Below are positions 1 to 64,000 of a stretch of 64,000 nt of DNA, one piece after another. Below the pieces are notes generated by a model. That model was given only the letters and a program-made list of their open reading frames with translations. It searched no databases and had not been told where the DNA came from. How positions within the stretch are numbered: the first letter of the stretch is position 1; the number at the start of each line of letters is the position of its first letter. The stretch is taken from positions 1 to 64,000 of the forward strand of contig NMRA01000415.1 in the NCBI GenBank assembly GCA_002633005.1. Reading direction: 5' to 3'. This DNA is from Phoronis australis. Taxonomy: Eukaryota; Animalia; Phoronida. The position numbers and the translations under genes are program-made.

Positions 1-354
1 ACCTGGACCGACAAGTGAATTTAAAAGCCATGCTTCGTCATGTACGTGCAAAACATTTGAACATAATTATTGCTTTCAGAAAACCCCACCAATCCACGTG
101 TACCATTGTTTTGGCCTATATACGCGCACATGTATGAACGGTAAAAGTTAAGTTACCTGTAGCTGTACGTAAATTGCGAATCGGAGGAAGTGCACAAACA
201 GGGCGTAAGATTGGCACTGCGGGTTTTGAATGTTGACTCCACACTGAGGTTGATCCCAAAAAAACATTCTCATCTAAATTTTAAACTATTAAGGGGCCCC
301 AAACCCAGCTTTGTGAACCCCAATTTTCTTTACCTTTTACTTACAATTTGCTAG

Positions 355-449
355 ACAAACTTGAGCGCATATCTATATGAATTGTCGAAGTGGTCCTTGC
401 TGAAAGGGCAGACTTCAAAGACAACCCTGCGACTAAACATAGAAAACTG
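355..449 (+). pseudogene. ankyrin-repeat-like exon with a disabling lesion (..IVEVVLAERADFKDNPATKHRKL)
   Basis: Acceptor ttgctag|, donor CTG|gtaaga. IVEVVL..RAD resembles the ankyrin IVxLLxxGAD motif and ends in phase 0, compatible with exon X. It is 95 nt with TGA at 378-380 in the ankyrin-like frame; one extra A would give an open 96-nt exon. Confidence 0.45.
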
Positions 450-563
450 GTAAGAGTTCAAGCTACATTATATTTGATAACTCCGTGTGAATTGAAGCAA
501 TATGAGAATGGTTCGTTGCTCATTGATTTGCACGTTTACCTATCTTCGAATATCGACGAAAGT

Positions 564-862
564 CTTCGATTCATGTATAACTATTTCCAATTACTCATTT
601 GCAAACCTTCGATTCATGTATAACTATTTCCAATTACTCATTTGCAAACCTTCGATTCATGTGTAACTATTTCCAATTACTCATTTGCAAACCTTCGATT
701 CATGTATAACTATTTCCAATTACTCATTTGCAAACCTTCGATTCATGTTTAACTATTTCCAATTACTCATTTGCAAACCTTCGATTCATGTATAACTGTT
801 TCCAATTACTCATTTGCAAACCTTCGATTCATGTGTAACTATTTCCAATTACTCATTCGCAA
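564..862. repeat. 43-bp minisatellite, about 7 copies
   Basis: Unit cttcgattcatgtataactatttccaattactcatttgcaaac, head-to-tail with no spacers. Confidence 0.95.
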
Positions 863-2519
863 TCCTGAAACATTTTCAACTTGCATACACATAATTACAG
901 TGCAATGATTCGTTAACTGTAGAACAGTTCACCTGACGATGTTGTTATCGCCTAGCGAATGCTTACACTTCTGTAGCTTCGAATAGATTTCTACCAGCCG
1001 ACATGGACAGGAGTAAATTGGAAACATTTCCTTAGCGAGACTGACGGCTCTGTAACAAATTGGTAAACGATGACGTGTGTTAAAATTTATTGTTAAAGAA
1101 AAGTACTGAAAATATATCAGTCGTTAAATAATACTTTAAGGTAGATGATTGATTACTAGTACATGTGGAATATTTGTGCACTTTTCTTTGAACAAACAGA
1201 TTACATTACATTTTTTAAGATGTCGATTTTCTTCTTGCACTTTTCTGACCCAGGCAAATACATTTGTTTAGAAGTTGGTGGATATAATGATGCCCTTAAC
1301 TTTATTTGCTAAACTGCTAGCTCAACCAGTACTTGCAGATCTCAGCGGACATCTTGTCCCAATGCAAATGAGAGATCTGATTGAAAAATACCAGAATACG
1401 GCAAACAGTGGGCTCTGTGTGAGAACGCAGACTGTTCGTTTTTCTGTTAATCGAGTCTTCTGGGTCCCGAACAAACTGCAGTCGGTCTTCAAGACCTCCT
1501 GAGCTTTTAGTCAAACACCTTGTTAAAGGGACAATTCTCCCATATTCACCGCTTAGTTGGAAACTGACCCATAGAAATATACTTAAATGTAGTTCCATCC
1601 GTTTTAACAGTTGGGGAGACCCTCCTTAGCCAGTTTCAAATAATCTGTTGATGGATTTAGAAAACAATTCCTATGATCTGCAGGTGAAAACTATTCCACG
1701 GGTGTTCCACTATAAACTCTAGCTAGGACCCACTAACCTCATGTTGCAGATTGGCAAACAGGTGTTTTGTCAACTTGCATGAAACATTGCGAATTGGTGT
1801 GTGGAAGAAATTACTCGCACATAGGCGAGTTATTGCCACATTTGGGTATTGCTTGTTAGTCTATGACCCCGATTGGGGTCCAGAGGATCGTACACTGTTG
1901 CTAGAGTGTAAAGGCAATTCCACCATTTCCACCCGAGGTTATAGTCACTGCTTTGTATTATCTAACAATTTTGATCACTCGTACATTATACGAAGGGGAC
2001 TTGGACACTGACAAGTAGTGCTTCGATTTGTGCCGCAGTCAAAACTCAGACGGCACGTTGATATTCCCCACAATTCCTCTCAAACGTGTTAGATCCAAAA
2101 GTGGCCACAGACTTACTAAGTCCTACTTGGCAGTCTTTGGCCTCCAGTTTCTATTTCAATTCGAACACAAATATTTTGAGAATTTGAATAAAGTGTAAAG
2201 TATGCAAGAAAGGTAATAGGATGTTCAGAAATATCCCACGAAATATCCACTTACGCCTCTGGTTCGCTCGATACTTTTAAATCATTGGAAACAGCGGATT
2301 TTGAAGTTGATCATCACGATTTTGTAGTTCTTTAGCTATTTTTTAAAAATAAAATTCCTAGAAAACTTACCTCTCGCACTGTGGCCCATGGTTTCTAATC
2401 TCTAAATTCAGATACACTCCGATTGACACTCAAACTTTCTCGTTGTTTATCAGGCGAAAACCGAAGGTCAAGTTGGCGGGCATTACTGGCGTGAACTCGT
2501 TTTCGTAAAATCCTTTAAT

Positions 2520-2945
2520 TTCGAACGCGTAACTTGTGGGATGATCAACTCGAGTTGACGGCAATGTGTATACACTGTACTTGCGCTACTTTTGAATGCG
2601 CAACTTAAGGGATGGTCAACTCGAGTTGAAGGCAGTGAGTACACTTGCGCTAAATTCGAATGCACAACTTATGGGATGGTCAACTCGAGTTGAAGGCAAT
2701 GTGTATACTTGCGTTACTTTTGAATGCGCAACTTAAGGGATGGCCAACTCGAGTTGAAGGCAATGAGTAAACTTGCGCTAAATTCGAATGCACAACTTAT
2801 GGGATGGTCAACTCGAGTTGAAGCAATGTGTACATGTACACTTGCGCTTATTTCGAATGCGCAACTTATGGGATGGTCAACTCGAGTTGAAGGCAATGAG
2901 TACACTACCGCTAATTTCGAATGCTCAAATTATGGGATGGCCAAC
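2520..2945. repeat. about 64-bp tandem repeat (6-7 copies) with palindromic core TCAACTCGAGTTGA
   Basis: Cores at about 2545, 2616, 2680, 2744, 2808 and 2877. Confidence 0.92.
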
Positions 2946-3009
2946 GCCAAAACCTGAGTCGTTTTAATGAATTGCTGATGATTTTGATGTTTTTGTTGGC
3001 GACAACTTA

Positions 3010-3466
3010 TTAAGCGCGTTTTCGCATCACGCTGCTTTACACACCTCAAATACATGGTCCATATACTATTCTGGTCTTAAAGTAGCATATGTATTCGATT
3101 AAAGTAAAACAACGGAAATATTAGCTGACTAACTAAGATGATGACTTATGCAAGTTGTTTTGAAATTAAGCAGTTCGTGATCGTGTTATCAAAAATACGT
3201 GGCTCCCAAAATGAATATTTTGGAGGTTTGAACATTAATCGTATAAAGAATGGCGTAGTCATCTGCGCAAAAGATTTGTGAAAATCATGATCTGTGCAAA
3301 AAGGCGCACTTTTGCAGAAATAACTCAGCCACTGTTTTGAGGCGTGAATCCAATTTTTCATTTTTTGAAGAATCCAAAAACATTGCATTTTAAAGTTGAG
3401 AGTACAGTTAGAAAGTGATTTGATGGATCGAGAGTGGACTTCACCAGTGATGACAATTGCCCTTAA
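3010..3466. mobile_element. about 455-bp TTAA-flanked interspersed repeat (non-autonomous DNA transposon, Kolobok/piggyBac-like target site), copy A
   Basis: TTAA at both ends; homologous to 8863-9319, where the flanks are unrelated. Confidence 0.6.
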
Positions 3467-6400
3467 GAGCACGTCCACGAAAGGACCAGGAAAAAAGTGA
3501 TAAAGGCTATGCCACGGATTTCCTCGATTTTTGCATGATGGTAGGGGTTGATGTCCCAACCTTCATCATTACCAGCAATTCGTAAATTAAGTCATCCGCC
3601 AGGTTCTCTGCGTAAACTAGGTCATCGCTTATGGACCAGTTAGCGCTTCACTCAAATATATTCCGTTAAAAAAGAAAGACAAAACATACTTAGTACAGAT
3701 GTCTGGCCAATATCATGAGTCACTACTCGTAAACAAATCAAAGCTGTCCTTACTCGTTGCCTTATCTCGCACCTACCTCAATCATTGGACTAGTTTTCAG
3801 TTCTCAATGCAACAATACAAGTCTCTTAAATTGAACTTGTTAATGACCCTTTTCAATTTTAAGCCATGCCCGAAGTACTCGGAAAGACATTATTGTTAGG
3901 TACAACGAGGTTTTTTTTTCTGAAGTGAATCGTAAACACTTCTGGTACATAGCTACTTTGGTTTCGAGCTGAATTTTAGCTCCCATACTATGGGCCGGCC
4001 CGGTCAAGGGCCACTCCCTGTTGTTCGCGCTACTAAGAACTTCAAACTATTATATATAGAGAAAATTTTTATTAGTATACTGGTGTGAATATTATCAGTG
4101 ATTTAACCAAAAACTTCGAATTAACTAGACCCACTAATGATAGTCTATGATTATAAACTGTTATAAAAAGCCTAAAATTGGCAATTTTCGGCCACCCCAT
4201 GTTAAATACAAAATTGTGTCTAATTTTCTTCAAACTCCTACATTTCAATCTTGATTATACTGACATCTGTTGGGTCTATCGGCAACTAACCGCACATGAA
4301 AGGCTTGATCGAAAATTATCGTTTTCTCATATGCACTTTCGGGTTTTTAGCGGCGATTCCACTGATCGAAGCGACAAAATAAGCCAAAACTTTGGCCATA
4401 CCATGTTAAACATAAAATTTTTTCCAATTTTGCTGAAACTTGGCCACGTTTTTAACAAAATACTTATCTATGTTATGTGCTATCGGCAAATGTGATTGAT
4501 TCATAAATAAGACCCTCACGCTGTGTTTTCTGCGAATCCCATGTATCCTGAAGGGGGCTAACTGAGTGATTTTCGCACATGCGCAGTTCACGGTTTCAAT
4601 ATTGCTGGTAATGTATCCACATTAATTTTTTTACGTGCGCCACCTTGTGGTTGCTATGCGAACGTGTTGTTTTTCTGCCAATTCCAAGCCTCGTTACAGC
4701 TACATTTTGGCATTTTTTGCAAACTTACCTTGAGAACAATAGTGCAAACTGAAACACTTCGTGTTGATCACTGAATTAAGGTGTCTTTCAACTTGCCAGT
4801 CATAGAAAATATCACGGTTTCAGTTTCATCTTAGCTGTTTTTGAAGGCTACCAGTTTATCTAGTTCGTGGTGATTCCGAAATTTTTGAAAATTGCCCTAT
4901 TTCCTGCCTCAATATCTCAGCTGAAGCCAAATTTAAAACAACAAAACTAAAACCAGTGTTTAGATTGATCTTAGCCCTACAAAACAAAACCATGAAAAGT
5001 CTAAGCAATCACCCTTCTTCATACCGCATCGGGCTCTAGAAGTAGGGTACCTCACCAAAATTGTACAACTGGCCAATGTCTGCATAGTAACAAATGTACA
5101 TGTATGCGAGGATTCAAAATAGTTTTGAAATCTTAAAATAGGCGATCGGATCGAACATAACAAGAAAGCTTTAATTTTGTTACTTTACAGAAAAGGATTA
5201 GAAGCACAACGAGGCACGTTATTTTCTTTGACCCTGACGATAACGCTGCCAATAACATATGCATATACTCACCGTTTCAAAATGCATTATGGTTGAGTAA
5301 AAAATCTATAAAGTAAGTCCAGTTATACATAAATGCGAGCTCGAATTCTGAAATTTCAATGTGTGGGTCTGGATGAAATTTAGTTTTCTAATTTTCTCGA
5401 AGTCGGTTGATCGTGTCCCAACGCATCTCAGTTCAACGAATTTTATAAAAAACAACAATAGGTGTATCGGGCCGGAAGGAGACATGTGCGTCAAATACAG
5501 TGTATATCACGAAACCCGAACAAATCAGACAACAAAGTAGTTAGTCATAAAAAAGAGATATATTGAAATGCTATGGGATAGACGCCGTGAAATGAGGTTA
5601 GAAAAACTGATCTTATAAGTACAATCGACTGCCTGCGAAATTGGCGTTGTTGAATAACTTTTCTTACGCTTGTCTTTCGGGAAAGTCCCCGAACAGCACA
5701 CGCTCAGATGTGCTTATGGATGTCTGAATATTCTCGCATTATGGATACCAATGTTTTTTTAGTTTTTACCCACAACGCGTATTTGCGGAAGGTTCGTAGA
5801 CATTTTCATAAAAAACACAGGAAACCGAGTGTTTCACACGCAAGATAGCAGAAAAATCAGTTCAGATATTTTTTGCATCTATCACAGTTTAAATTGCGGA
5901 TTTCAGGATTAGGCCAAGGGGGCCATGCCCCCCTAAAATTCACCCAGATACCATTTGTCAGTTCGGGGTGCGAATTGCTGACTAGCATATGCGCGTACTC
6001 TGTTCAATCACGTGACTACATCACATCAAGGGAAGTTTTCAAAGGAAAATCTCTGAAGGTTTTAGTCACGATTGCTATAAGATGACGAATATTTAGCAAT
6101 CAATTATCCATGTGTTGTAACCTCGTGGCTTAATTTCAAACCTATCACACTGTGTGTGTTCCATAGTCGGATTTATAATTCTATGATGTTGTAATGTAGG
6201 GCCTGACTGAGGTAATGTCCAACCCGTCGAAACACATTGTCAAGTAATTTTTACGGTGATAAGCACAACACCGTAACCGTATTAAAAGAGCCGTGATATT
6301 TTTTGATCCACAGTGCATGTAAATCCAAAGTCTCCGTGGTCTTTAAACTGTGTGTACACTGAACCTGGTTTGTTTATGATTGCTGTGTGGATTTAGTTGT

Positions 6401-7344
6401 TGGAAACACAGTAACGTGTTTTTTTACCTGTCATCAACTTCATTTGTCTCAAAGCTGAGGTATCGTGTTTTATATCGTTGATATATATAGATTATTACAT
6501 GGCGAAGTCGTTATCCCCCGTCATCTAGAGCCCGAGTGGCTTTTAGAGAATTATCGCCCGAGGGATCGGATACACTAGTGCAAGGTTTACTTATCGAACT
6601 TTTTGCCAATCTGAGGTAGGCCAATGTTACCCTATAACATGATCGAACAAAATTACATAGACATTACGTATGTGGATTTAGGGGGCCCGCCCCCCCCCTT
6701 GGCTGCCGTAAAAAATAAAACAGCAAGAGCGTTCGGAAATGTAAAGTTGATTAATTAACCCCGGTAATTAACATTATACGGCGGAAACAAGATTTTAATG
6801 TGTGCAGTTTTAGTGTGTTTGGGGAGTGGGCTCAGATTCAATTTCAACTGTCAAATTCGGAACACGGCTCAATCGTAACGAAACTATGTCTAAGTATATT
6901 CTCTCCCGCGATATCCCCTGGCGACCGCCAATGGTGTGGCGCACTACGACTCCGTTTCCGTCGTCTGCTTCACTGTGCAATGAAGAAAATTACTTCATTT
7001 TTTTAAAGAAAATGGAATCTGAGTAACGATGAAAAAACACAAGCTGGTGTTAAGATGTGAATTGTAATCGAAGCCTCAGTGAATCACTTAGAAACTCATA
7101 ATTATCTCTTTGACAAACCTTAACTTAAGATGATTTCCAAAGCAGTTGCGTCATTAAAGCCAACACAAAAAACGGATTTGGTCTTTTGGTCAATTGAAGA
7201 CTAATTTAAATACAACAAATTTGTTACGAACTGATTCCACAAAGTATAAAAAGGTAATAAGCATTACAAAAAGAAGTAGGTTTCGGGCGTCAACGTTGTG
7301 GACCATAAACAGGTAGGTCTCTTATAATCAACTTTTACGTGAAG

Positions 7345-7405
7345 TCGTGGTGTAGTGGCAAAGTGCGCTCGCTCTTTCCGCCAGATCGTGAGTTCGAGTC
7401 TGTGA
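7345..7405 (+). other. tRNA-derived (SINE-head-like) Pol III A/B box relic
   Basis: TGGTGTAGTGG (A box) and GTTCGAGTC (B box) at tRNA-like spacing; no complete cloverleaf. Confidence 0.4.
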
Positions 7406-7893
7406 TATTAGTAGTATTTCTTCCTTTTTCTTTGCCTTTTTTTCTTGGATAATATTTCAGGAATCAAGGAAAATGCTAGATTTTTAGAGGAAAAAACAGA
7501 AAAATTTTCCTGGGCGGGAGGGGGTTCGCCTCCCTGCTGACCTCCCCCCTTTTGTTGCTTCGCGCCTCTGATCGTGCTCTGCACAAATGTTTTCGGACAA
7601 CATATTGGGCTCCCCTAATGATATCCTTGATCCGCCACTGCATTATGATGTGGACCTAAAATGGCGATTGTAGTAGGTAAAGGTTGAACACTCGTCCGCT
7701 TAACGCCTGGAATATGATGCAAAACATTTGGACACATGTGAAACCCTGGACACAGAACCCGAACTCCATATAACGAGACACATAGAACCCGGGACAAAAA
7801 GAACCCGGGATGAAGAGCTACGCTCCAAAATGGCCTGGAGATAAAATATAATTGATGTGACTGTTTATGAATTGTCTCAAAGACCAGGTGCTG

Positions 7894-8100
7894 TGATGTG
7901 TATATTTATGCGTGTGTGAATGTGGACGGTAGTATGTGATTCATTAAAGATAGTCTGACTCTGATGTGTATATTTATGCGTGTGTGAATGTGGACGGTAG
8001 TATGCGATTCATTAAAGATAGTCTGACTCTGATGTGTATATTTATGCGTGTGTGAATGTGGACGGTAGTATGCGATTCATTAAAGATAGTCTGCCTCTGA
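7894..8100. repeat. 68-bp tandem repeat x3
   Basis: gatgtgtatatttatgcg... at 7895, 7963 and 8031. Confidence 0.95.
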
Positions 8101-8565
8101 TTAAACATGTTGTAATAAGATAAATTGTTTTAATGATTTACGACGCAGATTCACTATTGAGACTCTCACTACATTAAATCCGTGAATTAGGTTTACCTAT
8201 CCGAATTAAATCTACCTTTTTGCAAATAGGTGTACACGTTGACTGTATTAGGGAGCTGTATAAAGAGTAAAAAAACAATATTGCCCGCATCTGCGGCTTT
8301 TTGAAAAGTTATTCTCAAAGCCTGGAAATGCTATGACCAATGAAATGCCAACTTGTCAAGATGGGGGTGACAATCCTAATGTATCGAATATCAGAACCGT
8401 TATATTTTAAGTGTAGATGAAATATTATTATTCAGTGATGGAAGTGACAATCATAATTTATCGAATATACACACTCAACTTGCACAAAAATCAAGTTCAG
8501 TTAGACAGAGTATTCATGTTTTTAATGTTTTTTTGTATTCAAAAGACAGCAGAGAGCGCCACGGC

Positions 8566-8680
8566 ATCTTCAGACAATGTTTCCTATTGGTTAACAAATC
8601 CATGCGATCTTCAGACAATGTTTCCTATTGGTTAACAAATCCATGAGATCTTCAGACAATGTTTCCTATTGGTTAACAAG
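8566..8680. repeat. 41-bp tandem repeat x about 3
   Basis: atcttcagacaatgtttcctattggttaacaa at 8566, 8607 and 8648. Confidence 0.92.
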
Positions 8681-8862
8681 TATATCGTAAATCTGCATCT
8701 TCTTCTTTTATGAACAGGAGGAAAACGGAAATATTTCGTGATTTAAATTTAATTTCAAAGTTGGACGAGGTTGACAGAAATGTGACAGTTGCTTCTGAAC
8801 TGCATTTGTATTTCAAAGTATCGCGGTTCAATTTCTGAATTATTCACTATTAATACATGCTA

Positions 8863-9319
8863 TTAAGCGCGTTGGCAAATCACCCTGCTTTGCACACCTC
8901 AACTGCATGGTCCATATACTATTCTGGTCTTAAAGTAGTATAAGTATTCGATTAAAGTAAAACCGCGGAAATACTAGCTGACTATCTAAGATGATGGTCT
9001 ATGCAAGTTGTTTTGAAATTAAATGGTTTACTATCATGTTATCTAAAATAATGTAGTAGCCTAAATGAATATTTTTGAGGTCTTAATATAGGTCACATAA
9101 AGAATGACGTAGTCATCTGCACATAAGTTTTATGAAAATCATGATCAGTGCAAAATGGCAAACTTTTGCGGAAATAGCTGAGCCACGGTTTTGAGACGTC
9201 ACTCAATTTTTTCATTTTTTAAGATTCCAAAAACATTGCATTTTAGGTTTGACATTGCAGTTAAAAAGGGATTTGATGGAAGGGAAGTAGACTTCACCAG
9301 TGTTGACATTTGCCCTTAA
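8863..9319. mobile_element. TTAA-flanked interspersed repeat, copy B
   Basis: Diverged direct copy of 3010-3466; homology stops at TTAA on both sides. Confidence 0.6.
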
Positions 9320-9596
9320 GTTGACTAGGATGATTTTTTGACTCCACGTACCTACATGCAAGTGGTGAGAGTGGTTGTACAAAGTCGCTATTCTCCATAC
9401 TATAGGAAAAAGCCCATTCCAGTTAAATCAAAACGTAAAACTTGTTTATCTTATCTCACATGTCATAATTGCTTGGGTTCAACAATTCTATCGCCATGTT
9501 TTCCTCTTGCTGTGTCCCATCAAGCAGTTATTTTTTCTATTTTACTCCTGTTTTAGCAGTAGCCCATCACAAATATAAGTGTGTCTATGTTTACAG

Positions 9597-9680
9597 GACA
9601 ATAAAACTGCTTTCGACGTTTGCGGGGAACGCTGTAGTAATGACAACTATGATGTCGAGAGAACGAAGACTATCCTTAAG
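9597..9680 (+). CDS. repeat exon type X, copy 1 (DNKTAFDVCGERCSNDNYDVERTKTILK), ankyrin C-cap-like
   Basis: tttacag|...AAG|gtaccc; 84 nt, open, phase 0-0; xTAxDxx motif. Confidence 0.6.
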
Positions 9681-9710
9681 GTACCCAATAAATGACAGTG
9701 GGTCAGACAG

Positions 9711-10110
9711 GTGTTAATACTGTGCAATGGTAACGATAGACTATTGTCATCTGGTCATACATTCATGAGGTGGAGCCACCTGTTTGTCACGTGTTAATAC
9801 TGTGCAATGGTAACGATAGACTATTATCATCTGGTCATACATTCATGAGGTGGAGCCACCTGTTTGACACGTGTTAATAGTGTGCAATGGTAACGATAGA
9901 CTATTATCATCTGGTCATACATTCATGAGGTGGAGCCACCTGTTTGTCACGTGTTAATATTGTGCAATGGTAACGATAGACTATTATCATCTGGTCTTAC
10001 ATTCATGAGGTGGAGCCACCTGTTTGTCACATGTTAATACTGTGCAGTGGTAACGATAGACTATTATCTTCTGGTCATACATTCATGAGGTGGAGCCACC
10101 TGTTTGTCAA
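9711..10110. repeat. 80-bp minisatellite x5 in the X-Y intron
   Basis: gtgttaatactgtgcaatggtaacgatagact... with period 80. Confidence 0.95.
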
Positions 10111-10458
10111 CAGCTACAATGAACCTCAATCAACTCGTGTTCAGTCCAATCATCAATTTTTGACTAGGACCACATTCGACGTATTTGATTTCTGACTTTG
10201 CCTAGAGCTGATGTTTTGTTAATCAACGAGACCACTTTCGGCCTTCAAAAAATATCGCGTCTTGACATGCCAGCTTGTAGTGCCTGGTCCCAAACCAACG
10301 ACTGTCAGCATTATTCTGAAGCCCTGAACTGATCGTCATCTAGACTAAGAAACAGTTTGCGCCCCAATATTAGTCACTACTGAAATTTTATTTATTTTGG
10401 TTTGCACGTTATACTATCAAGACAGTCTGATTAAAAGATATTCGAAACTCACTTCCAG

Positions 10459-10670
10459 AAACACATGAAACTGCAACAGGAACGACAAAGGCAAGGCTGT
10501 GCTTTTGAAGTTCGACATCCTGCCACGGAAGGAGCGACCTCGGGTTCACCTGACCAAACTTTAGTAGCAAATGCTGGTCCGACTGATGAACAGGTTGGTA
10601 CAGTATTCGACAGTTTTACGAAATCAAAAGGGAAAACCACCCCGTAGGCCGAGGAGGACGGCATCCTGGA
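10459..10670 (+). pseudogene. repeat exon type Y, damaged 3' end (stop at 10645-10647, donor mutated to ataagt); possible short form 10459-10593
   Basis: cttccag|AAA CAC ATG... homologous to the other Y copies; internal CAG|gttggt at 10593. Confidence 0.55.
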
Positions 10671-10799
10671 ATAAGTGATGTTCCGTCTGCAGCCATATCA
10701 ACAATAATGCAGTAGATTACAAAAATAACGTATCTGCATAGTCTCATCTGTTACATGTAATAACAAATGGCATTTCGCATTTCATGTTCAAAAATGTCT

Positions 10800-12720
10800 G
10801 CTCCTCCCAACTGACACAATTTCTCATGCCGTGCTAAATAAAATAATCTTAAACAGTAAAAGCGTCACACCCTCCTCAACAGGTGATATTTCGTTCAATC
10901 AAAGTATGTTGGTAGATGTAGCAGATGTTTCAATACCTGTTATCACAATGTCAGCCAATATTTGATGATTAAGGAGAATCTTAATGTTACGTCATGTTTC
11001 TTCCAAACCTCCTATGAAAACCAACAATATTTCAGGTATAAAACTGTTAAGCTGTTATTTTCTATTTCACACTCCAGCTTGTTTTGGGTAATTCTAGTCA
11101 AAGCAATTCTTTCACTTGCTTTCATGGAATATTGTCGACTTTGGGATGTTTTTCTTACGAGACATCAGTCTATTTTTCTGTGTTACACCTAACCCGTGGT
11201 TATTGAGGATATTCCCCTGACAATACTCACATAAAACATTCAATTTTTTCTGCAGTCCCTAACCACTATTGGAAAGTGAGCTAATCGTCAGCAAATGCAA
11301 TAAATCAGCTGATCCCATGCAAATTTCCTCACCGCGTCCAGATTTTAATTCTTGCACTAAATCACTTATAAATAATGCAAAATAAACAGAAACGGTGATA
11401 GCTGAGAGCCTTGTCTTAGACCATTCTGACAGTGAAAGAACAGCGTATAGCTCCCATTATCCAATCTCACGCACGCTTTTACTTCCGCGTAAATTGTTTT
11501 GATTATCCTATACATCTCACCTACTATGTGATTGTTCTTTATTTTCAAACATAATACACGTCTATAGATACTATCAAAAGCTGCTTTAAAATCCACAAGC
11601 ACAACAGAATCTACCATTCTCTCGTGACAAGTATTTAATTATCAATGTATATCACTCAAATATGTGATCCACTGTACTGTACATGTACTCTTTCCTAGAC
11701 CCAGATTGAGGCATAGCAATAACGTTTTCTCTTTCACACTACTTATGAAGCCGTTGGCATAATTTTTCTCGAAACTTTTGGCTGTGATTTGCACGATCGA
11801 AATTGTTCTGAAATTTCCAGGGAGATTGGCCCCTCCCTAAAATATTAGTACTGTATTAAATTTTATCTATTCGTTTGGAAACAGTCCATTTTAAAAAAAA
11901 ACAGTTATATAGATGAAACAGCAAGTACCAACTGTTTATCACCCTACTTGTAAAACTCAATGACAATTTTATCACATCATGTCGAACATCCGCGATAAAT
12001 ACTATTGATGGTTTGTATAATTTCATTGTTTGTGATGTCAGCGTCCAGCTCCATGTCATTAATAATGACATTACCTGAATTTTCACTTAACGAATATCAT
12101 TCAGTGAACTTTGGATTAGCAACGAAATAACGGCCCTCAAACAGAGCTGACATAAGTAATCCATTCGCCGGTTTAATGTTGTTTTTTACGGATTTCTTCT
12201 TAATATTAAAAGTGCGTCAGAATTTTTACTGTCTTTAGTCTCCACAGCTGACTTTAAGTTTATGTGGTGTTTCCTGTTACACTCTAACCGTATCACTTTT
12301 TAATTTTCCATAATTCCTTCTAGCATATACATATATAATTTAGCTAAAGCTTCCTCTCAGTATTCCAACACTGAATCTAAAATTACTTCATTTTTGCCTA
12401 ACAACAGCTCTCATTTACCTACATTCAGCGTCAAATCATTCGTGGAAACAAAGTGGAATATGCAAAATGTTTACTTTGGGTTTAAACATGTCGGCTACAC
12501 ACGATTCAAAGGTTTCTGTTAAATTTTCCACACGTGAATCTGTGACTGATCAACTTCCGGTCTCGTCCATTTTTTTGCGTACCTCAAACACATTTTTTCA
12601 TCCCATTTATAAACATTTTCAATCTGTTCATCTCGAGCCCAGTGGTTTCGCTGCGTCTTACTCATTCTAAAAACAATCATTAACAAAGTCTACATCCTCT
12701 GTGTAGTATTTTTATCTCAT
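10800..12720 (-). mobile_element. decayed non-LTR retrotransposon (LINE) reverse transcriptase fragment
   Basis: Minus-strand motifs in RT order: PGNFRTISI, PQSGSRK..STVDHIF, VDFKAAFDSI, GLRQGSQLSPFLF, AFADD, broken by stops and frameshifts. Ends are approximate. Confidence 0.88.
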
Positions 12721-13188
12721 TTCGTTGACAAAATTCTAATAAAAATGGTTACGATCCATATTAATACTATACAATGCTAACGATAGAATACGATCATATG
12801 GCCATTTTTTATGAACTGGCGCCACCTGTGTGTCGATTGATCCCCTTGAGCATCCACAACCTAGATCTCAGTGCAGGAAGCGAACTTTTGGATTGGATCA
12901 CGTTCCACGTATTTGTGAATGCGGAACGATTGCAGACTCCGGAAAGAATTGATCTTTTGTTATTCAACGAGGCCACGATCATAAAATAAATAACACCTCG
13001 TGACAAGTAAGCTTGTGGAGTGTGGTCTTAATGCAACAGCTGTCAGTTCTTCTGAAGCCCGGAAGTGATCATGAAATCGACTAATTTACACTTTACGCCC
13101 ACACCTGGCTCGCTGCTGAATTTAAACGTAATTTGATTTGCACGTTCTATTCTACGGACAGTGCAAACTAAAAGAAACTTATTCTCAG

Positions 13189-13395
13189 AAACGCATGGAA
13201 CTTGAACGAAAAAGGCAGGACTGTGCTGTTGAAGTTCCACTACGTGCCTTGGAAGGGGCAACCGCTGATTCATCCGACCAAGCTTTGCAAGCGAGTGCTG
13301 GTCCGGCTGAAGAACAAGTTGGAAGAGTACTCGAAAGTTTTAGCAATTCAAAAAGCAATATCAACACAGATGTTGAAGTGCACGACAAAGTAGAA
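13189..13395 (+). CDS. repeat exon type Y (KRMELERKRQDC...EVHDKVE), 69 aa
   Basis: ttctcag|...GAA|gtaagt; 207 nt, open, phase 0-0. Confidence 0.7.
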
Positions 13396-13514
13396 GTAAG
13401 TGAAATTCCCTAAAAGACGACGAGTTTGTTTTTACTTGGCCAAATAACTTTCGCTAAGCATGTTGCTTTGCCATCAATGTTGATTTCATGGTGCTTTGAC
13501 ACTATTTTTTGTTC

Positions 13515-14650
13515 TTTTTATGCGCCAACATATTCATTTGTGCACGCATTATGCCGTCATTTCCGTCCGACGTCCGTCCGGCATCAGGAGTCCGGCGTCT
13601 GTTGCTTTATCTCCAAAACCTTTTGAGGTATGTTCAATGAAATTGTGCACGTGTTCCTATCATGGATGGAACGGCATGAGCGAAACTTTCGGACGGTTCC
13701 GACTACCGGTGCGGAGGAGCTTTACTAAGTTTAACAAGTGTATGACTATGATGTTGACAATGGACGAATACCGGTGACCACCCTACTGGCAATTTTAGGT
13801 TTTTAGACTTACGTCTGTATCTTCGTATTTTCGTAAAATTCGTCGTAGTTTGCGGCACCTACTGTACTACCAAATTTACTGTTTTTGCGTCTGTTTTTGG
13901 CGTCTATTCCTCTACCAACCACACCGCTTCCAGGATGATTGTGAAAATTGGCATGTATGTTTCTACTATGAAGACGACGGCTTACGATGACTTTCCGACG
14001 ACTTTGGTTTCTGTGGGTCCTGCTGCTGGCAGTTTCGTTTTTGGGGCCTATGCCTGTGTATACTAACTCGTTTGCATGATATTTATTAAAATTTTCAAGT
14101 GTATTTAGTTGATACTGACTGCGGACGACGACTCTTTTAGGAAATATCTGACAACCACTTTGCCCCTTGTGGCAATTTTATGTTTTTATGTTAACTATGT
14201 TTCTTCAAAAGTCCTCAACGGATTTTCAAAAAATTTTGAATATGAGCATAATATTGGGGAGGTGACACTATCCTCACGTTGTCTGAAAGAATTGCTATAT
14301 TTTTCGGCATGTAGTGGACAAATTTGTTGTTTTCGAGTTAGTTTTCCCACCCATGTCTCTGTCAACCAAACCTCTCATAAGATGGTTTTGAAAATTTACG
14401 TACATCTTCTCAGTTTAAAGAGGACGGCTGACAATGAGGACTTGCATACCGTGGCACCTCCTAGTGGTAGCTTTGCTTTGTTTAGCGCCCAATGCAGGAT
14501 CTTTATTTAATTTAGTATGTGATGCTAACGACAGACAACGGCGACTTTCAGGCGGTTCTGATAAACACTGTGTCCCCTAGGCGCTATTTCATTTTATCAT
14601 GTTTTCCTTTGCCTGGTTGTAGTTTCTCGTTAGATTTTCTTTGAAATTTG
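13515..14650 (+). mobile_element. Helentron/DINE-1-like non-autonomous element (related copies at about 22410-23430, 28804-30450 and 31060-32500; fragments at 35256-35440 and 44570-44930)
   Basis: Starts in a T-run (ttttatgcgcc...gcattatg), followed by a (gtcc)n tract and degenerate internal repeats with ccccctagtggc / gaaattggca motifs. Boundaries are approximate. Confidence 0.5.
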
Positions 14651-15889
14651 GTGAAAAATCTTTCTATTGTTTTCCATTTTTGCATCATCAAGTGGCCATT
14701 TATAAACTACAAATACAATCTTAAAGTACACCATTTGCGGGGCATTCGTGGCCGCATTTAAACTCTCCCACTCGCTCTTGTTTTTGTTTGTCCGTACTCC
14801 ACATTGTACAGGTTGCATTTGTAGACTGATTCGTATGGAGTCTTCACAAAACCATTAGTAGTAGTAGACGCCTGCTGTTTTTCGTAATTTTTGAATTCAA
14901 ATGGCAGACATGTCCTCCATTTTGTCTTAGAATTCAGGTTCAACTGCTCATAGAGACGGTAATTTATGACGTAGGCAATTAAAAAACGGCACATTTATTG
15001 TTACTAACGTGTACTTCAAATACACTGGAAATCATTTACTTCCTGTTAAAGATAAAGGATATATCGACCATTGCATGCGACCCTCAATTTTGGAAAGGAA
15101 AGTTTTGTCCTGTAGAGAGTGCATTTTAGGACCAATTGCTTCCAAATATTTCATGTTGAAGTTTCATGTTGGATTTCGCACATTTTCATCCATTTTAACC
15201 CTCCTGCCGATTTGAATGAAAAGAGTAAATGACGTGGAATTTTGTGTGTAGATTCACTGAGGTATATTGTATCAAATGATTGGCAACAATTTCCTCTCAG
15301 ACTTACTGGTTTTGAGCCATTTGTCTTTGGAAATATTGAAAATTTTAAGGACTTTTGTTGAACTAATGCATCAGATAGAGTTTTGAAGGTTGTTTCTATT
15401 TGTCACAAACTTTAAATTATTTGAGATTTTCATTTGTCTAATGATTTTGCTGCACTTTTGGTGGTCTACCTTGCAATGAACAAGACTATAGCCTATTTCT
15501 TACTCCTTTAAGACAGCTTCTTTCGGCCCATGAATGTTATCATCGTGTTCATTATCGCCATTTTTATCATCAACTTCATCATCGTCATCATCATCTCCAC
15601 TGGGATATTTTCAGCTAATTTCACCAATACTCGCTACTCCGAGCGCTTTCATTGTATTCTTTATTTGATTTAATTCCCTGCAGTGTTAAGAACAATAATA
15701 CACTAGATTACAAAAATAGCGCATTTGCACCGTCTTTTTTGATAAGACCATTCATCATATCTCACACGTGTCACCGTTCTAAAATTCTACCGTCTTATCT
15801 TCTTGCTGTGTCCTATCAAATACTCTTTTCTATTTTACTCCTGCTTTTGTATCTGTCCATCATAAATACAAGTGTATCTTTGTTTACAG

Positions 15890-15967
15890 GAAAATGAAAC
15901 TGATTTCGACGTTTGCGAAGGACACAGTGGCATCGGCTATGTTAAGAAAATGAGGAATATATTAGAG
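15890..15967 (+). CDS. repeat exon type X (ENETDFDVCEGHSGIGYVKKMRNILE)
   Basis: tttacag|...GAG|gtaccc; 78 nt, open, phase 0-0. Confidence 0.55.
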
Positions 15968-16342
15968 GTACCCAATAAATAACTGTGCAATGGTAAAGAT
16001 AGACTAATATCATCTGGTCGCATTTTTATGAACTGGCGCCACCTGTTCGACAACTGATCTGCTTAAGCGTCAGTTGAAGTTGTGTTCAATCCAATAAGCA
16101 AATTCTTATTAAAACCACAGTTCACGTATTTGTAAAATTGCTTCCAACTTGTTCTGCACTTGGATGTGGAATCAATTCTGACTTGGCACAGAGCTGATCC
16201 TTTGTTGATCGACAATACCACGATATGACTACATAAAATATCACGTCATGAAAAGGTAGCTTGTAGAGCCTGGCCTTAAACCAATTACCGTCAGAGTTCT
16301 TTTGAAGCCAGTCACATTCAAATTGTCTAAGTAACAATTTAC

Positions 16343-16561
16343 GCAAACCTTCGATTCATGTATAAATATTTCCAATTACTCATTTGCAAACCTTCGATTC
16401 ATGTATAACTATTTCCAATTACTCATTTGCAAACCTTCGATTCATGTAGAACTATTTCCAATTACTCATTTGCAAACCTTCGATTCATGTATGACTATTT
16501 CCAATTACTCATTCGCAAACTTTCGATTCATGTATAACTATTTCCAATTACTCATTCGCAA
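16343..16561. repeat. 43-bp minisatellite, about 5 copies, at a segmental duplication junction
   Basis: Same unit as 564-862. Confidence 0.95.
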
Positions 16562-18215
16562 TCCTGAAACATGTTCAACTTGCATACACATAATCACAGT
16601 GCATTGATTCGTTAACTGTAGAGCAGTTCACCTGGCGGTGTTGTTATCGCCTAGCGAATGCTTACACTTCTGTAGCTTCGAATAGATTTCTACCAGCCGA
16701 CATGGATAGGAGTAAATTGGAAACATTTCCTTAGCGAGATTGACGGCTCTGTAACAAATTGGTAAACGATGACGTGTGTTAAAATTTATTGTTAAATGAA
16801 AAGTACTGAAAATATATCAATCGTTAAATAATACTTTAACGTGGATGATCGATTTTTAGTACATATGGAATATTTGTGCATTTTTCTTTGAACAAACAGA
16901 TTACATTACATTTTTTATGATGTCGATTTTCTTCTTGCACTTTTCTGACCCAGGCAAATACATTTGTTTAGAAGCTGGTGGATATAATGATGCCTTTAAC
17001 TTTATTTGCTAAACTGCTAGCTCTACCAGTACTTGCAGATCTCAGCAGACATCTTGTCCCAATGCAAGTGACAGATCTGATTGAAAAATACCAGAATACG
17101 GCAAACAGTGGGCTCTGTGTGAGAACGCAGACTGTTCGTTTTTCTATTAATCGAGTCTTCTGGGTCCCGAACAAACTGCAGTGGGTCTTCAAGACCTCCT
17201 GAGCTTTTAGTCAAACACCTTGATAAAGGGACAATTCTCCCATATTCACCGCTGAGTTGGAAACTGACCCATAAAAACATACTTAAATGTAGTTCCATCT
17301 GTTTTAACAGTTGGGGAGACCCTCCTTAGCCAGTTTCAAATAATCTGTTGATGGATTTAGAAAACAATTCCTATGATCTGCAGGTGAAAACTATTCCACA
17401 GGTGTTCCACTATAAACTCTAGCTAGGACCCACTAACCTCATGTTGCAGTTTGGCAAACAGGTGTTTTGTCAACTTGCAACATTGTGAATTGATGTGTGA
17501 AAGAAATTAATCGCACATAGGCGAGTTATTGCCACATTTGGGTATTGCTTGTTAGTCTATTTCCCCGATTGGGGTCCAGAGGATCGTACAATGTTGCTAG
17601 AGTGTAAAGGCAATTCCACCATTTCCACCCAAGATTATAGTCACTGCTTTGTATTATATAACAATTTTGATCACTCGTACATTATACGAAGCGGACTTGG
17701 ACACTGACAAGTGGTGCTTCGATTTGTGTCGCAGTCAAAACTCAGACGGCACGTTGATATTCTCAACGTTCCCTCTCAAACGTGTTAGATCCAAAAGTGG
17801 CCACAGACTTACTAAGTCCTACTTGGCAGTCTTTGGCCTCCAGTTTATATTTCAATTCGAACACAAATATTTTGAGAATTCGAGTAAAGTGTGAAGTTTA
17901 CAAGAAAGGTAATAGGATGTTAAGAAATATCCCACGAAATATCCACTTACACCTCTGGTTCGCTTGGTACATTTAAATCAATGGAAACAGCGGATTTTGA
18001 AGTAGATCATCACGATTTTTGTAGTTGTTTAACTTTTTTTAAAAATAAAATTCCAAGAAAACTTACCTCTTGCACTGTGGCCCACGCTTTCTAATCTCTA
18101 AATTCAGATACACTCCGATTGGCACTCAAACTTTCTCGTTGTTTATCAGGCTAAAACCGAAGTTCAAGTTGGCGGGCATTACAGGTATTATATCGTTTTC
18201 GTAAAATCCCTTACT

Positions 18216-18692
18216 TTCGAACGCGTAACTTATGGGATGATCAACTCGAGTTGAAGGCAATGTGTATACTTGCGTTACTTTTGAATGCGCAACTTACGGG
18301 ATTGTCAACTCGAGTTGAAGGCAATAAGTATACTTGCACTGAATTCGAATGCACAACTTATGGGCTGGTCAACTCGAGTTGAAGGCAATGTGTACAGTTG
18401 CGCTACTTTTGAATGCGCAACTTATGGGGTGGTCAACTCGAGTTAAAGGCAGTGAGTACACTTGCACTAATTTCGAATGCACAACTTATGGGCTGGTCAA
18501 CTCGAGTTGAAGGCAATGTGTACAGTTGCGCTACTTTTGAATGCGCAACTTATGGGGTGGTCAACTCGAGTTAAAGGCAGTGAGTACACTTGCACTAATT
18601 TCGAATGCACAACTTATGGGATGGTCAACTCGAGTTGAAGCAATGTGTACACTAGCGCTAATTTCGAATGCTCAAATTATGGGATGGCCAAC
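18216..18692. repeat. about 64-bp tandem repeat (7-8 copies), paralogue of 2520-2945
   Basis: Same unit with one more copy. Confidence 0.92.
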
Positions 18693-18756
18693 GCCAAAAC
18701 CTGAGTCGTTTTAATGATTTGATGATGATTATGATGTTCTTGTTGGCGACAACTTA

Positions 18757-19212
18757 TTAAGCGCGTTTTCGCATCACGCTGCTTTACACACCTCAACTAC
18801 AGGGTCCATATACTATTCTAGTCTTAAAGTAGCATGTGTATTCGATTAAAGTAAAACAACGGAAATATTAGCTGCCTAACTAAGATGATGTCTTATACAA
18901 GTTGTTTTGAAATTAAGCAGTTCGTGGTCGTGTTATCAAAAATACGTGGCGCCTACAATGAATATTTTGGAGGTTTGAACATAAGTCGTATAAATAATGG
19001 CGTAGTCATCTGCGCATAAGATTTGTGAAAATCATGATCTGTGCAAAAAGGCGCAATTTTGTAGAAATAACTCAGCCACTGTTTTGAGGCGTGAATCCAA
19101 TTTTTCATTTTTGAGGAATCCAAAAACATTGCATTTTAGGTTTGACATTACAGTTAAAAAGTGATTTGACGGAAGGGAAGTAGACTTCACCAGTGTTGAC
19201 ATTTGCCCTTAA
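18757..19212. mobile_element. TTAA-flanked repeat, chimeric A/B copy
   Basis: Left flank and body match copy A up to 19138; the last about 75 bp and the right flank match copy B. Confidence 0.7.
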
Positions 19213-19478
19213 GTTGACTAGGACGATTTTTTGACTCTAGGTACCTACATGTACATGTACGTGGTGAGAGTGATTGTACAAAGTCGCTATTCTCCATACT
19301 ATACGAAAAAGCCCATTCCAGTTAAATCAAAACGTAAAACTTGTTTATCAGATCTCACATGTCATAATTGCTTGGGTTCAACAATTCTACCGCCATATTT
19401 TCCTCTTGCTGTGTCCCATCATTTTACTCCTGTTTTAGCAGTAGCCCATCACAAATATAAGTGTGTCTATGTTTACAG

Positions 19479-19562
19479 GACAATAAAACTGCTTTCGACG
19501 TCTGCGGGAAATACTGTAGTAATGACAACGATGATGTTGAGAGAACGAAGACTATCCTTAAG
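19479..19562 (+). CDS. repeat exon type X (DNKTAFDVCGKYCSNDNDDVERTKTILK)
   Basis: Recent duplicate of 9597-9680 with intact splice sites. Confidence 0.55.
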
Positions 19563-19592
19563 GTACCAAATAAACGACAGTGGGTCAAAAAC

Positions 19593-19910
19593 GTGTTAAT
19601 ACTGTGCAATGGTAACGATATACTATTATCATCTGGTCATACATTCATGAGGTGGTGCCACCTGTTTGTCACGTGTTAATACTGTGCAATGGTAACGATA
19701 GACTATTTTCATCTGGTCATACATTCATGAGGTGGAGCCACCTGTTTGTCACGTGTTAATACTGTGCAATGGTAACGATAGACTATTATCATCTGGTCAT
19801 ACATTCATGAGGTGGAGCCACCTGTTTGTCACGTGTTAATACTGTGCAATGGTAACGATAGACTATTATCATCTGGTCATACATTCATGAGGTGGTGCCA
19901 CCTGTTTGTC
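19593..19910. repeat. 80-bp minisatellite x4 (paralogue of 9711-10110)
   Basis: Same unit, one fewer copy. Confidence 0.95.
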
Positions 19911-20262
19911 AACAGGTACAATAAGCCTCAATCAACTCGTGTTCAGTCCAATAATCAATTTTTGACTAGGACCACAGTCGACGTATTTGATTTCTGACTT
20001 TGCCTAGAGCTGATGTTTTGTTAATCAACGAGACCACTTTCGGCCTTCATAAAATATCGCGCCTTTTGACATGCCAGCTTGTAGAGCCTGGTCCCAAACC
20101 AACGACTGTCAGCATTATTCTGAAGCCCTGAACTGATCGTCATCTAGACTAAGAAACAGTTTGAGCCCCAATATTAGTCGCTACTGAAATTTTATTTATT
20201 TACGTTAGCACGTTATACTAAAACGACAGTCTGATTAAAAGATATTCGAAACTCACTTCCAG

Positions 20263-20474
20263 AAACACATGAAACTGCAACTGGAACGACAAAGGCAAGG
20301 CTGTGCTTTTGAAGTTCGACATCCTGCCACGGAAGGAGCGACCTCGGGTTCACCTGACCAAACTTTAGTAGCAAATGCTGGTCCGACTGATGAACAGGTT
20401 GGTACAGTATTCGACAGTTTTACGAAATCAAAAGGGAAAACCACCCCGTAGGCCGAGGAGGACGGCATCCTGGA
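20263..20474 (+). pseudogene. repeat exon type Y, damaged 3' end (duplicate of 10459); possible short form to 20397
   Basis: Near-identical to 10459-10670, with the same stop and the same broken donor. Confidence 0.5.
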
Positions 20475-20599
20475 ATAAGTGATGTTCCGTCTGCAGCCAT
20501 ATCAACAATAATGCAGTAGATTACAAAAATAACGTATCTGCATAGTCTCATCTGTTACATGTAATAACAAATGGCATTTCGCATTTCATGTTCAAAAAT

Positions 20600-21740
20600 G
20601 TCCGCTCCTCCCAACTGACACAATTTCTCATGCCGTGCTAAAGAAAATAATCTTAAACAGTAAAAGCGTCACACCCTCCTCAACAGGTGATGTTTCGTTC
20701 AATCAAACTATGTTGGTAGATGTAGCAGATGCTTCAATACCTGTTATCACAATGTCAGCCAATATTTGATGATTAAGGAGAATCTTAATGTTACGTCATG
20801 TTTCTTCCAAATCTCCTATGAAAACCAACAATATTTGAGGTATAAAACTGTTAAGCTGTTATTTTCTATTTCACACTCCAGTTTGTTTTGGGTAATTCTA
20901 GTCAAAGCAATTCTTTCATTTGCTCTCATGGAATATTGTCGACTTTGGGATGTTTTTCTTACGAAACATCAGTCTATTTTTCTGTGTTACACCTAACCCG
21001 TGGTTATTGAGGAGATTCCCCTGACAATACTCACCTAAAACATTCAATTTTTTCTGCAGTCCCTAACCACTATTGGAAAGTGACCTAATCATCAGCAAAC
21101 AGCAAATGCAATAAATCAGCTGATCCCATGCAAATTTCCTCACCGCCTCCACATTTTAATTCTTGCACTAAATCACTTATAAATAATGCAAAATAAACGG
21201 AAACGGTGATAGCTGAGAGCCTTGTCTTAGACCATTCTGACAGTGAAAGAACAGCGTATAGCTCCCATTATCCAATCTCACGCACGCTTTTACTTCCGCG
21301 TAAATTGTTTTGATTATCCTATACATCTCACCTACTATGTGATTGTTCTTTAATTTCAAACATAATACAAGTCTATAGATACTATCAAAAGCTACTTTAA
21401 AAGTCACAAGCACAACAGAATCTATCATTCTCTCGTGACAAGTATTTAATTATCAATGTATATCACTCAAATATGTGATCCACTGTACTGTAAATGTAAT
21501 CTTTCCTAGACCCAGATTGAGGCATAGCAATAACGTTTTCTCTTTCACACTACTTATGAAGTCGTTGGCATAATTTTTCTCGAAACTTTTGGCTGTGATT
21601 TGCACGATCGAAATTGTTCTGAAATTTTCAGGGAGATTGGCCCCGACCTAAAATATTAGTACTTTACTAAATTTTATCTATTCGTTTGGAAACAGTCCAT
21701 TAAAAAAAAAAACAGTTATATGGATGAAACAGCAAGTACC
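20600..21740 (-). mobile_element. duplicate, truncated copy of the decayed LINE RT fragment
   Basis: Matches about 10800-11930; the sequence then jumps to the equivalent of about 12920. Confidence 0.85.
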
Positions 21741-21943
21741 ATGCGGAGCGATTGCAGACTCCGGAAAGAATTGATCTTTTGTTATTCAACGAGACCACGA
21801 TCCTTGCATAAAATAAATAACACCTCGTGACAAGTAAGCTTGTGGAGTGTGGTCTTAATGCAACGGCTGTCAGTTCTTCTGAAGCCCGGAAGTGATCATC
21901 AAATCGACTAAGTTACACTTTACGCCCAGACCTGACTCGCTNG

Positions 21944-22039
21944 AAACACTTGGAACTGGAACGACAAAGGCAGGACTCTGCTGTTGAAGTTCCACCACGT
22001 GCCTTGGAAGGGGCAACCGCTGGATCTTCCAACCAAACT
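21944..22039 (+). pseudogene. 5' fragment of a type Y exon immediately after an N
   Basis: KHLELERQRQDSAVEVPPRALEGATAGSSNQT, truncated and followed by a fresh acceptor region. Confidence 0.45.
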
Positions 22040-22083
22040 ATAAAAGAGAGTCCGATTAAGAGATATTCGAAACTTACTTCCAG

Positions 22084-22290
22084 AAACACTTGGAACTGGA
22101 ACGACAAAGGCAGGACTGTGCTGCTGAAGTTTTACCACGTGCCTTGGAAGGAGCAACCGCTGGTTCATCCGACCAAACTTTGCAAGCGAGTGCTGGTCCG
22201 ACTGAAGAACATGTTGGCACAGTACTTGAAAGTTTTAGCAAATCAAAAGGCAATACCAACACAGAGGGTGAAGTGCACGACAAAGTAGAA
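22084..22290 (+). CDS. repeat exon type Y (KHLELERQRQDC...EVHDKVE), 69 aa
   Basis: cttccag|...GAA|gtaagt; 207 nt, open. Confidence 0.7.
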
Positions 22291-24678
22291 GTAAGTGAAA
22301 TTCCCTAAAAGATGGAGAGTTTGTTTTTACTTGGCCAAATAACTTTCGCTAAGTATGTTGCTTTGCCATCAATGTTGATTTCATGGTGCTTCGACACTAT
22401 TTTTTGTTCTTTTTATGCGCCAACATATTCATTTGTGCACACATTATGCCGTCATTTCCGGCATGAGCGAAACTTTCGGACGGTTCCGATTACCGGTGCG
22501 GAGGAGCTTTACTAAGTTTAACAAGTGTATGACTATGATGTTGACAATGGACGAATACCGGTGACCACCCTACTGGCAATTTTAGGTTTTTACACTTACG
22601 TCTGTATCTTCGTATTTTCGTAAAATTCGTCGTAGTTTGCGGCACCTACTGTACTACCAAATTTACTGTTTTTGCGTGTGTTTTTGGCGTCCATTCCTCT
22701 ACCAACCACACCGCTTCCAGGATGATTGTGAAAATTGCCATGTATGTTTCTACTATGAAGACGACGGCTTACGATGACTTTCCGACGACTTTGGTTTCTG
22801 TGGGTCCTGCCGCTGGCAGTTTAGTTTTTTGCGCCTATGCCTGTGTATACTAACTCGTTTGCATGATATTTATTAAAATGTTCTAGTGTATTTAGTTGAT
22901 ACTGACTACGGACGACGACTCTTTTAGGAAAGATCTGACAACCACTTTGCCCCTTGTGGCAAATTTAATTTTTTTACGTTTACTATGTAGCTTCAAAAGT
23001 CCTCAGCGTATTTTCACAAAATTTTGAATATGAGCATAATATTGGTGAGGTGACACTATCCTCACGTTGTCGGAAAGAATTGCTATATTTTTCGGCATGT
23101 AGTGGACAAATTTGTTGTTTTCGAGTTAGTTTTTCCACCCATGTCTCTGTCAACCAAACCTCTCTAAAGATGGTTTTGAAAATTAACGTCATCTTCTCAG
23201 TTTAAAGAGGACGGCTGACAATGAGGACTTGCATACCGTGGCACCTCCTAGTGGTAGCTTTGCTTTGTTTAGCGCCCAATGCAGGATCTTTATTTAATTT
23301 AGTAAGTGATGCTAACGACAGACAACGGCGACTTTCAGGCGGTTCTGAGAAACACTCTGTCCCCTAGGCGCTATTTCATTTTTTCATGTTTTCGTTTGCC
23401 TGGTTGTAGTTTCACGTTAGATTTTCTTTGAAATTTTGTGAAAAATCTTTCTACTGGTTTCCATTTTTGCATCATCAAGTGGCCATTTATAAACTACAAA
23501 AACAATCCTAAAAGTACACCATTTGCGGCGCATGTGTGGCCGCATTTAAACTCTCCCACTCGCTCTTGTTTTGGTTTGTCAGTACTCCACATTGTACAGG
23601 TTGCATTTGTAGACTGATTCGTATGGAGTCTTCACAAAACCATTAGTAGTAGCAGACGCCTGCTGTTTTTCGTAATTTTTGAATTCAAATGGCAGACATG
23701 GCCTCCATTTTGTCTTAGATTTCAGGTTCAACTGCTCATAGAGACGGTAATTTGTGACGTAGGCAATTAAAAAACGGCACATTTATTGTTACTAACGTGT
23801 ACTTCAAATACACTGGAAATCATTTACTTCCTGTTAAAGATAAAGGATATATCGACCATTGCATGCGACCCTCAATTTTGGAAAGGAAAGTTTTGTCCTG
23901 TAGAGAGTGCATTTTAGGACCAATTGCTTCCAAATATTTCATGTTGAAGTTTCATGTTGGATTTCGCGCATTTTCATCCATTTTTAACCCTCCTGCCGAT
24001 TTGAATGAAAAGAGTAAATGACGTGGAATTTTGTGTGTAGATTCACTGAGGTATATTGTATCAAATGATTGGCAACAATTTCCTCTCAGAGTTACTGGTT
24101 TTGAGCTATTTGTCTTTGGAAATATTGACATTTTTATGGACTTTTGTTGAACTAATGCATCAGATAGAGTTTTGAAGGTTGTTTCTATTTGTCACAAATT
24201 TTGAATTATTTGAGATTTTCATTTGTCTTATGATTTTGCTGCACTTTTGGTGGTCTACCTTGCAATGAACAAGACTATAGCCTATTTCTTACTCCTTTCA
24301 GACAGCTTCTTTCGGCCCATGAATGTTTTCATCGTGTTCATTATCGCCATTTTAATCATCAACTTCATCATCGTCATCATCATCTCCACTGGGATATTTT
24401 CAGCTAATTTCACCAATACTCGCTACTCCGAGAGCTTTCATTGTATTCTTTATTTGATTTAATTCCCTGCAGTGTTAAGAACAATAATACACTAGATTAC
24501 AAAAATAGCGCATTTGCACCGTCTTTTTTGTTAAGACCATTCATCATATCTCACACGTGTCACCGTTCTAAAATTCTACCGTCTTATCTTCTTGCTGTGT
24601 CCTATCAAACTCTCTTTTTTATTTTACTCCTGTTTTTGTATCTGTCCATCATAAATACAAGTGTATCTTTGTTTACAG

Positions 24679-24756
24679 GAAAATGAAACTGCTTTCGACG
24701 TTTGCGAAGGACACAGTGGCATCGGCTATGTTAAGAGAATAAGGAATATATTAGAG
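24679..24756 (+). CDS. repeat exon type X (ENETAFDVCEGHSGIGYVKRIRNILE)
   Basis: Intact AG/GT, 78 nt. Confidence 0.55.
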
Positions 24757-25130
24757 GTACCCAATAAATAACTGTGCAATGGTAAAGATAGACTAATATC
24801 ATATGGTCGCATTTTTATGAACTGGCGCCACCTGTTCGACAACTGATGTGCTTAAACGTCAGTTGAAGTTGTGTTCAATTCAATAAGCAAATTCTTATTA
24901 AGACCACAGTTCACGTATTTGTAAAATTGCTTCCAACTTGTTCTGCACTTGGATGTGGAATCAATTCTGACTTGGCACAGAGCTGATCCTTTGATGATCG
25001 ACAATACCACGATATGACTGCATAAAATATCACGTCATGAAAAGGTAGCTTGAAGAGCCTGGCCTTAAACCAATTACCGTCAGAGTTCTTTTGAAGCCAG
25101 TCACATTCAAATTGTCTAAGTAACAATTTN

Positions 25131-26915
25131 AATTTCGTAAGTGATGCTAACGACAGACAACGGCGACTTTCAGGCGGTTCTGAGAAACACTGTGTCCCCT
25201 AGGCGCTATTTCATTTTTTCATGTTTTCCTTTGCCTGGTTGTAGTTTCTCGTTAGATTTTCTTTGAAATTTGGTGAAAAATCTTTCTATTGATTTCCATT
25301 TTTACATCATCAAGTGGCCATTTATAAACTACAAAAACAATCCTAAAAGTACACCAGTTGCGGCGCATTCGTGGCTGCATTTAAACTCTCCCACTCGCTC
25401 TTGTTTTTGTTTGTCCGTACTCCACATTGTACAGGTTGCATTTGTAGACTGATTCATATGGAGTCTTCACAAAACCATTAGTAGTAGTAGACGCCTGCTG
25501 TTTTTCGTAATTTTTGAATTCAAATGGCAGACATGGCCTCCATTTTGTCTTAGAATTCAGGTTCGACTGCTCATAGAGACGGTAATTTTTGACGTAGGCA
25601 ATTAAAAAACGGCACATTTATTGTTACTAACGTGTACTTCAAATACACTGGAAATCATTTACTTCCTGTTAAAGATAAAGGATATATCGACCATTGCATG
25701 CGACCCTCAATTTTGGACAAGAAAGTTTTGTCCTGTAGAGGGTGCATTTTAGGACCAATTGCTTCCAAATATTTCATGTTGAAGTTTCATGTTGGATTTC
25801 GCGCATTTTCATCCATTTTAACCCTCCTGCCGATTTGAATGAAAAGAGTAAATGACGTGGAATTTTGTATGTAGATTCACTGAGGTACATTGTATCAAAT
25901 GATTGGCAACAATTTCCTCTCAGAGTTACTGGTTTTGAGCTATTTATCTTTGGAAATATTGAAAATTTTATGGACTTTTGTTGAACTAATGCATCAGATA
26001 GAGTTTTGAAGGTTGTTTCTATTTGTCACAAATTTTGAATTATTTGAGATTTTCATTTGTCTTATGATTTTGCTGCCCTTTTGTGTTCTACCTTGCAATG
26101 AACAAGACTATAGCCTATTTCTTACTCCTTTCAGACAGCTTCTTTCGGCCCATGAATGTTTTCATCGTGTTTATTATCGCCATTTTAATCATCAACTTCA
26201 TCATCGTCATCATCATCTCCACTGGGATATTTTCAGCTAATTTCACCAATACTCGCTACTCCGAGCGCTTTCATTGTATTCTTTATTTGATTTAATTCCC
26301 TGCAGTGTTAAGAACAATAATACACTAGATTACAAAAATAGCGCATTTGCACCGTCTTTTTTGATAAGACCATTCATCATATCTCACACGTGTCACCGTT
26401 CTAAAACTCTACCGTCTTATCTTCTTGCTGTGTCCTATCAAATACTCTTTTCTATTTTACTCCTGTTTTTGTATCTGTCCCTCATAAATACAAGTGTATC
26501 TTCGTTTACAGGAAAATGAAACTGCTTTCGACGTTTGCGAAGGACACAGTGGCATCGGCTATGTTAAGAGAATGAGGAATATATTAGAGGTACCCAATAA
26601 ATAGCTGTGCAATGGTAAAGATAGACTAATATCATCTGGTCGCATTTTTAGAAGTTGTGTTCAATCCAATAAGCAAATTCTTATTAAGACCACAGTTCAC
26701 GTATTTGTAAAATTGCTTCCAACTTGTTCTGCACTTGGATGTGGAATCAATTCTGACTTGGCACAGAGCTGATCCTTTGTTGATCGACAATACCACGATA
26801 TGACTGCATAAAATATCACGTCATGAAAAGGTAGCTTGTAGAGCCTGGCCTTAAACCATTTACCGTCAGAGTTCTTTGGAAGCCAGTCACATTCAAAGTG
26901 TCTAAGTAACAATTT
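25131..26915. repeat. third copy of about 14511-16340 / 23297-25129, starting right after an N
   Basis: Collinear near-identity. Confidence 0.9.
26512..26589 (+). CDS. repeat exon type X (ENETAFDVCEGHSGIGYVKRMRNILE)
   Basis: Intact AG/GT, 78 nt. Confidence 0.55.
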
Positions 26916-27015
26916 ACTCCCCAGTATGGCTGGCTGCTGTACTCCAGCGTATATTGGTTAGCACGTTGTACTCTACGGACAGTCAGATTGAAACATATCT
27001 GTAACACACTTCCAG

Positions 27016-27228
27016 GAAAACATGGAAGTGGAACAACAAAGACAAGGTTGTGGGGTTGAAGGTGTACCACCTGCCTCTGGAGGAGCGACCACGTTTTCAC
27101 ATGACCAAACTTTAGGTGGGAGTGCTGTTCCGACTGAGGAACAGTTTATAGCAGCAGGTCAACTTGAAGCTTTTAACAAATCAAAAGGCAAAACCATCAC
27201 TGAGGGTGAAACGGACGACGCAATAGAA
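27016..27228 (+). CDS. repeat exon type Y (ENMEVEQQRQGC...ETDDAIE), 71 aa
   Basis: cttccag|...GAA|gtaagt; 213 nt, open. Confidence 0.7.
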
Positions 27229-28518
27229 GTAAGTGATATTCGCTGAAAGTTTTCAAGCTCTTTTCTTATTTTTTACTGGACGGGTGTCAATTCCTTGTAA
27301 TAAAAATGGCCTCTGGCTACATGAAAAATAACACAGTGGATTACAGAAATAGCAACCTTAAATTTAAAGTTGCACACGTCAAGTGTCATTTCGCATGCCA
27401 TGTTTTTTATCTTGGAAGCTGATACTGGACAATTAAAAAACTATTCATTTTGATCACATATTCCTGTTTGGTTCGTTTTTTCTAGTGACAGCATTTTCCC
27501 TACTTGATTTCATAGATTATTGTGAAAATTGTTAGAGTTAAAAAGAGCTGACACCATTGCTTGAAACCACGCTCAACATACAAATGATGCGCCGTAAATA
27601 GTCACTGTGTTGAACTGTTGATCATTCCGAGCTGGGAAATAATGCGTTATTTGAAGGTGAAACAAGTTGTGACCATACTAACATCTAGCCAAAACCTTGT
27701 GTTATCTTTTAAAATGCTTAGCAATACTTCACGTTATCTTGCAGTCTTACATTTAACGAGGTCCTAACGTTATTGAATTCACTGAGGCATGTTTAAAAGC
27801 AGAAAATAAATTAGTACATTTTAAAGTATGCCAATCGATTTTGGAGGCGGTTGACGGATATGGAATAATTTTAACTCGTAGGCGGCTGAAAGCTTTTTGC
27901 TTCGACGTCTTACACCTCTATCTCACCTTAGCGACCGTATATTAAAGGTACCAAAAACTAACAATGATTGCGATACCTGTAAATACTGCACATGTAGCCA
28001 AAGCCATGTGTTTTCATTGAAAATGCACTGCAATACACTAGCGTTAGTGAACTCACTGAGGCCTGTTTACATCAAAAAATGGATTCATCCATGTGTAAAT
28101 TATGTCAATCAATTTTGGAAGGGACTGACTGGTTCTGAATAAATTTAACTTTTAGGCGGCTGAAATATTTTTGCTTCGGCGTCCTAAACATCTAGCTTAC
28201 CCTAGTGTCAGTATATAAATGGTACCGAGAAAATAATGTTCCGATAGATGTCAGTACTGTACAACGGTAACAATAGAACACGATTGTTTTTAACCCAATT
28301 ATTAACTGGCTTCACATGTTTAATTGTCTACTGATACACTAAGGCGTCCACAAACCCTTGTTCTGTCCAAGAATAGACTTTTTGACTAGAACCACGTTCC
28401 ACGTATTAAGAGCAGTTTACACCGCAGTTTGGCTCGCTGGTGTATTTTAACTTATTTCGGTTAGCACGTTATACTTTGTGGACAGTCCGATTAAAAGATA
28501 TTCGACACTTACTTCCAG

Positions 28519-28697
28519 AAGCTCATGGGAGTGGAACGACATTGGCAAGGCTGTGCTGTTGAAGATCTACCTCGTGCCGTGGACGGAGCAACCGCTGGTT
28601 CATACGACCAAACTTTAGTAGAAAATGCTGGTCCGACTGAGGAACAGGTTGGTACAGTACTGCAAAGCTTTACCAAATCAAAAGGCGATGCCATCAC
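28519..28697 (+). pseudogene. repeat exon type Y lacking its terminal donor (about 40-bp deletion); possible short form to 28647
   Basis: gccatcac runs straight into cctaaaa, skipping the ...GAA|gtaagt seen in the paralogues. Confidence 0.5.
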
Positions 28698-30572
28698 CCT
28701 AAAAAGTTTCAAGTTCGTTTTTTAATTCGTCAAATAAATTTCGGTATGTTGCTTTGCCATCAATTTTGATTTGATGTTGCACTTACACTAAGGCTTTTTT
28801 CCTTTTTCATGCGCCAACATGTTTATCTGCGGACTCAATATGTCGTCATCCCCGTCCTGCGTAAGTCCGGCGTCCGTCCGGCGAGAGGCGTCCGGCGCCC
28901 GCTGCTTTATCCCCAAAACCCTTTGAGGTATATGTATGTTCATGATATTGTGCATATGTGTTCCTTTCATGGGTGGACGTTATGAGTGACATTTCGGACG
29001 GACCCGACTACAGGTGTGCAAAATATTTACTGAGTTTAGCAAGTGTATTCATATGATGTTGAGAATGGATCACGACGACTTTTCGATGCACCTGACTACC
29101 GGTGTGCCCCCTAGTGGCAATTTTATTTTTCTTGCTATTACCTCTGTATCACTAAAGGTCCTCGACGCGTTTCCATAAATTCGTCGTAGATTGCGTCACA
29201 TAGTAGCCATTTTTAATGTTTTTTGCGTCTGAATTTTGGATGCCCATCGATCTATTATCGACATCGCTATCAGGACGATTGGGGAGATTGGCACATATGT
29301 TTTTACTACAGTATGAAGAGGACGGTTTATTATGATTTTCCGACGACTTAGCTTACTGTGGCACCTGCTTGGGGTTGTTTTGTATGTTTTGTCCATGGCT
29401 GTATCTCCTAAACTGTTTGCAGGATCTTTATTAAATTTTCCAAGTGTACATTGTATTTATGTGATATTAACATTGATTTTCCGACGACTTAGCTTACTGT
29501 GGCACCTGCTTTGGGTTGTTTTGTATGTTTTGTCCATGGCTGTATCTCCTAAACTGTTTGCAGGATCTTTATTAAATTTTCCAAGTGTACATTGTATTTA
29601 TGTGATGTTAACAACGGACAACGACTACTTTCGGACCGATCTGACTACCATTGTGCCCCCTTGTGGCAACTTTATTTTGTTACGTTTAAATATGTGTAGA
29701 AGCCATGGGCGTTGAACACGCGGGATGTCGCATAGGATACGTTCATTCACAACTAAGTTAAAGTTGCATGCGCACTGTACTACAAGAACGGTTTCACTGA
29801 AACAAATATACTGCGCTAAACCGTCTTATACAATACGAGAAACGGCCAGCCAGGGTAGTATGACAAAAGTAGTATGAACTTACAATGATGTATGCTCTAG
29901 GCTCCATCTAATCATCGATAGTGTTATATGAGTTACTAGCATAACAATACTATGTATCACCTAATATCCTCAAAGAATTTTCACGAACTTTTGAACATAG
30001 GCATCTATTTGTGAGGTGGCGCTATCATTCAATTGTCGGATAGAATTGAAGTATTTTACAGCACCTAGTAGCCATTTTTTGTTGTTTACATGTCTCAGCT
30101 TTTTGGAGTTCAACCATCTAGGAACCAAAATATTCTTAAGATGGTTTTGGAAATTGGCGTGGATGCTGTACATGTATTCTGATTGTGAAGAGAACACGTT
30201 CTCAGTTTGAAGAGGACGGTTGACGATGAGGACGTCGAGTATTGTGGCGCTTCCTAGCGGCAGTTTTGTTTTGTTTTGCGCCCAATGCGGTATCTTTATT
30301 TAATTTAGGAAGCGAAGCTACATTTAACAACAGGCGACGATGACTTTCAGGCGGTTCTGACGAACATTGCGCCCCTTAGTTGTAATTTCATTTTATTATG
30401 TTTTCCTTTGCTTCTCTGAAGTTCCCTGTTAGATTTTCTTTCAAATTTGGTAAAAACTTTTGGTTTAATATACCAATGACATTTTCAACGTTTGAGATGG
30501 TTTGGACTTTTTTTTATTGTGGCCATTTTTATTATACAAAAATGACCCTGAACGCACATGATTTTCGGTCTN

Positions 30573-32617
30573 GTCTACTGATACACTAAGGCGTCCACAA
30601 ACCCTTGTTCTGTCCAAGAATAGACTTTTTGACTAGAACCACGTTCCATGTATTAAGAGCAGTTTACACCGCAGTTTGGCTCGCTGGTGTATCTTAACTT
30701 ATTTCGGTTAGCACGTTATACTTTGTGGACAGTCCGATTAAAAGATATTCGACACTTACTTCCAGAAGCTCATGGGAGTGGAACGACAATGGCAAGGCTG
30801 TGCTGTTGAAGATCTACCTCGTGCCGTGGACGGAGCAACCGCTGGTTCATACGACCAAACTTTAGTAGCGAATGCTGGTCCGACTGAGGAACAGGTTGGT
30901 ACAGTACTCCAAAGTTTTACCAAATCAAAAGGCGATGCCATCACCCTAAAAAGTTTCAAGTTCGTTTTTTAATTCGTCAAATAAATTTCGGTAGGTACAT
31001 GTATGTTGCTTTGGCATCAATTTTGATTTGATGTTGCACTTACACTAAGGCTTTTTTCCTTTTTCATGCGCCAACATGTTTATCTGCGGACTCAATATGT
31101 CGTCATCCCCGTCCTGCGTCAGTCCGGCGTCCGTCCGGCGAGAGGCGTCCGGCGCCCGCTGCTTTATCCCCAAAACCATTTGAGGTATATGTATGTTCAT
31201 GATATTGTGCATATGTATTCCTTTCATGGGTGGATGTTATGAGTGACATTTCGGACGGATCCGACTACCTGTGTGCAAAATATTTACTGAGTTTAGCAAG
31301 TGTATTCAAATGATGTTGAGAATGGATGACGACGACTTTCCGATGAATCTGACTACCGGTGTGCCCCCTAGTGGCAATTTTATTTTTCTTGCTATTACCT
31401 CACTAAAGGTCCTCGACGCGTTTCCATAAATTCGTCGTAGATTGCGTAACATAGTAGCCATTTTTAATGTTTTTTTGCGTCTGAATTTTTGATGCACATC
31501 GATCTGTTATCTACATCGTTATCAGGACGATTGCGGAGATTGGCACATGTTTTTACTACAGTACGAAGAGGACGGTTTATTATGATTTTCCGACGACTTA
31601 GCTTACTGTGGCACCTGCTTTGGGTTGTTTTGTATGTTTTGTCCATGGCTGTATCTCCTAAACNAACGTACAACGACTACTTTCGGACCGATCTGACTAC
31701 CATTGTGCCCCCTTGTGGCAACTTTATTTTGTTACGTTTAAATATGTGTAGAAGCCATGGGCATTGAACACACGGGATGTCGCATAGGATACGTTCATTC
31801 ACAACTAAGTTAAAGTTGCATGCGCACTGTACTACAAGAACGGTTTCACTGAAACAAATATACTGCACTAAACCGTCTTATACAATACGAGAAACGGCCA
31901 GCCAGGGTAGTATGACAAAAGTAGTGTGAACTTACAATGATGTATGCTCTAGGCTCCATCTAATCATCGATAGTGTTATATGAGTTACTAGCATAACAAT
32001 ACTATGTATCACCTAATATCCTCAAAGAATTTTCACGAACTTTTGAATATAGGCATCTATTGGTGAGGTGGCGCTATCATTCAATTGTCGGATAGAATTG
32101 AGGTATTTTACAGCACCTAGTAGCCATTTTTTGTTGTTTACATGTCTCAGCTTTTTGGAGTTCAACCATCTAGCAACCAAAATATTCTTAAGATGGTTTT
32201 GGAAATTGGAGTGGATGCTGTACATGTATTCTGATTGTGAAGAGAACACGTTCTCAGTTTGAAGAGGACGGTTGACGATGAGGACGTCGAATATTGTGGC
32301 GCTTCCTAGCGGCAGTTTTGTTTTGTTTTGCGCCCAATGCGGTATCTTTATTTAATTTAGTACGCGAAGCTACATGTAACAACAGGCGACGATGACTTTC
32401 AGGCGGTTCTGACGAACATTGCGCCCCCTAGTTGTAATTTCATTTTATTATGTTTTCTTTGCTTCTCTGAAGTTCCCTGATAGATTTTCTTTCAAATTTG
32501 GTAAAAACTTTTCGTTTAATATACCAATGACATTTTCAAAGTTTGAGATAGTTTGCACTTTCTTGTGGCCATTTTTATCATACAAAAATAACCCTGAACG
32601 CACATGATTTTCGGTCT
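30573..32617. repeat. tandem duplicate of 28326-30571, starting right after an N
   Basis: Collinear near-identity; internal N at 31664. Confidence 0.9.
30766..30944 (+). pseudogene. repeat exon type Y lacking its terminal donor (duplicate of 28519); possible short form to 30894
   Basis: Near-identical to the 28519 copy. Confidence 0.5.
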
Positions 32618-33697
32618 ATTCGTGGCCGCACTTCAACTCTCCCCTTCGCCCATGCCTTTTGTTTGTTTGCACTCTACATTGTACAGGTTGCATTTCTAGA
32701 CTGATTTGCACGACTTTTTCACGAAACCGCTACCTTTAGTAGTAGTACAAGCCTACTGTTTTTCCTAATTTTCTAATTCAAATGGCAAACGTGGCGGCCA
32801 TTTTCTTTTAGAGTTCCGTTTCAACTGCACTTAGAGACCGTGGTTTTTGACGTAGACAGTGGAAAATCGGCACCTTTATTGTCGCCAATATGTACTACAA
32901 ATGTACTGGAACTCATTGACTTCCGGTCAAAGATAACGGAAATATTGACCATTGCGCACGCGACCCTCATTTTTTTGGGCAAGAAAGTTTTGTCCTGCAG
33001 AGGGCGCATTGTAGGACAAACTTCGAAGTTTTTCATGTAGTGTCCTGGCGAATCTGGCGCATTTTCATCCGTTTTCAACTCCTGCTGTTTTGAACGGAAA
33101 AAGTAAATGACGTGAATTTTTGCATGTAGATTCTCTGAGGTATATTGTATCAAATGATCTGCAACAACTTCTTCTCAGACTTACGGTTTTGAGTTATTTG
33201 ACTTTGAGTTTCAAAATATTGAAAAATTTGAAAACTTTTGTTCATTTTATGGAATTTTTTTGAAACAAATGCACAAGATAGAATTTCGAAGGGGCTTTCA
33301 CAGGTTGCCCTTTTTTGAATTATTTAAGGTTTTCATTGTCTAATAATTTTGCTGCATCTTTAATCATCATCATCATCGTCATCATCATCATCTGCATTGG
33401 AGTATTTTTTTGTTAAATTCACCAAGTGTCGCTTCTCCGAACGCTTTCATTTAATGTTACTTAATTTAGTTCCCTCCTGTCATGTGAACAATAATACAGT
33501 AGATTACAGACATAGCGTAACTATTCGCATCGTTTTGATTGTTAAGCCCGTACGTCAAAGCTCACACACGTCTCTCCGTTGTAGGGGTTAACAAAATCTG
33601 CAGCCTTATCTTCTTGCTGTGTCCCATCAGATAACTTTTCTATTTAATTTCTGTTTTTGTATTGGCCCATCATAAATACGAGTACATCTGTTTACAG

Positions 33698-33775
33698 GAA
33701 AATGAAGCTGCTTTCGACGTTTGCGAAGGACAACGTGACATCGGCTATGTTGAGAAAATGAGGAATATGTTTCAG
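33698..33775 (+). CDS. repeat exon type X (ENEAAFDVCEGQRDIGYVEKMRNMFQ)
   Basis: tttacag|...CAG|gtactc; 78 nt, open. Confidence 0.6.
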
Positions 33776-34229
33776 GTACTCAGTGGTGAATTTAGACTAT
33801 TACCATCTGGCCACTATTTTATAAACTATCTCCACCTGTTTGACTACTGGTCCGCTTATTCGTCAATTGAAGTCCTGTTCGGTCCAGTATGCAGATTCTT
33901 ATTAGGACCACAGTCCACGTAATTGTAAAATTGTTTACAAATTGTTCTGCACTTGGATGAGGAATTATTTCTGACTTCACTCAGAGCTCATCTCTTTTTG
34001 AACGACAAGTCCACAATATACCTGCATAAAATATCACGTCTTGAAAAGCTATCTTTTAGAGCCCGGTCTTAAGCCAAAGAAATCTTTTGAAGCCCTGAAG
34101 TGACCTTCAAATTTTCTAAGTAACAGTTAACTCCCCAGTATGGCTGGCTGCTGTACTTCAGCGTATATTGGTTAGCACGTTGTACTCTACGGACAGTCCG
34201 ATTGAAACATATCCGTAACACACTTCCAG

Positions 34230-34442
34230 AAAAACATGGAAGTGGAACAACAAAGACAAGGTTGTGGTGTTGAAGGAGTATTAGCTGCCGTTGAACGAGC
34301 GACCGCTGGTTCCCCTGATCAAACTTTAGGTGCGAGTGATGGTCCGCATAAGGAACAGGTTGCTGTAATAGGCCTACTTGAACCTTTTACCAAATCAAAA
34401 GGCAAAACCATCACTGAGGGTGAAGCAGATGACGAAATAGAA
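34230..34442 (+). CDS. repeat exon type Y (KNMEVEQQRQGC...EADDEIE), 71 aa
   Basis: cttccag|...GAA|gtaagt; 213 nt, open. Confidence 0.72.
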
Positions 34443-35469
34443 GTAAGTGACATTCGCTGAATGTTTTGAAGCTCTTTTCTATTTTTTTTACTCGAGTTAA
34501 TTGACTGTAGTTAAATTGACTCATGACCAATAATACAGTGGATTACAGAAATAGCATTTCTGTATTGTCTAATCTGTAACCAGTAATAAGAAGTCTTGGG
34601 TAAATCTACAGTAGCACACTTAATTTTGCATGTCACGTTTTTTATGTTGGAAGCTGATAGTGGACAATTAAAATAATAATCGTTTTGATCACACATTCCT
34701 GTTTGGTTTGTATGTTTCTTGCCAAAACATTTTTTATTTTTTCTTACTTGCCTTCGCGAGGAATAAATATACTTTATCTGTGTTACCCATCACCCCCATT
34801 GCTTAGGATTCTCGCCAGCAATACGACGAGAGGATCAGAACAACGGTTATTCAATCAAAACTATCTACATGTATGGGTGCTTCAACTTTAACCTTTCAAA
34901 GTTACTTTTACGAAAAATCGCAGATGAAGACTCTTGTTTTGTACTAACATGACGACTAAGCACGACAATATAATCTAAGGTCAGCATCGTGAGGTACATG
35001 TAGTAATCAAACATGGTAGACCTCACAAGTTTGAGTTGCGTTTTACATGTAGTAATCAAACATGGTAGACCTCACAAGTTTGAGTTGCGTTTAAGGTAAA
35101 AGCAAAACTTTCTGTTATCACATTGATATAGTCACGTGACACTAAGCCTGGAGTTTAATGTTCGAATTTTTGCTTGAGACGGGTGTCATTGTCTGTTGCA
35201 AGCGCTTTTTACCTATTTGCGCGACATAGTGGCCATTTTCAATGTTTTTGAGTCAGTTTTTATATGTGGACGCATTATGCCGTAATCTCCGTCCGTCCGT
35301 CCGCGTTGCTCTTGTTACCTGTTAGGTTTGTTGTAGTCTTGACTCAAACATTTTTATATGTGGACGCATTATGCCATCATCTCCGTCCGTCCGTCCGTGT
35401 TGCTCTTGTTATTGTAGTCTTGACTCAAACATTTTTTATCTAAGGTTTGTTGCATTTTTCCGACCAAAA

Positions 35470-35760
35470 CTTTTTAATCTATAAGTCTCCTGCGAGCACT
35501 TTTCCATCAAGTTTCCTTCCTCTTTAATGAAAACACCTTCTCATCTATTAAGTTAGAGATAGATTTTCCGCAAGCTGTTTTTAAATCACGTAGTTTGGGG
35601 CAAGTTTCCAGCAAACTTAAGTATTTGAAGGTAAGATGCGGCAATGTGTGTGGCTGATTTGCGGGTAGCGACAAATTCCTGCAGTTACTGCGGCTTGTTT
35701 GCCGCAAGGTTGCGGAATGTTTGCAGCAAGATTGCAGCAAACGTAGCGTTTTGGTATGGG
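35470..35760 (-). mobile_element. inverted terminal fragment of the same CACTA-like family as 48336-50759
   Basis: Ends in ttttggtatggg; reverse-complement similarity to 48336-48750. Confidence 0.7.
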
Positions 35761-36661
35761 CGCTGCCTTTTATTGTGGCAAAACCATTTCTGTTCCACCT
35801 GAGGGGCATAAACTTTATTGCTTGTAAATTAAGCGTAGTTTGGCACATTTGCCAGCCTTAATTTGTCATCGATATCTTTGTGTGGTATTATATCTTACTG
35901 TCTAAGTGTGGGAATAAATGCGCTTCTGTTGCATTACGATCGTAGAAATTAAAATATTTGGAGGTAAAAAGAGCTGACACTCATTGCTTGAGACCACGCT
36001 CAATGTACAAATTATCCGCCGTAAAAAGTCACTTTGTTGAACTGTTGATCCTTTCCAAGCGGGGAAATCATATGTTATTTGAATGTGAAACAAGTTGAGA
36101 CCAGACTCATATCTCCGATATACAAACATTTTCTAATTCAGATATTTTCCGGTCTACATGTACGCCAGGAACTCGCTAAACTCTAGCCTGAACCACACAT
36201 CGATACCCCACATAATCAAGCCAATTCTTAGTTTTTACCGAAGTTCTAACGTTATTGAACTCACTGAGGCCTTGTTACAAGCAGAAAGTGGATTCATACT
36301 TTTATAAAGTATGTCAATCAATTTTATAAGGGGGTATTGACTGGTTTTGAATAAATTTAACTCGTAGGCGGCTGAAATCATTTTGCTTCGGCGTCCTACA
36401 TCTCCAACTCACCCTAGCGTCAGTAATGTATGTTAATGGTACAGAAAAAATAACAATGGTTCCAACACATGTCAATACTTGTAGCGCGTGATCTCGGAGC
36501 AATGGCTGTCAGTTCTTTTGAAGGCCTGAACTGATCTTCAAATTCACTGAGAAACAATTTACGCCCCAAAATTGCTTGCTGCTGAATTTCTAACTTATTT
36601 TGTTTTGCACATAATGCCCTATGTGCAGTCCGATTAAAACATATTCGAAACTCACTTCCAG

Positions 36662-36868
36662 GAACACAAAGAACCGGGAGAGCAAAGGCAAGGTTGTGCT
36701 TTTGAAATTTTACCGCGTGCCGTGAAAGGAACAATCATGGGTTCATCTGATCAAACTTTGGAAGCTAGTGCTAATCCGATTGTGGAACAGGTTGGTGCTG
36801 TACCCAAAGATTTTACCAAATCAAAACCCAAAACCATCAATGAGGGTGAGAGGGACGACAAACTAGAA
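36662..36868 (+). CDS. repeat exon type Y, last copy (EHKEPGEQRQGC...ERDDKLE), 69 aa
   Basis: cttccag|...GAA|gtgagt; 207 nt, open; not listed in the ORF track. Confidence 0.72.
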
Positions 36869-39588
36869 GTGAGTGGTCATTCCTAAAATGTGATGGATTC
36901 GTTTTCTATATTTTACTCAACTTACAGTAATAAAACTGGCCTCCGGCCATGTATGAACCACTATAACAAAAGATTACAAAAACAGCAGATCTGCGTCGTC
37001 TCATCTGTTCTCCCAGATCAACCTTGTATTGTATTAAGATCATGAAGTTACAAGTATTTGGAGTGAAAAAAGCTGACACTCATTGCTTGGGATAACGCTC
37101 AACGTACAAATCATCCGCCAAGCTGGGAAAACATACCTTATTGGAATGCGAAACAAGTTGAAACCAAAGTCAAATCTTTGAGATAAAGAAATGTCGCTAG
37201 AGTTCAGAAAATCTAGGACCTAGGCTAGACCTTGCTAAAATCTAGATAAACCACGTGTTCTCTTTTTAAAGTACAGAAATACCTTACGTATCCTAGCGAA
37301 GTCTTGCCTTTTAGCGAGGTTCTAGCATTTATTACGTAATCCAACACTGCGTGAATTATCTTACTCATACATGTATGGAGTACCTTAGCCTGAATGAAAG
37401 TAGTTCACTTCTTTCATTTTGCTTGGTAGTCGGTGCTTTGTGAACACGGTGGCTCGCGATTCCACTCGGGGATTCCATTAATAGGGTATTCCCCGAGTAT
37501 GCATGACAAGGGAGATAAGTTTTTATTTTGATACATAAACGGATCGACAAGTACGGATATTCTCAGCTACAAGGATTATAATTACCATTTTTAAGAACGT
37601 AGTCCTAACTGCTACAAAACTCATTCAAATTACAACAATGACGAATCGTTTTATAGCGGTTTATTTGGGTCGAATACGAACCGATACAGCACTGTATAAT
37701 CTCGAGTGATCCAGCCTCATCACCCGTTTTTCGCGATATTTTGTAAATGTGATGTGCCATATGTGAAAGACTAGTCGCCAACCGACTAGAGCGACGACTT
37801 ACGTGAAAAGGGAGGTCCTATCGTTATTGAACTCCTTGAAGCTTGGTAATAAGCGGAAAGTGGTTTCATATCAGCTTTCAAAGTTCTTCAATCATTTTTG
37901 AAAGTGGTTTGACAGATTAAGAGTTAGTTTTACACAGAAGCACATTACATGTATATCACCATTTTTGCTTCAATCCTAAATTCTAACTCACCATAGCATC
38001 AGTAGACTAATCGTGTTACGCTGTGTGAAACTAACGATCACACAGCCAGTTAATACGGTGTATTAGAATACATTGTTTGAAGTGCCCTCTCATGAATACA
38101 TGTAGGTTGTATATTACCACCATCGGTCTATGGTTATCCTCCGTTCGGCGTTCGCTGCTGTATCTTATAAGTCCCAAGCAGGATGTGAATAAAATTTGGC
38201 AGACGTGTTCCTACATTATCATTCTTATGACGGATGCGGCAACGGGTCTTGAGCTGATCTGACTATCACTGTGCTAATGGCTATTTCATTTTGTTTACGT
38301 TTGCTTCTGTATCTTTGTTCTTCTTGACGGATTTTACTAAAGTCGGCAACTAGGTTTCTATTCGGGGGACGACGACACTCTGTCACTTTCGGATGCATTT
38401 GCTGTTTCCGGCCTCTCTAAGTAGCTATTTTTATTTTTGAGTTCGTTTTTGTGGCCCGCTTTTCTTAGCGCCAAACTGCTCGAAGGGTGAATTTGCAATT
38501 TGATATATTTGTTCCTGTTGATAGAACTACAGCGGATGTTGATTTTCTGTAGCTTCCTACAGTTATGCACTCAGGTAGAAAATGTATAGTTTTTTTCTTT
38601 TAGACATTTATGTTCGACGGATTTTAATGAAAGTTTTTTTTATTACATTTTATTAAGGACACACACAGAGGTAATTTTACTCCAGTTGGATTCAAGGGAT
38701 TGGCGCTGCCTATTGGTCATGTTTACGATTTCGAGTGTCCGTTTTGACTCTCTAGCCGCCAAACCGGCTTAAGGGTCGTTAGAAACATTACAGGAGACAC
38801 GTCCCAGCTTTTATTACGATAGATGGCGCTGGTTTTCGAACGGGCTTTTTGCTGTGACGCTCCTTACTGCCACCATTATTGTTTATTGAAAATCTATGGC
38901 CTTAGTGTTTTCATTCAACGTTACAACAAATAATCACAACTTTTACAACGATTTGACCAAGGTTGTGCTGTCCAGTGGCAACTTTTTATTTATCGTTTGC
39001 CTCTGTATCATGATGCGCTCTTTACTTCTTTTATGACATTTGGTAAACATGTTTCTATTATAGTGACATTAGCGCCATTCTAACCTCGCGGCCAAATTTA
39101 TTATTCTTAAGTCACCATGTTTCCTATTCTTCATCTCGGGATCATTGTGAAAGTCGGCACCTGTATGTGATCTGACTGATCAGAGCATTACTGTCAGCAC
39201 CCTCTGTTGGAATTTGTTACATCTGCAGCTGCGTCTCGATAACTCCTTGCAGCACCATTGTAAGATCTGTCTTGTGTATTCCATTGCCCTTTGAAGTTGA
39301 TGATCATTTCTTTCGGAACATTTAGCCTGCCAGAGCGACACCTATTATCAATATGTATTTTACGTTCATCACTTTCTCTTTGGAGATTTTTTTGCGGATT
39401 TTCATGAAATTCGGCTACTAGCGGTCTATTTACAGTATCAACACGTGGTTCTATTTTTGAACGTTTTGTTACATTCTATGCCATCTGTCTGTCTTTCATA
39501 ATAATAAAGATCCCTTAAAGCATATATTTACATTGCCGACGATGGGCTTCCTTCAACGTTTCACATTGCTCTTGTTTGTATATTAAAG

Positions 39589-39706
39589 AATTCAAGCGAA
39601 AAAGAGGAAAACAGAAATAGGTGCAACAGCGCTCAACCCACCAACGATGCGAAAGGACATACTGTTTATCCTGATGTGGAAGAATTTGACGACATGGAGG
39701 GTCAAT
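39589..39706 (+). CDS. acidic linker exon (NSSEKEENRNRC...DVEEFDDMEGQ) joining the phase-0 repeat exons to the ZU5-like exon
   Basis: attaaag|AAT...CAAT|gtaagc; open, phase 0 to 1; the split codon T+GG gives Trp in frame with exon 40735. Confidence 0.7.
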
Positions 39707-42700
39707 GTAAGCGCCGTTTAGTATATTAATACATGTATGTTTAATGTCTCTATTGATGATTGTACATGGTCTGCTGCTGTCGTGGGTGTCGAGGCTCACC
39801 ATGGCATTGTTATCAATTCGACTGTCGTGGGTGAGGCTCGGGCCATGGCATTGTTATCAATTGGGCTGTCGTGGTTGTCAAAGCTCAATGGGAATAGTGT
39901 TGTCTCAGAACACCAAAATATACACCTGTAGTATTAAGATACCGTGGGTTTTTGTACACCCTGTGACCAGGGCTGTCGCTTAATATGATAGTGGTGACTT
40001 ATTAAACATGGTATTACCTGGTCAAAACCGTTGTGGTTGGTGACGTAATGCGATATAATTAATGTTCAATTCACAAGTGAAACATTCAACAACTGAGCTT
40101 CACATACATGAGTGTTTCCCATGAAAAATAACACGTTTTGATCCCCGACTTCCATTAATGGGTGAACTACTGTAGTAATAACAGCGTACAGTACTTAATG
40201 GTATTGCTAAGTTATCGTTATGTTCATTTTTGTATCAATTGATGGCTCTACATGGTAAACAGGATTATGTTTAATAATCAATGTAAACATCTAAATTTCC
40301 GGATGTGAAGCAATGTCTGTGAACTTAAAAGTTTTCTTATTAAAATATTGTTAACACTTCGCAGAAAATAAATAATCAACGGTGATTGACTCGCACAATC
40401 ATTTCAAAACAAAAAACGACGTTTAGTTCATTGTGCATGCATCAATCGTTGGAAGTTTCCTTCAATCATTTGTCAACGATCTTCCCTGTGTGAACCAAAT
40501 CACATTGCGCCATCATCTCGTGCACGTGTCACTGCACTTCATCAGATATTGCGTAACCGAATTCTGCCATTTTGTCAAGTGTTGCCTTAACGTTTGCACT
40601 TGTAGACAAAATCGTGTGGCCAGAAATAAAGTTGCCAACATTGATATCTCACTCTGTCAGTTAAATCCTCGCCTGCTCAAAACATTCCGCTCAGAGTACA
40701 TGTGCCCGCTATATTATTATGTAAAACATTTTAGGGACAACAGGACCATCTGACAATGCTCATGACGTCATTGGCGTAAAAGTGAAGGCTCCGGACAACT
40801 GCATTGTCAAAGTCAGATATCAAAGCTTTTCAAGAATCATTCAAGACAAGTTCAATGAAGGTGACGTCGTTATTCACCCACAGTACGTTTGTGTAAATCA
40901 AAATAAAAGCCACGAATTGTTGCAACCCTGCGACATTCGAATAAATGTGGAGTGGACACTAAAACAAATACCGCAAGGGAGTCGTGGTAGTTTTCATGTT
41001 TTATTGGCAGATCGTGATCAGGTGGATGATATCACAAACAAGTGTAACCCTCGCTTGGACGAAAACGAGTTGATAATCACCTCTCGTAAGAAAGGTGAGC
41101 ACTCAGCAGTATGGTGCCAACCTCAGAAAATCGGTGTAGTTATTTCCCGGATCAAAAGTACGTTCAAGTGCAGGTTGTGCTCTGTTGTTACCCGGGAAGA
41201 GACAGGTATGAAATTCCAAGTGGTCATCCATGCTCCCAACGTAGTGTGCAGAGGTGAGTGCAGCCACAAGTGTGATAGCGATGCCCCGATGACGATGGTT
41301 GACGGAACTGAAATTAAGGTTATTGCGGAGTTTCTGGACACAAAATCATCAAGAGACCATGTAAAAGTGGATCTTGGTTGCCTCACAATCGACAAGAATT
41401 TGTGCGAAGGAACCGGAATATTGCATGAAAAATTTCAAGATGGATCAGGAAGTACCGATGGTTCAGCCAGTTGCATTTTAATCGGGATGAACTTCTACTA
41501 CAAAGAACAACGCATCAAGAGTCAGATAGTGAAGGTAAGCATACCACCACGTGTTTGTAACCTGACAGTATTCAACACTATGACATTGATAATGTGTGTA
41601 ACTAGGTTTATGTAAGCGTGCTTTTGTGGCCGTAATGAGCGTATAATCATGACATTTATCTTGAGTAATTCGTAAATGGTAGTGTATACGTTTGGTAGTA
41701 CACTTGGAGTTCCGAGTTCAATGTGTAGTGTATACGTTTGGTAGTACACTTGGAGTTCGGAGTTCAATATGTAGTGTATACGTTTGGTAGTACACTTGGA
41801 GTTCGGAGTTCAATATGTAGTGTATACGTTTGGTAGTACACTTGGAGTTCGGAGTTCAATATGTAGTGTATACGTTTGGTAGTACACTTGGAGTTCCGAG
41901 TTCAATGTGTAGTGTATACGTTTGGTAGTACACTTGGAGTTCCGAGTTCAATGTGTAGTGTATACGTTTGGTAGTACACTTGGAGTTCCGAGTTCAATGT
42001 GTGGTGTATACGTTTGGTAGTACACTTGGAGTTCCGAGTTCAATATGTAGTGTATACGTTTGGTAGTACACTTGGAGTTCCGAGTTCAATGTGTGGTGTA
42101 TACGTTTGGTAGTACACTTGGAGTTCCGAGTTCAATATGTAGTGTATTCGTTTGGTAGTACACTTGGAGTTCCGAGTTCAATGTGTGGTGTATACGTTTG
42201 GTAGTACACTTGGAGTTCCGAGTTCAATATGTGGTGTGTACGTTTGGTAGTACACTTGGAGTTCCGAGTTCAATATGTATTGTATACGTATGGTAGTACA
42301 CTTGGAGTTCCGAGTTCAATATGTGGTGTATACGTTTTTATGTACATGTCAACCGATACGGGAATTAAGTTTGTTACGTATTTTGCCGATTCTATAGGAA
42401 AACGTTAGCATAACTTGGAACTCTGTTTTCGATATAGAGTTCATACATGTATATGTAGATGTATTTGTAGATGTCAACCAATACGGGTATACTTTGCCGA
42501 TTCTGTAATGCTATGGAGTAGCGCCAAAATAGGCATTTCCCAATGTTCATAATAAAGTTCTTGAACCTTCGCTTAGGCTTTTGCTGGCAGTTTTGTTTGT
42601 CGAAATACTCTAATATCACTAGTTGTGCTCTACAGAGCCAATGGAGTAACCAAAGAAACACTCACACAAACTATATCTACAGTAAGAGCCTCTAATAGGC

Positions 42701-45700
42701 AAGTACGTACAGTGTATATTTGGACTAGTTTTCGTCAGTGTTATGGTTTGTTATGTTTTTATGGTTGACATGCATGGAAGAATTATCATGGCTTTTTAAT
42801 GTTTTATTTTAGGCTGTACATTGATAGCGTAGCAGTGCTTGTTTGTGGTCCGCTGTTTCCCAATATTCGTTCATGTTATACATGTAGGTAAAGATTGATA
42901 AAAGTCGTTGTGTTATACTGCAATGCGCGCATTTTAGTCGAGTTCTTGTTTAAATTATCGGAGAACCCCTGTTTGTGCACAAACTTATTGAAGATATCGC
43001 TGTAATTATTCATATAATTGCAAGTCTTGTTCATTCATAAACCCTATTATCCAACGCAATTCTATATATATGTGCACGTCATGTTCATTCATAAACGCAT
43101 TATCCCCACCAATTCTTTATGTAAGCGCACGTGATAATGTTTGTCCGATATACAACACATTTTCCACGCTGCCTAAGGGGAAAACGGACAACTAAAGATG
43201 ATGTCAGTCACAGGAAAATGAAGTAATCCGGGGTAATATTGCCTCATTGTTTGTGGCAGGTTAACATTAGAATCATGCTTCACCTTCCCAATAAAGTGTG
43301 TGGTGAGAAAAGTGACAGTTTGTGAAGTATGTTTGAATGCCAGTGAATGACATAACAATTCAGTACTGACGATTAATCAGTTACCTTTTCTGCATTCCTT
43401 AGCTTGAAACGGGAACTTCAACTCCGTCCGTTGATTTGCAAGGCCGCGATCAAGACGAACAAGAGGTCATTGGTCGAGGTCACAAGCCACAAGAGCACAC
43501 GAGGAAACGTCAGGTAAATTGGTTTTCACCATAAATATCGAAGCCAATTTCACCCAGTGATGCACCAAGTTGGGACACGCCACAATAGGTGGAAATCCTT
43601 AATATTAGGCATCCCGTCGTGTGTTGTCACCTATTTCCCACAACCGACCTCCAGTTGCTCTTAATCGAGTAGGGTTTCCATCGTCATCGTAATTTCGATG
43701 TTCACACACCCCTTAGAAGTAGAACTCTTAGCACTGACATGACCACGGTATGGCTCTTCAACCAATGTACATGTATCTATATAGTACGCACTCTATATAA
43801 AGCTTTGTCTCAATAAGTCCATTAGTGAGACGTGTAACATTTTAAACGACTGCTTTATAGCACAAATAATCGTGTGTATTCAGCTTTGACTTCGAATCGT
43901 CAACTGCAATAGCTTATGTATTTCGCCCAGTAAAATTCCCCTATGCGACTCTTTAAACATCACATGTATGCTCCAGCTGTCGTGAACGAAGTTGAAACGA
44001 GAGTAATATCCGAAAAACAATGTTTTTAAACAACGCTTTAGATCATGTCTTTTCATCCGGTTACCAATCTCTAAGGTGGGGGCATATTCATTTTACTGTG
44101 TGGATAGATATATCTTTACTAATGATGCTGGTAATTGACCCGCTGTGTTATGTTGCATATTTGTGTAGAAAAAGCTGGTACTCACGTTCTCACATTGTAT
44201 GACTAGTTGGCTAAAAGCGGCGCTGTGTATTGCATTTTCATCCAATCAAAACGTTGGACATTGGGAAAGTACGTGATGTTGTATTGGTTACAGAAGTGAG
44301 TGGGGAAAAATAAGCATTGTACTGCTGGAACTATACAGAGTTTCAGATAGCTGTTAAAAACGTGGCAAGCATCAACAAATGTTTTTAATTGAAAAAAAAT
44401 TATTACCTTACTTGCTCATGTTATGACGTAATTTTGGTTTAAGATTTTTGGTCGTTTTTTCAAGTTTGCATACCTTGGAATGATCTGTAATAAATATTTG
44501 TAAAGTACCCTCAGTCCCAAGATTGTTGTCAGTCAAATTTCAATACATTAAACACACTCTTACTGTACATTTTATACTCACACATATACGTTTGTGGGTG
44601 CATACTGCCGTGATTTCGGTCCGGTCCGTCCGCTGCAGCTGTAAACGCCTTGCGGGATTTTAATGATATTGGTGAGATATCTCCCTGGGAAGCTGACGAC
44701 ACATGTAGGCGAGTTGTGGACCAATCTAATTACTGCTTTGCTCCTTAGTTGTCATTCATATTTCATTCAAGTACTTTCCTAACTGTTCTGGGACCATCAT
44801 GAAAGTGGACAGGAGTGTTGTTGCTGAGAAGAGCAGAGCATGAATCATGTTGATTCCCGTAGGGTTAGAACCTCCATGGTACCCCCCATGACAGTTTTGA
44901 TTCTGTGACTGTAGTTTCTAATCCCCTTACACTATTTTTGTAAAATCCAATTCCCAAAATTAGCCACATTCAAAAGTGAAAGTTCATGAAATGTGCACGA
45001 GTTAGTATCAACAAAGTTACGTTGTGCTTTTATGTAAAGCAATAGTTTGTGATGTGAAAGATACATGTTCAAAACACAACTGCATCTCTTAAATTGACAG
45101 ACGTGGTTTTATAAGCCCCCTCTCATCAGATTCTATATTTCTTTACAGACCATTGAAGGCCGAGCAACTGAGGCGGTTGGTAAGTTCATGAGGTCACACA
45201 CCACTGCTATAAATCACCTTTTTTCGCGACCTGATAGAATGCCATTTTTCACTGAAGGTTTGTCGTGTAATTCATTCAAAGCACCTGTTTACCACGCTTT
45301 GCATTTAGAGTTCAGAAATTTCCACACCCCGTGTACGAAGTTAAGTTGTTTCGGTGACTTCTCTCTCGCTGTGCCGTTGTAGGGAAAGGGAAAGAATAGA
45401 CATGTGCAATTGTGGCAAAGTGTGACTAGTTCCAGAGAGGCAGTACACTGGGACAAGAAGTGGTGTGACTATCAACCATTTTGAATGTCTATACACCAGT
45501 CTGTGAAAGGATCAAGCACAAATTCCTTCCTCGCTCCCATAATGGAAGATACACTTTTCAAGCAGCTTTTATGTGGAATTCCAATTGAAAATTGCAGGGA
45601 AATGGTAGATCGGATATCCCTTCTCCAATTCGTAATCTTTGCTCATTTTTCTGGTATAATTTTGCTTTTATAATGGTACTGTTGAATACACGCTCTGCCT

Positions 45701-48700
45701 TGATCCATGAAATGACCCTAAATCAAATCAAATTCACTGACCACCCAGTGTATGCCTTCATTAGACACGCAATACGCTGCAATTACATCCCATAGCGCGA
45801 ACATGTAACACCCTCATGCTTTTCAGTAATTCACACAATCATGTGTGTATCTTTTATGTTAAAGGCGTGTATCCAAGAACCGGTAAAGGTCTAGTTGTCC
45901 TTGTCAACAACATTAATTTTGATGCTGAAACAGATGAGGAGAGAGAAAGGCAAAGAAGACACGGTATGGTTTTGCTGTTAGCACTTTGTTTCAAAAATTT
46001 CAGTTGCTATAGCGGAAAATGAATGACATGAGTTAACGATAAATGGTGATATACATGTAGAACGGCTATCAAGAACCAATGTATTAAGGTCACTTGGAGT
46101 TCTGAAACAGGTCTCAAATTGATTGCAAATTCAGGGTTTCGAAACAACGACCGCTAGTGTAGTTTATTTCAATGCACTTCGAACGATCCCAGAACTTAAA
46201 ATTCGAAGCCATGATGTCACTTGGAATTATATTAGTTGTTTTGGAGAAGTAACGAATTTTCAGTACTTTGGGAGCCCTGAAATTTACCTCTAAACTGAGT
46301 GAAGAACAAGATTAGACATGGTCCAAACCCAAACGTGTTTTTAAGTGAATGTACTGGTTTAATGCCACTTGGAGAGGTGATTATTCCCAAAACTTTGTTG
46401 ATTACAGGAGTTGTCAAAGCAACACACTTTCACGTTTTGTATCTGACGACAACACCATACCTTTGCTTCTGACGGTACAGATGCTAGTAAGCGTGAGATA
46501 TGTTAAAGAGTTTCAAATCTCAAACTATTGTTGAAAACAGACCGAATATTCTTGTGTTAATTTTAGGCTTCAAAAATCTTACAGGTTCCGAAAAAGATGA
46601 AAAAATGTTGCTGGAAACGTTTACAAGATATTCAGCACGATACGACGTTTTGTGTGGCAATGACTTCAACAAGGAAAAAATGAAACTCAGACTTAAGTTC
46701 GTGCAAATGAAACTCAAAACCGAAACATACAATCAACTCATCTTCTTCGTACTCTCACATGGTGAAAAGGTGAGTATTATTGACCACTACAACTGTACAG
46801 TAATTCAGGTTCATGTACATGTACATCCGTAATGCGTGAACACATCTACTACCACAAGAAACTGTAGGAACACCGCATTTATCCACCTTCACTCTTATCA
46901 GGCTTCTGTTGTGAGTCAGCATGTGTGAAAAATTGGCTGATAAGCCACCTCTGGAACTACTTTTGGCTGAATGGATGACCAGGCCATAATACTATAATTA
47001 ACCAAGACCAGTTAACTAATGCATTTTACTCGTACATGTACTCGGCATGCATTATGTCTGTGTAGGTCAAAACATTGATATCAGAGTCAACAAGTCAATA
47101 CTGGACATCAACGTTATTCCGTGTGCTGCGAAACGCTGTAGTAATATACCTTTAAATATTTCTGAATGAACCTAATTAAATATCCAGTCACTGAAATGGT
47201 TGCCTATCCCAAAGCAATTAAATTATATACACATGTATTTAGGATTGTTAAACTTGGAATTCCAAATGCGAAGTGGGGTAAATCATGGATGTTTTCATAC
47301 AAAATAGGCCTTTTGAAATCGACATGCAATAGTAAAAATGGTTTATTGTAAACAGTTAACAAATGGTTTATAAGGTCCGGACTGAGAGGGTCATTGATGT
47401 ATTACGCCCTGTGAGTTTTGGATAGCCAAGCCTGGAATGAATGTTGTTCAGCGACACTGGAAAATAAGTTTCATGCTTGTTGTCAAAGGCACATTTGTTA
47501 TTTTTTAAACCTGTGTAGAGTACAGGTGCATGAATATATTAATGTAACACATGAGGGCATAAGATTTAACATTATTCACAGGATGGCATCACGACAACTG
47601 ATGGACACCTACTGCCATTTGGAGACATATGTAAATACTTCCGGGGAGATGAAGTACAAAGAATGAATAGTACGTACATGTTCATATATTTACTCACCAC
47701 CTAAAACTCAAATTACGAAACACCTCACAAAATACATCCTTTTGTTCAATTTCTTCAGACCAGTTATCTATCAAAATGATGATGCACACTCATCACAATT
47801 GTTTTAAATGCCGTGATGAACAACTGATTCCATTCCCATTTAGGTCATCCGGGTGTTTGGCAAGTAAAGGGGTGCTAGCATACGATAGACTCAAAAGTGG
47901 TTGTGAACTTTTCCATCATAATTCATTTCATTGGTGGAATGTAGTTGCTATGGTGACATGATACCAGTGCAGCATGTAGCAAATCGCCCTTTTCCAAAAG
48001 TTCAACGTTTAGCCTGTAAATTGATGTCTGAAGCTCTTTTACGTCATTTTGACAAAACTGTCGAATGCCTGTCATGTTGATGTTTGTTCTCAAAATGGCT
48101 ACGTTGAACGCACTGTATGTAGAAATTATTTACCAGTTCGTGTAATGCTCATGTTCATTTCAGAATTACCGAAAGTGTTTATGTATCAGTCTTGCCGTGT
48201 CACGGGACCGGATAGAGCATCCAATGCTTCATGTATTGAAACCAGAGACACAACAAGCGACTATGTTATGGATCAACCACCTGATGCTCATATGCTCACG
48301 GCATACGCCACGACTGAAGGTGAGCTTCTTAAAACCCCATACCAAAAGACCATGTTTGCCGCAAGCTTGCAGCAAACATGCCGCAAGCTTGCGGCAAACA
48401 ATTTTGTTTTCAGCAAACCAGCCGCAACGTTTGCAGGAGTTTGCCGCTACCCGCAGCTCACCCGCACACATTGCCGCAACCTTGCTGCAAACACTGAAGT
48501 TTGCAGGAATGTTGCAGCAAACTTGGGGATTGAACAAGTGTTTGCGGGAAAGTTGCAGGAAACTTAAGAGTTGAAAAGTGTTTGCAGGAAAGTTGCAGGA
48601 AACTTTATTGATGAAAAAGTGTTTGCGGGAAAGTTGCAGGAAACTTTATTGGTGAAAATGTGTTTGCGGGAAAGTTGCAGGAAACTTTATTGGTGAAAAA

Positions 48701-51700
48701 GTGTTTGCGGGAAAGTTGCAGGAAACATTAATGGTAAAAAGTGTTCTCAGGAATAGGGGAAAAAGTGGTGGCACGATATTTGCAGTAAACTTCAATGTTT
48801 AAAGTTTTAGCATTAAGATTGTGACAATGTTAGAAATTGTGAAATTGTTTTTTTTATTTTCTGAATTTCAAAGAAACCTCAAATCCCAGAACCTAAGCAG
48901 GGCAATTACTTAATTTAGATTACTTACCTAAATGTGACCTATTGTTGGGTGAGTTACATTGTTAAAAACAGCAAATGCTCAAATGTCAAGTTACATGTAA
49001 CCAGTTCTTCAAAATAATCACATAATTGAGACTGTAAAACTTAAGTTTGTGTCAATTTTCACATCGCTCTCTGACTGTTTGATTCACTATAGGAACAACA
49101 ATTTTTTGTTTTGGTTAAATACATGGCAACTATTGGGCACAAAATAAGATTAGATTTGTGGAAAGTGATATGGCATTCATATTTTATGTTTGTGAATATT
49201 GAGTGACCTAATGTACTTGATGAAAGCCAGAAACATTGCAGAGGTTATGAGGCAACGAGTTTGAGTTGAAAACACCGGAACAAATGGCGTAAACAGCATC
49301 TCAAAGTTGGTTCGAACAAACATGGATGAAAACACTAGCGATCATCCCATATGAACTCTATGGAACACCTACGATTGCTGTAATGCAGATTAGTCTGGAG
49401 TAGAATGTGTTTAGAACGTCCACTAGTATGGTTATAACTGGATATAACCTCTGTAGTTGTTCTTTTCAACACCATAGTAATATTGTAGAATGGAATTTAT
49501 GATTTATGTTTGATGTCTTAGATAAATGAATGATGTTATTGGATGATATCGCTATAGTCGAAATATTGCAAATTTCAACAAAGGCTTACAAGTTCAATGA
49601 TAGCCCATTCAGTAGACTGATGTATCATGAAACCATATTGGGAAGCAAAAATAGTAATCGATGAAGTATTCGACATTTTTCAAGTATTTTAGATGAACAT
49701 GGGAAAAATAAATATGTTCATAATTGTTAAGATTGATTTTTTTCAGTTGACAAGTAATGAGGTTATTTAAAATAAAATGCTTAAATATGCTCGACATGCT
49801 GTTCTAAGCATGCCTTTCTACGGGGGAAAGTCAAATTTCATGGTTTTCTATACTGGCATTCGACATATTTTGCGCCAGTTTCAATGCTAATAAACACCCC
49901 GTTTGTGCATTTCAACGCTCTGTGTTGCTGTTGTTAGTTTAGTCAGTTAAATAACATCGTTGTTGCAATTACTACAGATTTTGTCGTGCGTTAAGAATAA
50001 AACATCTAGGTATATTGTAATTAAAGCGTGCATACATTCAAGTTATTCTCTCAAGACACAACTTTGATTGTATTACAAGTATTATTACTAATTGCCACTG
50101 TAGACACTTTTATAGTTTCTGTTATTCATTGTCATGTGATTTTGTTTTCATTTCTAGTCATTATACATCAGATTGAAAATTATCATGTTAAATCCAGTGT
50201 GCAGCTGATTGTTGCTTTAACAAGCGGGCATGCAATAAAAATTATGTAGTTGTCAGCTGGCATTTTTGCATTAAATTATTCATGCCACAATTCAAGTATG
50301 TTGTAGTCTTGCAGCAATATTTTTTCTGGTATTTCGCAGAAACTTTTATATAACCCATGAAGGTGTTTGCGGCAAGCATGCAGCAATGTGTGCGGCTAGG
50401 TTGCAGGAACTGTTCCATATAAGGACATAGAGATGTTTGCGGCAAGCTTGCAGCAATGTGTGCCGCTGGGTTGCAGGAACTGTTCCATATAAGGACATAG
50501 AGATGTTTGCTGCAAGCTTGCGGCAAACTTCATTTGCATGGTAAAAGTTTGCTGCATGTTTGCAACAAGCATGCGGCAAGCATGCAGCAAGCTTGCGGCA
50601 ATGTTTGCAGCTGTGTTGCAGGAAATTTGCATCCACTCTTTGGTCAGAGTTGATTCTACGTGCTTGCCGCTGGTTTGCAGGAACTTTTGCAGTAAGCTTG
50701 CCGCAACTTTGCGGCAAGCTTGCGGCAAGTGTTTGTAGGAAGGCCTTTTTTGGTATGGGACACTTTTGAAAATCCGTTGAAATCAATCGTGTGGGGCAAC
50801 TCCGAATCAAAGTACTGCTATGTCAATGGCAAGATGATTCAACCCCGGTAGACTTTGCATTGAGCATTGTACCCAAACCTTGAATTGGAGTGATTGTCAA
50901 TCGGGGAAAGGACTTGGAGTGTGCACCCTTCAGTGCATTTTCTGGTTCTGCTCCATCTCAACGGGCATCACGTGGAAATACCCTGACACCTACATGCATA
51001 AGCTGGCATACCTGTAGTATGATATAGATCCTTAAATATGAAAGAAGGACCCTAGCCTATTTGTGCTGACCTATCTCTTTGGATTTCAAGTAACTTTTTA
51101 GAATGAGAATAGCAACGACTAAAAATAGCAAACCGCCTCACCGGGTTGCAAAAACACAATTATCAAGTACATAGTACAAGTATACTCTTTGGGCATACAC
51201 TTTCGATGAACCATTTCTGGAAACATCAAATTATTTGCAGTTTTATGCTTGCAAAATTGTATCAGCTGGCGTACCACGGCAGGGAATGGGGCACGACGGG
51301 CCATTCCCTTGTTTATTGCTAAATACCTCTCCCTTTGTTCACGTTTGCCCTAACTTTGTTTATTGAATATTGTAACCGAGCCAATGGCCTTAGACAACAA
51401 CCACTTCGCGTTTGCACCCCCACCACACCTCTTTGTAATCGGAAAGAGAATGTTGGAACATTGATGACACAGTGCCTTGCTTCAAATGTTCCCTTAAAAA
51501 TATGTGTTGGATGGTGTCTTGGCAAGACGGGGACAATTTAACTAATATGCGTTCATTTTTACATACAAATACATGCAGTTTTCAAAGGAGTGCGTCATTT
51601 ATCAACAGGGTTTTAATGTTTAATATTTGCATGTTCTGGTTTTATGAACATGAATTTCTTCAATTTAATTGTTTGCAGGTAACGTTTCGTTCCGAACCCA

Positions 51701-51962
51701 TGAAGGGACGCCCTACATAACCACACTCTGTAAAGTAATCAAAAAGTACAGCGCACATCATCATCTAGAAGACATGCTGAAGATTGTCAATAACATGTTG
51801 TCTCATAGGAAGTTTATGTATGGAAGAAGATTCGCTTTTCAAATGCCAGAATTCAAATCCACTTTGACACGTCACATGTTCATACACAGTGAACACGTAA
51901 ATCGGTCAGATTTGTATCCTGTGTACACCTGTCCTCACTGCAAAAAAGAGCTCACAACTTGA
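39589..51962 (+). CDS. 3' part of a multi-exon caspase gene (linker - ZU5/UPA-like domain - linker - caspase p20/p10 - CxxC tail), 9 exons, 623 aa + stop
   Basis: Exons 39589-39706, 40735-41534, 43403-43513, 45149-45179, 45865-45963, 46585-46769, 47582-47669, 48164-48319 and 51679-51962 all have AG/GT boundaries. Their phases chain consistently (0-1, 1-0, 0-0, 0-1, 1-1, 1-0, 0-1, 1-1, 1-stop) and sum to 1872 nt = 624 codons with no internal stop. Caspase motifs GLVVLVNNINF, RHG, LSHG, PKVFMYQSCR, YATTEG, SFR and QMP..STL appear in the correct order. Confidence 0.85.
40735..41534 (+). CDS. 800-nt exon encoding a ZU5-like followed by a UPA-like beta-rich region
   Basis: Longest ORF in the window (40782-41615); acceptor ttttag| at 40734 and donor AAG|gtaagc. 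Motifs GVKVKAP, FNEGDVVIHP, LLQPCDIRI, VLL..DDIT and ELIITS..HSAVW follow the ZU5 order GV.L.IP / L.EGE..VSP / F.KPV.L.I / W.DIT / V.F.T.HFS. The domain call is by eye only; the exon itself is well supported. Confidence 0.6.
41679..42337. repeat. 46-bp minisatellite x about 14 in the intron after the ZU5-like exon
   Basis: Unit agtgtatacgtttggtagtacacttggagttccgagttcaatgtgt. Confidence 0.97.
43403..43513 (+). CDS. linker exon (LETGTSTPSVDLQGRDQDEQEVIGRGHKPQEHTRKRQ)
   Basis: Pyrimidine tract ttcctt ag|, CAG|gtaaat; 111 nt, open, phase 0-0. Confidence 0.75.
45149..45179 (+). CDS. 31-nt linker micro-exon (TIEGRATEAV)
   Basis: tttctttacag|ACC...G|gtaagt; supplies the phase 0 to 1 shift needed before the first caspase exon. 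Confidence 0.75.
45865..45963 (+). CDS. caspase exon: start of p20 (GVYPRTGKGLVVLVNNINFDAETDEERERQRRHG)
   Basis: aaag|GC...ACG|gtatgg; matches the caspase RG.xLIINN..F.....R.G pattern, including the S1 Arg. Confidence 0.9.
46585..46769 (+). CDS. caspase exon with catalytic His (GSEKDEKMLLETF...LIFFVLSHGEK)
   Basis: acag|GT...AAG|gtgagt; SHG motif after a hydrophobic strand. Confidence 0.92.
47582..47669 (+). CDS. caspase exon (DGITTTDGHLLPFGDICKYFRGDEVQRMN)
   Basis: cacag|GAT...A|gtacgt; fits the G.I...DG......I...F....C..L consensus and bridges the phases of both neighbours. Confidence 0.88.
48164..48319 (+). CDS. caspase exon with catalytic Cys (KLPKVFMYQSCRV...IETRD...DAHMLTAYATTEG)
   Basis: tttcag|AA...G|gtgagc; PK.F..QxCR motif, intersubunit linker and start of p10. 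Confidence 0.93.
48336..50759. mobile_element. 2.4-kb non-autonomous TIR DNA transposon (CACTA/EnSpm-like) in the last caspase intron
   Basis: TIRs cccataccaaaa / ttttggtatggg; 2-bp TSD AC (48334-48335, 50760-50761); dense subterminal gcaagcttgc-type repeats at both ends; internal about 42-bp and 70-bp repeats; no transposase ORF. Confidence 0.8.
51679..51962 (+). CDS. terminal caspase exon: p10 (GNVSFRTHEGTPYITTLCKV...HLEDML...QMPEFKSTL) plus C-terminal YTCPHCKKELTT tail
   Basis: ttgcag|GT; p10 consensus S.R...GS.FI..L...HL.D.L..VN...QMP...STL; stop at 51960-51962. Confidence 0.92.
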
Positions 51963-52246
51963 TGAAGTTGACGGTGTTGCCACCATTTGAAATATGTATT
52001 TTTTGTTTTACCTGAGTTAAATTGGTACATTGTTGCCAGTGGCCATTAACCACCTATTGCATGCTAAAGTGTGAATGAAGATGGTGTGAATATTGATTCA
52101 CGGCTAGTTTGTTGTCTATTTAGTAAGACAAGAATTGACATTCCTTGGTGTTAAGGTAACATTGGAAACGTTGTGTGGTGTTTATAGACACGTTACTTAT
52201 TGTGTGAGACTATATGTACCTGCAAATTACTCCAAGCATTCCACCA

Positions 52247-52350
52247 GTGTCACTAAAAGATGAATCAAGCCAGTCATTGCCAAGTGTATACAGCCATGAG
52301 TGTCACTAAAAGATGAATCAAGACAGTCATTGCCAAATGTATACAGCCAG
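52247..52350. repeat. about 52-bp direct repeat x2 in the presumed 3' UTR
   Basis: agtgtcactaaaagatgaatcaag.cagtcattgccaa.tgtatacagcca occurs twice. Confidence 0.85.
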
Positions 52351-52715
52351 TAGGCCAATTCATATTCTTGGGTATTTCAGTGAAAACCACTTAATATATG
52401 GTTCCCCGTGTTAGAAGATTGTCATCAACAAGGCAATCTTATTACTGGCTTTTCGCTAAATTTGCAAGAATGGAAATGAGCTGCCTTTGAGTACATCTGG
52501 ACGTGCCTTTTTTGCCCAGCTTACCAATGAACATTATATATCATTCAACTTGTTTTGTATTCTCTCTATATTACTTGTAACTGTATGCTTCATCGTCATA
52601 AATGGCCTTATATCGCCCACCTCATACGTGGTAAACGAGCTTACAACGCATGTATGTTATTAATATCATGTGGGACACATTTCGATCATTGATGTAATAG
52701 TGAAGAGCAGATGTC

Positions 52716-52721
52716 AATAAA
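52716..52721 (+). terminator. candidate polyadenylation signal of the caspase gene
   Basis: AATAAA about 750 nt after the stop; motif only. Confidence 0.3.
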
Positions 52722-55523
52722 TAACTTCCATTGTCAAGTCAACGATTTCAAGGTACTCTCACGACAGGTATAAACGCGGATTAATAGGCACTGAGCACTG
52801 CTCTCAAGGTCAAACAAATATAACAAAACGTCGTTGTCATAGGCAGACAGCACACCTCAACAGGAGTTTCCCTTTCAATTTTGAGGTTGCGCTCCCTATT
52901 GACATTTAGGAAAGGCTAGTGAGCTAGAAATGAATCATTGGTCGACACATGCAAAGCCTACACGATTATGTCAAAACGAAACCAAGACTAACTAATCGTA
53001 AAGTTTCAACTTCCAAAGTATTTGGGGCATCGACGCGATCATATTAGACGCACTGGTTTGCTCGATAGTCTTGGCTGAACTACGGCGTGACTAAATACAT
53101 CTATAACTTATTTCTTGATTACTATATCTTCAGCCTTTTGTGGCCTACGTTCTTTAAAAGTGGGTGTGTTTCGCGGTCTTCATCGCGCATCTTGATCTTG
53201 AATCCGTTCAGCCTTTGGGAGAATTTTCTTCAGTTTTACATGTACCTAGGTTGGCTTACTTTCTAAGTGCATCACTTCAAATATTACAACACAACTACTT
53301 AAACTCTATTTAGTTGTTACTTTCTCGTTCCACGAACCACTTCCTAATAGCCAACCCGCTATTTCCTTAAAGGTTATTTCAAACCCAATTCAAAAAAATT
53401 GGTTAAGTTTAGTACAATATTTCACTTAGTTTTCACGTTTCTTGCAAAATTTCCAATCATGATTCTTTGGGAACTTCAAATACAAAATGTAAACCGTGTA
53501 GCGAGAAAAAAAATGACAGAACCACCTTGGAACTTCACAAGAGCATGGATAATTATTTAGTATTTATGCAAGGTTAAAAGCATGACTAATTACTAAGTAT
53601 TTATCTGAGATCAAAAGTGCCAAGGTTAACACTAAGCTTCAACCAGGTACACATCAGTCTTGTATCTACCCTAACTACTTTCATTCACCAAGTCGCTAGA
53701 ATATTGAGTCAGCGAGCGAAGTGTATTGATGATAGAAGTGTGCCGGGGAAAACAAAGACAAAATGTAGCTTTGATCCTGAGGCAGCTTTGCGTCTTCATG
53801 TATACGACTTATGTTCATGAACCCTGCAAGTTGTCATACCAGATAAATCCTCCCCAAATTACTGAATTCAATAAGTATATTGACATTTTCTGTTTCCATT
53901 TCTAACCACTGAGTCAGACTTAAGTTTTGTTATACATTTCTTACTTGGTTTCGTATCAGTCTTCCAGCACGTAATGTGTACACACTATGTGAATAACAAT
54001 GACGCGTGACCTCCTTTAAACAAATGTTGCTCAAGCAACAGTAATAATTAATCCCACCTCATGGCTGAGGACAGTACGTTTTACTGGTAATCAAAGTCGT
54101 TATGTCAAAGGTCATTCTAGCTAAAGTACTAAAAACATATACCAAAATATGTAATACATATATGCAACACGACGTAATGTTCAATCCTTTCTGTTATCAA
54201 TCTAAAAGCCTTTTGAGCACAATATTGTATCTCTGCCGAGATTGAAAAATCCTTGTCCATCCAGTCTACTTTTGTGGCCCGAGTTCCTGTGCATCAGTTT
54301 AGGAACGATTCGCGAGTCATTTTACCTTGAAACCGCATTGACACCACCCTGAGCGTAAAGGCGTTGTTTTTTCAGTTGTTTTTCGATTCTCATTTTGGTA
54401 CTTTTTATACAAACATGAATATTTATTGCTCAAATTGTGGCTCATCTTTACGTATGAAGCATAATCACAACTTTGTGAAGCTCCTATGATCTCTCGCAGC
54501 CAACAATCGGCTACTGAGGTTAGCTCTGACTCATTGGAACAGCAGGTTAACTTCAACAACAGTTCCCGTTCAGGTAATGGATTAGAGGAAAAAAGACTGA
54601 ATTGGTTACCAATGCGTTACCGTTATTGCCACGCTGTGTAATCATGTCAAATACCAGTCTACCGTTATTGCCACGCCGTGTACTCATGCCAAATACCAGT
54701 CTGAAGTAAAAAAAAATGTCTTATGACTACTGGGACGTGTGAACGATGTGCCCGCTTGGCCCCAAATCGACACGGACTTCACTGCATGGGCTGGGCAGGA
54801 CTGGAAAAAGGGGGGGGGGCTCTAGCCTCCCCACAGCCCTTATTATCATGCAAGGGCCATGTACTGTCTTCTAAACTGTAAAATACCTAAAAAACTCACA
54901 AACGGCTATGTTTCCACAAACAAAAAGTGTTTTACATATATTTGAAAACGGTGACCTCCACATCTCACTTGCAATAACATGCAAATGTGCGGACACAGTA
55001 ACCGGTGGGGTCATTCCCCTGCATTTGTCGTGGCGGTCCGTCTGAAAAATAATCACTTGCTAAAAATTGACTATGATTTTCAATTATTAAAGAGAAGATC
55101 TATTAACACGGGACAAAAACATGCAATACATATATGTGTTGTCTAAATACAAAAAAACGCAAACGGGTTACGAGGGAGTGTAGTTAGTTTTAGACAATGA
55201 GCTGATTGTCAGTGACGATAAAATAATGCAGTGTTCGGGGTATGACACAAGATTTTTAAATCTCTTTGTGGCAGGAAATTGATTCATTCAAGGCCCGGGT
55301 AGCTAATTAATGCATCATTCTTCACCCGCACAGCGCACAGATGTCACGCGCACCCGATGCCAGGTGGTCTGGTTCTGACGGGTACCAGCTTATATGAGTG
55401 TTTCTGTAATTTTGTGCAAAGTGTCGGAAGCTCTCTGTACATTGTGTGTATGCTTCATTCATGATTTGAGCCACTCAGTCCGATAACACGGCGATAGCAT
55501 ACCTTCGTCTTTCGCCAAAGCAG

Positions 55524-56156
55524 TGGTCTCGATCGGTTCGCACTGGGTCATCGGCTGCAGTTACGAGTCCTGCAAAACAATCTGTGTCAAAATTTATTTT
55601 GCAACATTTTGTCAACAACTTCATTACAAATTGGCCTTATTTTGGTTTTACTAAAGGTATAAAAAATAGTTGGTCAATCACCTTACCGAATTTCTCTGAC
55701 CTCTGGGTTAGCTTCAATGTTTTCCCCCTTAAAGTCCTTCTCTCACGCGTTGTTAACCCTTATTACATGGTTAGAAGATGTTATAAGGATCCAAGAAGTA
55801 CCTACCCCATAACTAATACACGATCCGTACTCGAAAACAGTTTAAATGAACGCGCCACTCACGATTCGCACCTGAAGAAACACGGCCATTTTGAACTTGC
55901 CGCGAACCGGGAAGTACAATTCATTCAGGAACCCAGGCCGAGAAAACGCCGTCAGTGCGACTCGAGCAGTGCCTGTACTGTTACCAGCCAGCAAACGGGG
56001 ATAAAATTATCGACAGCGCGCCTTAATTTTAATAAAATCAAACTACAGACAATTTTATCGAATTTGCTGAAGAAATGTGGCGAATAAATTTTGACAGAAA
56101 TTATTTTGCCAGACTCGGGACCGCAGCCTATCGGACCCGGTGGGGAACGAGACCAG
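55524..56156. mobile_element. MITE-like element with about 100-bp imperfect inverted termini
   Basis: tggtctcg...ggctgcag...tgtcaaaatttatt (55524-55620) is reverse-complementary to aataaattttgacag...cgcagcc...cgagacca (56060-56156). Confidence 0.6.
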
Positions 56157-58659
56157 ACACTGGCGAACGGTAAATGCATGCTGTTTTGTCGAAGTAAAAT
56201 GATCAAATGATAAATGCTGCATATATTCAAGGGTAGTTTCAGATACTTGCATGAAATTACGGGCTGGTTAGTCCTGTGTAACACTGCCGCGTCAGACTTT
56301 AGTTAGCCTCAGTCACCAGCAACCAGTGAAGACTATAGTCAAAATACAGCTTGTTAGTAGGCCTATACAGGCGTGCGTTCAATAGACGCTAAGACCTACG
56401 CTAGGACCTAGCTAAAACCTAGTCAAAGTCACGTGTTCTTATTCAAAATACACGGCGAAATCTCACGTATTCTCGCGAAGTCTTGCTTTTTAGCGAGGTC
56501 CTAGCGTTACTGAACGGGAGGCAGCTTTGCGCCAAGACTACCCTTAGGCCTAACTGGTCGCTGGCCACAAACACAAAAAACACGAAAATTGAACAAAGTT
56601 TCTTTTTTGTAGCAACGTTTGTCAAAATGTATCAACGTTAAATCTTCACAAATTACAAAGTAGCCGATTGAACATGCCTTTCAGTTCAGCAAAAGTCGAC
56701 ATTGTAGGTGCCGCCAGAAATGAGACGAAGTCCAACGGGAATTGTGAGCACATTTATCACTTAATGAGTAACAACTGCGAGGCTGAAATTTGGTGAACAC
56801 TGCTAAATCGTGCAGAATAGTAAGTAAAGTTATGTCTAACTAAATTTCACCGTAATTTGTTGGCGAAAACAATTTACACAAAGTTTTAAACTCGTAACTC
56901 ATCCCGCTGTCCTCCAATATGGCCGACGCGATCCAAACAAAGTGACCCAAATTTCGCCACAAAACTTGCAATAACTTTACAGTGCTTGCCCCGATTTTGA
57001 TACTTTTTCGATTTTTACTGAGTAGAATGTACTACCTTTCCGATGATAGCAAAGTACTTTTTCAAAACGAGGAAAAAAATAAAACTGAAAAAAATAGGTT
57101 CGACCCATATTGGTTCCTAGGTTCGACCGGCCTACGTAAGGAACTAAACACCAATGCTATTTTAACATACTAAGTACGCGTAACATTCCAAAAAAAATCA
57201 ACGACCACAAACTACAAACTATAAATACACTACATATGCAAACGAATCACGATATATTACTAATAAAACAATATAATGAAGACTTTTCGAGCAAGCCATA
57301 GCACATTCAGTTACAAGGAAAAAATGGCGGCGTTCAGGACAAGTTCCTGAACGGATGAACCGGAAATGTGGGTACGGAAATAACCGATGACAACCGGTAA
57401 TCATACGCTCAGAGAAAAGGGTCAAATACGGTTGAAAAATCGCCTTTGGCCAGAAAGGCGAAAAGAATGTAAAGAAAGGGTGTCGAAAATAAGATTTTAT
57501 GTAGTAAGTATTTTCGGATACTAGAACCACATGTTCAGTTTGCAACAAGGACTTTCATATCATGGACACTTGTGGTGTCGGATATTTGTAATACTTAAAG
57601 TTTTTTAAGTATTGTGCATTTTAAGTTACTTACATGTATAATGGTAAAAGGTTGAATCATTTTGGTTGATGAATAAAAAATGATAACATTTTGTTTTGGA
57701 CTTGTCTTTTTTAGAGAGATTTTCTGTTACTAGAGTCGGTCCTTTACTTAAATTATACCGACTTTTTGTTAAGACTACAGGCACTTCTTTCTGGCTGAAT
57801 TTCTTGTATAGACGAGTGGATTAACAATTGGACAGTACATAGGAATCAAAGTAGGAATCAAAAACAACATGGCAACAGTTTTGCACTTAGGCGGTATCGT
57901 TACGTTTTCAGTTATGGCCGTCATTCACAACTCGTTCCTCACTGGATGTGTAGGGTATCGCAGTCACTGAAATAGACGAGAATGATTTTGTGTTCTTTGC
58001 TTTGAAATGTTTCGTTTGGAGTAAACAATCAAAATTGACTTCAAATGAAACTCTAAAAATTTCATGGCTGGCAAAGAGATCATCTCCTTAACGTGCCTTA
58101 TTTCAATTGTATGCACTGGACATGACTTACTTTTGACAAAAGGCGGCCCTCAAACCAACTTGGCCAAAGTGCCATTAGTTCAAACCTTTCTTCAGTCCGA
58201 AAAACTCGCGTGAAATTTAAACACTTACCTGGGCCCAGCGGTTCTGTCTTATTTGGAATGGAACGTTGGAAAATTGCACAATTAAGGTTATGGTCTTCTG
58301 AAAACAGCTGGTCAATTTATCGTCAATAAATCATATTAAGTTGTGGAACTAGACAATCTTGAGTACCGTACTCTTCCGGGTTACCGCCCAGGCGCTTAAA
58401 TTAGGAATCTAACAAACAGGGGTGGGCGGTAAGCCTAGCGTGGGCGGTAAATTTTGTTATCTCCACTTTTACCCTTCCGTTTACAGTAAATTTTATATTT
58501 CAGAAACTCATAACATTGCTGACATTGACAAACAGATCTCAAAAAACCCTCTTGATGCGTCTCATGCTGTGTATCGCCAGACACCAGACCTAAAAGTGAC
58601 TACGACAGCAAGTATGCATATTGTGTAAAACTCATTTTTTCAAATACTGGAAAAACATT

Positions 58660-61600
58660 GTAAATAACAATAGGGATTAATTTTATTTCAATAAAAAGAA
58701 CAAAGACAAGGCGATATACTTGTCGGCAACATGTTACCATGGATACTGTACGATTAAGTTTTAAATGACTATTTCTTTATACTAACCCAGGTTCAACAAA
58801 AACAAACAATCTGGCTACCTAGAAATCACAATTTTCGTGGAAAGATGCATAAATTAAAAAAGAGTGTGAATATATCTCAGCTTACTGTAGTTGCGTGCGG
58901 TGTCCTTAGCCATATCTAAACAAACCCGCTCCTCTTGTCAGCATTTATCGTCATCTGCTTTAAGGAAAAATTTCTGAAATGGGAATTACACTGGTTGCAA
59001 AAAATTTTAGAAACTTCTGATGTAACTAGTTATGGTTTGGTGCGTATCACGCGTGTCTGCTGTTTCGTTCACTTTGTAAGTTCAATACTTATCACATAGT
59101 TTTGATGTTTTGTGGTGGAAATGATTAGGCGTACACTGAACATGTACATAGGAGTAGTGTCAATCTAATCTTCACTTTGTTTATGAGAGCCTCAGTCGAT
59201 GTAAATGCGAGTCTTGGCTCGAAGTTAATAAGCTCAACATAATTGTCTTCGCAGTAAGCAGATGGATTTAACAGTGACGCATCGACGCGTTGCTACACAT
59301 TCTGGGGTCACTGCTTTCGCTTTACACCACTTGGTGGCACCCAACAAAGTCTTCTGGAAATGATTCCAATGCAGATCTGTCCATCATTTACGGTTTACAA
59401 ACGTGATTCTGGCTATTTAAAACAAAAACAACACAATCATAAGTTTGTTCACTAAGCCACGGTTTGCATGCAATTACTTTGAAAGATAGTGCGTGCAAAC
59501 AGCGAAACTACTCCACAATTACACTAATCAGATGAAAGGAGAATGTCGGCTAGCAAAATATTTCACAAATCCCATATTTCCTTAATTTACCGCAAAGTTT
59601 CCCGCGTGCAAACAGTGAATGTTTAAGAAAAGGAAGTCAGATCAAAACGTGGGTTGAAGTGTGATTGGCTAACATTCATATTCTCAGAAAAAGCAAATGC
59701 TAGTCGTGGCCGTCACGTGCAAGTTAAGATGTCCAGCCAACCCTGCATGTGCAAATTATTGAAGTTGGCGCAAGTTCGAATTCAACTGTGAGTAAGGACC
59801 AGCAAGGTGCCTAAAACCGGGACTTTTATTTCAAATTAAACTGCAGTCCCTGAAGGTGAGACTGATACCAGCCTTAAAATTTAAATAGGGTAACGACGAC
59901 ATACAGTAATAAAGGGCTGCCTGTTTGAAGCATATTGGGTCTAGGGAGAGAAGTTGTTGCCAATTTATTTTTTTTTCAGTTTTAGTTTGTTTCAGATTGC
60001 CCAAAATTCCTCAGAATTTTTTTTTCCAGGAATTATGTCAACTTATGTGTTGTATCATGACTAACATTTTCGAGCAGTTAGTCCTGCAAAAATTGTTCTT
60101 GGTAAAGAATTTATGTAAGGCTATGCAGAGGGATTATGCAATGCAGTTTTCTTATGAGTAGGGCACTAACGAAAGATTTCATTGTGGGTATAATTAAAAT
60201 GTTTTTCAATTTTCAAGTGTTATCGTTAAAAAGTGGCATTTTATATGTTTCTAAGACCACGTGTAGGCATCAAAGATAACGTCTTACGAGATTTTGGCAG
60301 CTACCCCAATTGTGTTCGCTCTTGTTACTGGAAGTTCAGCTGCTAGGGTCATTTTTGTGCAGACCCGCCCCTAAATGTAGCCGTCAGTTTGTCCAACGGT
60401 AAATCTGGCACTTGAGTGAAAGCTCGTATCAGTAAACTTTTAGTGAGGCCTTACATCATAACGAACATTAATCATTGAACTAGCTGAAATATAACGACAA
60501 CGTCGATACTAAAACATATTGAAATATTCAACACCTTTCATGAATTCAGGCGATGCGCACTTTGTCAAGGGAATAACAAAGACTACCTATCGGAAACATA
60601 TAGATGGATGTAAACGAAATCGCACAGTGTACCAAATAGTGGTATATAATAGACAGCAAAAACAATACCGGTCATAGTTTTACTATTTCACTATTTTATT
60701 TTTATATGTCGGAAACTGCACGGCATTCCAGAATCTACGTGATTAATTTATTATAATTAATCAGCCAGTGACTACCGTGTCCGGGACTTGACTATTATAA
60801 CTGCAAAAAGAGTCTGAGTGTTTTTTGAAAAATAAATTTGTTGAGTATTATAGGAGTCTGTGGTACACTTTTGATCTGGAAATATCTATTTCTCAAACTC
60901 ATCCATTCTTAATGCACGGCAGAAGATGCTACCAACCACTGGAACTGGTGACAACTGTAACCCCGTGGATTTGAAATTAAATTAAGAGTGAAAAAACACC
61001 AGCAATACCAGTGAACAAACTTGAGGTACAAGCTACAAATTGGGTCACTCTATCTTGCCGCAATGGAGTTGGGACGCTTTTTTAGAAGTGGGTATACGTG
61101 TTTATGCATGCGGTCACTCACTTTATCTGATCAGAAAATTTTCTCTATGTCTGGTTCTGAAAAAAGGTGAGATTTCTTACCAAAAACTCTCCTTGTGCAT
61201 ATTATTGCTGGACACTAGTTCCAATAAACACTGCTTATACATGCAAACCGTGTTCGATCCCCTTCCTTGCTTACAACAATCATTAGTACTCCATGTGTGA
61301 CTTAATTGTTTGTGTTTAATAGTTTTACCATGTTCCTAAATCTTGCACAACCAAGAACTGCACAATGTAAAGTTCTGAATATCTTCAACTGGGACAAACT
61401 GGCTACGTGACGTAAATTCCAACACCCTGACGTATTCCTTTAAAATCTGGACAACTTTACACATACAGTCTTTTTGACTCTCACAAGTGACAGACATCAG
61501 ACCTTAAGTGCACAAAGTAAATGTGACCGGGACAAAATATGGAACTTTATTCCACCTTTCCTCCTTCAGGGCTCTAGGACATCCATCGTTATAACCCGTT

Positions 61601-63850
61601 TTGATAACTGGGATTTCCCGTGGCGTAAAATCAACGACAGCACCTCAATTGTGCTAATATAGCCTGATTTCAAACAGCATACCACTACTCCATTTTTGAT
61701 CAAGGTTAATGTTGTTCTTCAAGAAATTTGAATGTACACAATGTCTACAAGTATACCCAGTAAATACAAAATAAAACATCCATGTAAATTACGATTTAAA
61801 GAAAAGACCACAACTGAGACACTTAAACAACTGTGAAAATATAGAGAACCGTATACTAGCACTTTCAATTACGACGCAATCATTTGATAACGAAATGAAC
61901 AAAAATAAAAACCGTGTCTTCTTTAATTAGGCAAGCATGAAATATCTCCGTGTCCATTTACATGAAACAGTTTTGCAAACGAGATATTTGAGAGTGTAGT
62001 TGAATGCGAGTCAAAGAACATGTTGCGCGGGACAGTATAGAACTTTATTTCGCAACGCATTACATGTGATATGTTTGTCAGTCTGATCGTTCGTGGAACT
62101 CGAACAGACATAATATTCAGTAACAGTTCAAACACACATACACGTAACTCGGAAAGTAGATCATATTAAAGACAAATTAAAAGCAAAACGGTAAATGACA
62201 GTAAATAATAACTTAATGATGTATTGAGCCTCCAGCAACACAAATCACATCCGACGACCAGTATGACAACATTCACAGGAGAGCCTCAACTTGCCGGATA
62301 ACCCGGGTGTGATCTCAGCGACCTGAGTGCACTCGGCCATTCATAAAAAAATTAGCATTCACAGAACTCAGTGCCTGGTAGGCGGAGCTAAGCTTATTCA
62401 CAGTAAATATCAAAGGAGGGGAATTGTATTTCTATAAGAAGAACAAAGACAAGGCGATTTACTTCTCGTTGAAGGCAACATGTCACCACGTATACAGCAC
62501 CATTCTTTTTCAATTTGCTGTTCCTTCAAAATGAGTCAGGTTCAATGTGAACAACTCATCTGGTTTTCTAGAAATTTGTGTAAGAAAATCATGACGTGCG
62601 AGTTCAACAGTTTAGGTTAAGATTTATGGGATTAGACGTACACTGGCTGCAACAAGTAGTATAACATCCTTTTTTCATGTTTATTACGAAATATTCAAGT
62701 CAATAAATATACATAACCCAGAAAACGCCAACAAGCATTGTACATGTGTTAAAAATACAAAGAATCCAATATACAATTATTATACACAAATACATGCACT
62801 TACAAAATAAAAAATATGTTAAGATTACAATGACTTATGATTGCGAATGTAAAAAAATCATTTTCATGCATACACATGCATAAAACTCCATAAAGAAATT
62901 TTGATACTATTTGGAGTAAAACCCTATTTTCATTTGGGTTGAGTTCTTGACCTTATTGAAGAAATAATATTTGTTGTAGAATTGCGTAATTTCAGATATT
63001 TTGTAAATATTAAGGTATTGTAGAACACCCTTATTAAATTTGTCATGGTTTAGTGCATGTCATGTGCGTCTGCTGTTTCAAATACTTTAAGGTCAACCAT
63101 CAACAGGCTGTATTGATATTTTGAGCTATAAATGGTTAGGCGTACTTGTTATTAGTGTCAACTTAGCGTTGACGTTAAGGGAATGGAAATGCGAGTCTTG
63201 GCTCGAAGTTAAAAGCTCAATTTCAATGTTTTTGTTGTAAGCCGATGGATTTAACAGTGAAGCTTGGACGCGATGGTACACCTGAAAGGGTCACTACAGT
63301 CGTATTACACCACTGGGTGGCGCTTAACATTGACTGTTGAAACTTATTCAAATTTAACCTTTCCTTCTGTTACGGCAGACGGTAATTAACAAACTAACAA
63401 AATCATTGGTTTTAACCCCAAAGCCACAGTTTGCATGCAATTATTACGCAATGAAAGATAGTGCGTTCAAACTGCCAAACTACTCCACATTATATTAATT
63501 AGGTGAAAAGTGAATGTCGACTAGCTAAACGTTTTTAAAAATCCAAAATATTAGAACAGCTCCTGAAGTTTCCGCTAAACTTTCCGCTTGTCAGTAATAA
63601 GTATCTAAGAAAAGTGAAGGAAGAGCAAAATGTGAGTTAAAGTGTGACAAAATAACCATCGTATACTCAGAACAAGTGAATGCCAGTCGTAGCAGTCACA
63701 TGCACCTTTAACTGTCCAGCCAACACTGCACGTGCAAATCATTAAGGAGCTTGCCACAGGTAGAAATTAATCCGTGACTTAAGATATTGAGGACCACTAG
63801 GACTACATCTTACTCGAACTTTATTTCAAATCTAACGGCAGTGTCATCAA
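58660..63850. repeat. old direct duplication: about 58660-59860 vs about 62420-63850
   Basis: Collinear shared blocks, e.g. gaacaaagacaaggcgat, aaatgcgagtcttggctcgaagttaa, tttgcatgcaatta, tgtccagccaac. Confidence 0.8.
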
Positions 63851-64000
63851 TGATGGTGAGATTTTTATCAACCTAAGCAATAAATCAAATAGTCAAATGT
63901 TGATAAACTAAATGAGGGTTCCAATTGTTATTTGATCGACGACACTGTATAAGAAATCAGAATCCATGCAGACCTAGAATTTGTTTCTAATATTCTCTGA

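Follow-up and report, generated by a model that had tools for sequence, protein, structure and literature searches.

Does the phoronid Phoronis australis carry a gene in which a ZU5-UPA module is joined directly to a caspase in one polypeptide chain? To our knowledge, the ZU5-UPA modules of vertebrates reach caspases only via death-fold filaments. The question is raised by a locus on the forward strand of contig NMRA01000415.1 (assembly GCA_002633005.1), of which positions 1 to 64,000 were analysed (the window, 64,000 nucleotides; all features below are on the + strand). A sequence-only reading had proposed an uninterrupted 623-residue frame of nine exons, and this frame holds: the exons are all bounded by AG..GT, their phases are compatible, and they chain into 623 aa and a single stop when acceptor 46585 is used for the large-subunit caspase exon. 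The gene is real and expressed. Our explanation of the whole, to which we give a probability of about 0.5, is that a linker built of X and Y repeat exons and a 266-aa module precede an in-frame caspase, and that the prodomain is a diverged, non-cleaving ZU5-UPA unit. The product would likely be a long-prodomain initiator caspase, the join to the caspase part being predicted.

Stranded RNA reads, from runs chosen by species label, show both that the repeat linker is spliced to the module and that linker exons can be skipped. The reads connect an X exon, two Y exons, and the exons at 39589 and 40735 through six GT..AG joints, for which counts are given as read sets X1+X2. The X exon (33698..33775, 26 aa) is joined to the Y exon at 34230..34442 by 7+1 reads. 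This Y exon (71 aa, acidic, rich in small residues, with an internal donor at 34358) is likely disordered; it is joined from 34442 to a second Y exon at 36662 (7+8 reads) or, skipping that exon, to 39589 (2+3 reads). The second Y exon (36662..36868, 69 aa) is joined to 39589 from its end at 36868 (12+4 reads) or from an alternative donor at 36790 (7+5 reads). Finally, the linker exon at 39589..39706, which runs from phase 0 to phase 1, is joined to 40735 by 20+6 reads. The splicing of the repeat linker into the 800-nt exon, predicted earlier, is thus seen in the reads as the junctions 36868>39589>40735. None of the six joints was seen in read set X3. Most of the reads are 90-95% identical to the window, so a paralogue may be their source.

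Further upstream lies an array of X/Y cassettes (9597..30894), all readable as predicted phase 0-0 exons, with X copies at 9597, 15890, 19479, 24679 and 26512 and Y copies at 10459, 13189, 20263, 22084, 27016, 28519 and 30766. It had been claimed that every upstream exon ends in phase 0, as exon 39589 requires. The claim stands for the X exons, which have phase 0 at both start and end in six of six, and for the five of nine Y copies whose long form is open and ends in phase 0; the remaining four Y copies comply only through an internal phase-0 donor that they retain, the one that the reads use in the Y exon at 36662. Several duplicate blocks, 94-97% identical, adjoin the four single-N joins in this region and may be uncollapsed haplotypes.

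The 3' part of the gene model encodes a caspase with intact catalytic residues, as had been proposed, and a protease is predicted. Five exons make up the domain: 45865..45963 (first strand and the Arg179 equivalent), 46585..46769 (large subunit, catalytic His-Gly), 47582..47669, 48164..48319 (catalytic QSCRV and an Asp-rich inter-subunit linker) and 51679..51962 (small subunit, SFR, a CxxC tail and the stop), with an AATAAA downstream at 52716. When the exons were scanned singly, Pfam Peptidase_C14 matched the second, fourth and fifth (E 3.3e-5, 0.054 and 5e-8) and neither 45865..45963 nor 47582..47669; taken in the order of the exons, the matched parts of the profile are 18-83, 119-168 and 172-232, which span the large and small subunits. 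A PDB search gave caspase-2 and caspase-6 matches (best E 1.5e-4); for the small subunit the best was caspase-2, at 25.2 bits versus 22.9 for an ancestral caspase-6, a difference that is not decisive. The QSCRV exon aligns without gaps to caspase-7 (E about 1). In the 623-aa model both parts of the catalytic dyad are present (SHG, residue 444; QSCRV, residue 486), and the arginine is followed by Val where Gly is usual. With acceptor 46585 both S1 arginines are present, R385 and the SFR at 533, which we take to be the equivalents of Arg179 and Arg341. An in-frame acceptor at 46567, 18 nt upstream, gives a 629-aa form that loses an S1 arginine, and this form was dropped as the main isoform. An amphioxus caspase able to kill cells also has the QSCR motif (PMC3196919).

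What joins the module to the caspase? We consider it likely, from phase and splice-site scores, that the transcript runs 41534>(43403)>45149>45865. By a crude splice matrix no donor in the gene scores higher than 41534, where the reading frame is still open and stands in phase 0. The donor appears to be used, since the match of one RNA contig stops exactly at 41534 and the contig continues for 28 letters that are placed elsewhere. Acceptor 45149 ranks first of 239 in the interval and is in phase 0, and its predicted 31-nt linker exon (45149..45179) ends in phase 1, as exon 45865 requires. The predicted linker exon at 43403..43513 is optional: it is phase 0-0, the frame holds without it, and its acceptor scores poorly (rank 79 of 239; donor 14 of 398). 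One might suppose instead that two adjacent genes are present, with a linker and module transcript that stops after 41534 and a short-prodomain caspase that begins within 41535-45864. The join is, after all, predicted, with no read that spans it, three AATAAA sites (42551, 43290 and 44489) lie between module and caspase, acceptor 43403 is weak, and a published survey cautions that gene models of such caspases can be chimeric (PMC11463336). Against this stand the strength and apparent use of donor 41534, the unbroken chain of phases, and a gap of only 4.3 kb on the same strand. Moreover, no start codon occurs in the modelled exons ahead of the caspase core; exons 43403, 45149 and 45865 have no in-frame Met, so that a separate caspase would require an unseen first exon. 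We think two genes unlikely.

Given the predicted join, is there room for a death fold? The space between module and caspase in the model is 47 aa, or 10 aa without exon 43403, so the gene model leaves none. A scan of 68 + strand ORFs in 36869-45864 gave no death-fold match at E<=0.1; it excluded the tandem repeat at 41680-42340 and short exons could escape it. A hidden death-fold exon was dropped on this ground. The lack of a death-fold domain, part of the original proposal, is thereby retained for the model.

The identity of the module is the harder question. The 800-nt exon (40735..41534) is expressed and encodes 266 aa, beta-rich with 13 Cys, that in our view are probably a diverged ZU5-UPA unit. 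This reading comes from an alignment register drawn by eye and unscored, spanning about 165 residues, in which strand order and spacing follow those of ankyrin-2 ZU5B/UPA and FIIND in printed alignments. Residues G12 to C52 align with the FIIND rows, and QVDDIT...C127 over 33 residues with QWEDIT...C of ankyrin-2 (6 identities), in both cases without a gap; KFQVVI matches the second UPA strand. Reads across the exon indicate coding constraint, as synonymous changes account for 7 of 18 altered codons versus 21% expected and the indels are of +3 and +6 (from 40 of 151 difference rows). The scored searches gave the ZU5/UPA assignment no support, and it stands by the register. Pfam gave nothing on the exon at E<=10, phmmer found 0 matches among 1.84 billion representatives, and searches of NCBIfam and of metagenome contigs were blank. 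Word-index searches with the 800-nt exon, the last exon and the His exon (longer proteins only) were blank, and homolog searches found no relative with the same gene layout. Bacterial ZU5 profiles of 21 and 90 sequences scored the exon like shuffles (z about 1), with 51/100, 47/300, 83/500 and 435/500 shuffles scoring as high. The 21-sequence profile does find the ZU5 domains of ankyrin, ZO-1 and UNC5B in the PDB (E 1e-14 to 2.5e-5), and there is no FIIND chain among its 11 PDB matches. Blank searches are expected in this superfamily, because FIIND itself matches UNC5B at an HHpred probability of just 48%. Single-sequence AlphaFold2 models of the module had pLDDT of 31 and 38, and a fold search with models of this kind is not informative. 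Since no relative appears among the 1.84 billion representative proteins, the module belongs to a fast-evolving, unannotated class.

Might the fusion be real and the module something else? One possibility is that it consists of two RPA-like OB folds, of which the second carries a zinc ribbon, so that the caspase would be clustered or tethered by single-stranded nucleic acid. The top named ESM Atlas matches are OB clusters at 0.85-0.91, with ZU5 not listed, but recognition, at 1776, falls below the guide value of 2300, and shared features, at 122-144 of 256, fall below 170. Residues 38-61 match an archaeal OB profile built from 147 domains, which scores the module better than the bacterial ZU5 profile does (z 2.65; 9/500 shuffles and 16/486 decoys as high; HMMER E 0.046 for one sequence). 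That match is, however, a 24-residue motif, the central OB strand is lost when the whole domain is aligned, z was 0.89 with a first OB profile, and a p of about 0.02 is modest when several profiles have been tried. A cysteine cluster, C145xxC148...C171xxxC175, is present, yet the second half scores like shuffles on a zinc-ribbon OB profile of 58 archaeal sequences (z 0.2-0.35), and the Pfam OB families do not match. We judge the OB reading improbable. Equally improbable is that the module is another or new beta-sandwich, for example galectin-like, which would make the gene one more lineage-specific caspase with an odd prodomain. Such prodomains are frequent in annelid and amphioxus caspases (PMC11463336, PMC2575513), and the module has no family and no homolog that we found. 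Its best PDB sequence match is galectin-7 (residues 59-121, E 0.066); the matches are to galectin-7 chains only and Pfam galectin is blank, so this similarity to a single protein was dropped, and the ZU5-UPA register covers about 165 residues. Duplicate blocks at 58660-59760 and 62403-63743 were considered as module paralogues and dropped, as tblastn gave no match at E<=10.

Two further readings are not supported. The first is a CARD8/PIDD-type autocleavage switch. Autoproteolytic ZU5 domains of PIDD and FIIND have HF/S or SF/S at the ZU5 end (PMC3210808). The ZU5-UPA register has KKG (118-120) there, a call that depends on the register being right, and the SFS at residues 30-32 is outside that place; the CARD8/PIDD mechanism is therefore unlikely. 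The second, proposed in the sequence-only reading, is an N-terminus of ankyrin repeats encoded by 355-449 and the X exon. The candidate exon at 355..449 (95 nt) has good splice signals and ankyrin-like words in two frames with a TGA at 378-380 between, and is ankyrin-like only in the frame that holds this TGA. Neither exon 355-449 nor the X exons nor any of 58 ORFs in 1-9596 gave a Pfam ANK match. A 19-sequence ANK profile found the right register, and 32-271 of 500 shuffles scored as high across ten ankyrin-frame and X-exon tests. Exon 355-449 was dropped as an intact ankyrin exon. Ankyrin repeats could lie upstream of the window.

How would a ZU5-UPA-caspase chain work? We tentatively propose a single-chain PIDDosome, in which an active caspase takes the place of the ZU5-UPA death domain and is activated by UPA clustering, with neither death fold nor adaptor. 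The ZU5 would hold the UPA closed until a ligand or partner, or a cut in the long disordered linker at the N-terminus, releases it. Freed UPA would then self-associate, as in CARD8/NLRP1, where UPA self-oligomerisation drives signalling (PMC7794386), and would cluster the attached caspase domains. Once dimerised, these would process themselves within the Asp-rich linker between the subunits, and no adaptor such as RAIDD or ASC would be required. The mechanism as a whole is proposed by analogy; the likely role is in innate-immune or stress-triggered cell death. If it is correct, the exon-duplicated, alternatively spliced disordered N-terminus would be a tunable tripwire, and the 18-nt alternative acceptor would yield an isoform that has lost its S1 arginine. 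Such a natural direct fusion would also test whether UPA clustering alone activates a caspase. If the module is OB-like, the gene becomes a candidate nucleic-acid-coupled caspase. Most likely the gene goes back to a ZU5-UPA-DD gene of ankyrin/UNC5/PIDD type, in which exon shuffling exchanged the death domain for a caspase.

Where does the gene stand among known systems? The architecture had not been recognised as a named family. Literature searches did not find ZU5-UPA-caspase; sensor-caspase fusions that lack a death fold are, however, already known in invertebrates (PMC2575513, PMC11463336). There, ANK caspases are described in parasitic flatworms and Alitta, and kinase-, TIR-, ROC- and Z-binding caspases in annelids (PMC11463336), with TNFR- and LRR-caspases in amphioxus (PMC2575513). 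The present gene probably groups with these caspases, sharing with them lineage-specific domain shuffling and a direct fusion, predicted here, of a sensor or scaffold domain to a caspase whose catalytic residues are present. No ZU5/UPA or OB prodomain is among those listed in the accessible parts of the two papers, and a ZU5-UPA fusion, if true, would be a new prodomain type for invertebrate immune caspases. The gene differs further in the tandemly duplicated, alternatively spliced linker ahead of its module, and ankyrin repeats are unsupported in it.

With the ZU5-UPA-DD proteins (ankyrin, UNC5, PIDD1) the gene probably shares the ZU5-UPA register seen by eye, and the ankyrin-2 and UNC5B rows likewise have no HF/S motif at the ZU5 end. 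It differs from them in having a single ZU5-sized unit, of a similarity invisible to scored search, and in missing the death domain after the module; the caspase is predicted to be in the same chain, whereas PIDD1 forms the PIDDosome with RAIDD and caspase-2. With CARD8 and NLRP1 (disordered N-terminus, FIIND, CARD) it has in common a long N-terminal stretch, likely disordered, ahead of the ZU5-UPA unit, which is probable in the present gene, and their FIIND rows share loop spacing with the first 40 residues of the module. In contrast to them, the present gene has no CARD and a predicted built-in protease, and, because SF/S is lacking at the ZU5 end in the register, N-terminal degradation is unlikely to set a C-terminal fragment free. 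Also comparable are the invertebrate shuffled ZU5/TRADD-N immune proteins of PMC8195603 (ZU5+ZU5+GT4, TRADDN+ZU5+ZU5+UPA and TRADDN+CASPASE). Of the 14 ZU5+UPA places listed from that paper, 0 include a caspase. In marine invertebrates both ZU5 modules and caspases have been shuffled and joined to enzymes, as is proposed for the present gene.

The gene is real, expressed and fast-evolving. Its product is probably a caspase whose beta-rich prodomain is unclassified, ZU5-UPA being the likeliest identity. The sequence-only reading had proposed a single-chain ankyrin - repeat linker - ZU5/UPA - caspase gene with no death-fold domain; as a whole that observation is partly confirmed and its interpretation partly supported, and we put the chance of a direct ZU5-UPA-caspase fusion at roughly two in five.

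The window is animal-like in composition, with a GC content of 38.8% and four single Ns. Coverage of 33400-41670 comes from three raw RNA runs (X1-X3, about 18-19% of each) and one contig set (X4). Over exons nearly all first mates map to the minus strand, the pattern that plus-strand RNA gives in most stranded libraries, and read depth rises on linker exons X33698, Y34230 and Y36662, on exon 39589 and on the 800-nt exon 40735-41534. Reads of runs X1 and X2 cross six GT..AG joints: 33775>34230 (7 and 1 reads, respectively), 34442>36662 (7 and 8), 34442>39589 (2 and 3), 36790>39589 (7 and 5), 36868>39589 (12 and 4) and 39706>40735 (20 and 6). Because of these joints, running X>Y>39589>40735, the X and Y exons share one transcript with the 800-nt exon, as had been proposed, and the linker is made variable by exon skipping and an internal donor. 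Run X3 has none of the six joints, and its depth over 33400-41670, about 1x against 10-20x in X1 and X2 of the same study, suggests expression specific to tissue or condition. Because reads are mostly 90-95% identical to the window, their source is presumably a close paralogue or a different allele. Of 18 changed codons in the 800-nt exon, 7 are synonymous, against 21% expected (40 of the 151 differences being listed), and raw reads carry indels of +3 and +6. Most reads fall on a short interspersed repeat at 35259-35398, where they have loose ends to either side; it is a high-copy element of other transcripts.

Six X exons of 26-28 aa and nine Y exons of at most 71 aa make up the linker array; roughly three X types and six Y types are clearly diverged, and the array's composition, rich in E, G, A, K and D, suggests disorder. 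The long form of Y meets stops in two copies and lacks the distal donor in two others; each of these four retains the internal phase-0 donor that reads show in use. Because blocks of 94-97% identity start or stop at the Ns at 21942, 25130, 30572 and 31664, part of the array may be an uncollapsed haplotype that inflates copy number. Two 90-aa open frames on the minus strand (11369-11638 and 21180-21449), duplicated along with their block, resemble, by motif, non-LTR retrotransposon reverse-transcriptase fragments. Further along lie a plus-strand 205-aa open frame (55470-56084) without a Pfam match, and a duplicated pair of 72% identity (58660-59760 and 62403-63743), neither strand of which has a long open frame and which does not resemble the caspase gene.

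The proposed ankyrin N-terminus is unsupported within the window, though such repeats may lie upstream of it. Exon 355-449 has good splice signals; its ankyrin-like frame is interrupted by a TGA at 378-380, and its sole open frame ends in phase 2, a misfit with X. Pfam found no ANK in the exons and ORFs scanned, and none of 58 plus-strand ORFs of 1-9596 matched DD, CARD, DED or ANK at E<=0.1, a search weak for short exons. A 19-sequence ANK profile gave the expected register, its best case being matched by 32 of 500 shuffles.

From 39589 to 51962, nine AG..GT-bounded exons chain in phase throughout. Two in-frame acceptors 18 nt apart, 46567 and 46585, score nearly equally (7.5 and 7.9) and give products of 629 and 623 aa; the second reproduces the 623-aa product of the sequence-only reading. 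Only that form has Arg at the S1 position of caspases, which we take to be Arg179. With 46567 the S1 arginine motif is replaced, and the predicted isoform could be inactive or of altered specificity. Peptidase_C14 matches fall in three of the five caspase exons, in profile order (Pfam, E 3.3e-5, 0.054 and 5e-8). In PDB sequence searches the last exon, 51679-51962, matches caspase-2 (E 1.5e-4) and caspase-6 chains, the Cys exon 48164-48319 aligns without gaps to caspase-7 (E about 1), and the His exon 46585-46769 has no match. The model contains the motifs SHG, QSCRV and SFR; a QSCRG-bearing amphioxus caspase kills cells (PMC3196919, in part). The enzyme is divergent, as word-index searches with two of its exons gave no relatives. 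Past the caspase fold, the last exon closes with a short tail (51920-51959) whose single CxxC looks like one half of a zinc finger (Pfam DUF7575, E 0.14).

Is the 266-aa module encoded by the 800-nt exon spliced to this caspase? With reads ending at 41670, we infer the join from donor 41534 to the caspase exons, and consider it likely. By a splice matrix trained on just 9 acceptors and 10 donors, the scored sites among them, donor 41534 has the top score of all (11.8) and acceptor 45149 ranks first of 239 in the interval, with fitting phases; no modelled exon supplies a Met upstream of the caspase core, which also favours the join. Against it, acceptor 43403 ranks 79th of the 239 and three AATAAA intervene between module and caspase. 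One contig of X4 aligns to 41387-41534, and another 28 of its letters lie elsewhere. The proposed lack of a death fold is supported in the gene model: 47 aa separate the module from the caspase, and none of 68 intervening plus-strand ORFs matched DD, CARD, DED or ANK at E<=0.1 (weak for short exons).

What is the module? Pfam and NCBIfam gave no family, and no relatives were found among 1,835,955,588 representatives or by word-index or metagenome contig searches; a fold that is neither ZU5-UPA nor OB seems improbable to us. A ZU5 profile made from bacterial loci recovered as a positive control, in its 21-sequence form, ankyrin, ZO-1 and UNC5B in the PDB (E 1e-14 to 2.5e-5) and no FIIND chains; on the 800-nt exon the bacterial profile scores at shuffle level. 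The case for ZU5-UPA therefore rests on a register set by eye against PDB-search alignments and PMC8195603 supplement file 2, part 121 (in part). In it G12 to C52 runs gap-free against FIIND rows, QVDDIT to C127 gap-free against ankyrin-2 QWEDIT...C (6 of 33 identical, alone not significant), and the two strands after C127 come in UPA order; the module's length suits ZU5 plus UPA. Superfamily members can escape profiles, since FIIND reaches an HHpred probability of just 48% against UNC5B and 36% against ankyrin-2 (PMC8195603 supplement, in part). The register favours the proposed ZU5/UPA label and the scored searches (Pfam, NCBIfam, bacterial ZU5 profile) do not; we lean towards ZU5-UPA. An OB fold is unlikely. 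OB clusters appear in the ESM Atlas at 0.85-0.91, though recognition was low and shared features were few. The first build of an archaeal OB profile scored z 0.89 and the second 2.5-2.65, a level reached by 7-9 of 500 shuffles and 16-18 of 486 decoys. The match is a 24-residue motif without the central strand. The module's second half, rich in Cys, scores at shuffle level against zinc-ribbon OB.

In the ZU5 register, KKG occupies the place of the cleavage words HF/S of PIDD and SF/S of CARD8 (PMC3210808, in part), which likens the module to non-cleaving ankyrin-2 and UNC5B and sets it apart from PIDD and CARD8. SFS, the CARD8/NLRP1 cleavage word, occurs at 40824-40832 (module residues 30-32), outside the expected ZU5 position and probably by chance. 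Among the bacteria sampled, ZU5-like domains are frequent, occurring in 102 of 201 genomes of one phylum (E<=1e-5), many with an HFS-type motif.

How might such a protein work? It would be a long-prodomain caspase that induced proximity switches on. In CARD8 and NLRP1, signalling is promoted by UPA self-association (PMC7794386 and PMC11874512, in part), which here, by analogy, would cluster the attached caspase directly. CARD8 depends on degradation of its disordered N-terminus (PMC7594595, in part); because that route requires autocleavage, which appears absent here, conformational release or a cut in the linker by another protease would be a likelier trigger.

A ZU5-UPA-caspase was not found in full-text literature searches; the supplementary tables of PMC11463336 and bioRxiv supplements lie outside that scope and could list one. 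In the PMC8195603 supplements (file 13 excluded, file 4 in part), neither ZU5+caspase nor UPA+caspase occurs as a string, no caspase stands at any of 14 ZU5+UPA places, and 17 of 139 caspase places were covered. The same paper documents ZU5+ZU5+GT4 and TRADD-N caspases. Caspases fused to non-death-fold domains are already documented, among them the TNFR- and LRR-caspases of amphioxus (PMC2575513, in part), the ANK caspases of flatworms and the kinase, TIR, ROC, Z-binding and subtilase caspases of annelids (both PMC11463336, in part).

Follow-up and report, generated by a model that had tools for sequence, protein, structure and literature searches.

Titin PEVK and tropoelastin are examples of disordered regions that arose from tandem-duplicated symmetric exons. 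In human genes generally, symmetric exons are associated with disorder and with internal tandem duplication, according to the available part of PMC3632108. Tandem homologous exons that cover tens of kb and encode a variable region are also known from Dscam and from the TEP/alpha-2-macroglobulin clusters (BgTEP2, CfTEP, Drosophila TEP2); BgTEP2 and CfTEP are secreted thioester proteins described as using one exon per transcript. A third related arrangement is that of CARD8 and NLRP1, in which a disordered N-terminus is followed by FIIND (ZU5 plus UPA) and CARD. Autoproteolysis near the end of ZU5 takes place at an FS motif, and the Gln-Gly pair is a site of 3C-type proteases. In CARD8 the autoproteolysis residue is S297 and cleavage sites lie at Gln residues (PMC10249858, in the part available); unrelated disordered sequences can serve there as well, as stated in the accessible part of PMC7594595.

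We analysed 64,000 nt of Phoronis australis DNA (contig NMRA01000415.1, positions 1 to 64,000; the window), in which two classes of homologous exons, X and Y, form an array upstream of a predicted caspase domain. The array is real and expressed, yet smaller and more ordinary than first proposed.

Composition of the array

All 6 X and 10 Y exons or fragments of the original prediction were recovered with nhmmer within the window (Table 1). Each of the six X copies has AG..GT borders, phase 0-0 and a length of 78 or 84 nt, and five full-length Y copies (Y2, Y2', Y3, Y5 and Y6) of 207 or 213 nt end at a distal GT, which upholds the lengths and canonical splice sites claimed for the intact copies. 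Four further Y copies are symmetric as well, in a short form, but of the 16 copies only nine exons are distinct, in the order X1 Y1 Y2 X2 Y3 Y4 X3 Y5 Y6 and 69-88% alike within each class. The rest are near-identical repeats: seven of the 16 copies are 89-99.5% identical, in the exon, to another copy, the lowest value being that of the 21943 fragment (89%). The 118-nt exon at the end of the linker was missing from the earlier list of exons. Further upstream, near 8720, one more candidate exon was rejected, with zero depth over 8701-9367 in all three runs.

Table 1. Exons and repeats of the array and of the downstream part of the gene
Feature	Position	Strand	Evidence
X1, 84 nt, phase 0-0	9597..9680	+	Read depth 10 at 9602-9612, runs X2 and X3
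Y1, short form via internal donor, 135 nt	10459..10593	+	99.5% twin at 20263
Y2, first copy, 207 nt	13189..13395	+	Unusually diverged from twin
X2, first copy, 78 nt	15890..15967	+	Splice sites, phase
Second copy of ~644-16342, holding X1', Y1', Y2', X2'	16343..25129	+	
X1', 93% to X1	19479..19562	+	Splice sites, identity
Y1', short form via internal donor	20263..20397	+	Run X1 contig over 20261-20397
Y2 fragment, likely assembly overlap	21943..22053	+	Immediately behind an N
Y2', 207 nt, expressed Y2 type	22084..22290	+	RNA contig, read depth
X2'	24679..24756	+	Splice sites, phase
X2'', likely redundant with X2'	26512..26589	+	In 1.8-kb repeat starting at N 25130
Y3, 213 nt, internal donor lost	27016..27228	+	Joint 27228>28519, 9+12 reads
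Y4, 129 nt, distal donor deleted	28519..28647	+	Entry by RNA; internal-donor exit inferred
Y4', likely assembly duplicate	30766..30894	+	Repeat bounded by Ns 30572 and 31664
X3, 78 nt	33698..33775	+	Joint to 34230, 7+1 reads
Y5, 213 nt long form; 129 nt short form, donor at 34358	34230..34442	+	
Y6, 207 nt long form; 129 nt short form, donor at 36790	36662..36868	+	
Unique acidic exon, 118 nt, phase 0-1, end of linker	39589..39706	+	RNA joints
800-nt exon, 266 aa, predicted ordered	40735..41534	+	Joint 39706>40735
Seven predicted exons ending in caspase domain, SHG + QSCR	43403..51962	+	Pfam PF00656, open frame
Predicted exons, first four	43403-43513, 45149-45179, 45865-45963, 46567-46769	+	
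Predicted exons, last three	47582-47669, 48164-48319, 51679-51962	+	

Deduced protein and divergence of the exons

Collapsed to one copy per exon, the chain of 18 exons has all AG/GT sites and a single open frame of 1077 aa, with the caspase motifs SHG at residue 898 and QSCR at 940; the connection between 41534 and the caspase exons is a prediction from sequence. PF00656 (Peptidase_C14) matches in three pieces (E 6.9e-6, 7.7e-4 and 8.6e-9), two of them above the gathering score. The C-terminus is the caspase domain; the pieces scanned gave no CARD match, and neither a DED nor a death domain was recognised in the window. FoldIndex is below zero for all nine array exons, a prediction that agrees with the disorder originally proposed, and +0.135 for the 800-nt exon, while the array-encoded segment has a net charge of -37 in 448 aa. 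The array likely encodes an acidic, predicted-disordered spacer, which would measure about 450 aa with one copy per exon and about 685 aa if all assembled intact copies are real and included.

The 266-aa domain encoded by the 800-nt exon, which resembles ZU5/UPA only by eye, gave no match to ZU5, UPA or FIIND in Pfam, PDB or sequence libraries. Comparison with longer proteins accepted none of 630 candidates, that with 1.84 billion representatives gave no match, and the best PDB match (galectin-7, E 0.066) was taken as chance. Leads from the Atlas were OB folds (0.85-0.92), weak and with low shared-feature counts, and the single-sequence AlphaFold model had a pLDDT of 32.5. The homology search with the p10 exon likewise accepted none of its one candidate. 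These empty searches likely reflect the absence of this animal's proteins. Pfam searches with X, Y, the 118-nt exon and a candidate at 355-449 yielded nothing that was accepted; a weak match to HH_signal in one Y frame (E 0.027) was taken as chance.

The amino acids of Y appear to diverge about neutrally. For the four distinct full-length Y, which are paralogous exons, pooled dN/dS is 0.83 (bootstrap 0.50-1.41), and invariant bases over the codon positions of Y number 20, 17 and 21. The RQ(G/D)C motif, formerly described as conserved, shows no significant conservation: among the 43 codon columns of six distinct Y, 11 do not vary, against 8.5 expected neutrally (P=0.23). Nor do the exons diverge more slowly than the adjoining upstream introns, the values being 0.69-0.82 and 0.63-0.88, respectively, for the five full-length Y without the near-identical 13189/22084 pair. 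Frame, in contrast, is kept better in exons: all three distinct exon indels are 6 nt long, whereas among 71 intron indels only 13 have a length that is a multiple of three (intron blocks partly overlap). In a neutral simulation all nine used exons were stop-free in 4 of 2000 cases, a partly circular result because exon ends were picked by frame. Between the first copy of Y2 and its twin, 21 of the 207 nt are different, versus about 3% in the flanks (P=2e-6), and 15 of 18 polarised changes in this pair sit on one copy; pure drift does not explain this divergence.

The reading that we favour, with moderate confidence, is that X and Y are old intragenic tandem duplicates, spliced in series wherever RNA joints could be seen, which likely encode an acidic disordered spacer and in which selection likely acts on frame and splicing only. 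This corresponds to the alternative named in the original prediction, a tolerated product of intragenic duplication, which fits best. Duplication would have begun with an X-Y unit, after which a Y-X-Y block was doubled; a history of three X-Y-Y units was dropped for this one (in the tree, Y3+Y5 has 100% support and other deep nodes about 50%). The spacer would stand before the folded domain and the caspase. The caspase is encoded further downstream in this frame and would be lost through a frameshift or stop codon in any exon that is included, so phase-0 duplications and indels would survive and amino acids would drift.

Another reading, which we consider unlikely, makes the array an unfolded bait of the CARD8/NLRP1 kind, presenting many target sites at once, which would release or activate the caspase on being cut by a pathogen protease or on being degraded. 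It is in keeping with the predicted disorder and with the Gln-Gly pair that recurs in five of the six distinct Y; near-neutral drift is also compatible with bait, as unrelated disordered sequences suffice in CARD8 (PMC7594595, same part). The gene is moreover very polymorphic, with in-frame insertions of 3 and 6 nt in the 800-nt exon and a changed residue in 10 of the 15 array codon changes listed; X2 and X3 differ by nine replacement and no silent changes (too few for significance), and the gene is nearly silent in run X4 and expressed in runs X2 and X3. However, besides the lack of a ZU5, UPA or FIIND match and the OB folds among the weak leads, FS occurs just once in the 800-nt exon, near residue 32, and the by-eye autoproteolysis position reads EHSA. 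The motif conservation within chance also speaks against bait, as does a dN/dS among paralogous exons that is not clearly above 1, whereas the NLRP1 and CARD8 tripwires are under positive selection (PMC10249858, as far as available). Because the ZU5 label is unconfirmed, this is a minority reading, and the parallel originally drawn with ZU5, NLRP1 and CARD8 is not supported. Slightly more doubtful is its fullest version, a one-molecule invertebrate sensor in which the caspase would stand behind a cryptic ZU5/UPA-like domain and a disordered bait that can grow exon by exon, each repeat with a drifting Gln-Gly target, varied by donor choice and haplotype copy number.

Splicing in series and the internal donor of Y

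Junction counts come from two runs of one study, with 15 of 25 joints listed in one table and 15 of 43 in the other (14 of the 15 listed in the latter are transposon-derived). Among the joints listed, the exons are connected in series as X3>Y5>Y6>39589>40735, Y3>Y4 and Y2-type>X-type, with 8 reads for X3>Y5, 15 (7+8) for Y5>Y6 in the long form of Y5, 21 for Y3>Y4 and 20+6 for 39706>40735. At least two X and at least two Y are thus spliced in, contrary to the first half of the condition named as refuting the original proposal. The joints X1>Y1, Y1>Y2, X2>Y3 (intact form) and Y4>X3 are absent among those listed. Y2' is represented by a contig over 22081-22277 with three differing letters and by a read depth of 18-20 in run X2. 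The run X1 contig over Y1' ends at the internal donor and continues elsewhere; this twin, rather than Y1 at 10459, is the copy on which RNA ends.

The internal donor, a new finding, lies in frame at nt 129/135 of Y and removes 26-28 aa from Y5 and Y6. The short form of Y5 is seen in one contig of run X1, and Y6 has 12+4 long and 7+5 short reads plus one short-form contig. The four Y copies that have no usable distal donor (Y1, Y1', Y4 and Y4') keep the internal one in phase 0 at nt 135/129, and their short forms are therefore symmetric too; at least one phase-0 donor is found in all nine full-start Y copies. In Y1 and Y4 the distal half has decayed (in the 10459 copy it is interrupted by a stop codon and its donor is dead) and the internal donor is kept, whereas in Y2 and Y3 the internal donor has decayed and the distal one is kept. 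The internal donor likely rescues the 'broken' exons Y1 and Y4, and decay of either donor would go with retention of the other. Spacer length would vary likely through the internal donor and possibly through copy number between haplotypes. Of the proposal that splicing diversifies the linker, length-changing alternative splicing is thus retained and a pick-one exon bank is not, neighbouring exons being chained.

Regulated combinatorial skipping, which would tune linker length by tissue or condition and make the serial joints merely the commonest form, seems improbable to us. Every exon is 0-0, the internal donor is heavily used in Y6 (12 short versus 16 long reads), the first copy of Y2 is without gene-strand reads in runs X2 and X3 and is covered by no contig of run X1, and implied depth is lowest on Y6 and X1, all of which would suit such regulation. 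Among the joints listed, however, there is no in-frame whole-exon skip, and the only skip, from Y3 to 39589 (3 reads, run X2), uses a phase-1 donor and breaks the frame; the counts, again, come from only two runs of one study, and rarer skips may lie beyond the joints listed. In seven reads of run X2 the end of an X2-type exon is connected to an exon resembling Y3 that seemingly lacks 16 nt, and these two unproductive joints indicate that frame is not absolutely kept. Implied depth (rough, from bin means) is 8-28 on eight expressed array exon groups and 13-19 on the 800-nt exon; this similarity suggests that most transcripts likely include most exons.

Assembly seams and comparison with known systems

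The window holds four Ns (21942, 25130, 30572 and 31664), all within 5 nt of the end of a self-match of at least 90%, a condition true of 1.3% of window bases. Given this coincidence of Ns with repeat seams, the copies at 21943, 26512 and 30766 are likely assembly duplicates. N seams occur at three of the four near-identical duplications; the largest, 16343..25129, which is 89-97% identical by block to ~644-16342 with large indels, has no N at its left seam. It may be either a real duplication or a second haplotype, and its four copies X1', Y1', Y2' and X2', in gap-free tandem, may be real. That the array arose for the most part through misassembly of a highly heterozygous genome is very improbable and, as an explanation of the whole, already refuted. 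The N seams and an RNA depth that is not doubled on duplicated exons point that way, as does the gap found most often between the copies of false haplotype duplications (PMC9516828, available part), but an artefact accounts for at most seven of the 16 copies, has no gap at the seam of the largest repeat, and leaves nine exons of the divergence given above, which independent RNA connects at exact GT..AG junctions. A mutually exclusive bank with one exon per transcript, as in Dscam or the bait-like regions of snail and scallop TEPs, has next to no probability: homologous tandem exons over about 27 kb recall the 12 exons along 30 kb of BgTEP2 (PMC7016707, available part), but the direct Y-Y and X-Y joints rule out one-of-many use.

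If the series of old duplicates that we favour is correct, the locus offers a clean natural example of how a disordered region can grow through symmetric-exon duplication under frame-only selection, and it contains its own internal control: in Y1 and Y4 the distal halves, left unspliced, decayed and the spliced halves remained open. It also carries the warning that haplotype seams inflate copy counts in arrays of this sort. If the bait reading is correct instead, protease-tripwire immunity would extend to a caspase of an invertebrate, with a bait built from repeats.

In a literature search at title and abstract level, no caspase with an exon array of this kind was found. With family C14A the gene shares the p20 and p10 pieces as well as the His-Gly and Gln-x-Cys-Arg motifs; it differs in having about 850 aa before the catalytic domain, and neither a CARD nor a DED nor a death domain was recognised within the window. 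With the TEP clusters and Dscam it shares the tandem homologous exons, but here they are chained. As in CARD8 and NLRP1, a long predicted-disordered segment, a folded beta-rich domain and a cell-death effector are combined, but the effector is a caspase instead of a CARD, the disordered part is a multi-exon repeat, ZU5/UPA is unmatched, FS is absent from the by-eye site, and the paralogous exons give no signal of positive selection. The locus agrees with disordered regions built from tandem-duplicated symmetric exons (PMC3632108) in phase symmetry, duplication, predicted disorder, serial inclusion and length-changing splicing; unlike them, it stands before an invertebrate caspase, its amino acids drift near-neutrally, and a shared in-frame internal donor replaces the decayed distal donor in two of its exons.

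Copies and assembly of the array

The proposed array of about 16 exons upstream of the caspase is real and expressed but partly over-counted. All six X and ten Y copies, the two classes of duplicated exon, were recovered by nhmmer on the plus strand between 9.6 and 36.9 kb. The intact lengths first claimed (78/84 and 207/213 nt, with canonical splice sites) hold for the six X copies, all of them phase 0-0 exons (78 or 84 nt) flanked by AG and GT, and for the five Y copies with a GT donor at 207 or 213 nt. In Y10459 and Y20263 (Y1 and its twin Y1') codon 63 is a stop and the distal donor is dead, the distal donor is deleted in Y28519 and Y30766 (Y4 and Y4'), and 21943-22053 is a Y fragment.

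Repeats of the window fall into two classes, old (about 65-79%) and young (89-97%). All four single Ns lie within 5 nt of a young-repeat end, a condition true of 1.3% of window bases, and therefore one of X24679 and X26512, one of Y28519 and Y30766, and the Y fragment are likely artefacts, leaving 13 copies. The left seam of the large duplication (644-16342/16343-25129) has no N: the X2-Y3 intron stops at 16340 and abuts a 43-nt minisatellite, which marks the seam, and the second large copy stops at the identical intron base, followed by an N. This duplication is the less clear case: the pattern would fit a breakpoint that is real in one haplotype or both. Within the second copy, 18755-19213 is one repeat where the first copy has two (3008-3467 and 8861-9320); about three quarters of it resembles the former and the rest the latter, a switch that marks a 5.85-kb deletion by recombination.

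Once the large duplication is collapsed, nine distinct exons remain, ordered X1 Y1 Y2 X2 Y3 Y4 X3 Y5 Y6. Intron homology points to a doubling of the block Y2-X2-Y3 that gave Y4-X3-Y5; the tree joins Y3 and Y5 with 100% support, its deep nodes being unresolved.

Splice joints (among the joints listed) and other features of the window
Feature	Coordinates	Evidence
Joint X3>Y5		7+1 reads, runs X2+X3
Joint Y5>Y6		7+8 reads, runs X2+X3
Joint Y6>new 118-nt exon	>39589	12+4 reads, runs X2+X3
Joint 118-nt>800-nt exon	39706>40735	20+6 reads, runs X2+X3
Joint Y2-type end>X-type start		6+3 reads, runs X2+X3
Joint Y3>Y4	in 8701-28700	9+12 reads
Joint from Y6 internal donor	36790>39589	7+5 reads, one run X1 contig
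Joint from Y5 internal donor	34358>36662	one run X1 contig
Young repeat	644-16342 vs 16343-25129	self-comparison
Young repeat	23293-25129 vs 25131-26915	self-comparison
Young repeat	28326-30571 vs 30573-32617	self-comparison
Young repeat, Y fragment	21943-22053	self-comparison
Further old direct repeat	59199-59760 vs 63183-63743	72%, no long reading frame
Minisatellites (unit)	564-866 (43 nt), 2516-2945 (64), 9711-10109 (80), 41679-42337 (46), 48499-48753 (41)	
Intronic repeats, high-copy transposon-like elements	13500-14500, 22460-23300, 32000-32600, 35300-35400	hundreds to thousands of 85-95% RNA matches
Frames resembling a decayed LINE reverse-transcriptase fragment	11366-11638, 21177-21449 (minus strand)	by eye

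Splicing of the array exons

Four RNA runs were compared, one set of contigs (run X1, 0.05 word share) and three of raw reads (runs X2-X4, same species label); the RNA comes from different individuals, whose species is the same or very close, and a paralogous gene elsewhere is a possible source. Joints are the best 15 of 25 for 31670-41660 and, for 8701-28700 in runs X1-X3, the best 15 of 43, 14 of the 15 being transposon noise; run X4 had almost no reads on the gene. The Y3>Y4 reads show that the 'broken' Y4 is spliced in. X1>Y1, Y1>Y2, intact X2>Y3 and Y4>X3 are absent among the joints listed. Seven reads (run X2) lead from an X2-type end into a Y3-like exon that seems to be 16 nt short, and three reads join a phase-1 donor in Y3 to 39589; both joints would end translation early. 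Depth from bin means, which are rough and subject to cross-mapping, is 8-28 on expressed array exons; for the 800-nt exon it is 13-19. Duplicated exons give no sign of doubled depth.

An internal donor in Y5 and Y6 yields a 129-nt, phase-0 short exon, and a run X1 contig on 20261-20397 exits exactly at the same donor of Y1'. By sequence it is kept in all four Y copies without a distal donor, and it is lost or weakened in Y2 and Y3, which keep the distal one. A second in-frame AG lies 5' of every Y acceptor, at a distance of 33 nt (27 nt in Y13189), and in 8 of 9 copies a Ser-Asp-stop (TAA or TGA) comes next. Of the 39 intron bases that precede the acceptor, 23 are invariant, vs 58/129 in the exon. 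This upstream AG, used by none of the joints listed, could be a poison acceptor.

The encoded protein

One copy per array exon, together with the downstream exons, makes a single open frame that encodes 1077 aa, and every join has AG/GT. The deduced chain contains the caspase motifs SHG and QSCR, and Peptidase_C14 is matched in three pieces (Pfam); past 41534 the gene model is predicted. The array supplies 448 aa with a net charge of -37, and the suspected disorder agrees with prediction, FoldIndex being negative for 9/9 array exons. With all 15 intact copies of the assembly the array would reach 685 aa, still in open frame.

The gene's 5' end lies before 8701. A candidate upstream exon of 95 nt at 355-449 has good splice sites; one frame is open throughout and ends in phase 2, another is open over the last 23 codons and ends in phase 0, which matches X1. 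It has no Pfam match; its peptide may resemble death-domain or ankyrin helices. The 118-nt exon (39589-39706) that closes the linker encodes EEFDD just before the folded domain, a possible caspase-type cleavage site, judging by site preference.

The ZU5 domain placed downstream of the array by the original prediction was not recovered: the 266-aa exon (the 800-nt exon, 40735-41534) matches nothing in Pfam, PDB or the sequence library, single-sequence prediction gave no fold, and the Atlas offers weak OB-fold leads. By eye it looks like ZU5 followed by UPA; EHSA stands at the self-cleavage position expected by eye, and FS occurs just once, near residue 32. The part of PMC3482391 consulted is ZU5 background, and no conclusion here rests on it. 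RNA alleles of this exon vary at 40901, 40979 and 41000-41309: there are insertions of 3 nt and 6 nt that keep the frame, and one RNA contig differs at 18/310 bases. Either the gene is highly polymorphic or a paralogue is involved.

Selection and possible role of the array

Array exons diverge about as much as the adjoining upstream intron, and pooled dN/dS is 0.83 (bootstrap 0.50-1.41, four distinct full-length Y), with 0.77-1.76 for X1 vs other X. The conserved Y motif that had been claimed does not stand out, 11 of 43 residues being invariant vs 8.5 expected under neutrality (P=0.23), and the invariant bases are independent of codon position. Frame, on the other hand, is kept better than in introns: all three distinct exon indels measure 6 nt, whereas among intron indels 13/71 have a length divisible by three. 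Of 2000 neutral simulations, 4 left every one of the nine used exons free of stops; the test is partly circular. As an internal control for frame selection, Y1 and Y4 have decayed solely past the internal donor. Y13189 (13189-13395) and its twin differ at 10% of bases, vs about 3% in the flanks, and Y13189 accounts for 15 of 18 polarised changes; it also has a 6-nt deletion ahead of its acceptor and no RNA in runs X1-X3. Its excess divergence possibly reflects an old allele, or else conversion by a copy that was not sampled.

The array is probably a passive, disordered spacer of variable length. It would lengthen by duplication of phase-0 exons, a known pattern according to the part of PMC3632108 consulted, and would be policed for frame alone because the caspase lies downstream. 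A CARD8-like bait is unlikely: in CARD8 the role can be filled by disordered sequences unrelated to each other (PMC7594595, in part) and Gln-Gly recurs in 5 of 6 Y, but such tripwires are under positive selection and depend on FIIND self-cleavage (PMC10249858, in part), neither demonstrated for this gene. Slightly less probable still is regulated skipping of array exons. As to the splice variability originally proposed, a length-changing internal donor is indeed used, but among the joints listed neighbours are joined in series.

Search listings of the literature revealed no comparable exon array in a caspase. Snail and scallop TEPs, as described in the part of PMC7016707 consulted, have mutually exclusive exon banks; in the present array, by contrast, Y is joined directly to Y, and these junctions rule out such a one-of-many bank.
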